Assembly (NCBI GenBank): GCA_004431415.1
Contig: QPMI01000104.1
Span: forward strand, 1 to 64,000
Direction: 5' to 3'
Origin: Cyanophora paradoxa CCMP329
Lineage: Eukaryota; Plantae; Glaucophyta
Length of the DNA: 64,000 nucleotides
Part shown: one piece after another, positions 1-64,000 of the stretch
How the letters are laid out: every line of letters begins with the position of its first letter
How positions within the stretch are numbered: position 1 is the first letter of the stretch
Translations under genes and position numbers: made by a program
Notes under the pieces: model-generated
What the model saw: the letters and a program-made list of their open reading frames with translations, nothing else
What the model was told of the DNA's origin: nothing
Databases searched by the model: none

Positions 1-412
1 ACCTCCTGGCGCGTGACGCCCACGCGGCGCCGCAGGTGCGCGATGCGCGGATCCGCGAGGATCTTTGCGGAGAGCTCGTCCGCCTCGGCCCGGCGAAGCG
101 GGCGACGACGGTCTCAATCCCCGCGAGCAGGGCGAGGACGGCGCTCTCGGAGGCGGGGAGTTCGGTCGCTGATCCCCAAGAGGCGGGCTCCTGAGCTCCG
201 GGCGGGGTGATGCGGACGAGCCAGTGGCCGCGCGGCTCCGGCAGTACGACGACGTGTGCGCGCACGAGGAGGCTGGCGACGGCGGGCTCGACGACCTCGG
301 CGACGCGCTTGAGCAGGGTCGGAGTCCGGAGCGCGAGGGCGATCGGTCGACCGGCGACGAGGGCGCTGGAGATGCGACGGGCGGCGTTTTGAACGACGGT
401 AGAGGCCTCCAT
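1..412 (-). CDS. Hypothetical protein, paralogue family A (3' end outside window; full copy at 33696-34172)
   Basis: Starts MEASTVVQNAARRISSAL...; same sequence as 33760-34172 apart from an indel. Confidence 0.55.
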   Translation of the reverse strand, partial: MEASTVVQNAARRISSALVAGRPIALALRTPTLLKRVAEVVEPAVASLLVRAHVVVLPEPRGHWLVRITPPGAQEPASWGSATELPASESAVLALLAGIETVVARFAGPRRTSSPQRSSRIRASRTCGAAWASRARR

Positions 413-751
413 GATCGTCGAGGTCGATGGCAAATGTGCGTCCAGGGACCGTCTGCTCCGCCTTTAAGCACGCCGTCAGTTGAATTCGAGCGAAAGCGCC
501 TTCCCCGCCCCACGCGTCCAGCGTATCGTTTGAATCCGCAAATCACGTATATTCGAGAACAGCGCGCGCAGTCGGCTCGCGATCCGCGAGCGACGGCGGG
601 AGTTGGGCGGGCGGGCCGGGGTATCGAGGGGTACGGGGCGGAAGAGGCGTCGTAGAGGGCATGTGGAAGCGAACGAGGGCACGTGACTGCGGGAAAGGCT
701 GAACGTGAAGGGTGTAGAGGCGGTGCACGGCCGAGGAAGGAGACCGGCCGC

Positions 752-2630
752 GCCCTACACCGAATCGCCGCCGCTCCGTGACGGCCGAGGGGGGTACGGG
801 CGGCGCCGCGTCCGCCCCGCCCTAGACGGAATCGCCGCCGCTCCGTGACGGCCGAGGGGGGTACGGGCGGCGCCGCGGCCGCCCCGCCCTAGACGGAATC
901 GCCGCCGCTCCGTGACGGCCGAGGGGGGTACGGGCGGCGCCGCGGCCGCCCCGCCCTAGACGGAATCGCCGCCGCTCCGTGACGGCCGAGGGGGGTACGG
1001 GCGGCGGAGGGCGGCGGTGGGCTCTGTCTTCTTTCCTTCGTACCCCGCGAAGTCGGTGGGCTCCTCCATCTGCGCGGGCGGGGATGAGAGTTGTACTCGT
1101 TATCTATTCGGCTTTTTATATATATCTTAGTGACAACTTAGGGGATATGGGTGACACGAGGAGCTTACCGCGCCGCCGGGGGTACGAAGGAGAGAGACAC
1201 GGGCCTACCCCCGCCGTCACGGAGCCGAGTCAGTTCCCTCTAGCGCGGCGCCGGCGTCGGGCGAGGAGCTTACCGCGCCGCCGGGGTACGAAGGAGAGAG
1301 ACACGGGCCTACCCCCGCCGCCCGTCACGGAGCCGAGTCAGTTCCCTCTAGCGCGGCGCCGGCGTCGGGCGAGGGGCTTACCGCGCCGCCGGGGGTACGA
1401 AGGAGAGAGACACGGGCCTACCCCCGCCGCCCGTCACGGAGCCGAGTCAGTTCCCTCTAGCGCGGCGCCGGCGTCGGGCGAGGAGCTTACCGCGCCGCCG
1501 GGGTACGAAGGAGAGAGACACGGGCCTACCCCCGCCGCCCGTCACGGAGCCGAGTCAGTTCCCTCTAGCGCGGCGCCGGCGTCGGGCGAGGGGCTTACCG
1601 CGCCGCCGGGGGTACGAAGGAGAGAGACACGGGCCTACCCCCGCCGCCCGTCACGGAGCCGAGTCAGTTCCCTCTAGCGCGGCGCCGCGTCGGGCGAGGG
1701 GCTTACCGCGCCGCCGGGGGTACGAAGGAGAGAGACACGGGCCTACCCCCGCCGCCCGTCACGGAGCCGAGTCAGTTCCCTCTAGCGCGGCGCCGGCGTC
1801 GGGCGAGGGGCTTACCGCGCCGCCGGGGGTACGAAGGAAAGAGATGCGGGCCTACCCCCGCCGCCCGTCACGGAGCCGACTCAGTTTCCTCTAGAGGGGC
1901 GCCGGCGTCGGGCGAGGGGCTCACCGCGCCGCCGGGGGTACGAAGGAAAGCGATGCGGGCCTACCCCCGCCGCCCGTCACGGAGCCGAGTCAGTTCCCTC
2001 TAGGGCGGCGCCGGCGTCGGGCGAGGGGCTTACCGCGCCGCCGGGGGTACGAAGGAAAGAGATGCGGGCCTACCCCCGCCGCCCGTCACGGAGCCGAGTC
2101 AGTTCCCTCTAGGGGGGCGCCGGCGTCGGGCGAGGGGCTCACCGCGCCGCCGGGGGTACGAAGGAAAGAGATGAGGGCCTACCCCCGCCGCCCGTCACGG
2201 AGCCGAGTCAGTTCCTCTAGCGCGGCGCCGGCGGGGGGCGAAGAGCTCACCGCGCCGCCGGGGGAACGAAGGAAACAGACACGGGCCTACCCCCGCCGCC
2301 CGTCACGGAGCCGAGTCAGTTCCCTCTAGGGGGGCGCCGGCGGCGGGCGAGGGGCTCACCTCGCGCCGCCGGGGGTGCAAAGGAAAGAGATGTCGGACCG
2401 GCCGCGCCCTAGACGGAATCGCCGCCGCTCCGTGACGGCCGAGGGGGGTACGGGCGGCGCCGCGGCCGCCCCGCCCTAGACGAACGCGCCGCCGCTCCGT
2501 GACGGCCGCCGGGGGGGGGGGGGGGGGGGGGGGGGGGGTGAGGGGACGAGTGGCGGAGGGCGGCGATGGGCGGTTTTCATCGTACTCCGCGAGCTCAATT
2601 ATAACCTCCATCTGCGCGGGCGGGGATGAC
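752..2630 (+). repeat. Repeat region hr1: 4x 67-bp A, AT-rich node (~1110-1130), 11x ~109-bp B, 2x A, poly-G, partial node
   Basis: CCTAGACGG at 821/888/955 gives period 67. CCGTCACGG at 1431/1539/1648 gives period 108-109. The node reads TTTTTATATATATCTTAG. Confidence 0.95.
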
Positions 2631-3364
2631 TCTGGTAGACGAAACGGGCGTCGGGCCGGGGTGCGGACGAACGACGCCCAAGGTGCGCGTTGAGAGCTCC
2701 ACCTGCCCCGGCGGCCTGTTTCTAAGCATAATAAGCTCTCGCTCCGACCCGGCGCAGGTCGCGCGAGGAGCGACGAGCCGAACCGCGTCGCAGGGCTTGC
2801 AATTGGCATCGTCTTCGCCGCGGGCCCGATCGCATCTGCGCGAGCGCGTCAAGAGTGGCGGCGGACGACTGCGTCGAGCCTTTAGAAGGATTCAGGGCGG
2901 CTCCGTGACGGCCGCGGGGACGCGGGCGGGCAAAGGAGGCCCCATGGCCAACTAACTGCTCCGGTTTCGAGGAACTCTTGCGCGTTTCGAGAGAGCTTTT
3001 GTACGTGTTAACGTTGGATGGCGAGTCATCTTTCGAGAGCCAAGAGTATCAGTAACGCACGGCTGGGGGTGTGGAGCACGATGTTCGCTCGACCTCTCGT
3101 GTTCGCGCTCGCGAGGGCACGCAAGGGCGCGCCGACATGCGCGCCATGCTGCATACGAAACGAACGCACACGAATTCGCCGGCGCTGTCGTCCACATGCG
3201 GGGCTACGGTCGGAAAGGGGCCCGGGGGTCAACTATGCCCGAAAGGGTCGAAAAAACGCGGCAGACCGGCTGGAACGCGTCTTAGCAGATGGGATACACG
3301 GTTGGCCGGCTGGGTACCGTGAAAGCTCGGCTCCACGCGCAGAGCAGTCTGTTAAGCGTAGCGG

Positions 3365-6300
3365 ATGCAGCCGGGCGGGAGCGGAGGCCCGCAGGAGCCG
3401 CCGAACGCCGCCCCGCCGCCCAGCCGACGGGTGCGCGCTTTGACGAGCGCGCCCTGCTCCGCTAACGCCGATCCGCAGCGGAGGGTCATTGTGTCGTATG
3501 TAAGCAGGTGTTGTTGCTCCCGGTCTCGTTCTGCAAGCCCGACTGCGGCGCACGACGCCGATTGTGTCTTCCGTGCTTCATCTCGGACGAGCGCTTCCGC
3601 AGCTACAGGAACGCGGTTGCGGGGTGGTGCGCATCGTACCGAGTGTGTAGAGTGTCTCGTTGTAAACCGCTCGACGCGCAGCGAATGCGGAGGAGTCCCC
3701 GAGGCCGTCAATCTCGGGAACACAGGCTCCGTCTGTGCAAAGTACCACGACATTGCGGGGCTTCCGGAGGGCCTGCAGCCGGCAGCAAACCAGCGGTGGG
3801 ACCTGTTCAAGCGCGTGTTCGACTCGGCCAAGGCGAGCGAAAAGAAGCCGAAGAAAGGGCAGCGCCAGCAGAAGAAAGGAGGTCCCAAGAAGGCGAACGG
3901 CGGCGACGGCAAGGCCGGCGACGGCAAGGCCGGCGACGGCGACCGAGGAGAAGAAAACGAGGAGAACGAGGAGGACGAGGAGGACGAAGAAGCTGGCGAC
4001 GATTCGGACGACGATCCAGACCGCCCGCGCAAGGGCCGTACGCGTCACGCCGACGCGACGGTCGAGCGCAGGGCGGAGGCCATCGTCGAGAATCTCGCGG
4101 ATGGCTGGCTTGGCAGCTTTCGGCGGGTCGTCCCTCGACCACCTCAGCATTCGCCGGCCGCAGCCTTGCCGTCGAGCACGGTGCCGGCGCCAGTGGGCAA
4201 TGTGGTGGCGGACGCGATCGAAAGCTCCTCCAACAGCGCCTTTGTCAGCGTCAACCCGTTCGCGTCGGGCGAGCTGTCCGCGGCCATGCGCGGGCTCGCC
4301 TCCTCCGCACCTGTGGATCTCATCTCGCAAATCAAGAACGATCCGAGCAAGTACAGGGAGCTGGATCGGTTCATGTTGGCGGCAGCTTCCATCCTCACGG
4401 CAGGCGAGCTGGAGAACACCGCGACCTTCATGATGGTTTGCCAGGTACAACGCCCCCCAATCCCATTCCCACTTTGCCCGCCGACGAGCTCTTTCGTCGC
4501 AGTACGTCGCCCTTTTCTACGACTTCGAGGGTCGGCGGATAATGGAGGAGGATGCGCGGAAGAAGGCGGGGCGAGCGGTCGAGTCGTTCATGATCAGCAG
4601 CAAGACCCTGAGCGAACGGATTCGAGGCCTCGTCGGGGAGAGGATCGCGGATTTCGATGAAGATCCACACGGCAAGCTGGACTGGGCGAAGATGCTCTCC
4701 CTCGAAACGTCGGGGACGGTCCAAGACTTTCGCGACAAGACGGTCGATCACATCGACACCGAAAAGGGGAAGAAGAATTTGGTCGATGTGGTCCGCCCCG
4801 ATCCCGCTCGTCGGCGCGGGCGCCACCCTGACGCCTCGCTCGCAGCTTCTGCGGATTCGCAAGATCGGCGCGGCGCTCCGGGCGTTTCCCTGTCTGCTCA
4901 TGATGGGCCCGAAAACGACGCGAACGCACGTGAAGAAGCTCAACGCGCCCAACTTCTCTCTTGGGCAGGCGGTCCTCGATGTGGAGGAGCACGCGCGTCG
5001 GGGGGCGGGGCGCGGCGCCGACGGCTCCGGCGCGGCGGCCGCGCCCCCGCCCCCGCCCAAGGGCGATCGAGCGTCGAAGAGCGAGGAGAGTAGGCGGCAG
5101 AAGGCGGAGCGCGGAGATGAGCTCATCAAGGCCGTCCGAAGGTCGCTGGAAGCACACGTGGCGGAAAAAGGGTTGCGTGGCGACGACGCCCTTCTGTCAT
5201 GCCTCCTCGACCCCGAGATCCCGATCTACCATCCGAACAACCCCCTCTACCTGCACCCCGATGGCGGTCGCGATGGCCCGAGACCCGCCCCCGACATGGA
5301 TCGGTGCCTCTTAACCGCACCTCGCGGCGGGGGCGATCCGTTCTCACGTTCCGGATCGCGACAGAAAAGTGGACTTCGAAACGGCGTTGAGCAAGGCGGG
5401 ACGTCTGCTCAGGGCGGCGTCCACGGAAGGCATCCGCAACGCGTTCATCGACAACGAGCGCCTCAAGAGCATGCACCCCTATGGTGCGAGCGTGTCGCCC
5501 GCGCCTCGATGAACCTTATCCGACTCTGCGTCGCCAGTCGTTCCGGAGGGGACCATGGAAGACCTCGAGGAGGCCCTCGGTCCAAAACGGTTGGAACCCG
5601 ACCCGGAAGACGAGGCGGCGGACGGGTGGCCGTCCCTTCAGCGTCTCTCGCCCACTGGAGTCCTCTTGTTCGGCCCGCCGGTCCGTGCTTCCGCGCGGGG
5701 CCCGCTTCGCGCTCTCTGATTCGCGTTGCGCAGGGCACAGGCAAGTCACAGTTCGCGCGCGAGCTCGCTCGCCGCATCGGCTACAGCTTCCTCGAGTACA
5801 AGCCGTCGCAGATCAGCGAATATGTGCTCGCCCGTTCGCCCGCGCACCCGTTCCATCCCTGATCTTGCAGCAGTACGGGCAAGCCGCAAAGATCGTCGAG
5901 GCGTTCTTCGACATCGCCTACGACGTGCAGGACGTCATCTTAATGTGCGAGTGCGTATATTTTCGCTCCCTGCAATGCATAATATGGCGCTCTCGGTAAC
6001 GTTTGGTCCAGCGAGGTGGATGCGACCGTCCCAGCTTCCAAGGCGTCGTTGGACGAACTGCAGAAACAGGTCATGAACACGGTACGCTCGAGTGCTCGTG
6101 CACGCCTCCCGCGACTCACAGGGTGTTAGTTTGCGACGGCGATGGACAAACTCTACAACGAGGTCGAGCACCGGCGAGTTCGCACAGGCGACCCCGGCCG
6201 CGGTCCGATTGTAATCGCCGCGACCAACTATCCGCTCGACATGGACGCCAAGTTCTTTCGTCGCTTCCGCAAGCAGTACGCCGTCCTGCACGTATTCCTT

Positions 6301-7314
6301 CGCGTTTAATCCCGTTCCGCAGCATCTTCCTTCCCGCACCCAACGCCGAATTCCGCCGCGAGATCATCAAGTCCATCATGAAGTTCGAGCACGAGAAGGC
6401 GCTCCTTAAGGAGAACGAGAAGCGGCAGGGGCGGGAACTCTCCCCGACGAACAAGCATCTCTTCCGCGAGGAGTGCTTCGCCGACGTGAACCTCGACGAG
6501 CTCGCGTCGGACGAAATGTCGGGGGGCTTCACGTACCAGGTCTTCGAGGAGATTTTCGGGGAAAAACTCAGAAGCATCAGGTCCGTCGCCGGGGCCCATC
6601 GCGTGCCCCGTTCTTTCTTGATCAGGACGACAGGAAAAGGGACATCGACTACGAGAGCGTGAAACAGGCCGTCCGCCGAGGGGAGTTAAAGGAGCCGCCG
6701 GACGGCCGGTCCATCGCGCAGTGCGAAGCATTTCGCAGGGGCAAGCGCGCAGGGAGGCCTTCCGAGGACGCGGCGGAGGCCGCGGCGCCTGCGTCGGCAC
6801 CCGCGTCGCCCGCAGCATCGGCGGCGACCGCGTCGGCGCCCGCGTCGCCCGCAGCATCGGCGGCGACCGCATCGGCGCCCGCAGCATCGGCGGCGACCGC
6901 GGGGCGCCCGGCAACGGCCCCGCGGAAGCCTAGAGGTCGCCAAAGCTTCGCTCCCGCGAAGAAAGCACCTCGTATCCGGGGGCGCGCGCGCGGAGCCGCA
7001 CGCGGCCGAGGCAGGGGCGCCCGCCAAGCCCCCGTACCGGTCGCCACGCCCGTGGACTCTCCGAAAGGTGCGCAGTGCCGACCCGTGCCTCGCGCCCCGA
7101 CCTTAATCCTCGTGCAGAAGATGGAGCAACGCCGCCCGATCCCTCGCCCTCCAGCAGCCGCAAGCGCAAGGCCGACGAGGCCGACGTCGACGAGGCCGAC
7201 GAGGATGCGCCCGCGGTTCGGGACCCGCCCTCCAGTCCATTTCGTGCTCAAATCACACTCCTCCCGCCAGGAACCAAGCGGGACGATCGGCAACAATTCG
7301 AGGATATGATGTAG
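3365..7314 (+). CDS. Multi-exon classical-clade AAA+ ATPase (spastin/katanin/VPS4/ATAD1/CDC48-like module) with long N-terminal region; 5' exons uncertain
   Basis: Introns include 4445-4502, 5681-5733, 5824-5870, 5951-6011, 6082-6129, 6276-6322, 6581-6633 and 7068-7117. Splicing gives Walker A GVLLFGPP|GTGKS, Walker B ILMCD|EVD, sensor-1 IAATNYP and Arg finger FFRRF. Indels near 5330-5352 are in frame in copy 2. Confidence 0.88.
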
Positions 7315-7539
7315 GCTTTCGTTCTATCTTTCCCTTTCCCTTTAATTTCACTAGTCTAGTCTTCTTCGGATAATTGAAAACCTTGTACTTTTATTACGTT
7401 TTTGTTCTTCTATTACAGATTGTTTAACGTGTAAAGAGGTTTTCTGATTACACAAGAATAGAGAGAAAGTCAGATTCTAGGGTCGGGGAAAGGGAAAGGA
7501 AGGGGGTGCCCCGATTGATAAGCGAACTACATACTCCTT

Positions 7540-8590
7540 TTTCTAGCTATGGAAAGCCCTATAGCTAGAGCTATAGGACATAGCTATAGCCTATAGTGTA
7601 CACTGTACATGTACTCGGCGTCCGAGAGAGTCGACGTCGCACCGACTCGCACGTCGAGCTAGCCGGCGTAGACTCTGTCACTCTGAGAGACGGTACGTAT
7701 ACGTATACTGCCCGGCGGCCGCACCGGTATACGTAGAGTCACTGAGTCGCGACTCACTGTCACGGAGCCGAGGGCGAACCATCTAGGGTCGCAATTGCAA
7801 TCGCCTCCGCCCGCCGCCCGCGCGGCCGGGCCCGCGCGCGGCCCGCGGCGCGGGCCGCGGCCGTCTATATATAGCTAGATCTGTCACGGAGGCGAGGCCG
7901 CTTTGCCTAGGGGCTCGGAGAAGCCCGGCAGCGGGCGCGGGACTCCTTAGATCGATATCGATGGCGCCGCGCGCGACGCCGAGCCCGGCCCGGCGGCCGC
8001 GGCCCGGCCCGGCCCCTGCAGCCGGTCCGGCGCCGGCGGTCCGGATCCCAGTATACGTACTAGTGCTGCGCCGGCCGCGGGCGCTCGAAGTCCGGGGCGA
8101 GGCGCCGAGCTCGAGCCCCCGGGCCCCCGGCCCGCGCCGACGCGGCCGGCCCGGCGGCGCCAGCGCTAGCTATAGCCTAAAGCCATCCGCCGGCGCTGTC
8201 CCGCGCTGAGACACGAATTGCGCGCGCGTCCGCGCTCCGCCGCGCCCGCCGCGAGCGCCAGGCGCCGCCAGCTCGCGTTCGAGCTCGAGCTCGAGGGCGC
8301 GCCGCCCATGGTCGCGCGCGCGCCGACCTTAGGCCTGTGCGTGGGGCCTGCCGAGGGCCGACGCCCACGCCGCGCGCGGACGTGCTCGCGTTGTGCTATC
8401 GCTATCGGCCGCGACCGCGACACACTCTCTCGAGCTCGAGCTCGACGAGGACGATTTTGATTCATTTTATTTACAAGTTTACTCGTTTTGGGACTCGGCT
8501 GAGTACTTCGCGTACGTTAGCTGGACTGGCTATGGTTGCGGCCGTTTACGCGCTATACGTACGCGTACATGCACGTATACGCGTCCGACG
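7540..8590. other. Palindrome-dense non-coding segment between the convergent AAA and RING genes
   Basis: CCTATAGCT-AG-AGCTATAGG at 7558-7577, TACGTATACGTA at 7694-7705, TGAGTCGCGACTCA at 7743-7756, plus many 6-10 bp palindromes. Confidence 0.7.
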
Positions 8591-8591
8591 T

Positions 8592-9263
8592 TCAGCCTGC
8601 GCATGCGCCGCCGACCGCCACGGCCGCGGCTCTCTGCGAAAATGGAGCATCGATACCGGCCGCAGCCCTCGACGCGCCGCAGTTTCTGTACAATTGCAGG
8701 CGCGCCTTCCTCTCGCGCTCTTCGGCCGAGTCCCACGCCATCCAAGACGGGTCCGCGAGCCTTCGCCGGATCCGATCGGCCATCCAGCCGAGATCGCTGT
8801 CGGGTGAGGCGGCCTCGCGAAGCCGCTGGACGTAACCCTCCTCCGAGGCCCCCCGGCGACGGTGCTCGTCGGTCAGCGCGTAGATCCCGTCTGGCTCGAC
8901 CGCGGCGCGGCAGAGGGGGCACGTGGCGTGATGCACGCGTACGAGGCAGTGGAAATCCATTACGTGTCCGCAGGAGAGGGCGACGGGCCGCAAGAGGCGG
9001 TCCAGACAGACGGGACACTCGTCCGGAACGCAGATTCCCCGAGGAGGCTCGCGGAAACGATTGCGAAAGCACCGCCACGCCACAAAGCAAAGCGTCGCAA
9101 ACTGTTCGTGCTGACGACGTGCGCGAAAATCCCTCGCCGGGTCCCCATCGAGCGGCTGCTCAACCGCCTCGTACCGCACGCTCGAATCCTCTTCGGGCTC
9201 GACGGCGAGCCAGCAGCGGGCAGCGCCCCACTTGGGGTCGTACGGGACGAGCTCGAGCGTCAT
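8592..9263 (-). CDS. RING-finger protein (putative E3 ligase)
   Basis: CPVCLDRLLRPVALSCGHVMDFHCLVRVHHATCPLCR has C3HC4 spacing, with Asp at ligand 5. Confidence 0.85.
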   Translation of the reverse strand: MTLELVPYDPKWGAARCWLAVEPEEDSSVRYEAVEQPLDGDPARDFRARRQHEQFATLCFVAWRCFRNRFREPPRGICVPDECPVCLDRLLRPVALSCGHVMDFHCLVRVHHATCPLCRAAVEPDGIYALTDEHRRRGASEEGYVQRLREAASPDSDLGWMADRIRRRLADPSWMAWDSAEERERKARLQLYRNCGASRAAAGIDAPFSQRAAAVAVGGACAG

Positions 9264-9304
9264 GGCCCAGTGGGCACCTCGAATGCTCCCGCGTTCGCAT
9301 CTAT

Positions 9305-9745
9305 TTATGCAATTTTCTCCAAGACGGCGCGCCCCCTCAGCATCGCCGCTCTAGCTCGATCGTCCTCGCGCCGACACGTTGGGCACCGTTTGTAAAACCT
9401 GTCCTTAGTCGCCATCTGGAAGGACTGGAGGGGTAAAACGATTCGGCAGCGGCCGCAGTAGGCGACGACGAGCCCGTCGGACCGCTTGCAGATGCGGCGC
9501 ACGCGTCCGACGCGGGGATCGACGTCGCCGGCCGCGGGGCAGGGGCCCCCCGCGGTCACGCGCACGGCCCTCCTGCGCTCGCGCTCGTACCACGCTCGGC
9601 AGGCGCAGCAGAGTGCACTGCGGCGGACGAGAGGAGCGGCTCCGCCGCAGGCCCGGCAGGTCCGGGCGGGGGCGGGGAGGGGCCGAGGGACGCGATCCCC
9701 GACGCGGGGCTCGGGAGCTCGAGGAGGGGCCATGGCCATGGTCAT
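9305..9745 (-). CDS. Small Zn-ribbon protein with four CxxC pairs
   Basis: CRAC..CCAC..CGRC..CPTC in a 146-aa ORF that diverges from the primase-helicase across a TATA box. Confidence 0.6.
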   Translation of the reverse strand: MTMAMAPPRAPEPRVGDRVPRPLPAPARTCRACGGAAPLVRRSALCCACRAWYERERRRAVRVTAGGPCPAAGDVDPRVGRVRRICKRSDGLVVAYCGRCRIVLPLQSFQMATKDRFYKRCPTCRREDDRARAAMLRGRAVLEKIA

Positions 9746-9783
9746 GGCCGTGGGGCCGTGCACGTGCCGGGAGGGGCCGGCAC

Positions 9784-9792
9784 ATATATAAG
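9784..9792. promoter_or_regulatory. TATA-like box of a probable bidirectional promoter
   Basis: ATATATAAG is an isolated AT island between divergent ATGs at 9745 (-) and 9859 (+). Confidence 0.5.
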
Positions 9793-9858
9793 GAGACGGG
9801 CCCGGGGCGTGCCGTGAAGGTCCGGGCCCCGGACGTCGACGGTACCCGGCCCTCGGAC

Positions 9859-12800
9859 ATGAGTGTCGAGACGGACGCACGAATTCGTGCGATTCTTCCA
9901 CCCTCGCCTGCTGCTGGAAAAGGCGAACGGGGCGCTGAAATCGGCGCACAATCGATATCGATATCGCAAACGAAGAGCATGGAGGTGTTGCCGGCGAACC
10001 ACGATCGCGAGGCCGCGGCGGGGGCCAAGGCGATCTCGACGGCCGATCGCGACGTCGATGTCGAGATGGCGGACGCGTGCGTCGCGGGCACGCGCATGCT
10101 CGAGCTCGCCGCACCAGAGGCCGCCGGCTCCGAGCGCGCCGAGCCGCCCTGGCCCTCTCCCCCGCCGACAATCGAGGCCTTCGTCAAGCCCGTCGGAAAC
10201 AATCCCCACAATCCGTACATTGGCCCAAAATTCGCCTTCCATTCCGCTCGTCGTCTGGAGGCAGATGATTTTCGCGGCAAGTTCCTCAAGTCCACCTTCG
10301 ACTACAAAGTGATCGCGGCGTCGGGTGGCCGCGAAACCGTCGTGTACAGCCGCGCCTATGTGGATGTAGACGCCGACCTGAGCGAGGCGTGCGCTGGACG
10401 CGAGAAGCTTCTCAAATCGTCGAGCAGTGCGCACCGGATGGGCGACGGCGCGGCGCTCAAGTCCCTTAAGGAGCACTTTGACAAATGCCGCACGTACGCC
10501 GAGTACATCCGCGGTAGCGCCGCGCTGGAGCGTGTGGTCGAGTGCGCCGTCGAGATCGCAAAGACTTTCGGTCCCGACCGTAAGCCCTTCGTCGTCCTGG
10601 GCTTCCGCGGGGCCCATGTCTTTCACGACGACTTTGAGCATTTTTGCCTTCGTCTGGACAATCCGGAGGGCGCGTCTCGCCTTCGCAACGAGATCTCGGC
10701 GCGGTTCTCGCGGGTTTTCAAGGTGCTCTCCGAGGAGAAGATCGCCTGCATCTCGCGTCATGTCGACGAGGGAGTTTGGAGCCGCGGCCAAGGCCTACGC
10801 CTTCCGGACGCGCGCAACCCAAAGAGCAACTCGTACTGTGCGATGATCTACCCACCGCTCGACCCCAACAAAGATTTCCTCGATGTTCCCATCCCTCGCG
10901 AGGCGCCCGACCCTCGGGCGATCGAGGCGTTCTCGGGGCACCTCCGCCGCCTCCACGACTTTATCGCGGCAAACTACGAGCAAATCCCGCCCATCCCGAG
11001 CGTCGGCGAGTCTTCCCACGGCCAGCCACCGAGCTCGCTACCGGTGCCGTCGATTACAATCGCTGGTAGCGACGTCGGCGGCGGCTCGTCGGAGTGCAAA
11101 GAGGCATTCGACGTCGCGTTTCGCGTCTGCGAAAAGCTCTTCCCGGACGGCCATCGGGCGCTTACGTTTACGAGCCGCAACGCCAAGACGTGCAACAGCG
11201 GCCGAACCATCAATTACTTCAACTTTGTGACCGTTCCGAATCCCCTCAACGCGTTGCAGGGCGAGTGTCCGTACGGTCTCCACCATAAGACCAACCGCGC
11301 CCTCGTCACCGTTTGCGGAAACGGCATGCCTGGCGTGTTTCGGGCGAGCGTCCGTTGTATGAGCTCTCAGTGCGAGCTGAACCACGCGATCCACTTCACC
11401 ACGACGGCATACGGGGGTCCGGGCGAAAAGATTGTGGAGCTCGAGAAGAATTTCTTCGAAACCCTCAACGCCATGCTCCACTCGTGCGTGTACGAGTCCG
11501 ACCTTCCGCCGCTTCCCAAGCTCGCTCGGAGCCTCGACGCCGTCGGCGCAACGCCCGCCGAGGAACGCGACGTCATCCATCCGTACTGGGAGGTGCTCGA
11601 GGCCAAGGTAAACCGCCTCGTCATTGCCGTCTACTACGGCTCGAAGGACGAGACGAACCACATGGCCTGCGTCAGCCTTCTCGACGGGAAAGTCTGGGTA
11701 AAGTGCCGCTACAAGAGCTTGAACGGTCAAGATCAGACGGAGACGTGCAACGCGTCCCTCTCTCGCGTGGACGCGGCCGCGTTGCGGGCCGCGTTTACAA
11801 AGTTCGACGACGCACTTTATCTCCGTCGCCAAGTCGGGTCAGGTCCGGCCCGCTTCATGGCCGGAGCGTGTGGCATGGAGCTCAAGCGGAGCATTTTCTT
11901 TCAAAACCCGGTCAAAGACCAGTTGATGGCCGTCTCGGAGGCCATTCGAACCAACGTTCTGGAGCCAATGCTCAGTCACTCGGCCGACGCGCGTCCCGAC
12001 CTCTCCTTCGCGTCGCCCGCAGTGGCGCCCGCCTCGCCCAGGATCTTTCGCCACCCGATCGACCAGCCCCTCATCCCGGAGGCGACGAGACCGCGGCATC
12101 TACACCCGTCGTGCAATTACAAGGTCATCATGATCGACGATCTTCCCCACCTCGGCGACGGCGTGATGGTGACCCGGCTGCGCTCCTCAACGGACCCCAA
12201 GGTGGCCCTTCCCCACACCATCGCGATTGCAGCCGGATGCGGCGCGCAGAAGACGCGCGCCGTGCTCGCCGACAACCCGAACGGACTTCTCAACTATCTC
12301 GAATCGCAACTCTTATCGAAGGCCACGGCCTCCGAGCCCACGGCTCGCTACGCTACGTACATCGCAAACGGACGCGCGCAAGGCGAGGTTGACGAGAACA
12401 GCCCCCTTCACGCGCAGCGCTTCCGAGGTTACCGGGACGGTGCCGGAAATGCCAAGGAGAAGAGCAGACGGGACAAGAAAAAGCGATTGATGCACGATCG
12501 CATCGTCGTGTGCGCGGAGAGCTTTCACAAGGCTGAAAACGTCAAGAACATCGACTCGCGGCGCGGGATTCTCATTGCGGACGAGCTTAACTGCTTGCTC
12601 GGTCGCTTTTCGAGCTCCGAGACGTTCAACGGCATCCGGAAGAAATCGTGGAAGAGACTCCTCCGTGCGATGCGACGGAGCAAGTCGGTGATCGCGATGT
12701 GCCAGGATTTGCAGCCTTGGCACCTCGAAGTTCTCGCGTCCCAGGTACCGCCCGGCGAGACGATGGTCGTCTTCCAACTCTCGAGCCCCGAGTCCCTCGC

Positions 12801-15800
12801 TCGCTACCGCGAAGAGGTCCACGTTGTCGTGCCCATCGCCTGGAGCCCCTTCTTCTCCGCGGCATGCCTTCCGAAACCGGCTACAAAGAGCGCAAAGGGA
12901 CGACCAGTGATACGAACGTCAAACCTGCACGCCGACAAGCAGCACATGTTCCGGAACTTCGCCGTTATGGCCGCGTTGAACCCGCAGTTTACCGAAAAGC
13001 GGGTCCTTTTGGGCTTCGCCGACTGCCCCGCCGAGCGGCGACGCGACCTGAACGACGCCGAGAAATGGAATACGAAGGATGTGATCATGGCCAACTACGT
13101 CGTTCAAGTCGGCTTCGACGGGCACGTGTTCCGGCCCAAGTTCAGGCTCATGACGGACGCTGGGCGGACTGGAGGGACGGATCGCGAGGTCCAGGCAAAC
13201 AACCGCGTGCGGCATCTGGAAGAGCTTCCTTCGGCGAACCACGTACGTCTCAACATGTACTGCCAGCGTTTCTCGGACGCGGACAAGGAGGCCACCCTTC
13301 CCGTGGACCCGGACGCCATCTTTTCGTCCGCCTGGGCGGGACGCCTGGCCGAGTTGGAAAAGGGTCGCTCCGACCTTCTTCAGCGCGAGCGCAACGAGGA
13401 CGACGAGTCTTTCGAGCGGCGATGGCGCGAATATGTTGAGGAGGAGCGCCTGCTCGCCATGGTGTACGCAAACGTGACCGCCGAGCGGAATGCGCATCAC
13501 ACCTGGCCCGATCGGATGCTCGTGGAGAAGTTGATGTGCCATCTCGGCGCGCAGCGCGTCTACATCGCGAACCACGGGGACCTCCTCGAACGGGTGTCGT
13601 TGGATGCGAAAGAATTCAAATCCTTGGTGGCCGAGGTGGGACGGACCGGGGACGCCGTCTACAAATCTCAAGAGTACGCCCCGAATTTGTTGGCTACCAC
13701 CCCCGGCATCTCCTTCGACTGCCGCTTCCACGGGGATTTTGTGCGTTTCGTCTCCAAGTCCGGCGACGATCGAAATGGGAGCGGTAATTCTCTCGGCGAA
13801 GAGTTCGGCATATCGCAGGATGATGCGACCGAGGAGTACGAGTCGGCCATCCAGGCGGTTTTAAACAAGGCTCAGGTCTCGATGACGCTTGGGCAGCCGC
13901 TCTACGCGACAACTCCGGAGGACTTTATGGCCAGCAAGACAATCGAGTCGATGCGTAGGCGCGCGCGCCTCGGCATCTACCTCACCCAGGTCGACGAGCC
14001 CACGTACGCGGCGCGCGAGGCCAAGTGCGACATCGATAATGTCGCTTCGAACTCGTCCGGGTCCGCCTGCAATCCCTTCACGAGGGTGAAGAAGAGCACG
14101 GAGATGATCTTGGCGACGCTCGGCGTCCCCGAGTTGCACCCGCTCCATCCGCTCCACCCCTTCAATTTTCACCTGCCGACCATCGCCTTCGGTTCGATCG
14201 ACGACGTCAAGGCGGCGGGACTCGCCCGCCTCGCCGCGAGCCCCGCCCTCGTCGACCTAAAGATCGTCGAAGGCCCTCTTCTGGCGAGGGCGCTCGCCCT
14301 TCGCGGCGACACGGGAGCCTCGGACGGCGCGATCAAAGCCGTTGTCGAGGAGTTCGAGGCCTCTCTCGCCAGCGGCTCTAAAAGGCTCCCCTCCGAGCGC
14401 CGCCCCGAGGAGGAGGCCCTCGAAGATGCCGAATCTGAAGCGATCAAGATGGCGGCTTCCGACACCGACGAAGACGGTGGAAAAGGGTCCGAAGGCGAAG
14501 AGAGGCCGTCGAAAAAGGCTCGGACCGCAGAGGACCGCGCCACTCTCTCTCGGCGCCTGGATTCCTGCCTGTACCGTGTGTACCGGAGCGCCGTCGCCTA
14601 CGCGATCGAATCACTCGGCGGAAAACTCGTAAAGGTGGCGAGCCCGTGTATCGCGCGGGGCAAGGCCCCCGACGGCTCCCCTGTCGAGTTTCGCATCAAC
14701 CCGCCCGGAAACGTGGCCGACGCCGCCCGCCTCGCCGTCGCCCTGAAGCCCCAGACTCGCAACGGCAGCCCCGACGCGAGCGAGCAGTACGAGTCCGACG
14801 TGCGCGCGTACCTCTCGGCCAATTCGGCCGTTGCGGCGGCCTTGCGATGCATGAGGGGCGGCGGAAAAGTCCCCGACCTTCATCCTTCCGCCCTCGTCCC
14901 ACAGCAGCTGCGCCAGATCGCGCACCCTCTCTGGGCACCCGATACGGAAGACGATATCAAAGATCTCCTCTACTGGACGGCCATTCCGGGCCCGGCCGAG
15001 GGCAGCGAATACGTGCCCCAGTACGCCGCCCTCGACTACTCGACGGCCGAGGGCGCCCGTCGGTTCCTGGAGTGCGTGTCCAAGTCCAAACTGGCGGCCG
15101 CTCTCACCATTCCGGAGGACTTTCTCCGTCGGATCGGCGCGCCGTTGGACACGCCGTCGATCGCCGAGATCGCGGGCCGCGGTTTGCAGGGAGATCCGCG
15201 CTACACGCCGACGGGCATCGACCGGCGCGAGGAGCACCACATCGCCTGCGTCGTTTCAATGATGCGCGCGGTCGAGGCGTGCATCGCCGGGCCCGATCGC
15301 AAGAACGGCGGTTTCTGGGAGATGATGGAGCAAGAAGTCGAAATCCGGCCCCTCTGCGGGCCCGAGACGGGCTGCGCGCGCGGAGAGCACGCCGAGGCAT
15401 GCAAGGTCGAGCACGTGCGGGTCGGCGGCGCGTGGGTGAGCTTTTCCGCGATGGCCGACGCGAACAAGCACATCGTCCTCGCCGACGGGCGCGCCCTCGG
15501 CAAGGACCACAGCCCGCTGGCGACGGAACTCTTGGACGCGCTCGAGGAGGGACTCGGGCCGCGGGCCCCTCGCGTCCTCCGCTCCAACACGTACAAGGGA
15601 TCCCAGCAGCGCGTAAAAATCGACGGAAAGGAGAAGCGCCTTCACGGGCACTTTTTCCCGAGTATTTACCTGGAGATCGACTGGTTGGGCGGGGGCCTCG
15701 ATGGCCCCGCCCCGCCGCCCGCGCCGGCACCGGCGCCGGCTCCCATCCCCGAATTCGAAGCGGTCACCGCGCCCCCCGCTCCGGATTGCATTCCCGCCCC

Positions 15801-15831
15801 CGGAACCGAAGCCGACGCGATGCAGATCTAG
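9859..15831 (+). CDS. Intronless AEP primase (PrimPol/UL52-like) + Zn finger + UL9-like SF2 helicase (origin-binding protein) fusion, ~1990 aa
   Basis: AEP motifs YVDVDAD (~10357), GFRGAHVF (~10615) and VDEGVWSRGQGLRLP (~10764). Zn finger CPYGLHHKTN...CMSSQC (~11266-11373). UL9-like motifs AAGCGAQKT, IVVCAESFHK, ILIADELNCLLGRF, VIAMCQDL, WNTKDVIMANYVVQVGFD and VQANNRVRHL. First ATG after the TATA is 9859 (alternative 9979). Confidence 0.88.
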   Translation: MSVETDARIRAILPPSPAAGKGERGAEIGAQSISISQTKSMEVLPANHDREAAAGAKAISTADRDVDVEMADACVAGTRMLELAAPEAAGSERAEPPWPSPPPTIEAFVKPVGNNPHNPYIGPKFAFHSARRLEADDFRGKFLKSTFDYKVIAASGGRETVVYSRAYVDVDADLSEACAGREKLLKSSSSAHRMGDGAALKSLKEHFDKCRTYAEYIRGSAALERVVECAVEIAKTFGPDRKPFVVLGFRGAHVFHDDFEHFCLRLDNPEGASRLRNEISARFSRVFKVLSEEKIACISRHVDEGVWSRGQGLRLPDARNPKSNSYCAMIYPPLDPNKDFLDVPIPREAPDPRAIEAFSGHLRRLHDFIAANYEQIPPIPSVGESSHGQPPSSLPVPSITIAGSDVGGGSSECKEAFDVAFRVCEKLFPDGHRALTFTSRNAKTCNSGRTINYFNFVTVPNPLNALQGECPYGLHHKTNRALVTVCGNGMPGVFRASVRCMSSQCELNHAIHFTTTAYGGPGEKIVELEKNFFETLNAMLHSCVYESDLPPLPKLARSLDAVGATPAEERDVIHPYWEVLEAKVNRLVIAVYYGSKDETNHMACVSLLDGKVWVKCRYKSLNGQDQTETCNASLSRVDAAALRAAFTKFDDALYLRRQVGSGPARFMAGACGMELKRSIFFQNPVKDQLMAVSEAIRTNVLEPMLSHSADARPDLSFASPAVAPASPRIFRHPIDQPLIPEATRPRHLHPSCNYKVIMIDDLPHLGDGVMVTRLRSSTDPKVALPHTIAIAAGCGAQKTRAVLADNPNGLLNYLESQLLSKATASEPTARYATYIANGRAQGEVDENSPLHAQRFRGYRDGAGNAKEKSRRDKKKRLMHDRIVVCAESFHKAENVKNIDSRRGILIADELNCLLGRFSSSETFNGIRKKSWKRLLRAMRRSKSVIAMCQDLQPWHLEVLASQVPPGETMVVFQLSSPESLARYREEVHVVVPIAWSPFFSAACLPKPATKSAKGRPVIRTSNLHADKQHMFRNFAVMAALNPQFTEKRVLLGFADCPAERRRDLNDAEKWNTKDVIMANYVVQVGFDGHVFRPKFRLMTDAGRTGGTDREVQANNRVRHLEELPSANHVRLNMYCQRFSDADKEATLPVDPDAIFSSAWAGRLAELEKGRSDLLQRERNEDDESFERRWREYVEEERLLAMVYANVTAERNAHHTWPDRMLVEKLMCHLGAQRVYIANHGDLLERVSLDAKEFKSLVAEVGRTGDAVYKSQEYAPNLLATTPGISFDCRFHGDFVRFVSKSGDDRNGSGNSLGEEFGISQDDATEEYESAIQAVLNKAQVSMTLGQPLYATTPEDFMASKTIESMRRRARLGIYLTQVDEPTYAAREAKCDIDNVASNSSGSACNPFTRVKKSTEMILATLGVPELHPLHPLHPFNFHLPTIAFGSIDDVKAAGLARLAASPALVDLKIVEGPLLARALALRGDTGASDGAIKAVVEEFEASLASGSKRLPSERRPEEEALEDAESEAIKMAASDTDEDGGKGSEGEERPSKKARTAEDRATLSRRLDSCLYRVYRSAVAYAIESLGGKLVKVASPCIARGKAPDGSPVEFRINPPGNVADAARLAVALKPQTRNGSPDASEQYESDVRAYLSANSAVAAALRCMRGGGKVPDLHPSALVPQQLRQIAHPLWAPDTEDDIKDLLYWTAIPGPAEGSEYVPQYAALDYSTAEGARRFLECVSKSKLAAALTIPEDFLRRIGAPLDTPSIAEIAGRGLQGDPRYTPTGIDRREEHHIACVVSMMRAVEACIAGPDRKNGGFWEMMEQEVEIRPLCGPETGCARGEHAEACKVEHVRVGGAWVSFSAMADANKHIVLADGRALGKDHSPLATELLDALEEGLGPRAPRVLRSNTYKGSQQRVKIDGKEKRLHGHFFPSIYLEIDWLGGGLDGPAPPPAPAPAPAPIPEFEAVTAPPAPDCIPAPGTEADAMQI

Positions 15832-16085
15832 TTATAGATAGTTCATTATTTGATATCGATGGTTTTAGCGAATTTTGAAGTGCACGCGCGAAAGGAGACT
15901 TGTCACGGAGGGCTCGTGGTTTGCCTCAGCTACCGCCGCATGCGAATTCGAAGCCTCCACGGGCCGCATCGCGGCCGCGCGCGCGTGTGCACTGTGATCA
16001 CGGGAAGCCCTACGGTACTACGGCACACGTAGTTATACACGGAGTACTCGTCTAGAAATAGAAGGATTAAAATAAAATAAAGTCG

Positions 16086-17450
16086 GAAGCGCCGCCGCTC
16101 CGTGACGGCCGAGGGGGGTACGGGCGGCGCCGCGTCCGGCCCGCACTAGACGGAATCGACGCCGCTCCGTGACGGCCGAGGGGGGTACGCGCGGCGCCGC
16201 GGCCGCCCCGCCCTAGACGGAGGCGCCGCCGCTCCGTGACGGCCGAGAGGGGTACGCGCGGCGCCGCGGCCGCCCCGCCCTAGACGAACACGCCGCGGCT
16301 CCATGACGGCCGAGGGGGGTACGGGCGGCGCCGCAGCCGCCCCGCCCTAGACGAACACGCCGCGGCTCCGTGACGGCCGAGGGGGGTACGGGCGGCGCCG
16401 CGGCCGCCCCGCCCTAGACGAACGCGCCGCGGCTCCGTGACGGCCGAGGGGGGTACGGGCGGCGCCGCGGCCGCCCCGCCCTAGACGGAGGCGCCGCCGC
16501 TCCGTGACGGCCGAGGGGGGTACGGGCGGCGCCGCGGCCGCCCCGCCCTAGACGGAGGCGCCGCGGCTCCGTGACGGCCGAGGGGGGTACGGGTGGCGGA
16601 GGGCGGCGGTGGGCTCCGTCCTCTTTCCTTCGTACCCCTCGAGCTCGGTGGGCTCCTCCATCTGCGCGGGCGGGGATGAGAGTTGTACTCGTCATCTATT
16701 TGGCTTTATATATATATATATATATATATCTTAGTGGCAACTTGAGGGGTTTGGGTAACACGAGGAGCTTACCGCGCCGCCGGGGGTACGAAGGAAAGAG
16801 ATGCGGGCCTACCCCGCCGCCCGTCACGGAGCCGAGTCAGTTCCCTCTAGGGCGGCGCGGGCGTTGGGCGAGGGGCGTACCGCGCTGCGGGGGGTACGAA
16901 GGAAAGAGACACAGGCCTACCCCCCCGCCCGTCACGGAGCCGAGTCAGTTCCCTCTGGGGCGGCGCCGGAGTCGGGCGAGGGGCGTACTGCGCCGCGGGG
17001 GGTACGAAGGAAGGAGATGCTGGTGGAGGGAGAGCCCTAGACGGAGGCGCCGCCGCTCCGTGACGGCCGAGGGGGGTACGGGCGGCGCCGCGGCCGCCCC
17101 GCCCTAGACGGAGGCGCCGCCGCTCCGTGACGGCCGAGGGGGGTACGGGTGGCGGAGGGCGGCGGTGGGCTCCGTCCTCTCTCCTTCGTACCCCTCGAGC
17201 TCGGTGGGCTCCTCCATCTGCGCGGGCGGGGATGAGAGTTGTACTCGTCATCTCGCGATCGTGACAACCACAAGGTATTGAGGCGACATGAAGAAGCTTA
17301 CCGTTCCTCGGGGGTACAAAGGAACGAGACACGGGCCTACCCCCGCCGCGCACTGTCACGGACCCGCGTCAGTTTTCTCTAGGGCGGCGCATGCGTTGGG
17401 CGAGGAGCTCACCTCCTGCGCGGGGTACGGTACGCACGGGGGTACGAATC
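16086..17450 (+). repeat. Repeat region hr2: 8x A, node with (TA)n, 2-3x B, 2x A, partial node, degenerate B
   Basis: Same monomers as hr1; (TA)n tract at ~16706-16729. Confidence 0.93.
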
Positions 17451-17463
17451 GCAGCCGCCGCCG

Positions 17464-18173
17464 ATGTGCCCCGGAGGGATGATCCTTTGGTCGTGCGAGG
17501 GCGCCGTCTGCGATGCCTGCGGGGCGCGCGGTGAAGCGGCGATCGACGCCGGATCGCCATCGAAGCGCGGGCAACGGGACGAACCTCGGCGCGGCTCAAA
17601 GATGTTCTGCGCACCGCGGCCGACGCGACGGCGCTCTCCGAGAACGCGCTGGACGATGCGCGCCGCCTGCTGGCCGACCGCAAGCTCTGGAGCGGGCGCT
17701 CGTGCGAGATGGCCGCGCGCGGTCGCCGTCGACGCGTACGTCGCCCTTGGGTGCCCGCGGTAGGCTGGCATCACGACCTGCGAGGGCGACGCGGCAAGCT
17801 CGTGAGGTTTGTGCGGGCGATCCAGCGCGGACGGGCGGTGCTCACGTACCGCGGCCGGCGGACTATGTTGAGTCGATCAGAGAGCGGGCGGGTGCCAAAG
17901 GCGGAGGGCGGCGGGCTCAGGAGAGGCACGAGAGCTCGGGAAGGAGCCCCGCCGTCGTCGCCGCCGCCGCGGTCGCCGCGGGGGCCGACATCCCTTTCGG
18001 CATCGCCGCGGGCGCGGCCGGCGTCTCGCCTCGGGGCCATGAATGCGCGAAACAGCTCGAACGTGGCGCACGAGGAACACCCGCGCACTCGAGGGTGCAC
18101 GTTCCGCCGCTTCGAGCCCTCGTACTTGGGCGCCGAGGCGATTGAGCGGAAAGGACAGCCTTCGACGCCCTAA
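17464..18173 (+). CDS. Possible hypothetical protein; gene structure unresolved
   Basis: Protein-like stretch RLKDVLRTAADATALSENALDDARRLLADRKLW in frame with ORF 17709-18173; no recognisable motif. Confidence 0.2.
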
Positions 18174-18431
18174 GGGAATGCGCTTTGGTTGATTTCGAGG
18201 CACAGAGCGCCTCGGATCGCCGCACGAAGCGCGTTCGGGGGTACCCCGGTACGCGTCCTACTTTAGCGCGCCGTGCTTGCACACCGAGGAGCCCACGGTC
18301 CCTCCCGCGAGGCGAGCAAACGCGGATCAGGTGCTCGAGTTGATCGCGAGGTACGTGCAGCATCAGATCGCTCTACCATGCGTGCGAGCCCGTGGACGGG
18401 CCGAGCTCGATCCCCGGCCTAGCTGACGCCC

Positions 18432-18817
18432 CTACGGTCTGCCCCTCGCAGGAGAGCCCTCGCTTTCGCTATCCGAGAGATCCGGGTTGACGTGCACCGC
18501 GATCGGCGCGCCCGGCGCCGAGTACTCGGTCGCCAGCTTGCGCATCGCCTCGAGGCGCTTCGCCTGGCCGCCCGACTTGCCCTTGAGCGTCGTCTCGAAG
18601 CCTTGCGCGACGCTGCGGTTGGAAAAGGGCGCCGCAACTGCCACGAGGCGCCAGGGCCCTTTGCCTTTGGTGTACGATCCGCGGATCGTGCCGCGCGTGT
18701 GCTCCTTGTACCGCCGCGTCAGGTTCGCCGTCTCGCCGGTGTACCACGTGCGGCCGTTGTGCAGGAGGTACGCCACGTGCTGTCCCTCGAAGCTCGCGTG
18801 GAACGGCCGCGCCTTAC

Positions 18818-18851
<34 letters not shown>

Positions 18852-18950
18852 AGGTCCCTTGGTCGCCTCGTCTTCGGGGTCCGAGTTTGCGGCCGCGCCC
18901 GCCGCGATGTGGGCGTCCTCTTTGGCCTTGGTAGGTGCCTCGGAATCCAT
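18432..18950 (-). CDS. GIY-YIG endonuclease, SLX1/UPF0213-like
   Basis: AYLLHNGRTWYTGETANLTRRYKEHTRG..GSYTKGKGPWRLV..F.NRSVAQGFE..LK matches the GIY-YIG_SLX1 pattern. Confidence 0.9.
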
Positions 18951-19229
18951 CGCTACCGAGCCCCGCGCCCCGGTCCTCTTTACACGTCTGATCCCCGTGC
19001 CGCAGGCGGCTCGGCCGGAGGTAGCGCGCGCCTCGCCCGCTTCGAGAAGCTCGCGGCGGGCGGCAGCACGAGGGGCACGGGTCTGAGCGCCCCGGCGGGC
19101 GGCGGCGGCGGGTACGATGAAAGCGGCGCCGGCGTGGGGGGGCGCCGGTCTTCGTCCATCCACACCCCGCGGGGGACGAGTCGCGGCTTCTCTTTATGGG
19201 GATAGAGGGATGCGGGCCGCATCGCCCCA

Positions 19230-20400
19230 AGGTAAGCCCCTCGCCCGACGCCGGCGCCGCCATAGAGGGAACTGACTCGGCTCCGTGACGGGCGGCGGGG
19301 ATAGGTGCACCTCGTTCCTTCGTACCCCCCGCGGCACGGTACGCCCCTCGCCCGTCGCCGGCGCCGCCCTAGAGGGAACTGACTCGGCTCCGTGACGGGC
19401 GGCGGGGGTAGGCCCTCATCTCTTTCCTTCGTACCCCCGGCGGCGCGGTGAGCCCCTCGCCCGACGCCGGCGCCGCCCTAGAGGGAACTGACTCGGCTCC
19501 GTGACGGGCGGCGGGGGTAGGCCCTCATCTCTTTCCTTCGTACCCCCCGCGGCGCGGTGAGCCCCTCGCCCGACTCCGGCGCCGCGCTAGAGGGAACTGA
19601 CTCGGCTCCGTGACGGGCGGCAGGGATAGGCCCTCATCTCTTTCCTTCGTACCCCCGGCGGCGCGGTGAGCCCCTCGCCCGACTCCGGCGCCGCGCTAGA
19701 GGGAACTGACTCGGCTCCGTGACGGGCGGCAGGGGTAGGCTCGCGTCTCTTTCCTTCGTACCCCGGCGGCGCGGTAAGCCCCTCGTGCTGCCCAAATCCC
19801 CTGAAGTTGTCACTAAGATATATATATAAAGCCAATTAGATGACGAGTACAACTCTCATCCCCGCCCGCGCAGATGGAGGAGCCCACCGAGCTAGAGGGG
19901 TACGAAGGAAAGAGGACAGAGCCCACCGCCGCCCTCCGCCACCCGTACCCCCCTCCGCCGTCACGGAGCCGCGGCGCGTTCGTCTAGGGCGGGGCGGCCG
20001 CGGCGCCGCCCGTACCCCCCTCGGCCGTCACGGAGCCGCGGCGTGTTCGTCTAGGGCGGGGCGGCCGCGGCGCCGCCCGTACCCCCCTCGGCCGTCACGG
20101 AGCCGCGGCGCGTTCGTCTAGGGCGGGGCGGCCGCGGCGCCGCCCGTACCCCCCTCGGCCGTCACGGAGCCGCGGCGTGTTCGTCTAGGGCGGGGCGGCT
20201 GCGGCGCCGCCCGTACCCCCCTCGGCCGTCATGGAGCCGCGGCGTGTTCGTCTAGGGCGGGGCGGCCGCGGCGCTGCCCGTACCCCCCTCGGCCGTCATG
20301 GAGCCGCGGCGTGTTCGTCTAGGGCGGGGCGGCCGCGGCGCTGCCTGTACCCCCCTCGGCCGTCACGGAGCGGCGGCGATTCCGTCTAGGGCGGGGCGGC
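19230..20400 (-). repeat. Repeat region hr3 (inverted relative to hr1/hr2): 5x B, node, 7x A
   Basis: Reverse-complement monomers; node CTAAGATATATATATAAAGCC at ~19813-19833. Confidence 0.93.
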
Positions 20401-20718
20401 AGGGGTACGCCTCTCGCGGCGCGCGTCTTCCTCACCTGCTTCGATGAGACCTGCCCGCACATTGTAAGCGCGCCTTCGCGGCCACCTTTCAGTCACTTAC
20501 ACTCGCTTTACATGCAGCGGAAGCGGGGGTACACTCGCTTCGAGTGCAACGGCGGGCGCGGGGGACTTTCGCGCGCGCGGCGGCGCCATAGAAACCCGGT
20601 TCGGGCGGTGCGTGCCCCCCGCACGACGCCACCCGGGATCCGCGCTCACCCCCACTCGTGCAGTCGGCCCCTCCGCCGGGCGCGCGGTCTCGGTTTCCAA
20701 TCAACACACGCCTCCTAT

Positions 20719-20937
20719 CTAAAAATCGAGCGGGACCATCTGTACGCCCCAGCGCCCGTCCAAAGTCGCTTTGTAGCTTATTTTAAAGTCCGCGAACAGG
20801 TCTCTGGTGTTGGCCTCGAGAAGGTGGATCGCGTGCAAGAAAAAGGCGGGGTCGGGGACGGCGACGAGGATCGGAGCTTGCCGGGGGAGCTCGCGGGCGA
20901 GGCGGTGGGCGAGCGTCCGGGCCGTCTCCTGCGACAT
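20719..20937 (-). CDS. 72-aa hypothetical protein, paralogue family A
   Basis: MSQETARTLAHRLARELPRQAPILVAVPDP...GRWGVQMVP aligns without gaps to the N-terminus of 33696-34172. Confidence 0.6.
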   Translation of the reverse strand: MSQETARTLAHRLARELPRQAPILVAVPDPAFFLHAIHLLEANTRDLFADFKISYKATLDGRWGVQMVPLDF

Positions 20938-21150
20938 GGGAGCGGATGCGTGCACGTGACCGGCGCTGGGGTACCGCCCTTTTATCGGGCAGAGGGCGCG
21001 GGGCGCCGCTCGAGTCCCGGAGTCCCGCCCGCACGGCTCGCGCGGCGGGCACGGAAGGCGCGCGCGGGACGCGCACGCGTCGTATTTCCGCCGCCCTATG
21101 GGTCGCCGAGAGCCGCTCACGTCACGAAGTCTGCTGCGGCGGCCTTTGAA

Positions 21151-21825
21151 GGCCGTCACGGAGCGGCGGCGCGTTCGTCTAGGGCGGGGCGGCCGTGGCG
21201 CCGTCCGTACCCCCCTCGGCCGTCACGGAGCGGCGGCGATTCTCCCTAGGACGCGGCCGGTCCTCTCCCTCCACCAGCATCTCTTTCCTTCGTACCCCCC
21301 GCGGCGCGGTACACGCCCCTCGCCCGACGCCGGCGCCCCCCTAGAGGGAACTGACTCGGCTCCGTGACGGGCGGCAGGGGTAGGCCCGCATCGCTTTCCT
21401 TCGTACCCCCGGCGGCGCGGTAAGCTCTTCGCCCGCCGCCGGCGCCGCGCTAGAGGGAACTGACTCGGCTCCGTGACGGGCGGCGGGGGTAGGCCCGTGT
21501 CTGTTTCCTTCGTACCCCCGGCGGCGCGGTGAGCTCTTCGCCCCCCGCCGGCGCCGCGCTAGAGGGAACTGACTCGGCTCCGTGACGGGCGGCGGGGGTA
21601 GGCCCGTGTCTCTTTCCTTCGTACCCCCCGCGGCGCGGTACGCCCCTCGCCCGACGCCGGCGCCGCCCTAGAGGGAACTGACTCGGCTCCGTGACGGGCG
21701 GCGGGGGTAGGCCCGCATCGCTTTCCTTCGTACCCCCGGCGGCGCGAGGTAAGTCCCTCGCCCGCCGCCGGCGCCGCCCTAGAGGGAACTGACTTGGCTC
21801 CGTGACGGGCGGCGGGGGTAGGCGC
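21151..21825 (-). repeat. Repeat region hr4 (inverted, no AT node): 2x A, 5x B
   Basis: Reverse-complement A and B monomers. Confidence 0.92.
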
Positions 21826-21955
21826 ACCTCTCCTGCGTTTGCTCCCCGCCTCGGGCCTCCGCCTTGTCCGCCGGCCCGCTGCGATTCGTAAAGGAGAGCG
21901 TCCCGCGGCCCGCGGGGGCCACTCGTGGACGAGCGGCGATCGCGTCCGGGCCTGC

Positions 21956-23890
21956 ATGGGTACGGGAGCTAAGGGTAAGGAGCGGGCCGAGCCCGCCGCG
22001 GGGTCCGCCGGCGCCGCCCCGCCGCTGGATACGCGCGGCGCGCGGGTCTCGCGGCCCAAGTACATCTCGGCGTGGCTCGAACTCGACCTACGCCCACAAT
22101 GCTCCGTCTGCCGCTCGCAGCGGCTCCACCCTCCGGCCTACGTCCCGGCGTGCCTCGCGGCGAGCATCGTCGAGCTCGCCGGCGGCGGCGACCTCGACCG
22201 CGCGATCGACCTCAACGACGAGCGGGCGGGCCGCCTCATCGGACACCACGGCCTCGCGTGCCTCGCCTGCGTCCCCAAGGTACCGGTACCCCCGCCTTAC
22301 CCCCCCTGACCGCCCCGCTCACCCCGTCGCCGCGCGCGCAGGCCCTTCGCTGCGCCGACGCCGCCGGAGACGCCGAGGGCGAGGTCGAGTGCCCCATGGC
22401 GCAGGGGGCGTGCCGCGAGCCGCACCCGACGCTCGCCGCCCTCGTCCCCTCGTCGCGCGTCGACGGCTACCTCGCCTACCGCGCCTTTGTCCACGAGGCC
22501 GAGCGCCCCGAGTCCTGGGCCGGCGCGGCGAGCGTCTCCCAGGCCGCCCAGCACGCCGTCTACCTCGCGAACCGCCCGTCGGCGGCGCGCCCGTCGGCCC
22601 CGGAGGCGCGCCCCGCCCTCGCCCTCTGCGACGGCGCGGGGGCCTCGTCCTCCTCGGCGCCGGCGCCCGCTGAGATTCCCAGGGCGGCTCCGGCCCCCCG
22701 GAGCCCACCCCCGCCGCGGCGGCCTCTGCGGAATCGGATCCGGAGCCGCCGCGCCGCCCGCCGCGGCGCGTCGCCCCCGCCCGCGCGGCCTCCGCCGCCG
22801 CCGAGCGCGAGCAAGAGGACGAGCTCGAGGACGGAGACGCCAGCAAGGGCGCCGCCGCCGCGGGCCCGGGGCCCCTCGCCAAGCGGGCGCGGCGGCAGCC
22901 GGCCGAGCGGCGGCCGCCGTGGGAGAGCGAGAAGCTCGCCAAGCTCCTCTACCAGGCGTACACGTGCAGGCTCTCCGAGTACGACGACGACGACGACGCC
23001 GACGCCGGCTCCGAGGAGGGCGCGCCCGGCGCGCAGGGCGAGGCGGACCCGATGGAGACGTGGGAGGAGGAGCGGCGGGCGGCGTTCGAGGGGGCGATGG
23101 AGGAGCTCTCCTCCTCGTCCGACTCGGGCTCGGAGCGGGGCGGGGGCGACGAGGGGCCGGGGGAGGAGGGTGCGCCCGGCCAGGAGGAGGACGAGGGCGC
23201 GGCGGCCCTCGCCGAGCTCGAGCGCGGCCTCCGGCGGGGGGTACGCCCTCCATCTCGACCCCTCCCCCCGGCCTCACCTGATGCCCGCCCCGCCCGCAGG
23301 TCGACGCGGCCCTGGTGGGGATCCAGCTCGACGCCGACGCCGGCGCCCGGCGGGCCCTCTACGCCCGCGCGCAGCACGCGGGTCGCGAGCGGATCCGGTG
23401 CCTCCTCCTCGTCAGCTCCGGCATCCTCGGCGCGTTCGAGCGCTTCCGGGAGGCCAACGGGCGGAACCCGAGGAGCTGGGGCCTCTTCCGCAAGGACAGC
23501 GTGGAGCCAAAGTACTCGCCGATCCTCGAGGCGTGCGGCCTGCGCCTCGAGGACCGGGCGGCGTGCGCCAAGGTCTACGCCGACCTCTGCTCCTGCGCAC
23601 GCGTCCTGCAGCGGCTCCCCGGCCTTGCGCGCGTCGTCGGCGACGGCGTCAGCCCGCACGACTTTATCGCCTACCTCCCGCTCCTCCAGCGGGCCCCCGC
23701 CGAGGCCGTCGCCGCGCTCGAGCAGCGGCTCCAGGAGCGCGTCGCCTCGTACAAGGGCGAGAACGGGGAGGCGCTGGTTCGGATGCCGGCGGCGGTGTTT
23801 CGGCTCAAGGCGGACGGCGCGAGCTCGAGCTCGGATGGCGGCGGCGGCGGGTCGACGTCGGCCCCCGACGATCACGCCGAGGCCGCGTGA
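21956..23890 (+). CDS. Spliced protein with N-terminal atypical RING-like Zn finger, acidic linker and unknown C-terminal domain
   Basis: CSVC...C...HHGLACLAC, intron 22280-22341, then ...CPMAQGAC. Second intron ~23241-23299. Apparent homopolymer frameshifts in the linker. Confidence 0.65.
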
Positions 23891-24073
23891 GCTGCATCCT
23901 CGATTCGTGTATCCGTGCGCTCGAGCCTGGTTTCGTCTGAATACAAGATAGTGAAATTGCTGCTTTCGCTCGAATCCGCGAGGGATTCTGCGCGGGCGGG
24001 ACCCCGCAGGGAAGGCCCGGACCACCATTCCTCTTTCTCTAAATCTCCTCGCGATCGTTGAATTCCAGCCACC

Positions 24074-24541
24074 ATGGACGCCAACGTGTACACCGACGCG
24101 AGCCCGCCGTCGCGCGCGACGCCCCTCGCCGATCGCGATGCAGTCGCGACGCCGACGAGCTCGAGCACGGACCCCGCCGTCGAGATCAAGCCCACGTCCG
24201 AGACGCGCCCCTCTGCCAAGCTCTGGACGCCCGAGGACATTACGGCGTGCGGCCTCCCCAGCGATCCGGAGCTCGACGCCCTCGTGTGCGACGCGCTGAA
24301 CAGCTTTACCTACGAAGTCTACGCGGCGGAATGCATCAAGGCCGGCTTCAAGCCCCGCGCCCCCTCCGCCTCGTCGGCCCGCCGAAGCGCTTCGCCGACG
24401 AGTTCTAATTATATTATTAAACCTATAGCTAGGCATGTACATTCCCATGTACCCCCTCTTCGGTCTCGCGGGATGCACAAATACATCCGGAAAATCGTTT
24501 GTTCGCGAGATGAGCGCAGCGACATCTCGCTGGGCCTCTGA
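24074..24541 (+). CDS. Hypothetical protein
   Basis: ATG in a CCACCATGG context, protein-like composition, and open in both copies. Confidence 0.5.
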   Translation: MDANVYTDASPPSRATPLADRDAVATPTSSSTDPAVEIKPTSETRPSAKLWTPEDITACGLPSDPELDALVCDALNSFTYEVYAAECIKAGFKPRAPSASSARRSASPTSSNYIIKPIARHVHSHVPPLRSRGMHKYIRKIVCSRDERSDISLGL

Positions 24542-24670
24542 GTACCCCCGTGAACCCCCCGGCCCCTAATTCTAGGCCTAGGCCTCCGGATCCCCCCACG
24601 AGGGCCGCACCCTAGACGCCCACGCGATCGACTCTCGCAGGCCGCTCGCGCGCGGGACAATTGGACCCAG

Positions 24671-25513
24671 ATGGCGCGCACGAAACACGCGCAAGGGTCT
24701 AAGAAGGGGACCGGACACAAGGCCCCGCGCAAGCGCTTCGCCTCTCTGAAGTCGTCGTCCAAGAGCGCGAGAAAGAACGCTCCCGCGGCCGGTGGGGTGA
24801 AGAAACCTCATCGCTATCGCCCGGTACACGTTTCTTAATAGTAAGCTTAAACTTGAAAGCTTAAGCTTACTCATTGAGTTGGTGAATCGGCGACTATGAT
24901 TTCGAAATTCAGGGCACGGTGGCTCTCAGGGAAATTCGCAAGTGGCAAAAGGTACGTTATATATAATCATTCAATTTCCTTACTATGGTATAGATATTGA
25001 TATACTAACGTGTACATATAACGCAGTCGACGCAGCCTATCATCGCGCTCGGTCCGTTTCTGCGACTCGTCAAGGAGATCACGGACGATCAACTCAAGGA
25101 ACGGCGCAACACGGGCGAGTCCAACGTCCCGTTTGGGATCCGCTGGTCAAAGGACTCGATTCTCGCCCTGCGTGAGGCCGCCGAGGCGTAAGTCTCATGA
25201 TCATACTAAATTCCCACATCTAATTAACGTAATCATATGCATCCCACCCCGGCCCCGCGCGCGCAGGCACGCGATCGAGACCTTTGAGGACGGCAATTTG
25301 ATGGCCATTCATGCAAAGCGGTGCGCCCAAATAATCATCATTGATACCCTAATTAATATTATAAGTTGAATGTCCCGCGATCGCGTGCCCGATGCCCGAC
25401 CTGACGCGCTAGACGCGCGCCTACGCCGCAGCGTGACGATCCAGCCCAAAGATATACAGCTCCGGAGGCGCATCCGTCGCGAGGACAAGGTCGAGGCGGT
25501 GGCGTCGGGGTGA
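24671..25513 (+). CDS. H3: Divergent histone H3 variant (H3-like tail, CenH3-like fold), 5 exons
   Basis: Exons 24671-24823, 24913-24951, 25027-25187, 25267-25320 and 25432-25513 translate to [162 protein letters not shown]. All introns are GT-AG. Confidence 0.96.
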
Positions 25514-25789
25514 TCATGAGCCCCGGCCCTTGACCCCCAAAACCTCCCAATCCCCGGCCCGCTTGAAAATGAATTCTACGGGTGGGGCACTCCCGTACGT
25601 GATGCTCGAGGCGGGGGGAGGGTCTGGGACGGGGTACGGGAGACCGACCCCTCCCATGTATGGGCGGGACCGAGGGCTCGAAAACCGAAATATTGGAAAC
25701 GCAGGGCACCGAGTGCGAATATCGTGTCCTAGTATCATAGAAACACAAACCCCGAGCGAGGTGCCGAGCCAAGGTGCATCAAAGAAACT

Positions 25790-25830
25790 AAAAATTAAAA
25801 ACCAAAAGGTCCAATACAGATTGAGGGACC
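25790..25830. other. Putative end-to-end junction (attP-like) between tandem units
   Basis: AAAACCAAAAGG|TCCAATACAGATTGAGGGACC here, versus AAAACCAAAAGG|GTGGACTG at 59427. Confidence 0.6.
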
Positions 25831-26053
25831 GTCGAATACCCCGTTAAACAAAAAGTCGGCCCCGCACAAACGCGTCGCAGGGGCTCGGGAGGGCCCGGAG
25901 AGCGCGAATAAATTGCTAGTGCGGATCCCGGACCTCGTTTCAAAACGAACCCTAGGTCCCCGGAGAGGGGTCCAAGGGTCCCCAAAATCTGTACCCCTGG
26001 CCCCGCAGACGCCGGTGCACGCAGTACTCGGAGAGGCCGTTCAATACACGTCC

Positions 26054-26491
26054 CTAAGAAGATCCGATAGCCTGAAAGGGGCGCTTCCGCGGGGCGGGGG
26101 GCGGACGGACGCTCGCCTTGGCCCAGGCGGACTTGATGGCGAGCTCGGACGCGCTGCTGGCGAGCGCCGCGCACGCCAGCTCGAGCCGCCGGGCGTCGAG
26201 GTAATCGGCGAGGATCGCGAGCTCGGCGAGGAAGACGAGAGCCGAGGCGGCGGCCCGCGGGTCGGGGTAGGCCCCGGGGGCGAGGGCGGCCGCCGCGGGC
26301 GAGGGGTGCGAGAGGGCGACGCCGGCCGCCGACACGAGCGAGGAGCGGAAGGGGAGCGGGACGGGGGCCACGTCGGCGTCGGAGCAGCTCGAGGCGAGGG
26401 AGAGGATGCGGGCGTCGGCGGCGAGCGCCGCGGGGCACGGGATATGGACGCCGTCGGAGCAGAGAAGGATCATCGGTGTCATAGCTGTCAT
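26054..26491 (-). CDS. Skp1/Elongin-C-like BTB/POZ protein
   Basis: ILLCSDG..., PVPLP and LAELAILADYLDARRLELACAALA correspond to Skp1 LQSSDG, PVPLPNV and [25 protein letters not shown]. Confidence 0.75.
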   Translation of the reverse strand: MTAMTPMILLCSDGVHIPCPAALAADARILSLASSCSDADVAPVPLPFRSSLVSAAGVALSHPSPAAAALAPGAYPDPRAAASALVFLAELAILADYLDARRLELACAALASSASELAIKSAWAKASVRPPPAPRKRPFQAIGSS

Positions 26492-26723
26492 CCGACGAAG
26501 ACGAGCTCGAGGAGGAGCGAGATCGGAGGCATTTCTGGGAGAGTTCGGCCACGTCCGCTCCAGACGGCCCTCCGCCTCCCGCGCCGCCGCGTTCGGATCT
26601 GAGCCTCGCGGCGTCGCAGGGCGCCCGGCGCCGTCCCCGAAGCCCGAGCCGGCGGGGGCGCACCGATCTCATCGCCGCGGGCGGCGGTGACGAGTCGCCG
26701 ACGCCGCGCGTTGCCGAGCGCCT

Positions 26724-26950
26724 TGGTGGAAGACCTGGCCGAATATTAGCAAAGGCGGGGGTGGGGGTGGGGGTGACGAAGCCGGGCCGGCGTACGTGGT
26801 CAATGCGGGGCGGGGCGCGGCGGCCGCCGCCGCGACGCAGGCGGGCGACGAGGGCGGGGCGCCCCTAGGTGGCAAACCTGGCCGAATTTCAGAGGGGGTA
26901 AGGTGTAGGTGGGGGACGAAGCCGGGCGGGCGTACGTGATCAACGTCGCG
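26724..26950 (+). repeat. Diverged direct repeat pair (~85 bp, period ~144) between the divergent Skp1-like and recombinase genes
   Basis: GGTGG..ACCTGGCCGAAT...GACGAAGCCGGGC.GGCGTACGTG.TCAA occurs at ~26724 and ~26868. Confidence 0.7.
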
Positions 26951-27177
26951 GGATGGCGGCCTCGGCTCGTGGGGATACGATTCGGCCTCGTCCGCTCCCG
27001 TCGGCCTTCCGCCCCGCGCGCGGCCTGTGCGCAGGGACTAAAGATAACATCGGCGACGCGAGCGCGAGGATTAAAGGTGCGAGGTAACCCATAAATAGAT
27101 CCCACCCCGCACGTCGAATCCCAACACCTCGCCCCTCCCACTCCGGGTCGCCCGCCCGCACGGCCCGGCCGGCGACC

Positions 27178-30100
27178 ATGTACTTCCAGACGGTCCACGA
27201 CGCGTACGAGCTGATCGAGTTCGACGGGCCGTGGGGGCGGACGCAGCTCGTGGTGCTAAAGTCCGACGCCGGGCCCTCCGTCTGCTCTGCCGAGCTCGCG
27301 CGCGTCCTGGGCGAGCCGCCGTTGGCCGAGGGCGAGGGCGAGGACGAGGTGCAGGACGTGCTCACCGCGCGCTATGGCGTCCCAGCGCGGCCCGTGCCGA
27401 GCGAGCACGCGATCCTCCTCCTGGAGACCCTCGGGGCCGTCCGGCGCGGCGAGTACACGCCCGAGGACCCGCCGCGCCTCTTGTCGATGAGGTACGTGCT
27501 CGAGGTCGTCGACCAGGCGTGGCGGGACAGCGACGAGGCCCGGAAGCGCGCCGCTGCCACCGCGTTCTATGCCGCCAACGAGCGCCGCCGCCTGTGCGCC
27601 CTCTCCCGCTACGACCTGTACGTCGTGCGCGTCGGCGGCGAGCGGCTCTACGCCCTGCCGGCGACCCGGATCGAGGCTCCGGACCTGAAGCTCTGGGTCC
27701 CCATGGCGTCGCTCTCCGAGCTCCTCTACGGCTCCTCGCGCGCCACGAACTCGCTCCGCCGGGAGATCGAGCGCCGCCTCCCGGAACTCGCGTCGGGCGG
27801 CCCGCACCGCTGGAACGTTACGACGCTCAGCGTCGGGCGCGAGCGCTTCGGCATGCTCACGAGGACGCTCACCTACTACGCCGGCATCGGCGCCGAGGTC
27901 GACGGGGAGCGAACGCGGAGCTCGGCGCGCCGCTGGGCGTTCCTCAGCGCCGTCGCCGTCGAAAGCCTCCTGAAGGATCTCCCCGGCCGGGATCCGAACC
28001 TCCACCTCGACTTTCGCCGCCAGCGGCTCGTGCTAGAGGGCGCCGACCCCGCCACCGTCGCCGCCGCGGCCCCCGCGCCGGCGCCTGCGGGACCCAGGGT
28101 CGGTATCTTTGGCGCGCGCGAGTGGCTCGCCGACACGCACGTCGCCAACGTGATGAGCCTCTTGCTCCACCGCGCCAAGAACGCGCGCGTGCGGGCCCTG
28201 TACCCCATGCCGGTGGAGATTCTGACGAGCCTCCTTCGGCGCTACGCTGCGGCGGGCGAGGAGCGGCGTCAGCGCAAGGCCCTGGGGTTCGTGGCGCGGG
28301 GGGGTACCCTCTTCTGCCCGGTCTCGACGTCGATCGCGCGGCGCGGGGCGGAGCGGACGTGGAACAGCGGCGGGCACTGGACGCTGCTCGTGCTCTCCGG
28401 CGCCGCGAGGTCCGACGGCGCCGCGCCCCGCGCCCCCGCGCCCGAGCCCGCGTCCTCTGCGCCACTCGCGATCGCGCCGCCCCCGCAGGACGACGCGGTA
28501 CTGGGACAGCCTCGGCGCGCCCTGCGACGCCAGGTTGCTCTACGCCGCCCAGGCGGCCTTTCCCGCGCACGCGTACCGCGAGGAGACGGCCGGTGGGCGC
28601 CTCCAGGGGGACGGGTTCCAGTGCGGCATCTGTGCGGGGCCCGGTTCGATTCCGCGGGGGTAACGGGATCAAACTCATGCCGCGCGCACCGCGCAGGGGT
28701 CCTCTGGATCGCGGACGTGGGGATCGTCGAGGCGACGACGGGCTTTCCGTGGTCGGACGAGCTCGAGCAGGGCTCCATCCACTTCTTCCGCCCCGGGGCC
28801 CTATGGCGGATCAGATCGCAAAGGACAACGGGAAATTCATCGCCGAGAAGCGGCTGGCGTACCGGCGGATGCTGGAGAGCATGGACCACGGCGGGGCGAC
28901 GCTCTTTGACGTGGACGCCCTCGTGGACCCGAGCGCGTGGTGCTCGGCGCCGCCGGGGACCCTGTACCCCCAAGCGCGCCCGCGCCCGCCGGCGCCCGCC
29001 CCGCCGAGCCGGACGAGTCCGAGTCGGACTCGGGCGGCGCCGATCCCGAGGGGTCCGCCGAGGCGGGGCCTCGCCGCCCCGCCGCCCGTACCCCCGGCCG
29101 ACGAGCACGGCGAGGAGGAGGACGAAGGCCCGCGGGCGACGAGCCGGCAGAGCGGGGCGCCCCGTACGGCCTGCGCGAGGAGGATCAGTCGCGCGAGCTC
29201 AAGGCGCAGCTCGCCGCGTACGAAGAGTTTCGCACCCGCCTCCTCAACCCCGACCGCCCCGGCGCCGCCGTCGAGCGCTCCACGACGCTGGCGAACGAGC
29301 GGACGACGCTCCTCCGGTTCCTGGGGTACTGCGCCCTCCGCGAGAAGATCGACGGCGCTCTCACGCTCGACCTCTTCTCCGGCGCCCGCGTCGACTTTAT
29401 CGACCTGTGGATGCGGTTCCTCGCGTTTCTCCGCGACGAGCGCAGGGTCCGGGCGGGCACCTTGGCGGGGTACACGCAGGCGGCCCTCCAGGCCCACTCC
29501 TTTGTCCACGCGCGGACGGCCGGCGCCGCCGCCGGCTCCGAGGGCCCCCACGGGCGCCCGCTGCGGAACCTGATCGCGCAGCTGAGAAAGGAGAAGCGCG
29601 AAGGCGTGAAATGGCGTCAGCGCGGACCGAACTGGGTGCCGTTCGAGGCGCTCCTCTCGGCGCGGCTGGACGCGCTGGAGGCGGCGGAGCGGGCGCCGCT
29701 CGAGTACGAGAGGGCGCTCGCCCTCCGCGAGGGCGTCCTCCTCTCCCTCCTCGTCTCCACGCCCTCGCGCGTCGGCATCGTCCGCCGCCTCAGGTGCCGT
29801 ACCCCCCGCGCCGCGCCGTCGCCCCGCGCCGAGCGAGGGCCCCGTCCCGCCCCTCTGCGCCCCCCGCAGGATCGGCCACACGCTGCGGCGGGACGGCGGC
29901 GCGTGGACAATCACGCTCACCCAGATGCGGGCGGACGCGGGGCAGGGCGAGGCCGTCCTCTCGTCGAAGACCGCGAAAACTGCGGGGGCGATCAGCTACC
30001 CGATCCCGGAGTTTGTGCAGCGGCCGCTCACCTCGTACGTCGAGCGGTACCGGCGCCTCCTCCTCCCGCCGCTGCCGGGGGGCGCGGACGAGGGCTGGCT

Positions 30101-31625
30101 CTTCACGAGCGCCTCGGGAGCGCCCCTCTCCGACTCGGCCTGGAGCGTCTTTGTCAAGCGCGTGACGGAAAAGTGGACGGGGGTACCGGTGACGGCGCAG
30201 GCGATGCGGGCCATCATCACGACGCACGTGCGCGACGAGGCCGCGGCGAACCGCATCTCCGGCGACACCGCGGCCGCCGTCGTCGACGGGACGGGTACGC
30301 CGAAGCGCCCCCCCCCCCCCCCCCCCCCCCCGCCTCTCTCACCCGCCCGCGCGCCCGCAGCCAAGCTCCTGGGCCACTCGGTGCTGACGGCGACGCAAAA
30401 TTACGACTACTCGGCGCGGGCGCGCACGGCGGCGGCGGCGGTGGCGTACCTCGAGGAGCTCGCCGTCAAGCACGACGAGGCGCGGCTCCGGGCCCGCGAG
30501 AGCGCCGCCTCCGCCGAGTCGCCGCCCCGCCTCGAACTCCCGCCGGCACCGGCGCTGCCGCCGCCGCCGCCGCCGCCATCCGGATCCCCCGCGCCCTCGG
30601 CGGCGGGCGGGAGCTCGGGCGGCGGGACCGAGGCGGAGCGGGACGACGGCGGGGACTCCGAGGAGGACGCCGACGACGAGCCGGCGCCGTTGCCCGCGCC
30701 GCCGTCCGCCCCGGCGCGTCCCCGCGCGGGGCGCGGCGCGGAGAGCTCCAGCTCGTACTCGGAGGACGACGGCGAGGGCGGGAGCGGCACGTCGAACGGG
30801 AGCGAAGAGGCCAAGCGGCGGCGGACGGGGGCGGAGAGGCCGCGCGCCTGGGACGCCGACTACACCCTCGAGCGCGAGCTCGCCATCGCCGAGCAGAGGT
30901 ACTGCGCGCCCTGCGATCGGGTGAGCCGCCCGCCCCCGCCCCGCCCCGCGCCGCCCCCCGCGCGCCGCCGCCCTGACGCACCGCAAGGAGTTTAAGACCT
31001 CGGCCGGGGCGCGGGCCCACGAGCACTACTGCTCCCGCGGCCTCCTCCGCGGCGGGCGCGGCCGGCGCGGCCTCGGCCGCGCGCGCGGGCGCGGAGGCGC
31101 CGCCTCCCAGGAGCCCATCCCCGTCGGCGTCGCCGCCGCCGGCCCGCGCCGCCCCTCTACCACCTGCACTGGCGGTCGGCCTCGCCGTACCCGGCGGGGC
31201 AGGTGGTGGCGGCGCTGGCGACGCACGCGGCGAGCCCGCTCCCCGGCGTGTGGTTCGCGCGCCTCGTCCAGACGATCGACCTGCCGAGCGGCGAGTACGA
31301 GTCGCGCTTCGTGGTGCTGAAGCGCTTCGGCGGCGCGTGGGCGCCGAGCCAGGAGGGCGGACCGCGCGAGTGGAGCTTTCCTTCGTCACTTTATCCCGTC
31401 GAGTATGAGGGACGGAACGGCACGGTCGAGATCCGGACCGGCCCGAGCGCATTCTGGGCTGCTGGGCCTCCCGGCGCCTGCCACACCGTCCTCGTCTCCG
31501 TCGTCGTCGCGCGGCGGCGGCGCTGGGCGCGGCGCCCAGCCTGCCCGGCGGCGCGGTCGCCCGCCAAAGATGCGTACCTGAGCGAAGGATCGGTATTGTC
31601 ACGGAGCGACGGGCAGTTGTCCTAG
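27178..31625 (+). CDS. Multidomain protein: N-terminal putative DNA-binding region, Ulp1/SENP (C48) protease, tyrosine recombinase, C2HC Zn finger, C-terminal beta-rich domain
   Basis: Introns at 28410-28488, 28632-28696, 29794-29869, 30295-30360 and 30921-30987. Continuity needs correction of apparent homopolymer frameshifts at ~28795-29140 and ~31140. Confidence 0.7.
28120..28880 (+). other. Ulp1/SENP-like cysteine protease domain
   Basis: WLADTHV (28123), GGHWTLL (His 28375), YWDSLG (Asp 28505) and LQGDGFQCGIWVL (Gln, Cys 28622) after splicing. Confidence 0.85.
29170..30420 (+). other. Tyrosine recombinase (core-binding + catalytic domain)
   Basis: RFLAFLRDERRVRAGTLAGY; LLVSTPSRVGIVRRLRIG (Arg 29768); SSKTAKTAG (Lys 29967); WLFTSASG; AQAMRAIITTH (Arg 30207); AKLLGHSVLTATQNYD (His 30375, Tyr 30402). 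Confidence 0.9.
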
Positions 31626-31819
31626 GGGCGGGAGATGGCTCGCTCACGCGCTCGACAGAGCCGACCCGGGCCTTGGAGGATTCCCATCCGCTCTGTGACG
31701 GCGGAAAGCGCCCGCTCCTGTGCGTGTACGCGAGTTATTGCTTGGTATATGCGTTGCGATGGCGGGAAGGAAGTACCGCGATGGCCGAAGAGGGGGTACA
31801 CGGTGGAGGGAGAAGACCG

Positions 31820-32972
31820 GCCGCACCCTAGACGGAATCGCCGCCGCTCCGTGACGGCCGAGGGGGTACGCGCGCGCCGCGGCCGCCCCGCCCTAGACGG
31901 AGGCGCCGCCGCTCCGTGACGGCCGAGGGGGTACGCGCGGCGCCGCGGCCGCCCCGCCCTAGACGGAGGCGCCGCCGCTCCGTGACGGCCGAGGGGGGTA
32001 CGCGCGGCGCCGCGGCCGCCCCGCCCTAGACGGAATCGCCGCCGCTCCGTGACGGCCGAGGGGGGGTACGGGCGGCGGAGGGCGGCGGTGGGCTCCGTCC
32101 TCTTTCCTTCGTACCCCGTGAAGTCGGTGGGCTCCTCCATCTGCGCGGGCGGGGATGAGAGTTGTACTCGTTATCTTTTCGGCTTTTAATATTTATCTTA
32201 GTGACAACTTCAGGGGTTTGGGTAGCACGAGGAGCTTACCGCGCCGCCGGGGGTACGAAGGAAAGAGACACGGGCCTACCCCCGCCGTCACGGAGCCGAG
32301 CCAGTTCCCTCTAGGGCGGCGCCGGCGGCGGGTGAAGAGCTCACCGCGCCGCGGGGGGAACGAAGGAAAGAGATGCGGGCCTACCCCCGCCGCCCGTCAC
32401 GGATCCGAGTCAGTTCCCTCTAGGGCGGCGCCGGCGTCGGGCGAGGAGCTTACCGCGCCGCCGGGGGTACGAAGGAAAGCGATGCGGGCCTACCCCCGCC
32501 GCCCGTCACGGAGCCGAGTCAGTTCCCTCTAGGGCGGCGCCGGCGTCGGGCGAGGGGCGTACCGCGCCGCGGGGGGTACGAAGGAAAGAGGTGCGGGCCT
32601 ACCCCCGCCGCCCGTCACGGAGCCGAGTCAGTTCCCTCTAGGGCGGCGCTGGCGGCGGGCGAAGGGCTTACCGCGCCGCCGGGGGTACGAAGGAAAGCGA
32701 TGCGGGCCTACCCCCGCCGCCCATCACGGAGCCGAGTCGGTTCCCTCTAGGGCGGCGCCGGCGGCGGGCGAAGGGCTTACCGCGCCGCCGGGGGTACGAA
32801 GGAAAGCGATGCGGGCCTACCCCCGCCGCCCGTCACGGAGCCGCGTCAGTTCCCTCTAGGGCGGCGCCGGCGTCGGCCGCGGCGCTCATAGCCTACGCGG
32901 GGTACGAACGAAGGAGGCCCTGAGGGGTGCACCTACCCCCGCCGCCCGTCACGGAGCCGCGTCGGTTCCCTC
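31820..32972 (+). repeat. Repeat region hr5: 4x A, node, 7x B
   Basis: Same monomers; node GGCTTTTAATATTTATCTTAG at ~32181-32201. Confidence 0.93.
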
Positions 32973-33695
32973 TAACGCGACACCGGCGCTGAGGAACGGG
33001 CGCACCTATCGTAACGAAGGCGACAGCTCGCGAACGCGACTCCGGATCCGCTTAGGTTGGCCGCGCGCCCGTCCGGCGTTGGTCCACGCCGCCTATCACG
33101 GAGCTCGGGCCGTGTCGGTAGAACGCGCACGTAGCCTCCGGGCGCTCGATCGAGGCCGCGGCCGCCGGGCCTCGAGCTCGTCCGCGCCGGCCGCGAACGA
33201 CCCAGGCCTGCGCGATGTAAGCTATCAAGGCGCTCGACCTCGCTGCGCGGCGCGATGGCACGGCGCACCATTCCTCCGCCATCTATCGTCCGGAAGCTGT
33301 TGCGGCCGGAGGCGAAGGTTACAAGTACCTCGGGCGCGCGCCACATCCGCCGGCACGAAGCCGAGGCGATCCGAGCCGCCGAGGTCTCCGATCCGCGGCT
33401 CTCTCACGCCAACCGCCGCATCTGCGTCGCGCTGGGGCGCTGCAACGATACGTTCCGGTCTCATGCCGATTTGGCCCGCTGGACGCTCGCTGTGCGAGCG
33501 CAAGGCCCGCAACGAGCGCTAGACAGCGACGCGCCTCGCAGCTCGCCTCAAAGCTCGCCCCGGCTCGCTCCCATGAGCAGCGGATTTGGGGTACGCATTT
33601 ACGAATCACAGACGTCGACGAGCTTAAAATTTGCATCACGGCGTGGCTACAGCTATAGCGCTGCGTTTTCTAGCTGTACGGAGCCTACGAACGCG

Positions 33696-34172
33696 TCAAC
33701 TACGGCTCGCGCCGCGGCCGACCGCGTAAACACAGAAGATCGAATTCGGTGCTCCGGGTACCTCCTGGCGCGTGACGCCCACGCGGCGCCGCAGGTGCGC
33801 GATGCGCGGATCCGCGAGGATCTTTGCGGAGAGCTCGTCCGCCTCGGCCCGCGCGAAGCGGGCGACGACGGTCTCAATCCCCGCGAGCAGGGCGAGGACG
33901 GCGCTCTCGGAGGCGGGGAGTTCGGTCGCTGATCCCCAAGAGGCGGGCTCCTGAGCTCCGGGCGGGGTGATGCGGACGAGCCAGTGGCCGCGCGGCTCCG
34001 GCAGTACGACGACGTGTGCGCGCACGAGGAGGCTGGCGACGGCGGGCTCGACGACCTCGGCGACGCGCTTGAGCAGGGTCGGAGTCCGGAGCGCGAGGGC
34101 GATCGGTCGACCGGCGACGAGGGCGCTGGAGATGCGACGGGCGGCGTTTTGAACGACGGTAGAGGCCTCCAT
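33696..34172 (-). CDS. 158-aa hypothetical protein, paralogue family A
   Basis: 13/60 gapless identities to 20719-20937. Confidence 0.6.
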   Translation of the reverse strand: MEASTVVQNAARRISSALVAGRPIALALRTPTLLKRVAEVVEPAVASLLVRAHVVVLPEPRGHWLVRITPPGAQEPASWGSATELPASESAVLALLAGIETVVARFARAEADELSAKILADPRIAHLRRRVGVTRQEVPGAPNSIFCVYAVGRGASRS

Positions 34173-34509
34173 GATCGTCGAGGTCGATGGCAAATGTGCG
34201 TCCAGGGACCGTCTGCTCCGCCTTTAAGCACGCCGTCAGTTGAATTCGAGCGAAAGCGCCTTCCCCGCCCCACGCGTCCAGCGTATCGTTTGAATCCGCA
34301 AATCACGTATATTCGAGAACAGCGCGCGCAGTCGGCTCGCGATCCGCGAGCGACGGCGGGAGTTGGGCGGGCGGGCCGGGGTATCGAGGGTACGGGGCGG
34401 AAGAGGCGTCGTAGAGGGCATGTGGAAGCGAACGAGGGCACGTGACTGCGGGAAAGGCTGAACGTGAAGGGTGTAGAGGCGGTGCACGGCCGAGGAAGGA
34501 GACCGGCCG

Positions 34510-36375
34510 CGCCCTACACCGAATCGCCGCCGCTCCGTGACGGCCGAGGGGGTACGGGCGGCGCCGCGTCCGCCCCGCCCTAGACGGAATCGCCGCCGCT
34601 CCGTGACGGCCGAGGGGGGTACGGGCGGCGCCGCGGCCGCCCCGCCCTAGACGGAATCGCCGCCGCTCCGTGACGGCCGAGGGGGTACGGGCGGCGCCGC
34701 GGCCGCCCCGCCCTAGACGGAATCGCCGCCGCTCCGTGACGGCCGAGGGGGGTACGGGCGGCGGAGGGCGGCGGTGGGCTCTGTCTTCTTTCCTTCGTAC
34801 CCCGCGAAGTCGGTGGGCTCCTCCATCTGCGCGGGCGGGGATGAGAGTTGTACTCGTTATCTATTCGGCTTTTTATATATATCTTAGTGACAACTTAGGG
34901 GATATGGGTGACACGAGGAGCTTACCGCGCCGCCGGGGGTACGAAGGAGAGAGACACGGGCCTACCCCCGCCGTCACGGAGCCGAGTCAGTTCCCTCTAG
35001 CGCGGCGCCGGCGTCGGGCGAGGAGCTTACCGCGCCGCCGGGGTACGAAGGAGAGAGACACGGGCCTACCCCCGCCGCCCGTCACGGAGCCGAGTCAGTT
35101 CCCTCTAGCGCGGCGCCGGCGTCGGGCGAGGGGCTTACCGCGCCGCCGGGGGTACGAAGGAGAGAGACACGGGCCTACCCCCGCCGCCCGTCACGGAGCC
35201 GAGTCAGTTCCCTCTAGCGCGGCGCCGGCGTCGGGCGAGGAGCTTACCGCGCCGCCGGGGTACGAAGGAGAGAGACACGGGCCTACCCCCGCCGCCCGTC
35301 ACGGAGCCGAGTCAGTTCCCTCTAGCGCGGCGCCGGCGTCGGGCGAGGGGCTTACCGCGCCGCCGGGGGTACGAAGGAGAGAGACACGGGCCTACCCCCG
35401 CCGCCCGTCACGGAGCCGAGTCAGTTCCCTCTAGCGCGGCGCCGGCGTCGGGCGAGGGGCTTACCGCGCCGCCGGGGGTACGAAGGAGAGAGACACGGGC
35501 CTACCCCCGCCGCCCGTCACGGAGCCGAGTCAGTTCCCTCTAGCGCGGCGCCGGCGTCGGGCGAGGGGCTTACCGCGCCGCCGGGGTACGAAGGAAAGAG
35601 ATGCGGGCCTACCCCGCCGCCCGTCACGGAGCCGACTCAGTTTCCTCTAGAGGGCGCCGGCGTCGGGCGAGGGGCTCACCGCGCCGCCGGGGGTACGAAG
35701 GAAAGCGATGCGGGCCTACCCCCGCCGCCCGTCACGGAGCCGAGTCAGTTCCCTCTAGGGCGGCGCCGGCGTCGGGCGAGGGGCTTACCGCGCCGCCGGG
35801 GGTACGAAGGAAAGAGATGCGGGCCTACCCCCGCCGCCCGTCACGGAGCCGAGTCAGTTCCCTCTAGGGGGGCGCCGGCGTCGGGCGAGGGGCTCACCGC
35901 GCCGCCGGGGGTACGAAGGAAAGAGATGAGGGCCTACCCCGCCGCCCGTCACGGAGCCGAGTCAGTTCCCTCTAGCGCGGCGCCGGCGGGGGCGAAGAGC
36001 TCACCGCGCCGCCGGGGAACGAAGGAAACAGACACGGGCCTACCCCCGCCGCCCGTCACGGAGCCGAGTCAGTTCCCTCTAGGGGGCGCCGGCGGCGGCG
36101 AGGGGCTCACCTCGCGCCGCCGGGGGTGCAAAGGAAAGAGATGTCGGACCGGCCGCGCCCTAGACGGAATCGCCGCCGCTCCGTGACGGCCGAGGGGGTA
36201 CGGCGGCGCCGCGGCCGCCCCGCCCTAGACGAACGCGCCGCCGCTCCGTGACGGCCGCCGGGGGGGGGGGGGGGGGGGGGGGGGGTGAGGGACGAGTGGC
36301 GGAGGGCGGCGATGGGCGGTTTTCATCGTACTCCGCGAGCTCAATTATAACCTCCATCTGCGCGGGCGGGGATGA
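34510..36375 (+). repeat. hr1, second copy
   Basis: Duplicate of 752-2630. Confidence 0.93.
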
Positions 36376-37113
36376 CTCTGGTAGACGAAACGGGCGTCGG
36401 GCCGGGGTGCGGACGAACGACGCCCAAGGTGCGCGTTGAGAGCTCCACCTGCCCCGGCGGCCTGTTTCTAAGCATAATAAGCTCTCGCTCCGACCCGGCG
36501 CAGGTCGCGCGAGGAGCGACGAGCCGAACCGCGTCGCAGGGCTTGCAATTGGCATCGTCTTCGCCGCGGGCCCGATCGGCATCTGCGCGAGCGCGTCAAG
36601 AGTGGCGGCGGACGACTGCGTCGAGCCTTTAGAAGGATTCAGGGCGGCTCCGTGACGGCCGCGGGGACGCGGGCGGGCAAAGGAGGCCCCATGGCCAACT
36701 AACTGCTCCGGTTTCGAGGAACTCTTGCGCGTTTCGAGAGAGCTTTTGTACGTGTTAACGTTGGATGGCGAGTCATCTTTCGAGAGCCAAGGAGTATCAG
36801 TAACGCACGGCTGGGGGGTGTGGAGCACGATGTTCGCTCGACCTCTCGTGTTCGCGCTCGCGAGGGCACGCAAGGGCGCGCCGACATGCGCGCCATGCTG
36901 CATACGAAACGAACGCACACGAATTCGCCGGCGCTGTCGTCCACATGCGGGGCTACGGTCGGAAAGGGGCCCGGGGGTCAACTATGCCCGAAAGGGTCGA
37001 AAAAACGCGGCAGACCGGCTGGAACGCGTCTTAGCAGATGGGATACACGGTTGGCCGGCTGGGTACCGTGAAAGCTCGGCTCCACGCGCAGAGCAGTCTG
37101 TTAAGCGTAGCGG

Positions 37114-40100
37114 ATGCAGCCGGGCGGGAGCGGAGGCCCGCAGGAGCCGCCGAACGCCGCCCCGCCGCCCCAGCCGACGGGTGCGCGCTTTGACGAGCGC
37201 GCCCTGCTCCGCTAACGCCGATCCGCAGCGGAGGGTCATTGTGTCGTATGTAAGCAGGTGTTGTTGCTCCCGGTCTCGTTCTGCAAGCCCGACTGCGGCG
37301 CACGACGCCGATTGTGTCTTCCGTGCTTCATCTCGGACGAGCGCTTCCGCAGCTACAGGAACGCGGTTGCGGGGTGGTGCGCATCGTACCGAGTGTGTAG
37401 AGTGTCTCGTTGTAAACCGCTCGACGCGCAGCGAATGCGGAGGAGTCCCCGAGGCCGTCAATCTCGGGAACACAGGCTCCGTCTGTGCAAAGTACCACGA
37501 CATTGCGGGGCTTCCGGAGGGCCTGCAGCCGGCAGCAAACCAGCGGTGGGACCTGTTCAAGCGCGTGTTCGACTCGGCCAAGGCGAGCGAAAAGAAGCCG
37601 AAGAAAGGGCAGCGCCAGCAGAAGAAAGGAGGTCCCAAGAAGGCGAACGGCGGCGACGGCAAGGCCGGCGACGGCAAGGCCGGCGACGGCGACCGAGGAG
37701 AAGAAAACGAGGAGAACGAGGAGGACGAGGAGGACGAAGAAGCTGGCGACGATTCGGACGACGATCCAGACCGCCCGCGCAAGGGCCGTACGCGTCACGC
37801 CGACGCGACGGTCGAGCGCAGGGCGGAGGCCATCGTCGAGAATCTCGCGGATGGCTGGCTTGGCAGCTTTCGGCGGGTCGTCCCTCGACCACCTCAGCAT
37901 TCGCCGGCCGCAGCCTTGCCGTCGAGCACGGTGCCGGCGCCAGTGGGCAATGTGGTGGCGGACGCGATCGAAAGCTCCTCCAACAGCGCCTTTGTCAGCG
38001 TCAACCCGTTCGCGTCGGGCGAGCTGTCCGCGGCCATGCGCGGGCTCGCCTCCTCCGCACCTGTGGATCTCATCTCGCAAATCAAGAACGATCCGAGCAA
38101 GTACAGGGAGCTGGATCGGTTCATGTTGGCGGCAGCTTCCATCCTCACGGCAGGCGAGCTGGAGAACACCGCGACCTTCATGATGGTTTGCCAGGTACAA
38201 CGCCCCCAATCCCATTCCCACTTTGCCCGCCGACGAGCTCTTTCGTCGCAGTACGTCGCCCTTTTCTACGACTTCGAGGGTCGGCGGATAATGGAGGAGG
38301 ATGCGCGGAAGAAGGCGGGGCGAGCGGTCGAGTCGTTCATGATCAGCAGCAAGACCCTGAGCGAACGGATTCGAGGCCTCGTCGGGGAGAGGATCGCGGA
38401 TTTCGATGAAGATCCACACGGCAAGCTGGACTGGGCGAAGATGCTCTCCCTCGAAACGTCGGGGACGGTCCAAGACTTTCGCGACAAGACGGTCGATCAC
38501 ATCGACACCGAAAAGGGAAGAAGAATTTGGTCGATGTGGTCCGCCCCGATCCCGCTCGTCGGCGCGGGCGCCACCCTGACGCCTCGCTCGCAGCTTCTGC
38601 GGATTCGCAAGATCGGCGCGGCGCTCCGGGCGTTTCCCTGTCTGCTCATGATGGGCCCGAAAACGACGCGAACGCACGTGAAGAAGCTCAACGCGCCCAA
38701 CTTCTCTCTTGGGCAGGCGGTCCTCGATGTGGAGGAGCACGCGCGTCGGGGGCGGGGCGCGGCGCCGACGGCTCCGGCGCGGCGGCCGCGCCCCGCCCCC
38801 GCCCAAGGGCGATCGAGCGTCGAAGAGCGAGGAGAGTAGGCGGCAGAAGGCGGAGCGCGGAGATGAGCTCATCAAGGCCGTCCGAAGGTCGCTGGAAGCA
38901 CACGTGGCGGAAAAAGGGTTGCGTGGCGACGACGCCCTTCTGTCATGCCTCCTCGACCCCGAGATCCCGATCTACCATCCGAACAACCCCCTCTACCTGC
39001 ACCCCGATGGCGGTCGCGATGGCCCGAGACCCGCCCCCGACATGGATCGGTGCCTCTTAACCGCACCTCGCGGCGGGGGGCGATCCGTTCTCACGTTCCC
39101 GGATCGCGACAGAAAAGTGGACTTCGAAACGGCGTTGAGCAAGGCGGGACGTCTGCTCAGGGCGGCGTCCACGGAAGGCATCCGCAACGCGTTCATCGAC
39201 AACGAGCGCCTCAAGAGCATGCACCCCTATGGTGCGAGCGTGTCGCCCGCGCCTCGATGAACCTTATCCGACTCTGCGTCGCCAGTCGTTCCGGAGGGGA
39301 CCATGGAAGACCTCGAGGAGGCCCTCGGTCCAAAACGGTTGGAACCCGACCCGGAAGACGAGGCGGCGGACGGGTGGCCGTCCCTTCAGCGTCTCTCGCC
39401 CACTGGAGTCCTCTTGTTCGGCCCGCCGGTCCGTGCTTCCGCGCGGGGGCCCGCTTCGCGCTCTCTGATTCGCGTTGCGCAGGGCACAGGCAAGTCACAG
39501 TTCGCGCGCGAGCTCGCTCGCCGCATCGGCTACAGCTTCCTCGAGTACAAGCCGTCGCAGATCAGCGAATATGTGCTCGCCCGTTCGCCCGCGCACCCGT
39601 TCCATCCCTGATCTTGCAGCAGTACGGGCAAGCCGCAAAGATCGTCGAGGCGTTCTTCGACATCGCCTACGACGTGCAGGACGTCATCTTAATGTGCGAG
39701 TGCGTATATTTTCGCTCCCTGCAATGCATAATATGGCGCTCTCGGTAACGTTTGGTCCAGCGAGGTGGATGCGACCGTCCCAGCTTCCAAGGCGTCGTTG
39801 GACGAACTGCAGAAACAGGTCATGAACACGGTACGCTCGAGTGCTCGTGCACGCCTCCCGCGACTCACAGGGTGTTAGTTTGCGACGGCGATGGACAAAC
39901 TCTACAACGAGGTCGAGCACCGGCGAGTTCGCACAGGCGACCCCGGCCGCGGTCCGATTGTAATCGCCGCGACCAACTATCCGCTCGACATGGACGCCAA
40001 GTTCTTTCGTCGCTTCCGCAAGCAGTACGCCGTCCTGCACGTATTCCTTCGCGTTTAATCCCGTTCCGCAGCATCTTCCTTCCCGCACCCAACGCCGAAT

Positions 40101-41062
40101 TCCGCCGCGAGATCATCAAGTCCATCATGAAGTTCGAGCACGAGAAGGCGCTCCTTAAGGAGAACGAGAAGCGGCAGGGGCGGGAACTCTCCCCGACGAA
40201 CAAGCATCTCTTCCGCGAGGAGTGCTTCGCCGACGTGAACCTCGACGAGCTCGCGTCGGACGAAATGTCGGGGGGCTTCACGTACCAGGTCTTCGAGGAG
40301 ATTTTCGGGGAAAAACTCAGAAGCATCAGGTCCGTCGCCGGGGCCCATCGCGTGCCCCGTTCTTTCTTGATCAGGACGACAGGAAAAGGGACATCGACTA
40401 CGAGAGCGTGAAACAGGCCGTCCGCCGAGGGGAGTTAAAGGAGCCGCCGGACGGCCGGTCCATCGCGCAGTGCGAAGCATTTCGCAGGGGCAAGCGCGCA
40501 GGGAGGCCTTCCGAGGACGCGGCGGAGGCCGCGGCGCCTGCGTCGGCACCCGCGTCGCCCGCAGCATCGGCGGCGACCGCGTCGGCGCCCGCGTCGCCCG
40601 CAGCATCGGCGGCGACCGCATCGGCGCCCGCAGCATCGGCGGCGACCGCGGGCGCCCGGCAACGGCCCCGCGGAAGCCTAGAGGTCGCCAAAGCTTCGCT
40701 CCCGCGAAGAAAGCACCTCGTATCCGGGGGCGCGCGCGCGGAGCCGCACGCGGCCGAGGCAGGGGCGCCCGCCAAGCCCCCGTACCGGTCGCCACGCCCG
40801 TGGACTCTCCGAAAGGTGCGCAGTGCCGACCCGTGCCTCGCGCCCCGACCTTAATCCTCGTGCAGAAGATGGAGCAACGCCGCCCGATCCCTCGCCCTCC
40901 AGCAGCCGCAAGCGCAAGGCCGACGAGGCCGACGTCGACGAGGCCGACGAGGATGCGCCCGCGGTTCGGGACCCGCCCTCCAGTCCATTTCGTGCTCAAA
41001 TCACACTCCTCCCGCCAGGAACCAAGCGGGACGATCGGCAACAATTCGAGGATATGATGTAG
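37114..41062 (+). CDS. AAA+ ATPase, second copy (a few apparent 1-bp deletions)
   Basis: Duplicate of 3365-7314. Confidence 0.82.
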
Positions 41063-42332
41063 GCTTTCGTTCTATCTTTCCCTTTCCCTTTAATTTCACT
41101 AGTCTAGTCTTCTTCGGATAATTGAAAACCTTGTACTTTTATTACGTTTTTGTTCTTCTATTACAGATTGTTTAACGTGTAAAGAGGTTTTCTGATTACA
41201 CAAGAATAGAGAGAAAGTCAGATTCTAGGGTCGGGGAAAGGGAAAGGAAGGGGGTGCCCCGATTGATAAGCGAACTACATACTCCTTTTTCTAGCTATGG
41301 AAAGCCCTATAGCTAGAGCTATAGGACATAGCTATAGCCTATAGTGTACACTGTACATGTACTCGGCGTCCGAGAGAGTCGACGTCGCACCGACTCGCAC
41401 GTCGAGCTAGCCGGCGTAGACTCTGTCACTCTGAGAGACGGTACGTATACGTATACTGCCCGGCGGCCGCACCGGTATACGTAGAGTCACTGAGTCGCGA
41501 CTCACTGTCACGGAGCCGAGGGCGAACCATCTAGGGTCGCAATTGCAATCGCCTCCGCCCGCCGCCCGCGCGGCCGGGCCGCGCGCGGCCCGCGGCGCGG
41601 GCCGCGGCCGTCTATATATAGCTAGATCTGTCACGGAGGCGAGGCCGCTTTGCCTAGGGGCTCGGAGAAGCCCGGCAGCGGGCGCGGGACTCCTTAGATC
41701 GATATCGATGGCGCCGCGCGCGACGCCGAGCCCGGCCGGCGGCCGCGGCCCGGCCCGGCCCTGCAGCCGGTCCGGCGCCGGCGGTCCGGATCCCAGTATA
41801 CGTACTAGTGCTGCGCCGGCCGCGGGCGCTCGAAGTCCGGGGCGAGGCGCCGAGCTCGAGCCCCGGGCCCCCGGCCGCGCCGACGCGGCCGGCCCGGCGG
41901 CGCCAGCGCTAGCTATAGCCTAAAGCCATCCGCCGGCGCTGTCCCGCGCTGAGACACGAATGCGCGCGCGTCCGCGCTCCGCCGCGCCCGCCGCGAGCGC
42001 CAGGCGCCGCCAGCTCGCGTTCGAGCTCGAGCTCGAGGCGCGCCGCCCATGGTCGCGCGCGCGCCGACCTTAGGCCTGTGCGTGGGGCCTGCCGAGGGCC
42101 GACGCCCACGCCGCGCGCGGACGTGCTCGCGTTGTGCTATCGCTATCGGCCGCGACCGCGACACACTCTCTCGAGCTCGAGCTCGACGAGGACGATTTTG
42201 ATTCATTTTATTTACAAGTTTACTCGTTTTGGGACTCGGCTGAGTACTTCGCGTACGTTAGCTGGACTGGCTATGGTTGCGGCCGTTTACGCGCTATACG
42301 TACGCGTACATGCACGTATACGCGTCCGACGT

Positions 42333-43001
42333 TCAGCCTGCGCATGCGCCGCCGACCGCCACGGCCGCGGCTCTCTGCGAAAATGGAGCATCGATACCGG
42401 CCGCAGCCCTCGACGCGCCGCAGTTTCTGTACAATTGCAGGCGCGCCTTCCTCTCGCGCTCTTCGGCCGAGTCCCACGCCATCCAAGACGGGTCCGCGAG
42501 CCTTCGCCGGATCCGATCGGCCATCCAGCCGAGATCGCTGTCGGGTGAGGCGGCCTCGCGAAGCCGCTGGACGTAACCCTCCTCCGAGGCCCCCCGGCGA
42601 CGGTGCTCGTCGGTCAGCGCGTAGATCCCGTCTGGCTCGACCGCGGCGCGGCAGAGGGGGCACGTGGCGTGATGCACGCGTACGAGGCAGTGGAAATCCA
42701 TTACGTGTCCGCAGGAGAGGGCGACGGGCCGCAAGAGGCGGTCCAGACAGACGGGACACTCGTCCGGAACGCAGATTCCCGAGGAGGCTCGCGGAAACGA
42801 TTGCGAAAGCACCGCCACGCCACAAAGCAAAGCGTCGCAAACTGTTCGTGCTGACGACGTGCGCGAAAATCCCTCGCCGGGTCCCATCGAGCGGCTGCTC
42901 AACCGCCTCGTACCGCACGCTCGAATCCTCTTCGGCTCGACGGCGAGCCAGCAGCGGGCAGCGCCCCACTTGGGGTCGTACGGGACGAGCTCGAGCGTCA
43001 T
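42333..43001 (-). CDS. RING protein, second copy (apparent frameshifts upstream of the RING)
   Basis: Duplicate of 8592-9263. Confidence 0.75.
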   Translation of the reverse strand: MTLELVPYDPKWGAARCWLAVEPKRIRACGTRRLSSRSMGPGEGFSRTSSARTVCDALLCGVAVLSQSFPRASSGICVPDECPVCLDRLLRPVALSCGHVMDFHCLVRVHHATCPLCRAAVEPDGIYALTDEHRRRGASEEGYVQRLREAASPDSDLGWMADRIRRRLADPSWMAWDSAEERERKARLQLYRNCGASRAAAGIDAPFSQRAAAVAVGGACAG

Positions 43002-43041
43002 GGCCAGTGGGCACCTCGAATGCTCCCGCGTTCGCATCTAT

Positions 43042-43474
43042 TTATGCAATTTTCTCCAAGACGGCGCGCCCCTCAGCATCGCCGCTCTAGCTCGATCGTC
43101 CTCGCGCCGACACGTTGGGCACCGTTTGTAAAACCTGTCCTTAGTCGCCATCTGGAAGGACTGGAGGGGTAAAACGATTCGGCAGCGGCCGCAGTAGGCG
43201 ACGACGAGCCCGTCGGACCGCTTGCAGATGCGGCGCACGCGTCCGACGCGGGGATCGACGTCGCCGGCCGCGGGGCAGGGCCCCCGCGGTCACGCGCACG
43301 GCCCTCCTGCGCTCGCGCTCGTACCACGCTCGGCAGGCGCAGCAGAGTGCACTGCGGCGGACGAGAGGAGCGGCTCCGCCGCAGGCCCGGCAGGTCCGGG
43401 CGGGGCGGGGAGGGGCGAGGGACGCGATCCCGACGCGGGGCTCGGAGCTCGAGGAGGGCCATGGCCATGGTCAT
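43042..43474 (-). CDS. Zn-ribbon protein, second copy (apparent frameshifts)
   Basis: Duplicate of 9305-9745. Confidence 0.5.
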
Positions 43475-43584
43475 GGCCGTGGGGCCGTGCACGTGCCGGG
43501 AGGGGCCGGCACATATATAAGGAGACGGCCGGGGCGTGCCGTGAAGGTCCGGGCCCGGACGTCGACGGTACCCGGCCCTCGGAC

Positions 43585-46500
43585 ATGAGTGTCGAGACGG
43601 ACGCACGAATTCGTGCGATTCTTCCACCCTCGCCTGCTGCTGGAAAAGGCGAACGGGGCGCTGAAATCGGCGCACAATCGATATCGATATCGCAAACGAA
43701 GAGCATGGAGGTGTTGCCGGCGAACCACGATCGCGAGGCCGCGGCGGGGCCAAGGCGATCTCGACGGCCGATCGCGACGTCGATGTCGAGATGGCGGACG
43801 CGTGCGTCGCGGGCACGCGCATGCTCGAGCTCGCCGCACCAGAGGCCGCCGGCTCCGAGCGCGCCGAGCCGCCCTGGCCCTCTCCCCGCCGACAATCGAG
43901 GCCTTCGTCAAGCCCGTCGGAAACAATCCCCACAATCCGTACATTGGCCCAAAATTCGCCTTCCATTCCGCTCGTCGTCTGGAGGCAGATGATTTTCGCG
44001 CAAGTTCCTCAAGTCCACCTTCGACTACAAAGTGATCGCGGCGTCGGGTGGCCGCGAAACCGTCGTGTACAGCCGCGCCTATGTGGATGTAGACGCCGAC
44101 CTGAGCGAGGCGTGCGCTGGACGCGAGAAGCTTCTCAAATCGTCGAGCAGTGCGCACCGGATGGGCGACGGCGCGGCGCTCAAGTCCCTTAAGGAGCACT
44201 TTGACAAATGCCGCACGTACGCCGAGTACATCCGCGGTAGCGCCGCGCTGGAGCGTGTGGTCGAGTGCGCCGTCGAGATCGCAAAGACTTTCGTCCCGAC
44301 CGTAAGCCCTTCGTCGTCCTGGCTTCCGCGGGCCCATGTCTTTCACGACGACTTTGAGCATTTTTGCCTTCGTCTGGACAATCCGGAGGCGCGTCTCGCC
44401 TTCGCAACGAGATCTCGGCGCGGTTCTCGCGGGTTTTCAAGGTGCTCTCCGAGGAGAAGATCGCCTGCATCTCGCGTCATGTCGACGAGGGAGTTTGGAG
44501 CCGCGGCCAAGGCCTACGCCTTCCGGACGCGCGCAACCCAAAGAGCAACTCGTACTGTGCGATGATCTACCCACCGCTCGACCCCAACAAAGATTTCCTC
44601 GATGTTCCCATCCCTCGCGAGGCGCCCGACCTCGGGCGATCGAGGCGTTCTCGGGGCACCTCCGCCGCCTCACGACTTTATCGCGGCAAACTACGAGCAA
44701 ATCCCGCCCATCCCGAGCGTCGGCGAGTCTTCCCACGGCCAGCCACCGAGCTCGCTACCGGTGCCGTCGATTACAATCGCTGTAGCGACGTCGGCGGCGG
44801 CTCGTCGGAGTGCAAAGAGGCATTCGACGTCGCGTTTCGCGTCTGCGAAAAGCTCTTCCCGGACGGCCATCGGGCGCTTACGTTTACGAGCCGCAACGCC
44901 AAGACGTGCAACAGCGGCCGAACCATCAATTACTTCAACTTTGTGACCGTTCCGAATCCCTCAACGCGTTGCAGGGCGAGTGTCCGTACGGTCTCCACCA
45001 TAAGACCAACCGCGCCTCGTCACCGTTTGCGGAAACGGCATGCCTGGCGTGTTTCGGGCGAGCGTCCGTTGTATGAGCTCTCAGTGCGAGCTGAACCACG
45101 CGATCCACTTCACCACGACGGCATACGGGGGTCCGGGCGAAAAGATTGTGGAGCTCGAGAAGAATTTCTTCGAAACCCTCAACGCCATGCTCCACTCGTG
45201 CGTGTACGAGTCCGACCTTCCGCCGCTTCCCAAGCTCGCTCGGAGCCTCGACGCCGTCGGCGCAACGCCCGCCGAGGAACGCGACGTCATCCATCCGTAC
45301 TGGGAGGTGCTCGAGGCCAAGGTAAACCGCCTCGTCATTGCCGTCTACTACGGCTCGAAGGACGAGACGAACCACATGGCCTGCGTCAGCCTTCTCGACG
45401 GGAAAGTCTGGGTAAAGTGCCGCTACAAGAGCTTGAACGGTCAAGATCAGACGGAGACGTGCAACGCGTCCCTCTCTCGCGTGGACGCGGCCGCGTTGCG
45501 GGCCGCGTTTACAAAGTTCGACGACGCACTTTATCTCCGTCGCCAAGTCGGGTCAGGTCCGGCCCGCTTCATGGCCGGAGCGTGTGGCATGGAGCTCAAG
45601 CGGAGCATTTCTTTCAAAACCCGGTCAAAGACCAGTTGATGGCCGTCTCGGAGGCCATTCGAACCAACGTTCTGGAGCCAATGCTCAGTCACTCGGCCGA
45701 CGCGCGTCCCGACCTCTCCTTCGCGTCGCCCGCAGTGGCGCCCGCCTCGCCAGGATCTTTCGCCACCCGATCGACCAGCCCCTCATCCCGGAGGCGACGA
45801 GACCGCGGCATCTACACCCGTCGTGCAATTACAAGGTCATCATGATCGACGATCTTCCCCACCTCGGCGACGGCGTGATGGTGACCCGGCTGCGCTCCTC
45901 AACGGACCCAAGGTGGCCCTTCCCACACCATCGCGATTGCAGCCGGATGCGGCGCGCAGAAGACGCGCGCCGTGCTCGCCGACAACCCGAACGGACTTCT
46001 CAACTATCTCGAATCGCAACTCTTATCGAAGGCCACGGCCTCCGAGCCCACGGCTCGCTACGCTACGTACATCGCAAACGGACGCGCGCAAGGCGAGGTT
46101 GACGAGAACAGCCCCTTCACGCGCAGCGCTTCCGAGGTTACCGGGACGGTGCCGGAAATGCCAAGGAGAAGAGCAGACGGGACAAGAAAAAGCGATTGAT
46201 GCACGATCGCATCGTCGTGTGCGCGGAGAGCTTTCACAAGGCTGAAAACGTCAAGAACATCGACTCGCGGCGCGGGATTCTCATTGCGGACGAGCTTAAC
46301 TGCTTGCTCGGTCGCTTTTCGAGCTCCGAGACGTTCAACGGCATCCGGAAGAAATCGTGGAAGAGACTCCTCCGTGCGATGCGACGGAGCAAGTCGGTGA
46401 TCGCGATGTGCCAGGATTTGCAGCCTTGGCACCTCGAAGTTCTCGCGTCCAGGTACCGCCCGGCGAGACGATGGTCGTCTTCCAACTCTCGAGCCCGAGT

Positions 46501-49500
46501 CCCTCGCTCGCTACCGCGAAGAGGTCCACGTTGTCGTGCCCATCGCCTGGAGCCCCTTCTTCTCCGCGGCATGCCTTCCGAAACCGGCTACAAAGAGCGC
46601 AAAGGGACGACCAGTGATACGAACGTCAAACCTGCACGCCGACAAGCAGCACATGTTCCGGAACTTCGCCGTTATGGCCGCGTTGAACCCGCAGTTTACC
46701 GAAAAGCGGGTCCTTTTGGGCTTCGCCGACTGCCCCGCCGAGCGGCGACGCGACCTGAACGACGCCGAGAAATGGAATACGAAGGATGTGATCATGGCCA
46801 ACTACGTCGTTCAAGTCGGCTTCGACGGGCACGTGTTCCGGCCCAAGTTCAGGCTCATGACGGACGCTGGGCGGACTGGAGGACGGATCGCGAGGTCCAG
46901 GCAAACAACCGCGTGCGGCATCTGGAAGAGCTTCCTTCGGCGAACCACGTACGTCTCAACATGTACTGCCAGCGTTTCTCGGACGCGGACAAGGAGGCCA
47001 CCCTTCCCGTGGACCCGGACGCCATCTTTTCGTCCGCCTGGCGGGACGCCTGGCCGAGTTGGAAAAGGGTCGCTCCGACCTTCTTCAGCGCGAGCGCAAC
47101 GAGGACGACGAGTCTTTCGAGCGGCGATGGCGCGAATATGTTGAGGAGGAGCGCCTGCTCGCCATGGTGTACGCAAACGTGACCGCCGAGCGGAATGCGC
47201 ATCACACCTGGCCCGATCGGATGCTCGTGGAGAAGTTGATGTGCCATCTCGGCGCGCAGCGCGTCTACATCGCGAACCACGGGACCTCCTCGAACGGGTG
47301 TCGTTGGATGCGAAAGAATTCAAATCCTTGGTGGCCGAGGTGGGACGGACCGGGACGCCGTCTACAAATCTCAAGAGTACGCCCGAATTTGTTGGCTACC
47401 ACCCCGGCATCTCCTTCGACTGCCGCTTCCACGGGGATTTTGTGCGTTTCGTCTCCAAGTCCGGCGACGATCGAAATGGGAGCGGTAATTCTCTCGGCGA
47501 AGAGTTCGGCATATCGCAGGATGATGCGACGAGGAGTACGAGTCGGCCATCCAGGCGGTTTTAAACAAGGCTCAGGTCTCGATGACGCTTGGGCAGCCGC
47601 TCTACGCGACAACTCCGGAGGACTTTATGGCCAGCAAGACAATCGAGTCGATGCGTAGGCGCGCGCGCCTCGGCATCTACCTCACCCAGGTCGACGAGCC
47701 CACGTACGCGGCGCGCGAGGCCAAGTGCGACATCGATAATGTCGCTTCGAACTCGTCCGGGTCCGCCTGCAATCCCTTCACGAGGGTGAAGAAGAGCACG
47801 GAGATGATCTTGGCGACGCTCGGCGTCCCGAGTTGCACCCGCTCCATCCGCTCCACCCCTTCATTTTCACCTGCCGACCATCGCCTTCGGTTCGATCGAC
47901 GACGTCAAGGCGGCGGACTCGCCCGCCTCGCCGCGAGCCCGCCCTCGTCGACCTAAAGATCGTCGAAGGCCCTCTTCTGGCGAGGGCGCTCGCCCTTCGC
48001 GGCGACACGGGAGCCTCGGACGGCGCGATCAAAGCCGTTGTCGAGGAGTTCGAGGCCTCTCTCGCCAGCGGCTCTAAAAGGCTCCCTCCGAGCGCCGCCC
48101 CGAGGAGGAGGCCCTCGAAGATGCCGAATCTGAAGCGATCAAGATGGCGGCTTCCGACACCGACGAAGACGGTGGAAAAGGGTCCGAAGGCGAAGAGAGG
48201 CCGTCGAAAAAGGCTCGGACCGCAGAGGACCGCGCCACTCTCTCTCGGCGCCTGGATTCCTGCCTGTACCGTGTGTACCGGAGCGCCGTCGCCTACGCGA
48301 TCGAATCACTCGGCGGAAAACTCGTAAAGGTGGCGAGCCCGTGTATCGCGCGGGCAAGGCCCCCGACGGCTCCCCTGTCGAGTTTCGCATCAACCGCCCG
48401 GAAACGTGGCCGACGCCGCCCGCCTCGCCGTCGCCCTGAAGCCCAGACTCGCAACGGCAGCCCCGACGCGAGCGAGCAGTACGAGTCCGACGTGCGCGCG
48501 TACCTCTCGGCCAATTCGGCCGTTGCGGCGGCCTTGCGATGCATGAGGGGCGGCGGAAAAGTCCCCGACCTTCATCCTTCCGCCCTCGTCCCACAGCAGC
48601 TGCGCCAGATCGCGCACCCTCTCTGGGCACCCGATACGGAAGACGATATCAAAGATCTCCTCTACTGGACGGCCATTCCGGGCCGGCCGAGGGCAGCGAA
48701 TACGTGCCCCAGTACGCCGCCCTCGACTACTCGACGGCCGAGGGCGCCCGTCGGTTCCTGGAGTGCGTGTCCAAGTCCAAACTGGCGGCCGCTCTCACCA
48801 TTCCGGAGGACTTTCTCCGTCGGATCGGCGCGCCGTTGGACACGCCGTCGATCGCCGAGATCGCGGGCCGCGGTTTGCAGGGAGATCCGCGCTACACGCC
48901 GACGGGCATCGACCGGCGCGAGGAGCACCACATCGCCTGCGTCGTTTCAATGATGCGCGCGGTCGAGGCGTGCATCGCCGGCCCGATCGCAAGAACGGCG
49001 GTTTCTGGGAGATGATGGAGCAAGAAGTCGAAATCCGGCCCTCTGCGGGCCCGAGACGGGCTGCGCGCGCGGAGAGCACGCCGAGGCATGCAAGGTCGAG
49101 CACGTGCGGGTCGGCGGCGCGTGGGTGAGCTTTTCCGCGATGGCCGACGCGAACAAGCACATCGTCCTCGCCGACGGGCGCGCCCTCGGCAAGGACCACA
49201 GCCCGCTGGCGACGGAACTCTTGGACGCGCTCGAGGAGGGACTCGGGCCGCGGGCCCTCGCGTCCTCCGCTCCAACACGTACAAGGGATCCCAGCAGCGC
49301 GTAAAAATCGACGGAAAGGAGAAGCGCCTTCACGGGCACTTTTTCCCGAGTATTTACCTGGAGATCGACTGGTTGGCGGGGCCTCGATGGCCCCGCCCGC
49401 CGCCCGCGCCGGCACCGGCGCCGGCTCCCATCCCCGAATTCGAAGCGGTCACCGCGCCCCCGCTCCGGATTGCATTCCCGCCCCGGAACCGAAGCCGACG

Positions 49501-49514
49501 CGATGCAGATCTAG
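43585..49514 (+). pseudogene. Primase-UL9 helicase, second copy, fragmented by dozens of 1-bp deletions (probably sequencing error rather than true decay)
   Basis: Duplicate of 9859-15831, 43 bp shorter. Deletions fall mostly in G/C runs, with essentially no substitutions seen. Confidence 0.8.
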
Positions 49515-49765
49515 TTATAGATAGTTCATTATTTGATATCGATGGTTTTAGCGAATTTTGAAGTGCACGCGCGAAAGGAGACTTGTCACGGAGGGCTCGT
49601 GGTTTGCCTCAGCTACCGCGCATGCGAATTCGAAGCCTCCACGGGCCGCATCGCGGCCGCGCGCGCGTGTGCACTGTGATCACGGGAAGCCCTACGGTAC
49701 TACGGCACACGTAGTTATACACGGAGTACTCGTCTAGAAATAGAAGGATTAAAATAAAATAAAGT

Positions 49766-51110
49766 CGGAAGCGCCGCCGCTCCGTGACGGCCGAGGGGGT
49801 ACGGGCGGCGCCGCGTCCGGCCCGCACTAGACGGAATCGACGCCGCTCCGTGACGGCCGAGGGGGTACGCGCGGCGCCGCGGCCGCCCCGCCCTAGACGG
49901 AGGCGCCGCCGCTCCGTGACGGCCGAGAGGGGTACGCGCGGCGCCGCGGCCGCCCCGCCCTAGACGAACACGCCGCGGCTCCATGACGGCCGAGGGGGGT
50001 ACGGGCGGCGCCGCAGCCGCCCCGCCCTAGACGAACACGCCGCGGCTCCGTGACGGCCGAGGGGGTACGGGCGGCGCGCGGCCGCCCCGCCCTAGACGAA
50101 CGCGCCGCGGCTCCGTGACGGCCGAGGGGGTACGGGCGGCGCCGCGGCCGCCCGCCCTAGACGGAGGCGCCGCCGCTCCGTGACGGCCGAGGGGGTACGG
50201 GCGGCGCCGCGGCCGCCCCGCCCTAGACGGAGGCGCCGCGGCTCCGTGACGGCCGAGGGGGTACGGGTGGCGGAGGGCGGCGGTGGGCTCCGTCCTCTTT
50301 CCTTCGTACCCTCGAGCTCGGTGGGCTCCTCCATCTGCGCGGCGGGGATGAGAGTTGTACTCGTCATCTATTTGGCTTTATATATATATATATATATATC
50401 TTAGTGGCAACTTGAGGGGTTTGGGTAACACGAGGAGCTTACCGCGCCGCCGGGGGTACGAAGGAAAGAGATGCGGGCCTACCCCGCCGCCCGTCACGGA
50501 GCCGAGTCAGTTCCCTCTAGGGCGGCGCGGGCGTTGGGCGAGGGCGTACCGCGCTGCGGGGGTACGAAGGAAAGAGACACAGGCCTACCCCCCGCCCGTC
50601 ACGGAGCCGAGTCAGTTCCCTCTGGGCGGCGCCGGAGTCGGGCGAGGGGCGTACTGCGCCGCGGGGGTACGAAGGAAGGAGATGCTGGTGGAGGGAGAGC
50701 CCTAGACGGAGGCGCCGCCGCTCCGTGACGGCCGAGGGGGTACGGGCGGCGCCGCGGCCGCCCCGCCCTAGACGGAGGCGCCGCCGCTCCGTGACGGCCG
50801 AGGGGGTACGGGTGGCGGAGGGCGGCGGTGGGCTCCGTCCTCTCTCCTTCGTACCCTCGAGCTCGGTGGGCTCCTCCATCTGCGCGGGCGGGGATGAGAG
50901 TTGTACTCGTCATCTCGCGATCGTGACAACCACAAGGTATTGAGGCGACATGAAGAAGCTTACCGTTCCTCGGGGTACAAAGGAACGAGACACGGGCCTA
51001 CCCCGCCGCGCACTGTCACGGACCCGCGTCAGTTTTCTCTAGGGCGGCGCATGCGTTGGGCGAGGAGCTCACCTCCTGCGCGGGGTACGGTACGCACGGG
51101 GTACGAATCG
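49766..51110 (+). repeat. hr2, second copy
   Basis: Duplicate of 16086-17450. Confidence 0.92.
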
Positions 51111-52087
51111 CAGCCGCCGCCGATGTGCCCCGGAGGGATGATCCTTTGGTCGTGCGAGGGCGCCGTCTGCGATGCCTGCGGGGCGCGCGGTGAAGCGGCG
51201 ATCGACGCCGGATCGCCATCGAAGCGCGGGCAACGGGACGAACCTCGGCGCGGCTCAAAGATGTTCTGCGCACCGCGGCCGACGCGACGGCGCTCTCCGA
51301 GAACGCGCTGGACGATGCGCGCCGCCTGCTGGCCGACCGCAAGCTCTGGAGCGGGCGCTCGTGCGAGATGGCCGCGCGCGGTCGCCGTCGACGCGTACGT
51401 CGCCCTTGGGTGCCCGCGGTAGGCTGGCATCACGACCTGCGAGGGCGACGCGGCAAGCTCGTGAGGTTTGTGCGGCGATCCAGCGCGGACGGGCGGTGCT
51501 CACGTACCGCGGCCGGCGGACTATGTTGAGTCGATCAGAGAGCGGGCGGGTGCCAAAGGCGGAGGGCGGCGGGCTCAGGAGAGGCACGAGAGCTCGGGAA
51601 GGAGCCCCGCCGTCGTCGCCGCCGCCGCGGTCGCCGCGGGGCCGACATCCCTTTCGGCATCGCCGCGGGCGCGGCCGGCGTCTCGCCTCGGGCCATGAAT
51701 GCGCGAAACAGCTCGAACGTGGCGCACGAGGAACACCCGCGCACTCGAGGGTGCACGTTCCGCCGCTTCGAGCCCTCGTACTTGGGCGCCGAGGCGATTG
51801 AGCGGAAAGGACAGCCTTCGACGCCCTAAGGGAATGCGCTTTGGTTGATTTCGAGGCACAGAGCGCCTCGGATCGCCGCACGAAGCGCGTTCGGGGGTAC
51901 CCCGGTACGCGTCCTACTTTAGCGCGCCGTGCTTGCACACCGAGGAGCCCACGGTCCCTCCCGCGAGGCGAGCAAACGCGGATCAGGTGCTCGAGTTGAT
52001 CGCGAGGTACGTGCAGCATCAGATCGCTCTACCATGCGTGCGAGCCCGTGGACGGGCCGAGCTCGATCCCCGGCCTAGCTGACGCCC

Positions 52088-52473
52088 CTACGGTCTGCCC
52101 CTCGCAGGAGAGCCCTCGCTTTCGCTATCCGAGAGATCCGGGTTGACGTGCACCGCGATCGGCGCGCCCGGCGCCGAGTACTCGGTCGCCAGCTTGCGCA
52201 TCGCCTCGAGGCGCTTCGCCTGGCCGCCCGACTTGCCCTTGAGCGTCGTCTCGAAGCCTTGCGCGACGCTGCGGTTGGAAAAGGGCGCCGCAACTGCCAC
52301 GAGGCGCCAGGGCCCTTTGCCTTTGGTGTACGATCCGCGGATCGTGCCGCGCGTGTGCTCCTTGTACCGCCGCGTCAGGTTCGCCGTCTCGCCGGTGTAC
52401 CACGTGCGGCCGTTGTGCAGGAGGTACGCCACGTGCTGTCCCTCGAAGCTCGCGTGGAACGGCCGCGCCTTAC

Positions 52474-52507
<34 letters not shown>

Positions 52508-52605
52508 AGGTCCCTTGGTCGCCTCGTCTTCGGGTCCGAGTTTGCGGCCGCGCCCGCCGCGATGTGGGCGTCCTCTTTGGCCTTGGTAGGTGCCTCGGAA
52601 TCCAT
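52088..52605 (-). CDS. GIY-YIG endonuclease, second copy
   Basis: Duplicate of 18432-18950; catalytic part intact. Confidence 0.85.
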
Positions 52606-52884
52606 CGCTACCGAGCCCGCGCCCCGGTCCTCTTTACACGTCTGATCCCGTGCCGCAGGCGGCTCGGCCGGAGGTAGCGCGCGCCTCGCCCGCTTCGAGA
52701 AGCTCGCGGCGGGCGGCAGCACGAGGGCACGGGTCTGAGCGCCCCGGCGGGCGGCGGCGGCGGGTACGATGAAAGCGGCGCCGGCGTGGGGGGCGCCGGT
52801 CTTCGTCCATCCACACCCCGCGGGGACGAGTCGCGGCTTCTCTTTATGGGGATAGAGGGATGCGGGCCGCATCGCCCCAAGGTA

Positions 52885-54040
52885 AGCCCCTCGCCCGACG
52901 CCGGCGCCGCCATAGAGGGAACTGACTCGGCTCCGTGACGGGCGGCGGGGATAGGTGCACCTCGTTCCTTCGTACCCCCCGCGGCACGGTACGCCCCTCG
53001 CCCGTCGCCGGCGCCGCCCTAGAGGGAACTGACTCGGCTCCGTGACGGGCGGCGGGGGTAGGCCCTCATCTCTTTCCTTCGTACCCCCGGCGGCGCGGTG
53101 AGCCCCTCGCCCGACGCCGGCGCCGCCCTAGAGGGAACTGACTCGGCTCCGTGACGGGCGGCGGGGGTAGGCCCTCATCTCTTTCCTTCGTACCCCCGCG
53201 GCGCGGTGAGCCCCTCGCCCGACTCCGGCGCCGCGCTAGAGGGAACTGACTCGGCTCCGTGACGGGCGGCAGGGATAGGCCCTCATCTCTTTCCTTCGTA
53301 CCCCGGCGGCGCGGTGAGCCCCTCGCCCGACTCCGGCGCCGCGCTAGAGGGAACTGACTCGGCTCCGTGACGGGCGGCAGGGGTAGGCTCGCGTCTCTTT
53401 CCTTCGTACCCCGGCGGCGCGGTAAGCCCCTCGTGCTGCCCAAATCCCCTGAAGTTGTCACTAAGATATATATATAAAGCCAATTAGATGACGAGTACAA
53501 CTCTCATCCCCGCCCGCGCAGATGGAGGAGCCCACCGAGCTAGAGGGGTACGAAGGAAAGAGGACAGAGCCCACCGCCGCCCTCCGCCACCCGTACCCCC
53601 TCCGCCGTCACGGAGCCGCGGCGCGTTCGTCTAGGGCGGGGCGGCCGCGGCGCCGCCCGTACCCCCCTCGGCCGTCACGGAGCCGCGGCGTGTTCGTCTA
53701 GGGCGGGGCGGCCGCGGCGCCGCCCGTACCCCCCTCGGCCGTCACGGAGCCGCGGCGCGTTCGTCTAGGGCGGGGCGGCCGCGGCGCCGCCCGTACCCCC
53801 TCGGCCGTCACGGAGCCGCGGCGTGTTCGTCTAGGGCGGGGCGGCTGCGGCGCCGCCCGTACCCCCCTCGGCCGTCATGGAGCCGCGGCGTGTTCGTCTA
53901 GGGCGGGGCGGCCGCGGCGCTGCCCGTACCCCCTCGGCCGTCATGGAGCCGCGGCGTGTTCGTCTAGGGCGGGCGGCCGCGGCGCTGCCTGTACCCCCTC
54001 GGCCGTCACGGAGCGGCGGCGATTCCGTCTAGGGCGGGCG
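52885..54040 (-). repeat. hr3, second copy
   Basis: Duplicate of 19230-20400. Confidence 0.92.
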
Positions 54041-54357
54041 GCAGGGGTACGCCTCTCGCGGCGCGCGTCTTCCTCACCTGCTTCGATGAGACCTGCCCGC
54101 ACATTGTAAGCGCGCCTTCGCGGCCACCTTTCAGTCACTTACACTCGCTTTACATGCAGCGGAAGCGGGGTACACTCGCTTCGAGTGCAACGGCGGGCGC
54201 GGGGGACTTTCGCGCGCGCGGCGGCGCCATAGAAACCCGGTTCGGGCGGTGCGTGCCCCCGCACGACGCCACCCGGATCCGCGCTCACCCCCACTCGTGC
54301 AGTCGGCCCCTCCGCCGGGCGCGCGGTCTCGGTTTCCAATCAACACACGCCTCCTAT

Positions 54358-54575
54358 CTAAAAATCGAGCGGGACCATCTGTACGCCCCAGCGCCCGTCC
54401 AAAGTCGCTTTGTAGCTTATTTTAAAGTCCGCGAACAGGTCTCTGGTGTTGGCCTCGAGAAGGTGGATCGCGTGCAAGAAAAAGGCGGGTCGGGGACGGC
54501 GACGAGGATCGGAGCTTGCCGGGGGAGCTCGCGGGCGAGGCGGTGGGCGAGCGTCCGGGCCGTCTCCTGCGACAT
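54358..54575 (-). CDS. Family A 72-aa protein, second copy (one apparent deletion)
   Basis: Duplicate of 20719-20937. Confidence 0.5.
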
Positions 54576-54788
54576 GGGAGCGGATGCGTGCACGTGACCG
54601 GCGCTGGGGTACCGCCCTTTTATCGGGCAGAGGGCGCGGGGCGCCGCTCGAGTCCCGGAGTCCCGCCCGCACGGCTCGCGCGGCGGGCACGGAAGGCGCG
54701 CGCGGGACGCGCACGCGTCGTATTTCCGCCGCCCTATGGGTCGCCGAGAGCCGCTCACGTCACGAAGTCTGCTGCGGCGGCCTTTGAA

Positions 54789-55455
54789 GGCCGTCACGGA
54801 GCGGCGGCGCGTTCGTCTAGGGCGGGGCGGCCGTGGCGCCGTCCGTACCCCCCTCGGCCGTCACGGAGCGGCGGCGATTCTCCCTAGGACGCGGCCGGTC
54901 CTCTCCCTCCACCAGCATCTCTTTCCTTCGTACCCCCGCGGCGCGGTACACGCCCCTCGCCCGACGCCGGCGCCCCCTAGAGGGAACTGACTCGGCTCCG
55001 TGACGGGCGGCAGGGGTAGGCCCGCATCGCTTTCCTTCGTACCCCCGGCGGCGCGGTAAGCTCTTCGCCCGCCGCCGGCGCCGCGCTAGAGGGAACTGAC
55101 TCGGCTCCGTGACGGGCGGCGGGGTAGGCCCGTGTCTGTTTCCTTCGTACCCCCGGCGGCGCGGTGAGCTCTTCGCCCCCGCCGGCGCCGCGCTAGAGGG
55201 AACTGACTCGGCTCCGTGACGGGCGGCGGGGGTAGGCCCGTGTCTCTTTCCTTCGTACCCCCGCGGCGCGGTACGCCCTCGCCCGACGCCGGCGCCGCCC
55301 TAGAGGGAACTGACTCGGCTCCGTGACGGGCGGCGGGGGTAGGCCCGCATCGCTTTCCTTCGTACCCCGGCGGCGCGAGGTAAGTCCCTCGCCCGCCGCC
55401 GGCGCCGCCCTAGAGGGAACTGACTTGGCTCCGTGACGGGCGGCGGGGGTAGGCG
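54789..55455 (-). repeat. hr4, second copy
   Basis: Duplicate of 21151-21825. Confidence 0.92.
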
Positions 55456-55585
55456 CACCTCTCCTGCGTTTGCTCCCCGCCTCGGGCCTCCGCCTTGTCC
55501 GCCGGCCCGCTGCGATTCGTAAAGGAGAGCGTCCCGCGGCCCGCGGGGCCACTCGTGGACGAGCGGCGATCGCGTCCGGGCCTGC

Positions 55586-57512
55586 ATGGGTACGGGAGCT
55601 AAGGGTAAGGAGCGGGCCGAGCCCGCCGCGGGGTCCGCCGGCGCCGCCCCGCCGCTGGATACGCGCGGCGCGCGGGTCTCGCGGCCCAAGTACATCTCGG
55701 CGTGGCTCGAACTCGACCTACGCCCACAATGCTCCGTCTGCCGCTCGCAGCGGCTCCACCCTCCGGCCTACGTCCCGGCGTGCCTCGCGGCGAGCATCGT
55801 CGAGCTCGCCGGCGGCGGCGACCTCGACCGCGCGATCGACCTCAACGACGAGCGGGCGGGCCGCCTCATCGGACACCACGGCCTCGCGTGCCTCGCCTGC
55901 GTCCCCAAGGTACCGGTACCCCCGCCTTACCCCCCCTGACCGCCCCGCTCACCCCGTCGCCGCGCGCGCAGGCCCTTCGCTGCGCCGACGCCGCCGGAGA
56001 CGCCGAGGGCGAGGTCGAGTGCCCCATGGCGCAGGGGGCGTGCCGCGAGCCGCACCCGACGCTCGCCGCCCTCGTCCCCTCGTCGCGCGTCGACGGCTAC
56101 CTCGCCTACCGCGCCTTTGTCCACGAGGCCGAGCGCCCCGAGTCCTGGGCCGGCGCGGCGAGCGTCTCCCAGGCCGCCCAGCACGCCGTCTACCTCGCGA
56201 ACCGCCCGTCGGCGGCGCGCCCGTCGGCCCCGGAGGCGCGCCCCGCCCTCGCCCTCTGCGACGGCGCGGGGCCTCGTCCTCCTCGGCGCCGGCGCCCGCT
56301 GAGATTCCCAGGGCGGCTCCGGCCCCCCGGAGCCCACCCCCGCCGCGGCGGCCTCTGCGGAATCGGATCCGGAGCCGCCGCGCCGCCCGCCGCGGCGCGT
56401 CGCCCCCGCCGCGCGGCCTCCGCCGCCGCCGAGCGCGAGCAAGAGGACGAGCTCGAGGACGGAGACGCCAGCAAGGGCGCCGCCGCCGCGGGCCCGGGCC
56501 CCTCGCCAAGCGGGCGCGGCGGCAGCCGGCCGAGCGGCGGCCGCCGTGGGAGAGCGAGAAGCTCGCCAAGCTCCTCTACCAGGCGTACACGTGCAGGCTC
56601 TCCGAGTACGACGACGACGACGACGCCGACGCCGGCTCCGAGGAGGGCGCGCCCGGCGCGCAGGGCGAGGCGGACCCGATGGAGACGTGGGAGGAGGAGC
56701 GGCGGGCGGCGTTCGAGGGGGCGATGGAGGAGCTCTCCTCCTCGTCCGACTCGGGCTCGGAGCGGGGCGGGGGCGACGAGGGGCCGGGGAGGAGGGTGCG
56801 CCCGGCCAGGAGGAGGACGAGGGCGCGGCGGCCCTCGCCGAGCTCGAGCGCGGCCTCCGGCGGGGGTACGCCCTCCATCTCGACCCCTCCCCCGGCCTCA
56901 CCTGATGCCCGCCCCGCCCGCAGGTCGACGCGGCCCTGGTGGGGATCCAGCTCGACGCCGACGCCGGCGCCCGGCGGGCCCTCTACGCCGCGCGCAGCAC
57001 GCGGGTCGCGAGCGGATCCGGTGCCTCCTCCTCGTCAGCTCCGGCATCCTCGGCGCGTTCGAGCGCTTCCGGGAGGCCAACGGGCGGAACCCGAGGAGCT
57101 GGGGCCTCTTCCGCAAGGACAGCGTGGAGCCAAAGTACTCGCCGATCCTCGAGGCGTGCGGCCTGCGCCTCGAGGACCGGGCGGCGTGCGCCAAGGTCTA
57201 CGCCGACCTCTGCTCCTGCGCACGCGTCCTGCAGCGGCTCCCCGGCCTTGCGCGCGTCGTCGGCGACGGCGTCAGCCCGCACGACTTTATCGCCTACCTC
57301 CCGCTCCTCCAGCGGGCCCCCGCCGAGGCCGTCGCCGCGCTCGAGCAGCGGCTCCAGGAGCGCGTCGCCTCGTACAAGGGCGAGAACGGGGAGGCGCTGG
57401 TTCGGATGCCGGCGGCGGTGTTTCGGCTCAAGGCGGACGGCGCGAGCTCGAGCTCGGATGGCGGCGGCGGCGGGTCGACGTCGGCCCCGACGATCACGCC
57501 GAGGCCGCGTGA
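55586..57512 (+). CDS. RING-like protein, second copy (apparent frameshifts)
   Basis: Duplicate of 21956-23890. Confidence 0.6.
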
Positions 57513-57695
57513 GCTGCATCCTCGATTCGTGTATCCGTGCGCTCGAGCCTGGTTTCGTCTGAATACAAGATAGTGAAATTGCTGCTTTCGCTCGAATCCG
57601 CGAGGGATTCTGCGCGGGCGGGACCCCGCAGGGAAGGCCCGGACCACCATTCCTCTTTCTCTAAATCTCCTCGCGATCGTTGAATTCCAGCCACC

Positions 57696-58163
57696 ATGGA
57701 CGCCAACGTGTACACCGACGCGAGCCCGCCGTCGCGCGCGACGCCCCTCGCCGATCGCGATGCAGTCGCGACGCCGACGAGCTCGAGCACGGACCCCGCC
57801 GTCGAGATCAAGCCCACGTCCGAGACGCGCCCCTCTGCCAAGCTCTGGACGCCCGAGGACATTACGGCGTGCGGCCTCCCCAGCGATCCGGAGCTCGACG
57901 CCCTCGTGTGCGACGCGCTGAACAGCTTTACCTACGAAGTCTACGCGGCGGAATGCATCAAGGCCGGCTTCAAGCCCCGCGCCCCCTCCGCCTCGTCGGC
58001 CCGCCGAAGCGCTTCGCCGACGAGTTCTAATTATATTATTAAACCTATAGCTAGGCATGTACATTCCCATGTACCCCCTCTTCGGTCTCGCGGGATGCAC
58101 AAATACATCCGGAAAATCGTTTGTTCGCGAGATGAGCGCAGCGACATCTCGCTGGGCCTCTGA
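57696..58163 (+). CDS. Hypothetical protein, second copy
   Basis: Translation identical to 24074-24541. Confidence 0.5.
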   Translation: MDANVYTDASPPSRATPLADRDAVATPTSSSTDPAVEIKPTSETRPSAKLWTPEDITACGLPSDPELDALVCDALNSFTYEVYAAECIKAGFKPRAPSASSARRSASPTSSNYIIKPIARHVHSHVPPLRSRGMHKYIRKIVCSRDERSDISLGL

Positions 58164-58288
58164 GTACCCCGTGAACCCCCGGCCCTAATTCTAGGCCTAG
58201 GCCTCCGGATCCCCCACGAGGGCCGCACCCTAGACGCCCACGCGATCGACTCTCGCAGGCCGCTCGCGCGCGGGACAATTGGACCCAG

Positions 58289-59131
58289 ATGGCGCGCACG
58301 AAACACGCGCAAGGGTCTAAGAAGGGGACCGGACACAAGGCCCCGCGCAAGCGCTTCGCCTCTCTGAAGTCGTCGTCCAAGAGCGCGAGAAAGAACGCTC
58401 CCGCGGCCGGTGGGGTGAAGAAACCTCATCGCTATCGCCCGGTACACGTTTCTTAATAGTAAGCTTAAACTTGAAAGCTTAAGCTTACTCATTGAGTTGG
58501 TGAATCGGCGACTATGATTTCGAAATTCAGGGCACGGTGGCTCTCAGGGAAATTCGCAAGTGGCAAAAGGTACGTTATATATAATCATTCAATTTCCTTA
58601 CTATGGTATAGATATTGATATACTAACGTGTACATATAACGCAGTCGACGCAGCCTATCATCGCGCTCGGTCCGTTTCTGCGACTCGTCAAGGAGATCAC
58701 GGACGATCAACTCAAGGAACGGCGCAACACGGGCGAGTCCAACGTCCCGTTTGGGATCCGCTGGTCAAAGGACTCGATTCTCGCCCTGCGTGAGGCCGCC
58801 GAGGCGTAAGTCTCATGATCATACTAAATTCCCACATCTAATTAACGTAATCATATGCATCCCACCCCGGCCCCGCGCGCGCAGGCACGCGATCGAGACC
58901 TTTGAGGACGGCAATTTGATGGCCATTCATGCAAAGCGGTGCGCCCAAATAATCATCATTGATACCCTAATTAATATTATAAGTTGAATGTCCCGCGATC
59001 GCGTGCCCGATGCCCGACCTGACGCGCTAGACGCGCGCCTACGCCGCAGCGTGACGATCCAGCCCAAAGATATACAGCTCCGGAGGCGCATCCGTCGCGA
59101 GGACAAGGTCGAGGCGGTGGCGTCGGGGTGA
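58289..59131 (+). CDS. H3: Histone H3 variant, second copy (intact)
   Basis: Same length and exon structure as 24671-25513 (offset 33618). Confidence 0.95.
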
Positions 59132-59427
59132 TCATGAGCCCCGGCCCTTGACCCCCAAAACCTCCCAATCCCCGGCCCGCTTGAAAATGAATTCTACGGG
59201 TGGGGCACTCCCGTACGTGATGCTCGAGGCGGGGGGAGGGTCTGGGACGGGGTACGGGAGACCGACCCCTCCCATGTATGGGCGGGACCGAGGGCTCGAA
59301 AACCGAAATATTGGAAACGCAGGGCACCGAGTGCGAATATCGTGTCCTAGTATCATAGAAACACAAACCCCGAGCGAGGTGCCGAGCCAAGGTGCATCAA
59401 AGAAACTAAAAATTAAAAACCAAAAGG

Positions 59428-59647
59428 GTGGACTGAAATCTGAACTCAGTCCACTAATAATGTCCGGCTCCGCTAATTCCCTGATGAGAAGCGGCCTCAT
59501 AGTATACCCCCAGAATTACCGCTCCATACAAGCCTGATCATGAAACTTTTACGATCCACTAATTTCGGGCTCCAGTATTTTGCCTACGGGAGGGCCGAGT
59601 TTTACGATCCACTAATTTCCGATCTGGTATTTTCCTGTTACACGGTA
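59428..59647. mobile_element. Possible right end of a Tc2/pogo-like non-autonomous DNA transposon directly flanking the element
   Basis: Inverted repeat GTGGACTGA-9-TCAGTCCAC at 59428-59454; TCCACTAAT x3; TTTTACGATCCACTAATTTC x2; ends TTACACGG-TA. Confidence 0.3.
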
Positions 59648-59859
59648 GTTGAGCTCATGAGCAATTGAGCGCATGCGCACTGCGGCAAACAATATGGCGA
59701 CTCATTGGCGAGTATAGTTGATCGGTTCATTGGCAAACTTTTTTGCAGTTTTCTTATGAGACGAGCGGAGGCCTCAAAAGGCACTGTTAGGCGGTCGTTA
59801 AGGTTGTCGAAGCGGCGCACTGCGCCAATAGTAGTTTTATAGTGCCCAATACTGCTCGC

Positions 59860-60190
59860 ACCGTCCGATCCTCCGGCAGTTGACAGTCACTGAGTGCTTC
59901 AACTGTGCTTGTCACTGAGTCACTGCTTGACACTCTGACTTGACCGTCGGACACTGGTAGTCCAGTGGTAGATACTATTACTAGTATCATAGTATCTAGT
60001 AGCCCAATACCGGTACTGTTCGCGCCGTTCGATCCTCCGGCAGCCCGGCGGCAGGTGACACTGCTTGACAGCCTGAGTTTTGCTTGACACTGACTTCGAC
60101 AGTGTTGCTTGACACTGACTTGACAGTGTTGACACTGGTTGACACTGCCACTTGACAGTCGTTGATTAGCACTACTAGGATACTAGTAGC
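59860..60190. repeat. Low-complexity TTGACACTG/TGACAGT-type degenerate repeats in the host flank
   Basis: Repeated TTGACAC(T)/TTGACAGT units and a duplicated CGATCCTCCGGCAG. Confidence 0.65.
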
Positions 60191-60696
60191 TGGAAGGCTG
60201 CGCGAAACCGCCGAAACGGCGCGAGTTTGCGAGTTAAATTGAATTGATTTATCAACGCTTCGTGACAATACGAAAAACGCTCGAATCGGCTGTTGATTAA
60301 CTAGTAATTTCGATTTGGTACAAGACCTTTAATTTCGAGCGTTTAGTTGTTTTGATTTTCTGAGAGACTACGGACGGACCGGGACGGTGGGGCGATTCGG
60401 CGAGCCCTCCCTAGGTAGTAATATTAAGAGATAACAGAGTATTCAACAAATCAAAGATATAGAGCGTTTATAATTTGAGCTTTAGTCCGGATTCGAGCGC
60501 TTTATAATTGCAAGGGGGGAAAAGAAGACCGAAGGTCTTCCCCCCCTTGCTTCCCGTTCCCTCGCTTCAGCCAAAAGTTTTCTATGAGGCCGTTTTCGAG
60601 GGCCAGCTTGCAACGAAATTGTCGGTTATTCGCGATCCGATTGGCTCGGTGAACCGGTCAGCTCTCGACTTTCGAGCGTTGAATCGGAGGGGAAAA

Positions 60697-60757
60697 AGTG
60701 GTTTTCGAGGGGAAAACTAACTTCTCAAGTGGTTTTCGAGGGGAAAACTAACTTCTC
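60697..60757 (+). repeat. Tandem 30-bp duplication
   Basis: AAGTGGTTTTCGAGGGGAAAACTAACTTCTC occurs twice. Confidence 0.8.
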
Positions 60758-61294
60758 TCTAACTCCGGTCTTCGAATTCCTTGCGCCGTTCTGCATGGAA
60801 CCAGTTCTCCCTAGCTCTCTCCTCTACATTTCGGCTTCCTCGCAGTGCGTCGCGTACGCCTTGCTCTTCGTTGCGCGGTTCTGCATGGAACCACTTCTCT
60901 CTACGTACCTGTCAACGTCTCCTCTAGATTAGCTTGCAACGAAAAATGCGCCCCTGCCTAGCTGGGCCGCTGATCGTAGCCGAGGACAGGCCTTCGAGAC
61001 CGTGCTCTTTCGCTGCGCTCGGGACGCCGCCGAATTCGAGCCTATATTGCAGAACCGCGTGCGGAGCTGCCCGCAGCCGAGCACGCCGGACGGGCCTGGC
61101 GCTCTTGTTGCGTTTGGCACCTGGCAAGCAGACCAGTTCGCGCGCTGCGCACGGCGCGCCGGTCGACGCCGCTTGCAATTGTCTGCTCATTCAGGTTGAG
61201 GCTGCTGTCAGCGTCGGCGCTCCGACGTTAACGTTCGGCGTCCCGCGTTGCACCCGCCGCGTGCGCTCGACACCCGGCCAGCTGCCTAGCACGC

Positions 61295-62264
61295 TTGCGG
61301 CCGCTGGCTGCACTGCAGCTTAAGCTTTACCAGTGTTTCCAACAGCCGCCAGTTATCTTATTCAGTTGCAGCTCAGCGGAAGCCCTTCCCGAGCTCGAGC
61401 CGGATTCAAACGAGATGGGACGGAAAGCTGCATTGGACCTTGTTTCCGGGCGAGATTTCGTGCTGTCGGACGCTCGATGCACGCTCTCATCGTCGTGCAC
61501 GGGCGGCATTTGCTTATGTTGTCCGGAGGGCGCCCGTCAACACTTCTGCGCTCGCGAAAGCCTATTTCGGCATGTCCGGCAGCACGTTCGGAGCGCTCAA
61601 GTGGGTGCAGTTGCAATTTAGCTGCAGTCGTTAACAAGCACGTATCGGATAACGTACGTATTTCCCTGCGCAGGGCGCTCCAGTTCCGCCCCCGCAGGGC
61701 GCTTCCGTTCAGATCGAGCCGCGCAGCGCTCGAGTACGTGGAGTTTCTATCGAGCCGCGCGCCGGCAAAAACGCAGGGGCTAACGCATGTTCTGACTGCC
61801 ACGCAGAGCACTTCCAACCTGGCAGTGCGTGTTCAGGCTTCAGTTGTCGATCCGCGAAGCGCGCGCTTGTGTGTCCAAGTGAGCTCGTTTTGCGGCTTTT
61901 TTACAAATTTGCAATTTTCAGCTGTTATTCAGAGCTCTTAACCGTTCAACAGAATCCGGACCGGCTGTCGTCTGTGTGCGCCGCTTCTGAAAACTCAGTT
62001 TCAGCTGGCCTCGTCGATATCGAACTTCAAGACCTTGTCTACCAGATGCGCGGCGGAAGCGAGCAGCGCGCCAGCCGCGTGGCTCTGCAGGCGCTCGAGG
62101 CGGCGGGCCGCCTCACCATGCTCTCCCAGCAGGGCCCTCTTCAGGACCGGCGCCGCTGGCTGCCGCTCACCCGCACGGCCGACTTCCGCCCCGACCCCCT
62201 CCAGACGGCCTGGATCGCCTATGTTTACGGCGAGCCCTCTGCAGACAGCACCATCATTTTTTAG
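61295..62264 (+). CDS. Possible spliced or degenerate host/TE gene fragments with a C2H2-like motif
   Basis: CLCCPEGARQHFCARESLFRHVRQH (~61510-61585) and a coding-like terminal exon at ~62005-62264; structure unresolved. Confidence 0.3.
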
Positions 62265-62829
62265 CCAGCTGTTCAGGAGTAGGGGTAGGCCGTGCAAACA
62301 CAGTTGATGCGCACGGTTTTTCCGCTCCAGAACAATCTTTCATATACAGTGCACTCAATCTCGAAGTTCATTCAGGCTTTTCTTTGTTCGGTTAGATCGC
62401 AGCGTCTGCTTATCAGCCCTTTTCTACTCTTTACAGTCATAATCTGTCTCTATCTTTACTACTTCAATTGCAACCTGCCGCGCGCGCTGGGCCGGGGTCG
62501 ATCTACATCTGCCCCGTGCATGTTCGTGCCACTACTACTCTTTCATTAGATCCAGATTCCCCCCTTGCACCCCCGGCGCGCCAAACGCGGCCGGGCCCCT
62601 AGTTAAGTACTAGAACTCCAGAGAACTTCACTGAGGCTGAAATCCGGCAGGGGATTTCTTAAGCGGTTTAAAATTTTAGCTTAAGCTTTCGTCGCTAGCT
62701 AGTTCCGACGCGTGCCTTGACGCGTGCGCAGTGGTCGCGGGCCTCGCGGGAGTCGCGGCCGATCTCGCCCGGCCCAGACTGGCGCGGCCCGACCGAGCCG
62801 CCCTGTCTGCCACATGTCCGCAATACTTT

Positions 62830-63054
62830 TAATTAATGCGCCAGATATTAATGCGCTTTTGACCCGGACCCCTAATATAACTATAAATGCGGCATGAATT
62901 TTATGCTTTCTGCAGCTTTTTGGCTGCGTTAAGGGGGTACATAATGCAGTCTCCTATTAATGCGCCCCCAAATTAATGCTTTATGCCAGCGGAAAACGCA
63001 TTAATTTGGGGGCGCATTAATTAAGTGCGCGCATTACTTAAGTGTTGCACGGTA
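62830..63054. repeat. MITE-like end with a perfect 24-bp inverted repeat
   Basis: ATTAATGCGCCCCCAAATTAATGC at 62956-62979 and its reverse complement at 62998-63021; TTAATGCG repeats; ends TTGCACGG-TA. Confidence 0.55.
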
Positions 63055-63388
63055 CAGTGCCACGGTCCCCACGCTTGATTTCATTTTTCGTTTCTTCAAG
63101 TGAAGACGAGGATTGCTCTGAATTCGAAGCACACTTCATGTTCTTGCAGCCCTGTAACCTGCAGGCTGCAGGCTGCATAGGCTGCAGGCTGCATGAACGA
63201 TCATATTGTATTATTATGCGTCGATCATCGTCCGATCATACGCTCACCGCCGCGGGCACACGCTCCATGCACATGCAGAAAAGCACCTTCAACGGGCGCT
63301 GCTGATCATCGGGTATACTTAGCTGCTGAGGATAGCTGTTAATTATAACGTTCTCCCTTGAGCACGTCTCAAGCTTCCGGCCGCTGCG

Positions 63389-64000
63389 ATGAAGAGCGGC
63401 CATATAGCGCCGCCACGCATCGTGAATTGGAGGCCGTTCGGGATTCGCGGCGCCATCCTCAGCGTCACGTTCGCCCTTCTGTTCGTTCTCGCGGCCTCCG
63501 ACGCGCATGCCGGCCACAGCCGCCTCGTGCACGATCACGTGCACAGCCCGCATGCGCGGGCTGGCATTGATATCTTGGACGTTGTCAGGCGCGGTCGGAG
63601 TGCAGCGGCCGCAGAGGCTGCGCGAGTTGCGGCTGGCACTTCGGCAGCTGCAAGCTCAACCAAGGCCAGATCCACACTCGCGACGAACTTCGGCCCAGTC
63701 CGTGCGTTGACGTTGTCTTTTGTTTTTTTAAATTTGGTCGCTCCGTCACCTCCGCTCGCAACACCTCTTCGAACTCGCTGATGTATCGTCGTGCGCGCGC
63801 AGAGCCAACCTCGCGCTGCACGATCAGGAGTATCTCCATCGAGCGCCGGAGCCCAGGGGACGCAAGTAAGAAGCCATTCGTGATGAACGAAGCCCAGGTA
63901 ATCATAAAGACCGACTCTGCAAATTTAAAGATTGAGAAAAATCGTGGTTTGACTCATGTTCAATCCGTGCAGGTCGAGCAGCTCATCAGGGGCGGAAACC
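63389..64000 (+). CDS. 5' part of a probable host secreted/membrane protein gene (spliced, runs off the window)
   Basis: Hydrophobic signal-like GAILSVTFALLFVLAASDAHA; donor GTGCGT at ~63702 and acceptors CGCAG/TGCAG downstream. Confidence 0.4.

What the first reader, a model, noticed from the sequence alone, without database searches (positions are those of the whole stretch)
24671..25513. Element-borne histone H3 with a canonical-type tail but CenH3-diagnostic histone fold
Seen after splicing 4 introns; absent from the ORF track. The tail keeps ARTK4, KAPRK, ARK27 and GGVK36KPHRYRP, but the ARK9S10 motif is replaced (QGSKKGT) and S28 becomes N. The fold shows Q68->L (PFLRLVKE), a loop 1 about 12 residues longer ([21 protein letters not shown] vs QDFKTDLRF), F84->W and T107->G. 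Known: loss of Q68, longer loop 1, F84W and T107 replacement are the usual sequence hallmarks of CenH3/CENP-A, which normally has an unalignable tail. Inference: a chimeric-type variant that could give the episome centromere-like chromatin for segregation, or evade H3K9-based silencing.
Basis: partly seen in the sequence, partly recalled or inferred. Interest (0 to 1): 0.92.

Follow-up and report, generated by a model that had tools for sequence, protein, structure and literature searches.

The report
CenH3-like histone H3 paralog, Cyanophora
An intact five-exon gene of the alga Cyanophora paradoxa encodes a histone H3 variant that joins a nearly normal H3 tail to a centromere-type fold; it is one of at least six such proteins in this alga, would likely mark special, possibly centromeric, chromatin, and its tie to a mobile element is unproven.

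Summary
Exons 24671-24823, 24913-24951, 25027-25187, 25267-25320 and 25432-25513 (+), joined over four GT..AG introns, give a 162-aa protein. It aligns end to end with 136-aa H3s (55-58% identity, E about 1e-52). Every residue claim was confirmed: Q68L, loop 1 +12, F84W, T107G, and an H3-like tail.

New here:
- The window is Cyanophora paradoxa nuclear DNA.
- The public gene models g511 and g520 are chimeras that hide this gene.
- The closest relatives are five other Cyanophora proteins on other contigs with the same marks. This is a species-specific family, not a lone gene.

The gene lies 296 nt from the edge of a block repeated with a 33,759-bp period. The two copies differ by 0 mismatches and 157 indels. 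The block also holds a virus/plasmid-type replication ORF, a GIY-YIG ORF, a RING ORF and 67/109-nt arrays, but also spliced, expressed neighbour genes.

"Element-borne" is therefore plausible but not shown, and the episome-centromere idea is untested. No RNA contig covered the gene. I found no paper on a Cyanophora CenH3.

Elsewhere the scan noted transposon-borne H3-like genes in fungi and CenH3-like paralogs in Naegleria. It had nothing on this genome.

Verdict: a new variant of a known kind, of moderate interest.

The parts
24671..24823 (+). Exon 1 of the H3 variant: start codon and the whole N-terminal tail (51 codons)
   Evidence: Ends exactly at ...HRYRP, followed by GT.
24824..24912 (+). 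Intron 1 (89 nt, GT..AG, GC 0.36). Contains a small inverted repeat.
   Evidence: The listed short-read contigs of X1 and X4 break at 24825-24855; this is unexplained.
24913..24951 (+). Exon 2 (13 codons, the alpha-N segment [13 protein letters not shown])
24952..25026 (+). Intron 2 (75 nt, GT..AG, GC 0.28, with a TACTAAC-type branch motif)
25027..25187 (+). Exon 3: alpha-1 (Q68 to L), the 12-residue longer loop 1, F84 to W, and the start of alpha-2
   Evidence: The public model P0001 enters this exon at an internal AG.
25188..25266 (+). Intron 3 (79 nt, GT..AG, splits a codon)
25267..25320 (+). Exon 4: the rest of alpha-2, with T107 to G
25321..25431 (+). Intron 4 (111 nt, GT..AG, splits a codon)
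25432..25513 (+). Exon 5: loop 2, alpha-3, a 9-residue C-terminal extension, and the stop codon TGA
58289..59131 (+). Second copy of the gene, with all five exons identical
   Evidence: The public model P0267 (g520) fuses the upstream gene to exons 4-5 of this copy.
1..25809 (.). Repeated block, copy A. It equals 33760-59427, and the period is 33,759 bp. Its only visible true edge is 25809|25810, which lies 296 nt after the H3-variant stop.
   Evidence: 99.38% identity, 0 mismatches, 157 gap openings. Contigs of X1 and X4 end exactly at 25809.
33760..59427 (.). Repeated block, copy A'. It is followed at 59428 by unrelated DNA of lower GC (U2).
24074..24407 (+). Last coding part of the upstream orphan gene. 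Its transcript contig runs to 24465. The true C-terminus needs one C that the window lacks after 24359.
   Evidence: table 4; P0123.
9613..15831 (+). Intronless 2072-codon ORF, a likely primase/helicase-type replication protein
   Evidence: One search gives the sequence; protein-atlas clusters with Herpes_ori_bp/PriCT_2, score 0.96; weak CyRepA1 match, E 1.8e-4, 20.5 bits against a cut-off of 200. Pfam, PHROGs and PDB found nothing. The AEP-primase and P-loop motifs were seen by eye only.
18435..19193 (-). ORF with a GIY-YIG nuclease domain, lying between repeat arrays
   Evidence: PF01541, E 4.9e-8, 33.6 bits, cut-off 22.6.
8595..9350 (-). ORF with a RING finger
   Evidence: PF13639, E 8.3e-7, 29.6 bits, cut-off 27.3.
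747..2390 (.). Arrays of 67-nt and 109-nt tandem repeats. Further arrays lie at 16084-17017, 19231-21823 (opposite orientation) and 31826-32988, and again in copy A'.
26058..28308 (-). Downstream neighbour: an expressed minus-strand gene with at least 9 introns of 56-69 nt. Its transcript contigs reach back to 25722-25766.
   Evidence: tables 5 and 8: one 2425-nt contig in each of X21 and X24.

Best explanation
This is an intact five-exon gene of Cyanophora paradoxa, present as two identical copies in the window, for a 162-residue histone H3 variant. It belongs to a family of at least six related proteins encoded on different contigs of the same alga. It is predicted to replace H3 in a subset of nucleosomes, most likely centromere-type ones.

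Shown:
- the gene structure;
- full-length H3 homology;
- all four CenH3 diagnostic fold marks together with an H3-like tail;
- the species-specific family;
- the position inside a repeated block.

Inferred mechanism:
- The conserved alpha-2, loop 2 and alpha-3 would let the protein pair with H4 and build the H3-H3' four-helix bundle. The motif [16 protein letters not shown] is identical to canonical-type rows.
- Loop 1 and alpha-2 are remodelled. This is the region that CenH3 chaperones read in other organisms (my own knowledge). The remodelled region would direct deposition by a dedicated pathway.
- The retained K4, K27 and K36 contexts would leave the tail open to host modifying enzymes. 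The K9/S10 and S28 contexts are changed.

Whether this particular paralog, another family member, or none of them marks centromeres is open.
For: The gene is intact and H3 homology is full length.
- The frame is intact and the junctions are exact.
- The protein aligns end to end with H3.

The CenH3 marks are present.
- Q68L, F84W, T107G and loop 1 +12 match the diagnostic list quoted in PMC4359364.

It belongs to a Cyanophora family.
- The HMMER search of 1.84 billion representatives, followed by cluster look-ups, showed the nearest relatives. These are Cyanophora models P0140, P0157, P0141, P0138 and P0266 on contigs tig00020801, tig00020553, tig00000104, tig00000849 and tig00021583.
- They are 56-63% identical to this protein.
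- All share W84, a loop 1 that is 10-12 residues longer, loss of Q68 and T107, and the invariant changes R72K and Q93R.
- The six rows form one clade with SH-aLRT 94 (quick tree, 102 rows, 98 columns). This protein has the shortest end branch in the family, 0.12.

The tail is unusually H3-like.
- Tail identity to canonical H3 is 28 of 40 positions (P0140 32, P0157 24).
- The 20 non-Cyanophora proteins that carry all four marks and have 30 or more residues before alpha-N score 18 or less. These are part of 24 such proteins among 273 examined.

The fold is predicted to be intact.
- The AlphaFold2 model of paralog P0140 keeps alpha-N and alpha-1 to alpha-3, with block-mean pLDDT of about 88-93 across most of the fold. 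It shows the insertion as a longer alpha-1.

The sequence is stable.
- The coding sequence is identical in two independent DNA contig sets.
Against: - The tail is alignable with H3, unlike the named CenH3s in my set. Podospora cse-4, Smittium cnp1 and Malassezia Cse4 align only from about residue 30-47 of this protein.
- Six or more diverged paralogs is unusual for a CenH3.
- The family does not join the main CenH3-like cluster in the tree. That tree is poorly resolved.
- R63 and K64 of alpha-1 are replaced by A and L.
- I could not search the alga's genome. A classical CenH3 may therefore exist there. Only 19 proteins from these searches were traced to a source, and 6 of them were from Cyanophora.
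- Localisation, expression and chaperones are untested.
Confidence: 0.4

Rival explanations
1. It is a specialised non-centromeric H3 variant. The family would be a lineage-specific set of replacement histones for particular chromatin states or life stages. It would keep the modifiable tail because the tail is used, and its CenH3-like marks would be convergent.
For: - The tail is more conserved (28 of 40 positions) than the fold (55 of 88). This is the reverse of the CenH3 pattern.
- There are many diverged paralogs.
- The family stands apart from the CenH3-like cluster.
- Earlier scan notes say that Giardia H3B, a divergent H3 with a loop insertion, is not the centromeric histone (not checked by me).
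Against: All four diagnostic CenH3 marks are present in all six family members. No other CenH3 candidate from this alga surfaced.
Confidence: 0.28
2. It is cargo of a repeated replicon. The 33.8-kb unit would be an integrated or episomal virus- or plasmid-like element. Its histone would package or segregate the element, or shield it from H3K9-based silencing.
For: - The unit is repeated with 0 mismatches and parts recur on tig00000269.
- It carries a replication-type ORF, a GIY-YIG ORF and repeat arrays in both orientations.
- The neighbour genes have no known family.
- The gene's GC by codon position (0.60/0.48/0.77) resembles that of the replication ORF (0.65/0.48/0.79). An ORF of the upstream region has GC3 of 0.96.
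- A passage of PMC12220804 mentions polinton-like viruses in C. paradoxa.
- Transposon-borne H3-like genes are known in fungi (PMC3538342).
Against: - No capsid, packaging ATPase, integrase or transposase was found in 15 + 78 + 86 ORF pieces.
- The neighbours are spliced and expressed.
- Five paralogs lie on other contigs, where no relative of the replication ORF was found. Only 2 relatives were found in all, both on tig00000411 or tig00000269 (the length filter makes this weak).
- 0 of 30 H3 loci in IMG/VR combine W84 with a loop 1 that is 10 or more residues longer.
- The replication ORF has no relative in IMG/VR.
- Episomal state and copy number were not measurable.
Confidence: 0.17
3. It is a silent, recently duplicated copy on its way to decay. 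The frame would be intact only because the duplication is young.
For: The two copies are identical, so they give no selection signal. The public annotation never modelled the gene correctly.
Against: - At about 60% identity to its paralogs, the protein still keeps every structural H3 motif, four clean introns and the shortest branch of the family.
- No frame-breaking change was found in two independent DNA sets.
Confidence: 0.1

Closest known systems
CenH3 / CENP-A / Cse4 family of centromeric H3 variants
   Same: - Histone H3-type fold.
- Loop 1 is longer.
- Q68, F84 and T107 are all replaced, with W at position 84. This is the diagnostic list quoted in PMC4359364.
- Fold identity to canonical H3 is 55 of 88 positions. 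Most CenH3-like proteins in my set lie at about 53-66.
   Different: - The tail aligns with H3 over its whole length (28 of 40 identical). Other proteins with all four marks score 18 or less.
- It is part of a family of six or more diverged paralogs.
- It does not cluster with the named fungal CenH3s.
- Centromere localisation is unknown.
Canonical H3 / H3.3
   Same: - The ARTK start, and the KAPRK, ARK and [20 protein letters not shown] motifs.
- The whole [16 protein letters not shown] segment.
- PDB sequence search with the partial model P0001 gives canonical H3 chains as all 60 listed best hits.
   Different: - The fold is only about 62% identical.
- Loop 1 carries a 12-residue insertion.
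- Substitutions R63A, K64L, Q68L, F84W, Q93R and T107G.
- The K9/S10 and S28 contexts are changed.
- The C-terminus is 9 residues longer.
- The gene has four introns.
H3L, the histone H3-like gene carried by hAT transduplication elements of Pyrenophora tritici-repentis (Manning et al. 2013, PMC3538342; passages read)
   Same: - An H3-like gene with tail insertions and a fold that matches neither H3 nor CenH3 fully.
- Present in several nearly identical copies within repeated DNA.
- Function is unknown.
   Different: - No transposase or terminal inverted repeats were found here.
- The repeated unit is 33.8 kb, against 2.3-5.6 kb for the fungal elements.
- The Cyanophora family members are diverged from each other (about 60% identity) rather than near-identical.
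Histone H3 genes of giant viruses (IMG/VR contigs, many from giant-virus bins)
   Same: These are histone H3 genes carried by a non-chromosomal or virus-derived replicon, if the block here is one.
   Different: - 0 of 30 viral-contig H3 loci combine W84 with a loop 1 that is 10 or more residues longer. Most are canonical in type.
- The translated viral matches mostly read through as single open frames, whereas this gene has four spliceosomal introns.
Multiple CenH3-type paralogs in one protist (Naegleria; an earlier scan note plus a 2026 bioRxiv preprint, of which I saw only the passage naming CENP-A1)
   Same: More than one CenH3-like H3 gene in one genome.
   Different: According to the notes, those have divergent tails. 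I did not check that reported count of paralogs or their localisation.

Membership tests
Histone H3 superfamily (Pfam PF00125) | Significant match to the core histone profile and full-length alignment with H3 | tested here: met
   - Paralogs score E 2e-17 to 3.5e-33 against PF00125.
- P0001, which holds the protein's last 82 residues, carries PF00125.
- The joined protein aligns 1-153 with H3 1-134, E about 1e-52.
- Single exons alone gave no Pfam hit.
CenH3 / CENP-A | Extended loop 1 | tested here: met
   12 residues longer than in canonical-type rows.
CenH3 / CENP-A | No glutamine at H3 position 68 | tested here: met
   Leucine.
CenH3 / CENP-A | No phenylalanine at H3 position 84 | tested here: met
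   Tryptophan, as in all six family members.
CenH3 / CENP-A | No threonine at H3 position 107 | tested here: met
   Glycine.
CenH3 / CENP-A | N-terminal tail divergent and not alignable with H3 (usual, and recalled as part of the family description) | tested here: not met
   28 of 40 tail positions are identical to canonical H3. The three named CenH3s align only from about residue 30-47 of this protein.
CenH3 / CENP-A | Localises to centromeres and underlies the kinetochore | not testable with these tools
   No localisation data. No paper on a Cyanophora CenH3 was found.
Canonical H3 / H3.3 | Near-invariant histone fold | tested here: not met
   55 of 88 fold positions are identical to P0077, and loop 1 carries a 12-residue insertion.
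Transposon-borne H3L (hAT transduplication) | The gene lies between the terminal inverted repeats of an element with a hAT transposase | tested here: inconclusive
   No transposase domain was found in 179 ORF pieces. Introns and 1-nt assembly errors could hide one.
Virus-encoded histone (giant virus or polinton-like virus) | Virus hallmark genes (capsid, packaging ATPase) in the same unit, and relatives in viral contigs | tested here: not met
   - Only a replication-type ORF and a GIY-YIG ORF were found.
- 0 of 30 viral H3 loci are of this type.
- The replication ORF has no relative in IMG/VR.
- Capsid detection by Pfam is weak, so absence is not proven.

The most novel reading that the evidence does not exclude
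A 33.8-kb self-replicating unit of a glaucophyte carries its own CenH3-type histone with a host-like, modifiable tail. The unit uses this histone to build centromere-like chromatin on its repeat arrays, so that it segregates with the host chromosomes. More broadly, Cyanophora's centromeric histone function could be spread over a family that never lost the H3 tail.
Probability: 0.12. Interest if true: 0.9.

Novelty: new variant of a known kind. Interest (0 to 1): 0.58.

Why it matters
CenH3s are recognised by a remodelled fold together with an unalignable tail. Here a whole family in an early-branching alga has the fold marks but keeps the H3 tail.

If one member is the centromeric histone, tail divergence is not a necessary part of becoming a CenH3. 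It would also offer a living intermediate between H3 and CenH3.

If the gene instead serves the repeated replicon beside it, it would be a case of a mobile element bringing its own centromere-type histone.

On a practical level, the public gene models for this locus (g511, g520) are chimeras, and several paralog models look truncated or mis-started. Surveys of kinetochore or histone genes that rely on this proteome would therefore miss or misread the family.

Tried and rejected
Expression
- No RNA holder was listed for the gene.
- Four contig sets guessed to be RNA (X21-X24) were laid. They cover the upstream gene to 24465 and the downstream gene from 25722-25766. No listed contig covers the H3 variant. 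I draw nothing from this gap.

Genome access
- No genome is held for this window. Paralog loci, their flanks and a possible classical CenH3 could not be inspected.

Family and fold searches that found nothing useful
- Pfam on single exons and 13 long ORFs: nothing.
- PHROGs on 9 proteins: nothing.
- PDB sequence search with the replication ORF: nothing meaningful.
- Protein atlas on the upstream gene: no usable hit.
- Pfam on 164 further ORF pieces: only RING and GIY-YIG.
- Rfam and tRNA scans: nothing, so no histone 3' stem-loop was found.
- Foldseek of the P0140 model against PDB: the 50 rows shown are H3-type chains of nucleosome entries, so it cannot tell H3 from CenH3.

Copy number from contig depth
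- The 24856-25809 contig has about twice the depth of its neighbours in X1, and less than that in X4.
- This stretch has GC of about 0.58 against 0.72-0.79 beside it. I put the difference down to GC bias and draw nothing from it.

The apparent junction at 33759|33760
- It is only where the window's first base meets its repeat. It is not a real boundary.

Reconstructing the downstream gene
- I tried to read its protein from the spliced exons. 1-nt assembly errors broke the frame.

Literature
- Searches for a Cyanophora or glaucophyte CenH3 or H3 variant family gave no relevant paper.
- Supplements of kinetochore surveys were not seen and may list a Cyanophora CenH3.

Full report
**1. The observation**

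The region 24671-25513 holds five open segments bounded by four GT..AG introns of 89, 75, 79 and 111 nt. The first two introns are AT-rich (GC 0.36 and 0.28) in a window that is 0.6-0.77 GC.

My first two boundary sets were off by one base at introns 3 and 4. The corrected exons are 24671-24823, 24913-24951, 25027-25187, 25267-25320 and 25432-25513. They give a 489-nt frame, which is 162 codons plus TGA.

The joined protein was handled only inside scripts. It aligns over residues 1-153 with residues 1-134 of 136-aa H3 proteins at 55-58% identity and E about 1e-52. No gap falls at any exon junction.

- ARTK, KAPRK, ARK and [20 protein letters not shown] are kept.
- The K9/S10 context is replaced, and S28 becomes N.
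- Q68 is L, loop 1 is 12 residues longer, F84 is W and T107 is G.
- In addition, R63 is A, K64 is L, Q93 is R, and the C-terminus is 9 residues longer.

Short-read contigs of two DNA runs show no difference inside the coding exons. Several 1-nt errors of the window are seen in neighbouring genes.

**2. Where it comes from**

A protein search with exon 3 found one database protein, P0001. Its source label is Cyanophora paradoxa, EukProt model tig00000411_g511.

That model is a chimera. Its first 70 residues come from 24074-24283, which is the last coding part of the upstream gene. They are spliced to an AG inside exon 3. The model for the second copy (P0267, g520) fuses the same upstream gene to exons 4-5. 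The correct gene is therefore absent from the public protein set.

**3. A family, not a lone gene**

I ran HMMER over 1.84 billion representative proteins with P0001, then compared the hits with the full protein and looked up their clusters.

The nearest relatives are five other Cyanophora models on five other contigs:

| Protein | Length (aa) | Model |
|---|---|---|
| P0140 | 146 | tig00020801_g13931 |
| P0157 | 150 | tig00020553_g10531 |
| P0141 | 151 | tig00000104_g4815 |
| P0138 | 95 | tig00000849_g4783 |
| P0266 | 102 | tig00021583_g22645 |

P0138 and P0266 each carry two accession ids. The five are 56-63% identical to this protein.

All share the following:
- W84;
- a loop 1 that is 10-12 residues longer;
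- loss of Q68 and T107;
- the invariant changes R72K and Q93R.

The two other members with a credible full-length model, P0140 and P0157, also keep an H3-like tail. P0157 even shares this protein's [12 protein letters not shown] stretch. P0138 and P0266 look truncated, and the start of P0141 looks mis-modelled.

I built a quick maximum-likelihood tree of the fold with 102 rows and 98 columns.
- Rows dropped before the tree: 6 non-histone or chimeric proteins, proteins over 260 aa, rows not spanning the fold, and 70 of 95 canonical-type rows.
- The six Cyanophora rows form one clade (SH-aLRT 94, not starred).
- This clade stands apart from the canonical cluster and from the main CenH3-like cluster, which holds 16 of 20 such rows.
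- This protein has the shortest end branch of the family, 0.12.
- Deeper relations are unresolved.

**4. How unusual the combination is**

Of 273 proteins examined, 28 carry all four CenH3 marks. Of these, 24 have at least 30 residues before alpha-N.

The three highest tail identities to canonical H3 among those 24 are the three Cyanophora proteins: 32, 28 and 24 of 40 positions. The 20 non-Cyanophora proteins score 18 or less. P0141 scores 4.

The set includes three named CenH3s: Podospora cse-4, Smittium cnp1 and Malassezia Cse4. These align with this protein only from about residue 30-47 onward.

The diagnostic list is an extended loop 1 and absence of the Gln, Phe and Thr. It is quoted from a passage of Drinnenberg et al. 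2014 (PMC4359364), which cites Malik and Henikoff 2003.

**5. Fold**

I made an AlphaFold2 model of paralog P0140 with a 50-row alignment. Mean pLDDT is 78, with block means of about 88-93 across most of the fold.

The model keeps alpha-N, alpha-1, alpha-2 and alpha-3. It predicts the loop-1 insertion as a longer alpha-1 plus a short helix. Foldseek finds nucleosomal H3 chains and does not discriminate CenH3 from H3. The joined protein of this locus itself could not be handed to the structure tools.

**6. Context**

Positions 1-25809 equal 33760-59427 at 99.38% identity, with 0 mismatches and 157 gap openings. That pattern is the same sequence plus long-read indel errors.

The period is 33,759 bp. 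The only true edge in view is 25809|25810, equal to 59427|59428, which lies 296 nt after the stop codon. After the first copy comes 8 kb of GC-rich DNA (U1). After the second comes unrelated DNA of GC 0.53-0.56 (U2) that starts with a hairpin. Contigs of both DNA runs end exactly at 25809.

The unit holds the following:
- Four groups of 67-nt and 109-nt tandem arrays, one of them inverted.
- An intronless 2072-codon ORF. Its nearest protein-atlas clusters carry Herpes_ori_bp and PriCT_2 and come from giant viruses, Preplasmiviricota and fungi (score 0.96).
- That ORF also has a weak match to a plasmid replication family (E 1.8e-4, far below the cut-off). Pfam, PHROGs and PDB found nothing for it.
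- A GIY-YIG ORF and a RING ORF.

The replication ORF has only two database relatives, on tig00000411 and tig00000269. The upstream gene also recurs on tig00000269. The block is therefore multi-copy in the assembly.

Against a simple viral reading:
- The downstream gene has at least nine 56-69-nt introns and is covered by a 2425-nt transcript contig in two runs.
- The upstream gene is also covered by transcript contigs.
- No capsid, integrase or transposase was found.
- IMG/VR holds no relative of the replication ORF.
- None of 30 viral H3 loci is of this type.
- No relative of the replication ORF was found on the contigs of the other five paralogs. This is weak evidence because of the length filter and fragmented models.

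**7. Reading**

Shown:
- a real, intact gene;
- an H3-type protein with all CenH3 fold marks and an H3-like tail;
- membership of a species-specific family;
- a position at the edge of a repeated unit that also carries a replication-type gene.

Inferred:
- The protein forms nucleosomes with H4.
- It is deposited through its remodelled loop 1 and alpha-2.

I rank a centromere-type role first (0.40) because every sequence criterion used in the field to call CenH3 is met and no other candidate from this alga surfaced. A non-centromeric specialised variant comes second (0.28).

**8. Known relatives of the idea**

- Transposon-borne H3-like genes exist in fungi. An example is H3L on hAT elements (Manning et al. 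2013, PMC3538342; passages read). I reached that paper through earlier notes of this scan.
- Giant-virus H3 genes are common in IMG/VR.
- Earlier scan notes report several CenH3-like paralogs in Naegleria. I saw only a preprint passage naming CENP-A1.
- A passage of PMC12220804 mentions polinton-like viruses in C. paradoxa.
- I found no paper on a Cyanophora or glaucophyte CenH3 or on this H3 family. Supplementary tables of kinetochore surveys were not seen.

**9. Verdict**

The finding is best described as a new variant of a known kind: a CenH3-marked H3 family that keeps the H3 tail, in a glaucophyte, with one member inside a repeated replicon-like unit. I score interest as moderate (0.58). 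Expression, localisation and the nature of the unit are all open.

Noticed in passing
window 24074-25513 and 57696-59131: Both public gene models at this locus (tig00000411_g511 = P0001 and g520 = P0267) are chimeras. Each fuses the upstream orphan gene to 3' exons of the H3 variant. P0123 (tig00000269_g23674) shows the true C-terminus of the upstream gene.
   Followed up: yes
window 1-59427: The two copies of the 25.8-kb block differ by 157 indels and 0 mismatches. Short-read contigs also insert single G or C bases at many places, for example after 24359, 26536, 28794 and 28927. The window therefore carries many 1-nt assembly errors that break ORFs, mostly in copy A'.
   Followed up: partly
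window 9613-15831 (+): An intronless 2072-codon ORF. By eye it has AEP-primase-like motifs and a P-loop. Its nearest atlas clusters are Herpes_ori_bp/PriCT_2 proteins of giant viruses, Preplasmiviricota and fungi. It also has a weak CyRepA1 plasmid-replication match.
   Followed up: partly
window 18435-19193 (-) and 8595-9350 (-): A GIY-YIG nuclease-domain ORF lies between oppositely oriented repeat arrays, and a RING-finger ORF lies just upstream of the replication ORF.
   Followed up: no
window 747-2390, 16084-17017, 19231-21823, 31826-32988 (and copies): Arrays of 67-nt and 109-nt GC-rich tandem repeats. They share a CCGTCACGGAGCC core, occur in both orientations, and divide the unit into gene islands.
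   Followed up: partly
window 59428-64000: DNA of much lower GC (0.53-0.56) follows the repeat edge. It begins with a 27-nt hairpin (GTGGACTGA...TCAGTCCAC) and holds short direct repeats of TGACACTG-like words. No protein family was found there.
   Followed up: no
window 24825-24855: The listed short-read contigs of two DNA runs both break inside intron 1, at a small inverted repeat. The contig 24856-25809 has higher depth than its neighbours. This could be GC bias or an extra partial copy elsewhere.
   Followed up: partly
window 5700-6660 (+): Pieces of an AAA+-type ATPase are visible by eye in different frames: a Walker A-like AQGTGKS and a lid-like FLPAPNAEFRREII. This suggests an intron-split gene that Pfam did not pick up from the pieces.
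   Followed up: no
L019 3001-3456; L025 3001-3279; L026 3001-3384: Among 30 viral-contig H3 loci, L019 has a 19-residue loop-1 insertion in an otherwise canonical H3. L025 and L026 carry CenH3-like substitutions (A/W/A and A/V/A).
   Followed up: no

Follow-up and report, generated by a model that had tools for sequence, protein, structure and literature searches.

Organisation of the locus

The window, a stretch of 64,000 nucleotides from Cyanophora paradoxa, was analysed for repeated units by blastn. Positions 1-25809 and 33760-59427 were 99.376% identical over 25,819 columns, and the homology between the two copies ended exactly at 25809 and 59427. In the junction alignment, the copies were identical through ...CCAAAAGG and unrelated beyond it, with the right junction reading ...AAAAGG followed directly by GTGGACTGA. 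Since the homology stops at 59427, positions 25810-59427 represent one 33,618-bp unit, lying in head-to-tail tandem and adjoining unrelated flanking sequence. The original prediction of a 33.7-kb tandem unit at 25810..59427 was thereby borne out. The following features were defined.

1..25809: partial preceding copy (copy A), equivalent to 33760-59427 by blastn; cleaner sequence and basis of the gene models
25810..59427: full element unit, 33,618 bp, from the blastn copy ends and the junction alignment
27178..31625, plus strand: recombinase gene, about 1,280 aa, present once in the window, with a few frameshift errors; aligned with paralogues P0014 and P0015
about 28090-28900, plus strand: Ulp1/C48 protease domain (GGHW..YWDSLG..LQGDGFQCG)
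about 29151-30560, plus strand: likely tyrosine recombinase (YR) domain (RRLRIG, SKTAK, MRAIITTH, LLGHS..YDY)
31826..32988, plus strand: array 1, 67 nt x3.8 and 109 nt x7, each unit holding the palindrome CCGTSACGG
33696..34172, minus strand: ORF of 158 aa with no assigned function and no Pfam match
34506..36141, plus strand: array 2, 67 nt x3.9 and 109 nt x11.4
37406..40411, plus strand: AAA ATPase gene with acidic/helical N-terminal part (copy A about 3656-6660)
42333..43001, minus strand: RING-finger protein, intronless, 223 aa (copy A 8592-9263; Pfam zf-RING_2 PF13639, E about 8e-7)
43576..49511, plus strand: putative primase-helicase, broken by 1-nt deletions in copy B, a single ORF in copy A
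49766..50685, plus strand: array 3, 66 nt x7.7 and 105 nt x2.4
51257..51888, minus strand: transcribed stretch without convincing ORF (contigs of runs X18 and X19, presumed RNA)
52088..52605, minus strand: GIY-YIG nuclease, intronless, 172 aa (copy A 18432-18950)
52881..54042, minus strand: array 4, 108 nt x5.1 and 67 nt x6.9, in the opposite orientation to arrays 1-3
54915..55454, minus strand: array 5, 107 nt x5
55586..57509, plus strand: gene with Cys/His-rich N-terminus, acidic tract and helical C-terminal domain (copy A 21956-23887)
57696..58160, plus strand: small ORF (copy A 24074-24538)
58289..59131, plus strand: histone H3 variant, 162 aa, four GT-AG introns, from the gene model and PDB matches; exons 58289-58441, 58531-58569, 58645-58805, 58885-58938 and 59050-59131
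59428..59454: first flank bases, with two 9-nt arms (GTGGACTGA / TCAGTCCAC) that form a perfect inverted repeat and lie 9 nt apart

The inverted repeat at 59428..59454 is a possible target feature of the element. The array extends leftwards beyond the window, and the right flank junction is the only one visible. Terminal inverted repeats (TIRs) were searched by blastn-short between the first and the last 1.5 kb of the unit; none was found, only chance matches of at most 17 nt. Rfam and tRNA scans of the window gave no match, and frame-specific GC gave no clear coding signal. The G+C contrast between element and flank was set aside as a sign of foreign origin, there being no baseline for the host composition.

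A comparison of read depth with the flank, proposed as a check along with the original prediction, was done with short-read run X1. Contigs of the element had depths of 203.7-269.4 and two flank contigs had depths of 70.3 and 66.3, which corresponds to about 3-4 copies of the element. A short-read unitig terminated exactly at 59427. Two other contigs of the same assembly carry gene models of further copies; these contigs may be different assemblies of one and the same array and not separate insertions. No gene was recognised by Pfam in the 4.6-kb flank, which contains repeats whose depth is about 50-115 times that of single-copy sequence, along with single-copy contigs that have one quarter of the element's depth.

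Assembly errors and introns

The two copies differed by 143 one-base indels as against 16 substitutions, and nearly all of the indels were G/C-run deletions in 33760-59427. About 140 one-base homopolymer deletions in the full copy (copy B) are assembly errors; short-read run X1 agreed with copy A at the nine indel sites listed. The apparent introns of the primase-helicase gene are therefore artefacts. The custom splice-aware gene finder ran adjacent genes together and bridged frameshifts with spurious introns; only gene models with support from copy A, the paralogues or RNA joints were retained. Pfam analysis of the stop-to-stop ORFs of the full copy recovered the RING and GIY-YIG proteins only, a result that is misleading in the presence of frameshifts and true introns.

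Introns held to be real are the four of the H3 gene, at least five in the AAA ATPase gene (about 47-61 nt), at least two in the recombinase gene by comparison with its paralogues, and two joints in RNA contigs (55907/55970 and 51434/51506; runs presumed to be RNA). The first joint was provided by a contig of run X17, in which intron 55908-55969 of the gene at 55586..57509 is removed; another X17 contig covers 56901-58087 unspliced and reaches into the small ORF at 57696..58160. The second corresponds to intron 51435-51505 (GTGAGC...CGCAG on the minus strand) of the transcribed stretch covered by X18 and X19. The presumed-RNA runs X17-X19 gave no cover over 44668-47335 in the replication gene and over most of the H3 gene, which says nothing on their expression. 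The claim that many genes carry spliceosomal introns consequently holds for the H3, AAA ATPase and recombinase genes and for the RNA joints, but not for the primase-helicase, RING and GIY-YIG genes, which are intronless in copy A.

The recombinase gene

The recombinase gene encodes a conserved N-terminal region, the Ulp1/C48 protease, the YR, a C2H2 finger and a conserved C-terminal domain, in that order. For the Ulp1 part, a family profile matched ChlaDub2 (E=4.2e-8), and all 14 of the 14 PDB matches were Ulp1-like, which we take to be clan CE. Profile matches of the YR part lay below the curated thresholds: Pfam Phage_integrase (E about 0.02 in three of six gene models), PHROGs integrase (E=3.7e-4 and 1.2e-3) and NCBIfam XerC (E=3.8e-4 and 0.0031). 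The ESM Atlas score was 0.96. The top Foldseek rows were Cre, XerA and Tn1549 Int, a hint only, with E of at least 0.0096, and of 0.0096-0.02 for Cre and XerA, on a poor model; AlphaFold2 gave the YR exon a pLDDT of 42.7 alone and of 50.6 with a three-sequence alignment. The usual catalytic set of YRs is R-K-H-R-H-Y. In the alignment of three recombinase lineages, the R, K, R, H and Y positions were conserved, and the second catalytic His was Q, K or R. PDB sequence searches with the YR exon, the Ulp1 exon and a YR-only profile gave nothing meaningful, a k-mer search with the YR exon gave no relative, and no DUF3435 match was obtained by Pfam for the recombinase gene models or the ORFs. These convergent weak signals suggest that the element likely encodes a tyrosine recombinase, its likely integrase. 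The original assignment is supported in that all signals point to a YR, and qualified in that each is below threshold and the second His is not conserved.

Two paralogues of the same architecture were found in the same genome, P0014 (51% identical) and P0015 (49%). P0015 carries a fused GIY-YIG domain, 47% identical (E=6e-21) to the free-standing one of the element. Two paralogues at about 50% identity indicate a family in this genome and not a one-off. In the protein libraries searched, no primase-helicase partner was detectable for the diverged paralogues, so the replication gene may be cargo and not core.

The putative primase-helicase

In copy A, the gene is one uninterrupted frame of 2,140 codons (9409-15828, stop to stop), with a first plausible Met at about 9850; the gene model (P0006) has 1,950 aa. 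Reading by eye identified YVDVDAD, GFRGAHVFH and GLRLPDARNPKS, then AGCGAQKT and ILIADELN. This is the order DxD / GxxGxH / RLPxxxNxK followed by Walker A and B, primase and Walker motifs being defined here as generally understood; the Walker A reads GAQKT, not GxGKT. The ESM Atlas gave 0.95 to Herpes_ori_bp/PriCT_2 clusters, and the NCBIfam CyRepA1 plasmid Rep was matched with E=2e-5, below its cut-off. Neither the primase part nor the whole protein had a match in Pfam, PHROGs or PDB, and no homologue was found among 1.84 billion representative proteins, that is, no relative outside this genome. The helicase part had no relative in the viral_contigs scan.

From these weak convergent signals, the orphan protein of about 2,000 residues is likely a primase-helicase. 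Its predicted identity as an AEP primase fused to a UL9-like helicase is favoured by the ESM Atlas result and the motifs, but is not matched by Pfam, PHROGs or PDB and reached CyRepA1 below threshold only. Open over its whole length in copy A, this replication protein may represent a new lineage of replicative enzymes.

Other genes and repeat arrays

The AAA ATPase domain is classical (GVLLFGPP/GTGKS, ILMC/DEVD, VIAATN, RRFRK), the slashes marking where introns split the motifs. An AAA exon matched katanin/Vps4/spastin with E=0.036-1, and AAA ATPases accounted for 24 of 24 matches. The GIY-YIG nuclease matched Pfam PF01541 (E=2.5e-8 and 4.9e-8). Exon 1 of the H3 variant matched H3 tails in PDB (E=1.5e-9) and exon 3 the Cse4/CenH3 fold (E=0.0026); the K4, K27 and K36 tail contexts are conserved in an alignment read by eye. 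An element-encoded H3 with these contexts suggests that the element may control its own chromatin.

The palindrome CCGTSACGG occurs at 102 sites against 1.33 expected, every one within the arrays, with 56 sites per unit. Several parts of the original prediction were confirmed by these results: the GIY-YIG nuclease, the chromatin/ubiquitin cargo, now specified as the H3 variant, the RING protein and the Ulp1-like domain, and the five repeat regions, which are composite arrays of 67-nt and 109-nt units.

Search for capsid and other hallmark genes

The Pfam scan of the full copy and flank covered 220 ORFs of at least 100 aa and 105 of 298 shorter ones (kept if R+P+A+G+S made up less than 55%). 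For copy A it covered 162 ORFs, of which 29 were composition-filtered (at least 70 aa) and 133 had at least 85 aa. No capsid, double jelly-roll major capsid protein (MCP), penton or A32-type packaging ATPase was found in the scanned ORFs (220+105+29+133) at the level of Pfam sequence families. The same ORFs contained no polymerase family in Pfam and no reverse transcriptase, HUH Rep or DDE transposase family, the marks of DIRS, Helitron and DDE transposons respectively, and no herpes-, mirus- or NCLDV-type virion or polymerase family was detected by Pfam in the ORFs of the 64-kb window. The proposed capsid-less nature thus agrees with the scan, a Pfam result, but divergent capsids can escape such searches, as has happened before (PMC10120064).

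Comparison with known elements

A YR together with a C48/Ulp1 peptidase has been described for CryptonF-2_PS and some CryptonS (Kojima & Jurka 2011, PMC3212892). These are oomycete elements without TIRs, proposed to move via circles. Crypton copies in Chlamydomonas increase in number even though the elements excise (PMC9977147). As far as these accounts go, the element shares with Cryptons the likely YR and the Ulp1-type peptidase, the absence of TIRs and the presence of introns; passage through a circle and insertion at a specific short target site are proposed for Cryptons and only inferred for the element. In contrast to the compact Cryptons, which are without replication genes, the element has 33.6 kb and about ten genes and adds genes for the putative primase-helicase, the GIY-YIG nuclease, H3, the AAA ATPase and the RING protein, together with five large repeat arrays. 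Its peptidase and YR are fused in one protein, and the YR is likened by architecture, not by phylogeny. Cryptons are recognised by direct repeats of 4-6 bp that match the target and stand at either end of the element; here, the visible terminus is the right one.

Prokaryotic integrative plasmids and elements (pipolins, casposons, archaeal pRN-type) combine an integrase with their own primase or primase-polymerase and helicase, have no capsid, and exist in integrated and episomal form. By description, the element would follow the same logic of an integrase plus its own replication initiator without capsid. Unlike these bacterial and archaeal elements, it is nuclear and eukaryotic and has introns and a histone gene, and it showed no relationship to them in sequence. 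Starships are giant fungal cargo transposons with a DUF3435 YR captain at the 5' end. They share with the element the large size, the mobilisation by a YR that is likely here, and the cargo, but the element lacks a DUF3435 match in Pfam, its host is not a fungus, and it has its own putative replication gene and a tandem arrangement. In the literature searched, neither a description of this element nor a eukaryotic element with YR and primase-helicase but without capsid was found.

Interpretation of the element

The protease-YR fusion, the GIY-YIG nuclease, the H3 variant, the likely primase-helicase and the lack of a detectable capsid together point to a likely plasmid-like mobile element. We give a probability of about 0.5 to the reading that the 33.6-kb unit is an integrated mobile element, in which the Ulp1/YR gene is the likely integrase and the orphan primase-helicase is predicted to replicate an excised circle. 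Judged from its sequence, it is probably a giant Crypton-like element, likely capsid-less and self-replicating, with a replication module of plasmid type. The 16 substitutions in 25.8 kb between copies and the open 2,140-codon frame indicate recent activity or selection.

In the proposed mechanism, the recombinase would excise the unit as a circle and, in the way suggested for Cryptons, recombine it site-specifically into a short target. The primase-helicase would load at the repeat arrays, serving as origins or enhancers, and recruit host polymerases; the GIY-YIG nuclease would assist resolution or target nicking. Tandem arrays would arise via multimer integration, insertion into a resident copy or later unequal crossing-over, and the last of these alone could have produced the tandem. 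The H3 variant, AAA ATPase, RING protein and Ulp1 would affect either the chromatin of the element itself or the SUMO/ubiquitin control of the host.

It is somewhat unlikely that the unit is instead an endogenised Polinton-like virus (PLV) or virophage-type element whose capsid genes have either diverged beyond detection or disappeared; in the second case a helper virus would have to package it, as happens with satellites. PLVs have been reported from Cyanophora paradoxa (PMC12220804), and a YR with a primase-helicase in insertions of 15-30 kb is the PLV pattern (PMC10120064). The original statement that the element bears no known hallmarks was too strong, given this pattern and the YR plus C48/Ulp1 published for Cryptons. 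The element falls within the 14-40-kb size class of PLV and virophage-type elements, which likewise occur in multiple copies in protist genomes (PMC10120064; PMC12220804; bioRxiv 10.64898/2026.06.19.733378). YR, AEP/helicase, GIY-YIG and a cysteine protease of the Ulp1/adenain kind are found in PLV insertions as well (PMC10120064; bioRxiv 10.64898/2026.06.19.733378), the element's own YR and primase-helicase being weakly supported, and ESM neighbours of both include Preplasmiviricota clusters. Set against this are the absence of MCP, penton and A32 ATPase families from the scanned ORFs (Pfam) and the two large unassigned proteins, which by eye look helical, acidic or Cys-rich and not beta-rich. 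TIRs, which roughly half of the high-quality insertions of PLVs and Polintons possess, are lacking, and several genes carry spliceosomal introns, whereas PLV insertions are described as without them (PMC10120064). The putative helicase looks SF2/UL9-like by ESM features, not like one of the usual SF3 or SF1 fusions, the element carries chromatin cargo, and in the fusion of its protease to the recombinase it resembles Cryptons (PMC3212892).

An immobile host locus, that is, an old, partly domesticated cluster of element-derived genes amplified by segmental tandem duplication, appears clearly unlikely. The introns in the H3, AAA ATPase and recombinase genes and the spliced transcript suggest long nuclear residence, and tandem arrays, here with a single visible flank junction, can form without a recombinase. 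But the copies are almost identical with very long ORFs intact, two other contigs carry gene models of additional copies, the two paralogues at 50% divergence point to a family that proliferates, and the repeat boundary is base-exact and adjoins a palindrome. Very improbable is a terminal or internal repeat of a much larger herpes-, mirus- or giant-virus-like genome, integrated or concatemeric. Such a genome would agree with the high G+C, the dispersed homologous repeat arrays, the UL9-like helicase, the H3 and RING genes and the repeat-repeat-unique layout, and H3 is among the core mirusvirus genes on the thraustochytrid viral episome CE1 (bioRxiv 10.1101/2023.06.15.545109). It is contradicted by the lack of virus families noted above, by a flank combining high-depth repeats with single-copy contigs and no Pfam-recognised gene, and by the unit alone filling at least 59 kb. 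The specific candidate of a herpes- or mirusvirus terminal repeat was dropped, since no such families were present and one thraustochytrid host has 45% G+C and different repeats (bioRxiv 10.1101/2023.06.15.545109).

For the integrated mobile element preferred here, the predicted combination of excision, self-copying and re-insertion without a capsid is not yet described in eukaryotes. To our knowledge, eukaryotic DNA transposons are thought to be either wholly replicated by the host (Cryptons, cut-and-paste elements) or viruses in disguise (Polintons, PLVs). A Crypton-type recombinase with a private primase-helicase and no capsid would bridge transposon, plasmid and virus in eukaryotes and would give a concrete case of how modules are exchanged. 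More tentatively, the unit may be an integrative plasmid, the first from a eukaryote: a nuclear replicon that lacks a capsid, has a Crypton-type Ulp1-YR, an orphan primase-helicase, iteron-like origins and its own H3-variant chromatin, and alternates between a tandem array in the chromosome and a circle that replicates. If true, this would add a new class to the eukaryotic mobile elements, one that parallels the bacterial and archaeal integrative plasmids. On the practical side, the locus illustrates how introns can be imitated by homopolymer errors where a long-read assembly runs through tandem repeats.

Organization of the tandem unit

Comparison of the window with itself using blastn showed that 33760–59427 matches 1–25809 at 99.376% over 25,819 columns, and that the match stops exactly at 25809/59427. 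In the junction alignment the same sequence, ...AAAACCAAAAGG, ends at both positions. It is followed by the beginning of the next unit (TCCAATACAG...) after 25809 and by unrelated DNA (GTGGACTGAAATC...) after 59427. The region 25810–59427 is therefore one 33,618-bp head-to-tail unit, with the coordinates and the arrangement given in the original prediction, and another copy (copy A) occupies at least 25.8 kb immediately before it. Elsewhere in the assembly, contigs tig00000411 and tig00000658 carry gene models of additional near-identical copies. Within the window, no sequence common to the unit and to the flank (the DNA right of 59427) was found, and the two ends of the unit have no inverted repeat in common. 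Binned at 2 kb, the G+C content is 61–76% as far as about 58 kb and 53–56% beyond.

The copy number was estimated from sequencing reads. The fraction of sampled words present was 0.80–0.82 in 16 DNA runs and 0.14–0.25 in four presumed RNA runs. In X1, a short-read DNA run, word depth was 203.7–269.4 for the element contigs versus 70.3 and 66.3 for two flank contigs; this comparison, proposed earlier as a check, thus indicated about 3–4 copies. One X1 contig terminates exactly at 59427. Depth in flank segments within 60009–62676 reached about 3,000–7,700, versus about 66–70 in neighbouring single-copy contigs, indicating that dispersed host repeats of about 50–115 copies lie beside the element; they gave no Pfam, Rfam or tRNA match. 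The host flank opens at the element boundary with a perfect 9-nt inverted repeat around a 9-nt spacer (59428–59454), which is absent from the unit–unit junction.

Sequence errors and false introns

The two copies differ by 16 substitutions and 153 gap events, 143 of them single bases. Almost all single-base gaps correspond to a G or C absent from homopolymer runs of the full copy (33760–59427). The extra base is present in X1 contigs at all nine listed sites (47039 to 47914), in agreement with copy A, and X1 contigs equal the window sequence exactly over two flank contigs. Long-read homopolymer errors in the full copy are thus indicated, and the approximately 140 single-base G/C deletions look like unpolished long-read assembly error inside a tandem repeat.

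These errors affect the large replication gene, which is a single open frame in copy A (9409–15828; 2,140 codons stop to stop) and is broken into more than 10 pieces in the full copy. A splice-aware gene finder spans the pieces with false introns, as the original prediction evidently did too. Public gene models for the copies display the same homopolymer damage, and the models of the locus are broken.

A probable tyrosine recombinase fused to a Ulp1-like protease

One recombinase gene was located:

27178–31625, recombinase gene, single occurrence in the window

When longer proteins were sought, six recombinase gene models were recovered from the same genome, four from near-identical copies and two from diverged paralogues (P0014, 51% identical; P0015, 49%). 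The paralogues lie on contigs tig00020553 and tig00020509. In all six models the domains run from a conserved N-terminal region through Ulp1, an acidic linker, the recombinase and a C2H2 finger to a conserved C-terminal domain. The profile of the protein and its paralogues matched ChlaDub2 (E=4.2e-8) as well as XopD and ChlaDub1, in an alignment spanning the His, Asp, Gln and Cys motifs of the Ulp1/C48 protease domain. All 14 matches were Ulp1-like (clan CE).

The central part was assigned from several sources. Pfam Phage_integrase was matched by three of the six models (E about 0.02; positions 18–168 of 172), PHROGs integrase families at 3.7e-4 and 1.2e-3 (0.0019 with the exon by itself), and NCBIfam XerC at 0.0031 by the catalytic part of P0011, another model of the gene, and at 3.8e-4 by the N-terminal core-binding part of P0014. 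The ESM Atlas placed the protein at 0.96 to a Phage_integrase cluster. With a poor structural model (pLDDT 50.6), Foldseek returned Cre, XerA, Tn1549 integrase or XerD in 15 of the best 17 matches listed (best E 0.0096). Weak singly, these signals unanimously point to a tyrosine recombinase. Arg, Lys, Arg, His and Tyr, the residues assigned catalytic roles, are invariant and in the expected order in the three lineages. At the second catalytic His (window about 30150–30200, MRAIITTH region of the paralogue alignment), the lineages carry Q, K or R, nearer to the type IB topoisomerase pattern.

The GIY-YIG nuclease of the original prediction was recovered in the unit (Pfam E=2.5e-8 and 4.9e-8), encoded by a gene of its own that runs opposite to the recombinase gene. 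In P0015 such a domain is fused to the C-terminus (residues about 1400–1495) and shares 47% identity (E=6e-21) with the free-standing protein of the element, so that the nuclease is part of the core of this family.

The C-terminal domain of the recombinase protein (31143–31570; alignment columns about 1300–1400) displays the pattern HLHW.SASP...LP.VWFARLV...LPSGE.E.RFVVLKRFG. It gave no family match and might act in reading chromatin or in targeting.

The putative replication protein

No match to the replication protein was obtained in Pfam, PHROGs or PDB. A HMMER search of 1.84 billion representative proteins with the central 1,121 residues returned two matches, both gene models of the element itself, and a word-based search of 5.8 billion proteins returned three, all own copies. 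In the ESM Atlas, the protein (0.95; 213 of 256 features in common) lies near clusters bearing Herpes_ori_bp, ResIII and PriCT_2, with Herpes_ori_bp in 83–90% of their members; the taxa represented in them are Nucleocytoviricota, Mucoromycota and Preplasmiviricota. The Walker A–B region had a sub-threshold NCBIfam match to the plasmid replication protein CyRepA1 (E=2e-5). By eye, YVDVDAD, GFRGAHVFH and HVDEG...GLRLPDARNPKS follow each other in the N-terminal third, and AGCGAQKT and ILIADELN come after them. We read the former as the three primase motifs and the latter as the Walker motifs, Walker A being atypical. An AEP primase–UL9-like helicase, as originally proposed from sequence, is plausible but unproven.

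Chromatin and ubiquitin-type cargo

A histone H3 variant of 162 aa is encoded by five exons separated by four GT-AG introns (89, 75, 79 and 111 nt). Searches matched the tail exon to H3 (E=1.5e-9) and the fold exon to Cse4/CenH3 (E=0.0026). In a classical AAA ATPase gene, short introns split both Walker A (GPP|GTGKS) and Walker B (MC|DEVD); the exon searched matched katanin, Vps4 and spastin weakly (best E 0.036), all 24 matches being AAA proteins. A RING finger was also detected (Pfam E about 8e-7). A small Cys-rich ORF (CGRC...CPTC; 9332–9514 and 43074–43241, both minus strand) shares the strand of the RING gene and lies immediately upstream of it; this ORF may be a zinc ribbon or the 5' exon of that gene.

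Relation to known elements

The family scan covered, in the full copy and flank, 220 ORFs of at least 100 aa and 105 of the 298 ORFs of 40–99 aa (composition-filtered), and, in the cleaner copy, 162 ORFs (29 composition-filtered of at least 70 aa and 133 of at least 85 aa). By this sequence-family test, no capsid, penton, packaging ATPase, DNA polymerase, reverse transcriptase, HUH or DDE protein was found among the scanned ORFs. The AAA-gene N-terminal part, a Cys-rich/acidic protein (55586–57509), both terminal domains of the recombinase protein and a few small ORFs matched no family.

Cryptons had been set aside as recombinase-only elements, which was too quick. By Kojima and Jurka (PMC3212892) they are described with 4–6-bp terminal direct repeats, no TIRs and a proposed circular intermediate, and oomycete CryptonF-2_PS and some CryptonS also encode a C48/Ulp1 peptidase. 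According to another study, active Cryptons of Chlamydomonas gain copies, and their short insertion target resembles their own terminus (PMC9977147). The recombination module of the element is thus Crypton-like. The most likely reading, with a probability of about one half, is a giant Crypton-like integrative element that acquired or retained a replication module of plasmid or virus type, carries chromatin/ubiquitin-type cargo and was recently amplified.

Polinton-like viruses resemble the element in size class and in pairing a tyrosine recombinase with a primase-helicase, are reported from Cyanophora and are described as intron-less. They are defined by a capsid module, however, and none was detected in the element by the sequence-family test; a virus of this kind whose capsid genes are lost or escape detection, and which perhaps depends on a helper, is a rather unlikely origin. 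Beside the near-identical copies and the diverged paralogues, a fixed host locus that derives from an element and was duplicated appears improbable, and a repeat of a larger virus very improbable. No published description was found of a eukaryotic tyrosine-recombinase element that has a primase-helicase of its own and lacks a capsid; that the giant Crypton-like element founds a new class, as a capsid-less nuclear integrative replicon, is a tentative and somewhat doubtful proposal.

Repeat arrays and transcripts

The five repeat regions previously noticed were confirmed as composite arrays of 66–67-nt and 105–109-nt units; two of the arrays are inverted relative to the other three. Every repeat unit contains the palindrome CCGTSACGG, which occurs at 102 sites in the window versus 1.33 expected. 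The full unit accounts for 56 of these sites, and the flank has none. These arrays could be origins (iterons), enhancers or both.

RNA contigs joined 55907 to 55970, removing a 62-nt GT...AG intron that had been predicted independently beforehand, and 51434 to 51506, removing a 71-nt intron canonical on the minus strand only. The spliced transcript with this 71-nt intron (51257–51888; 17598–18233 in copy A) lies downstream of the GIY-YIG gene, carries no convincing ORF and could represent non-coding RNA or a 3' UTR.
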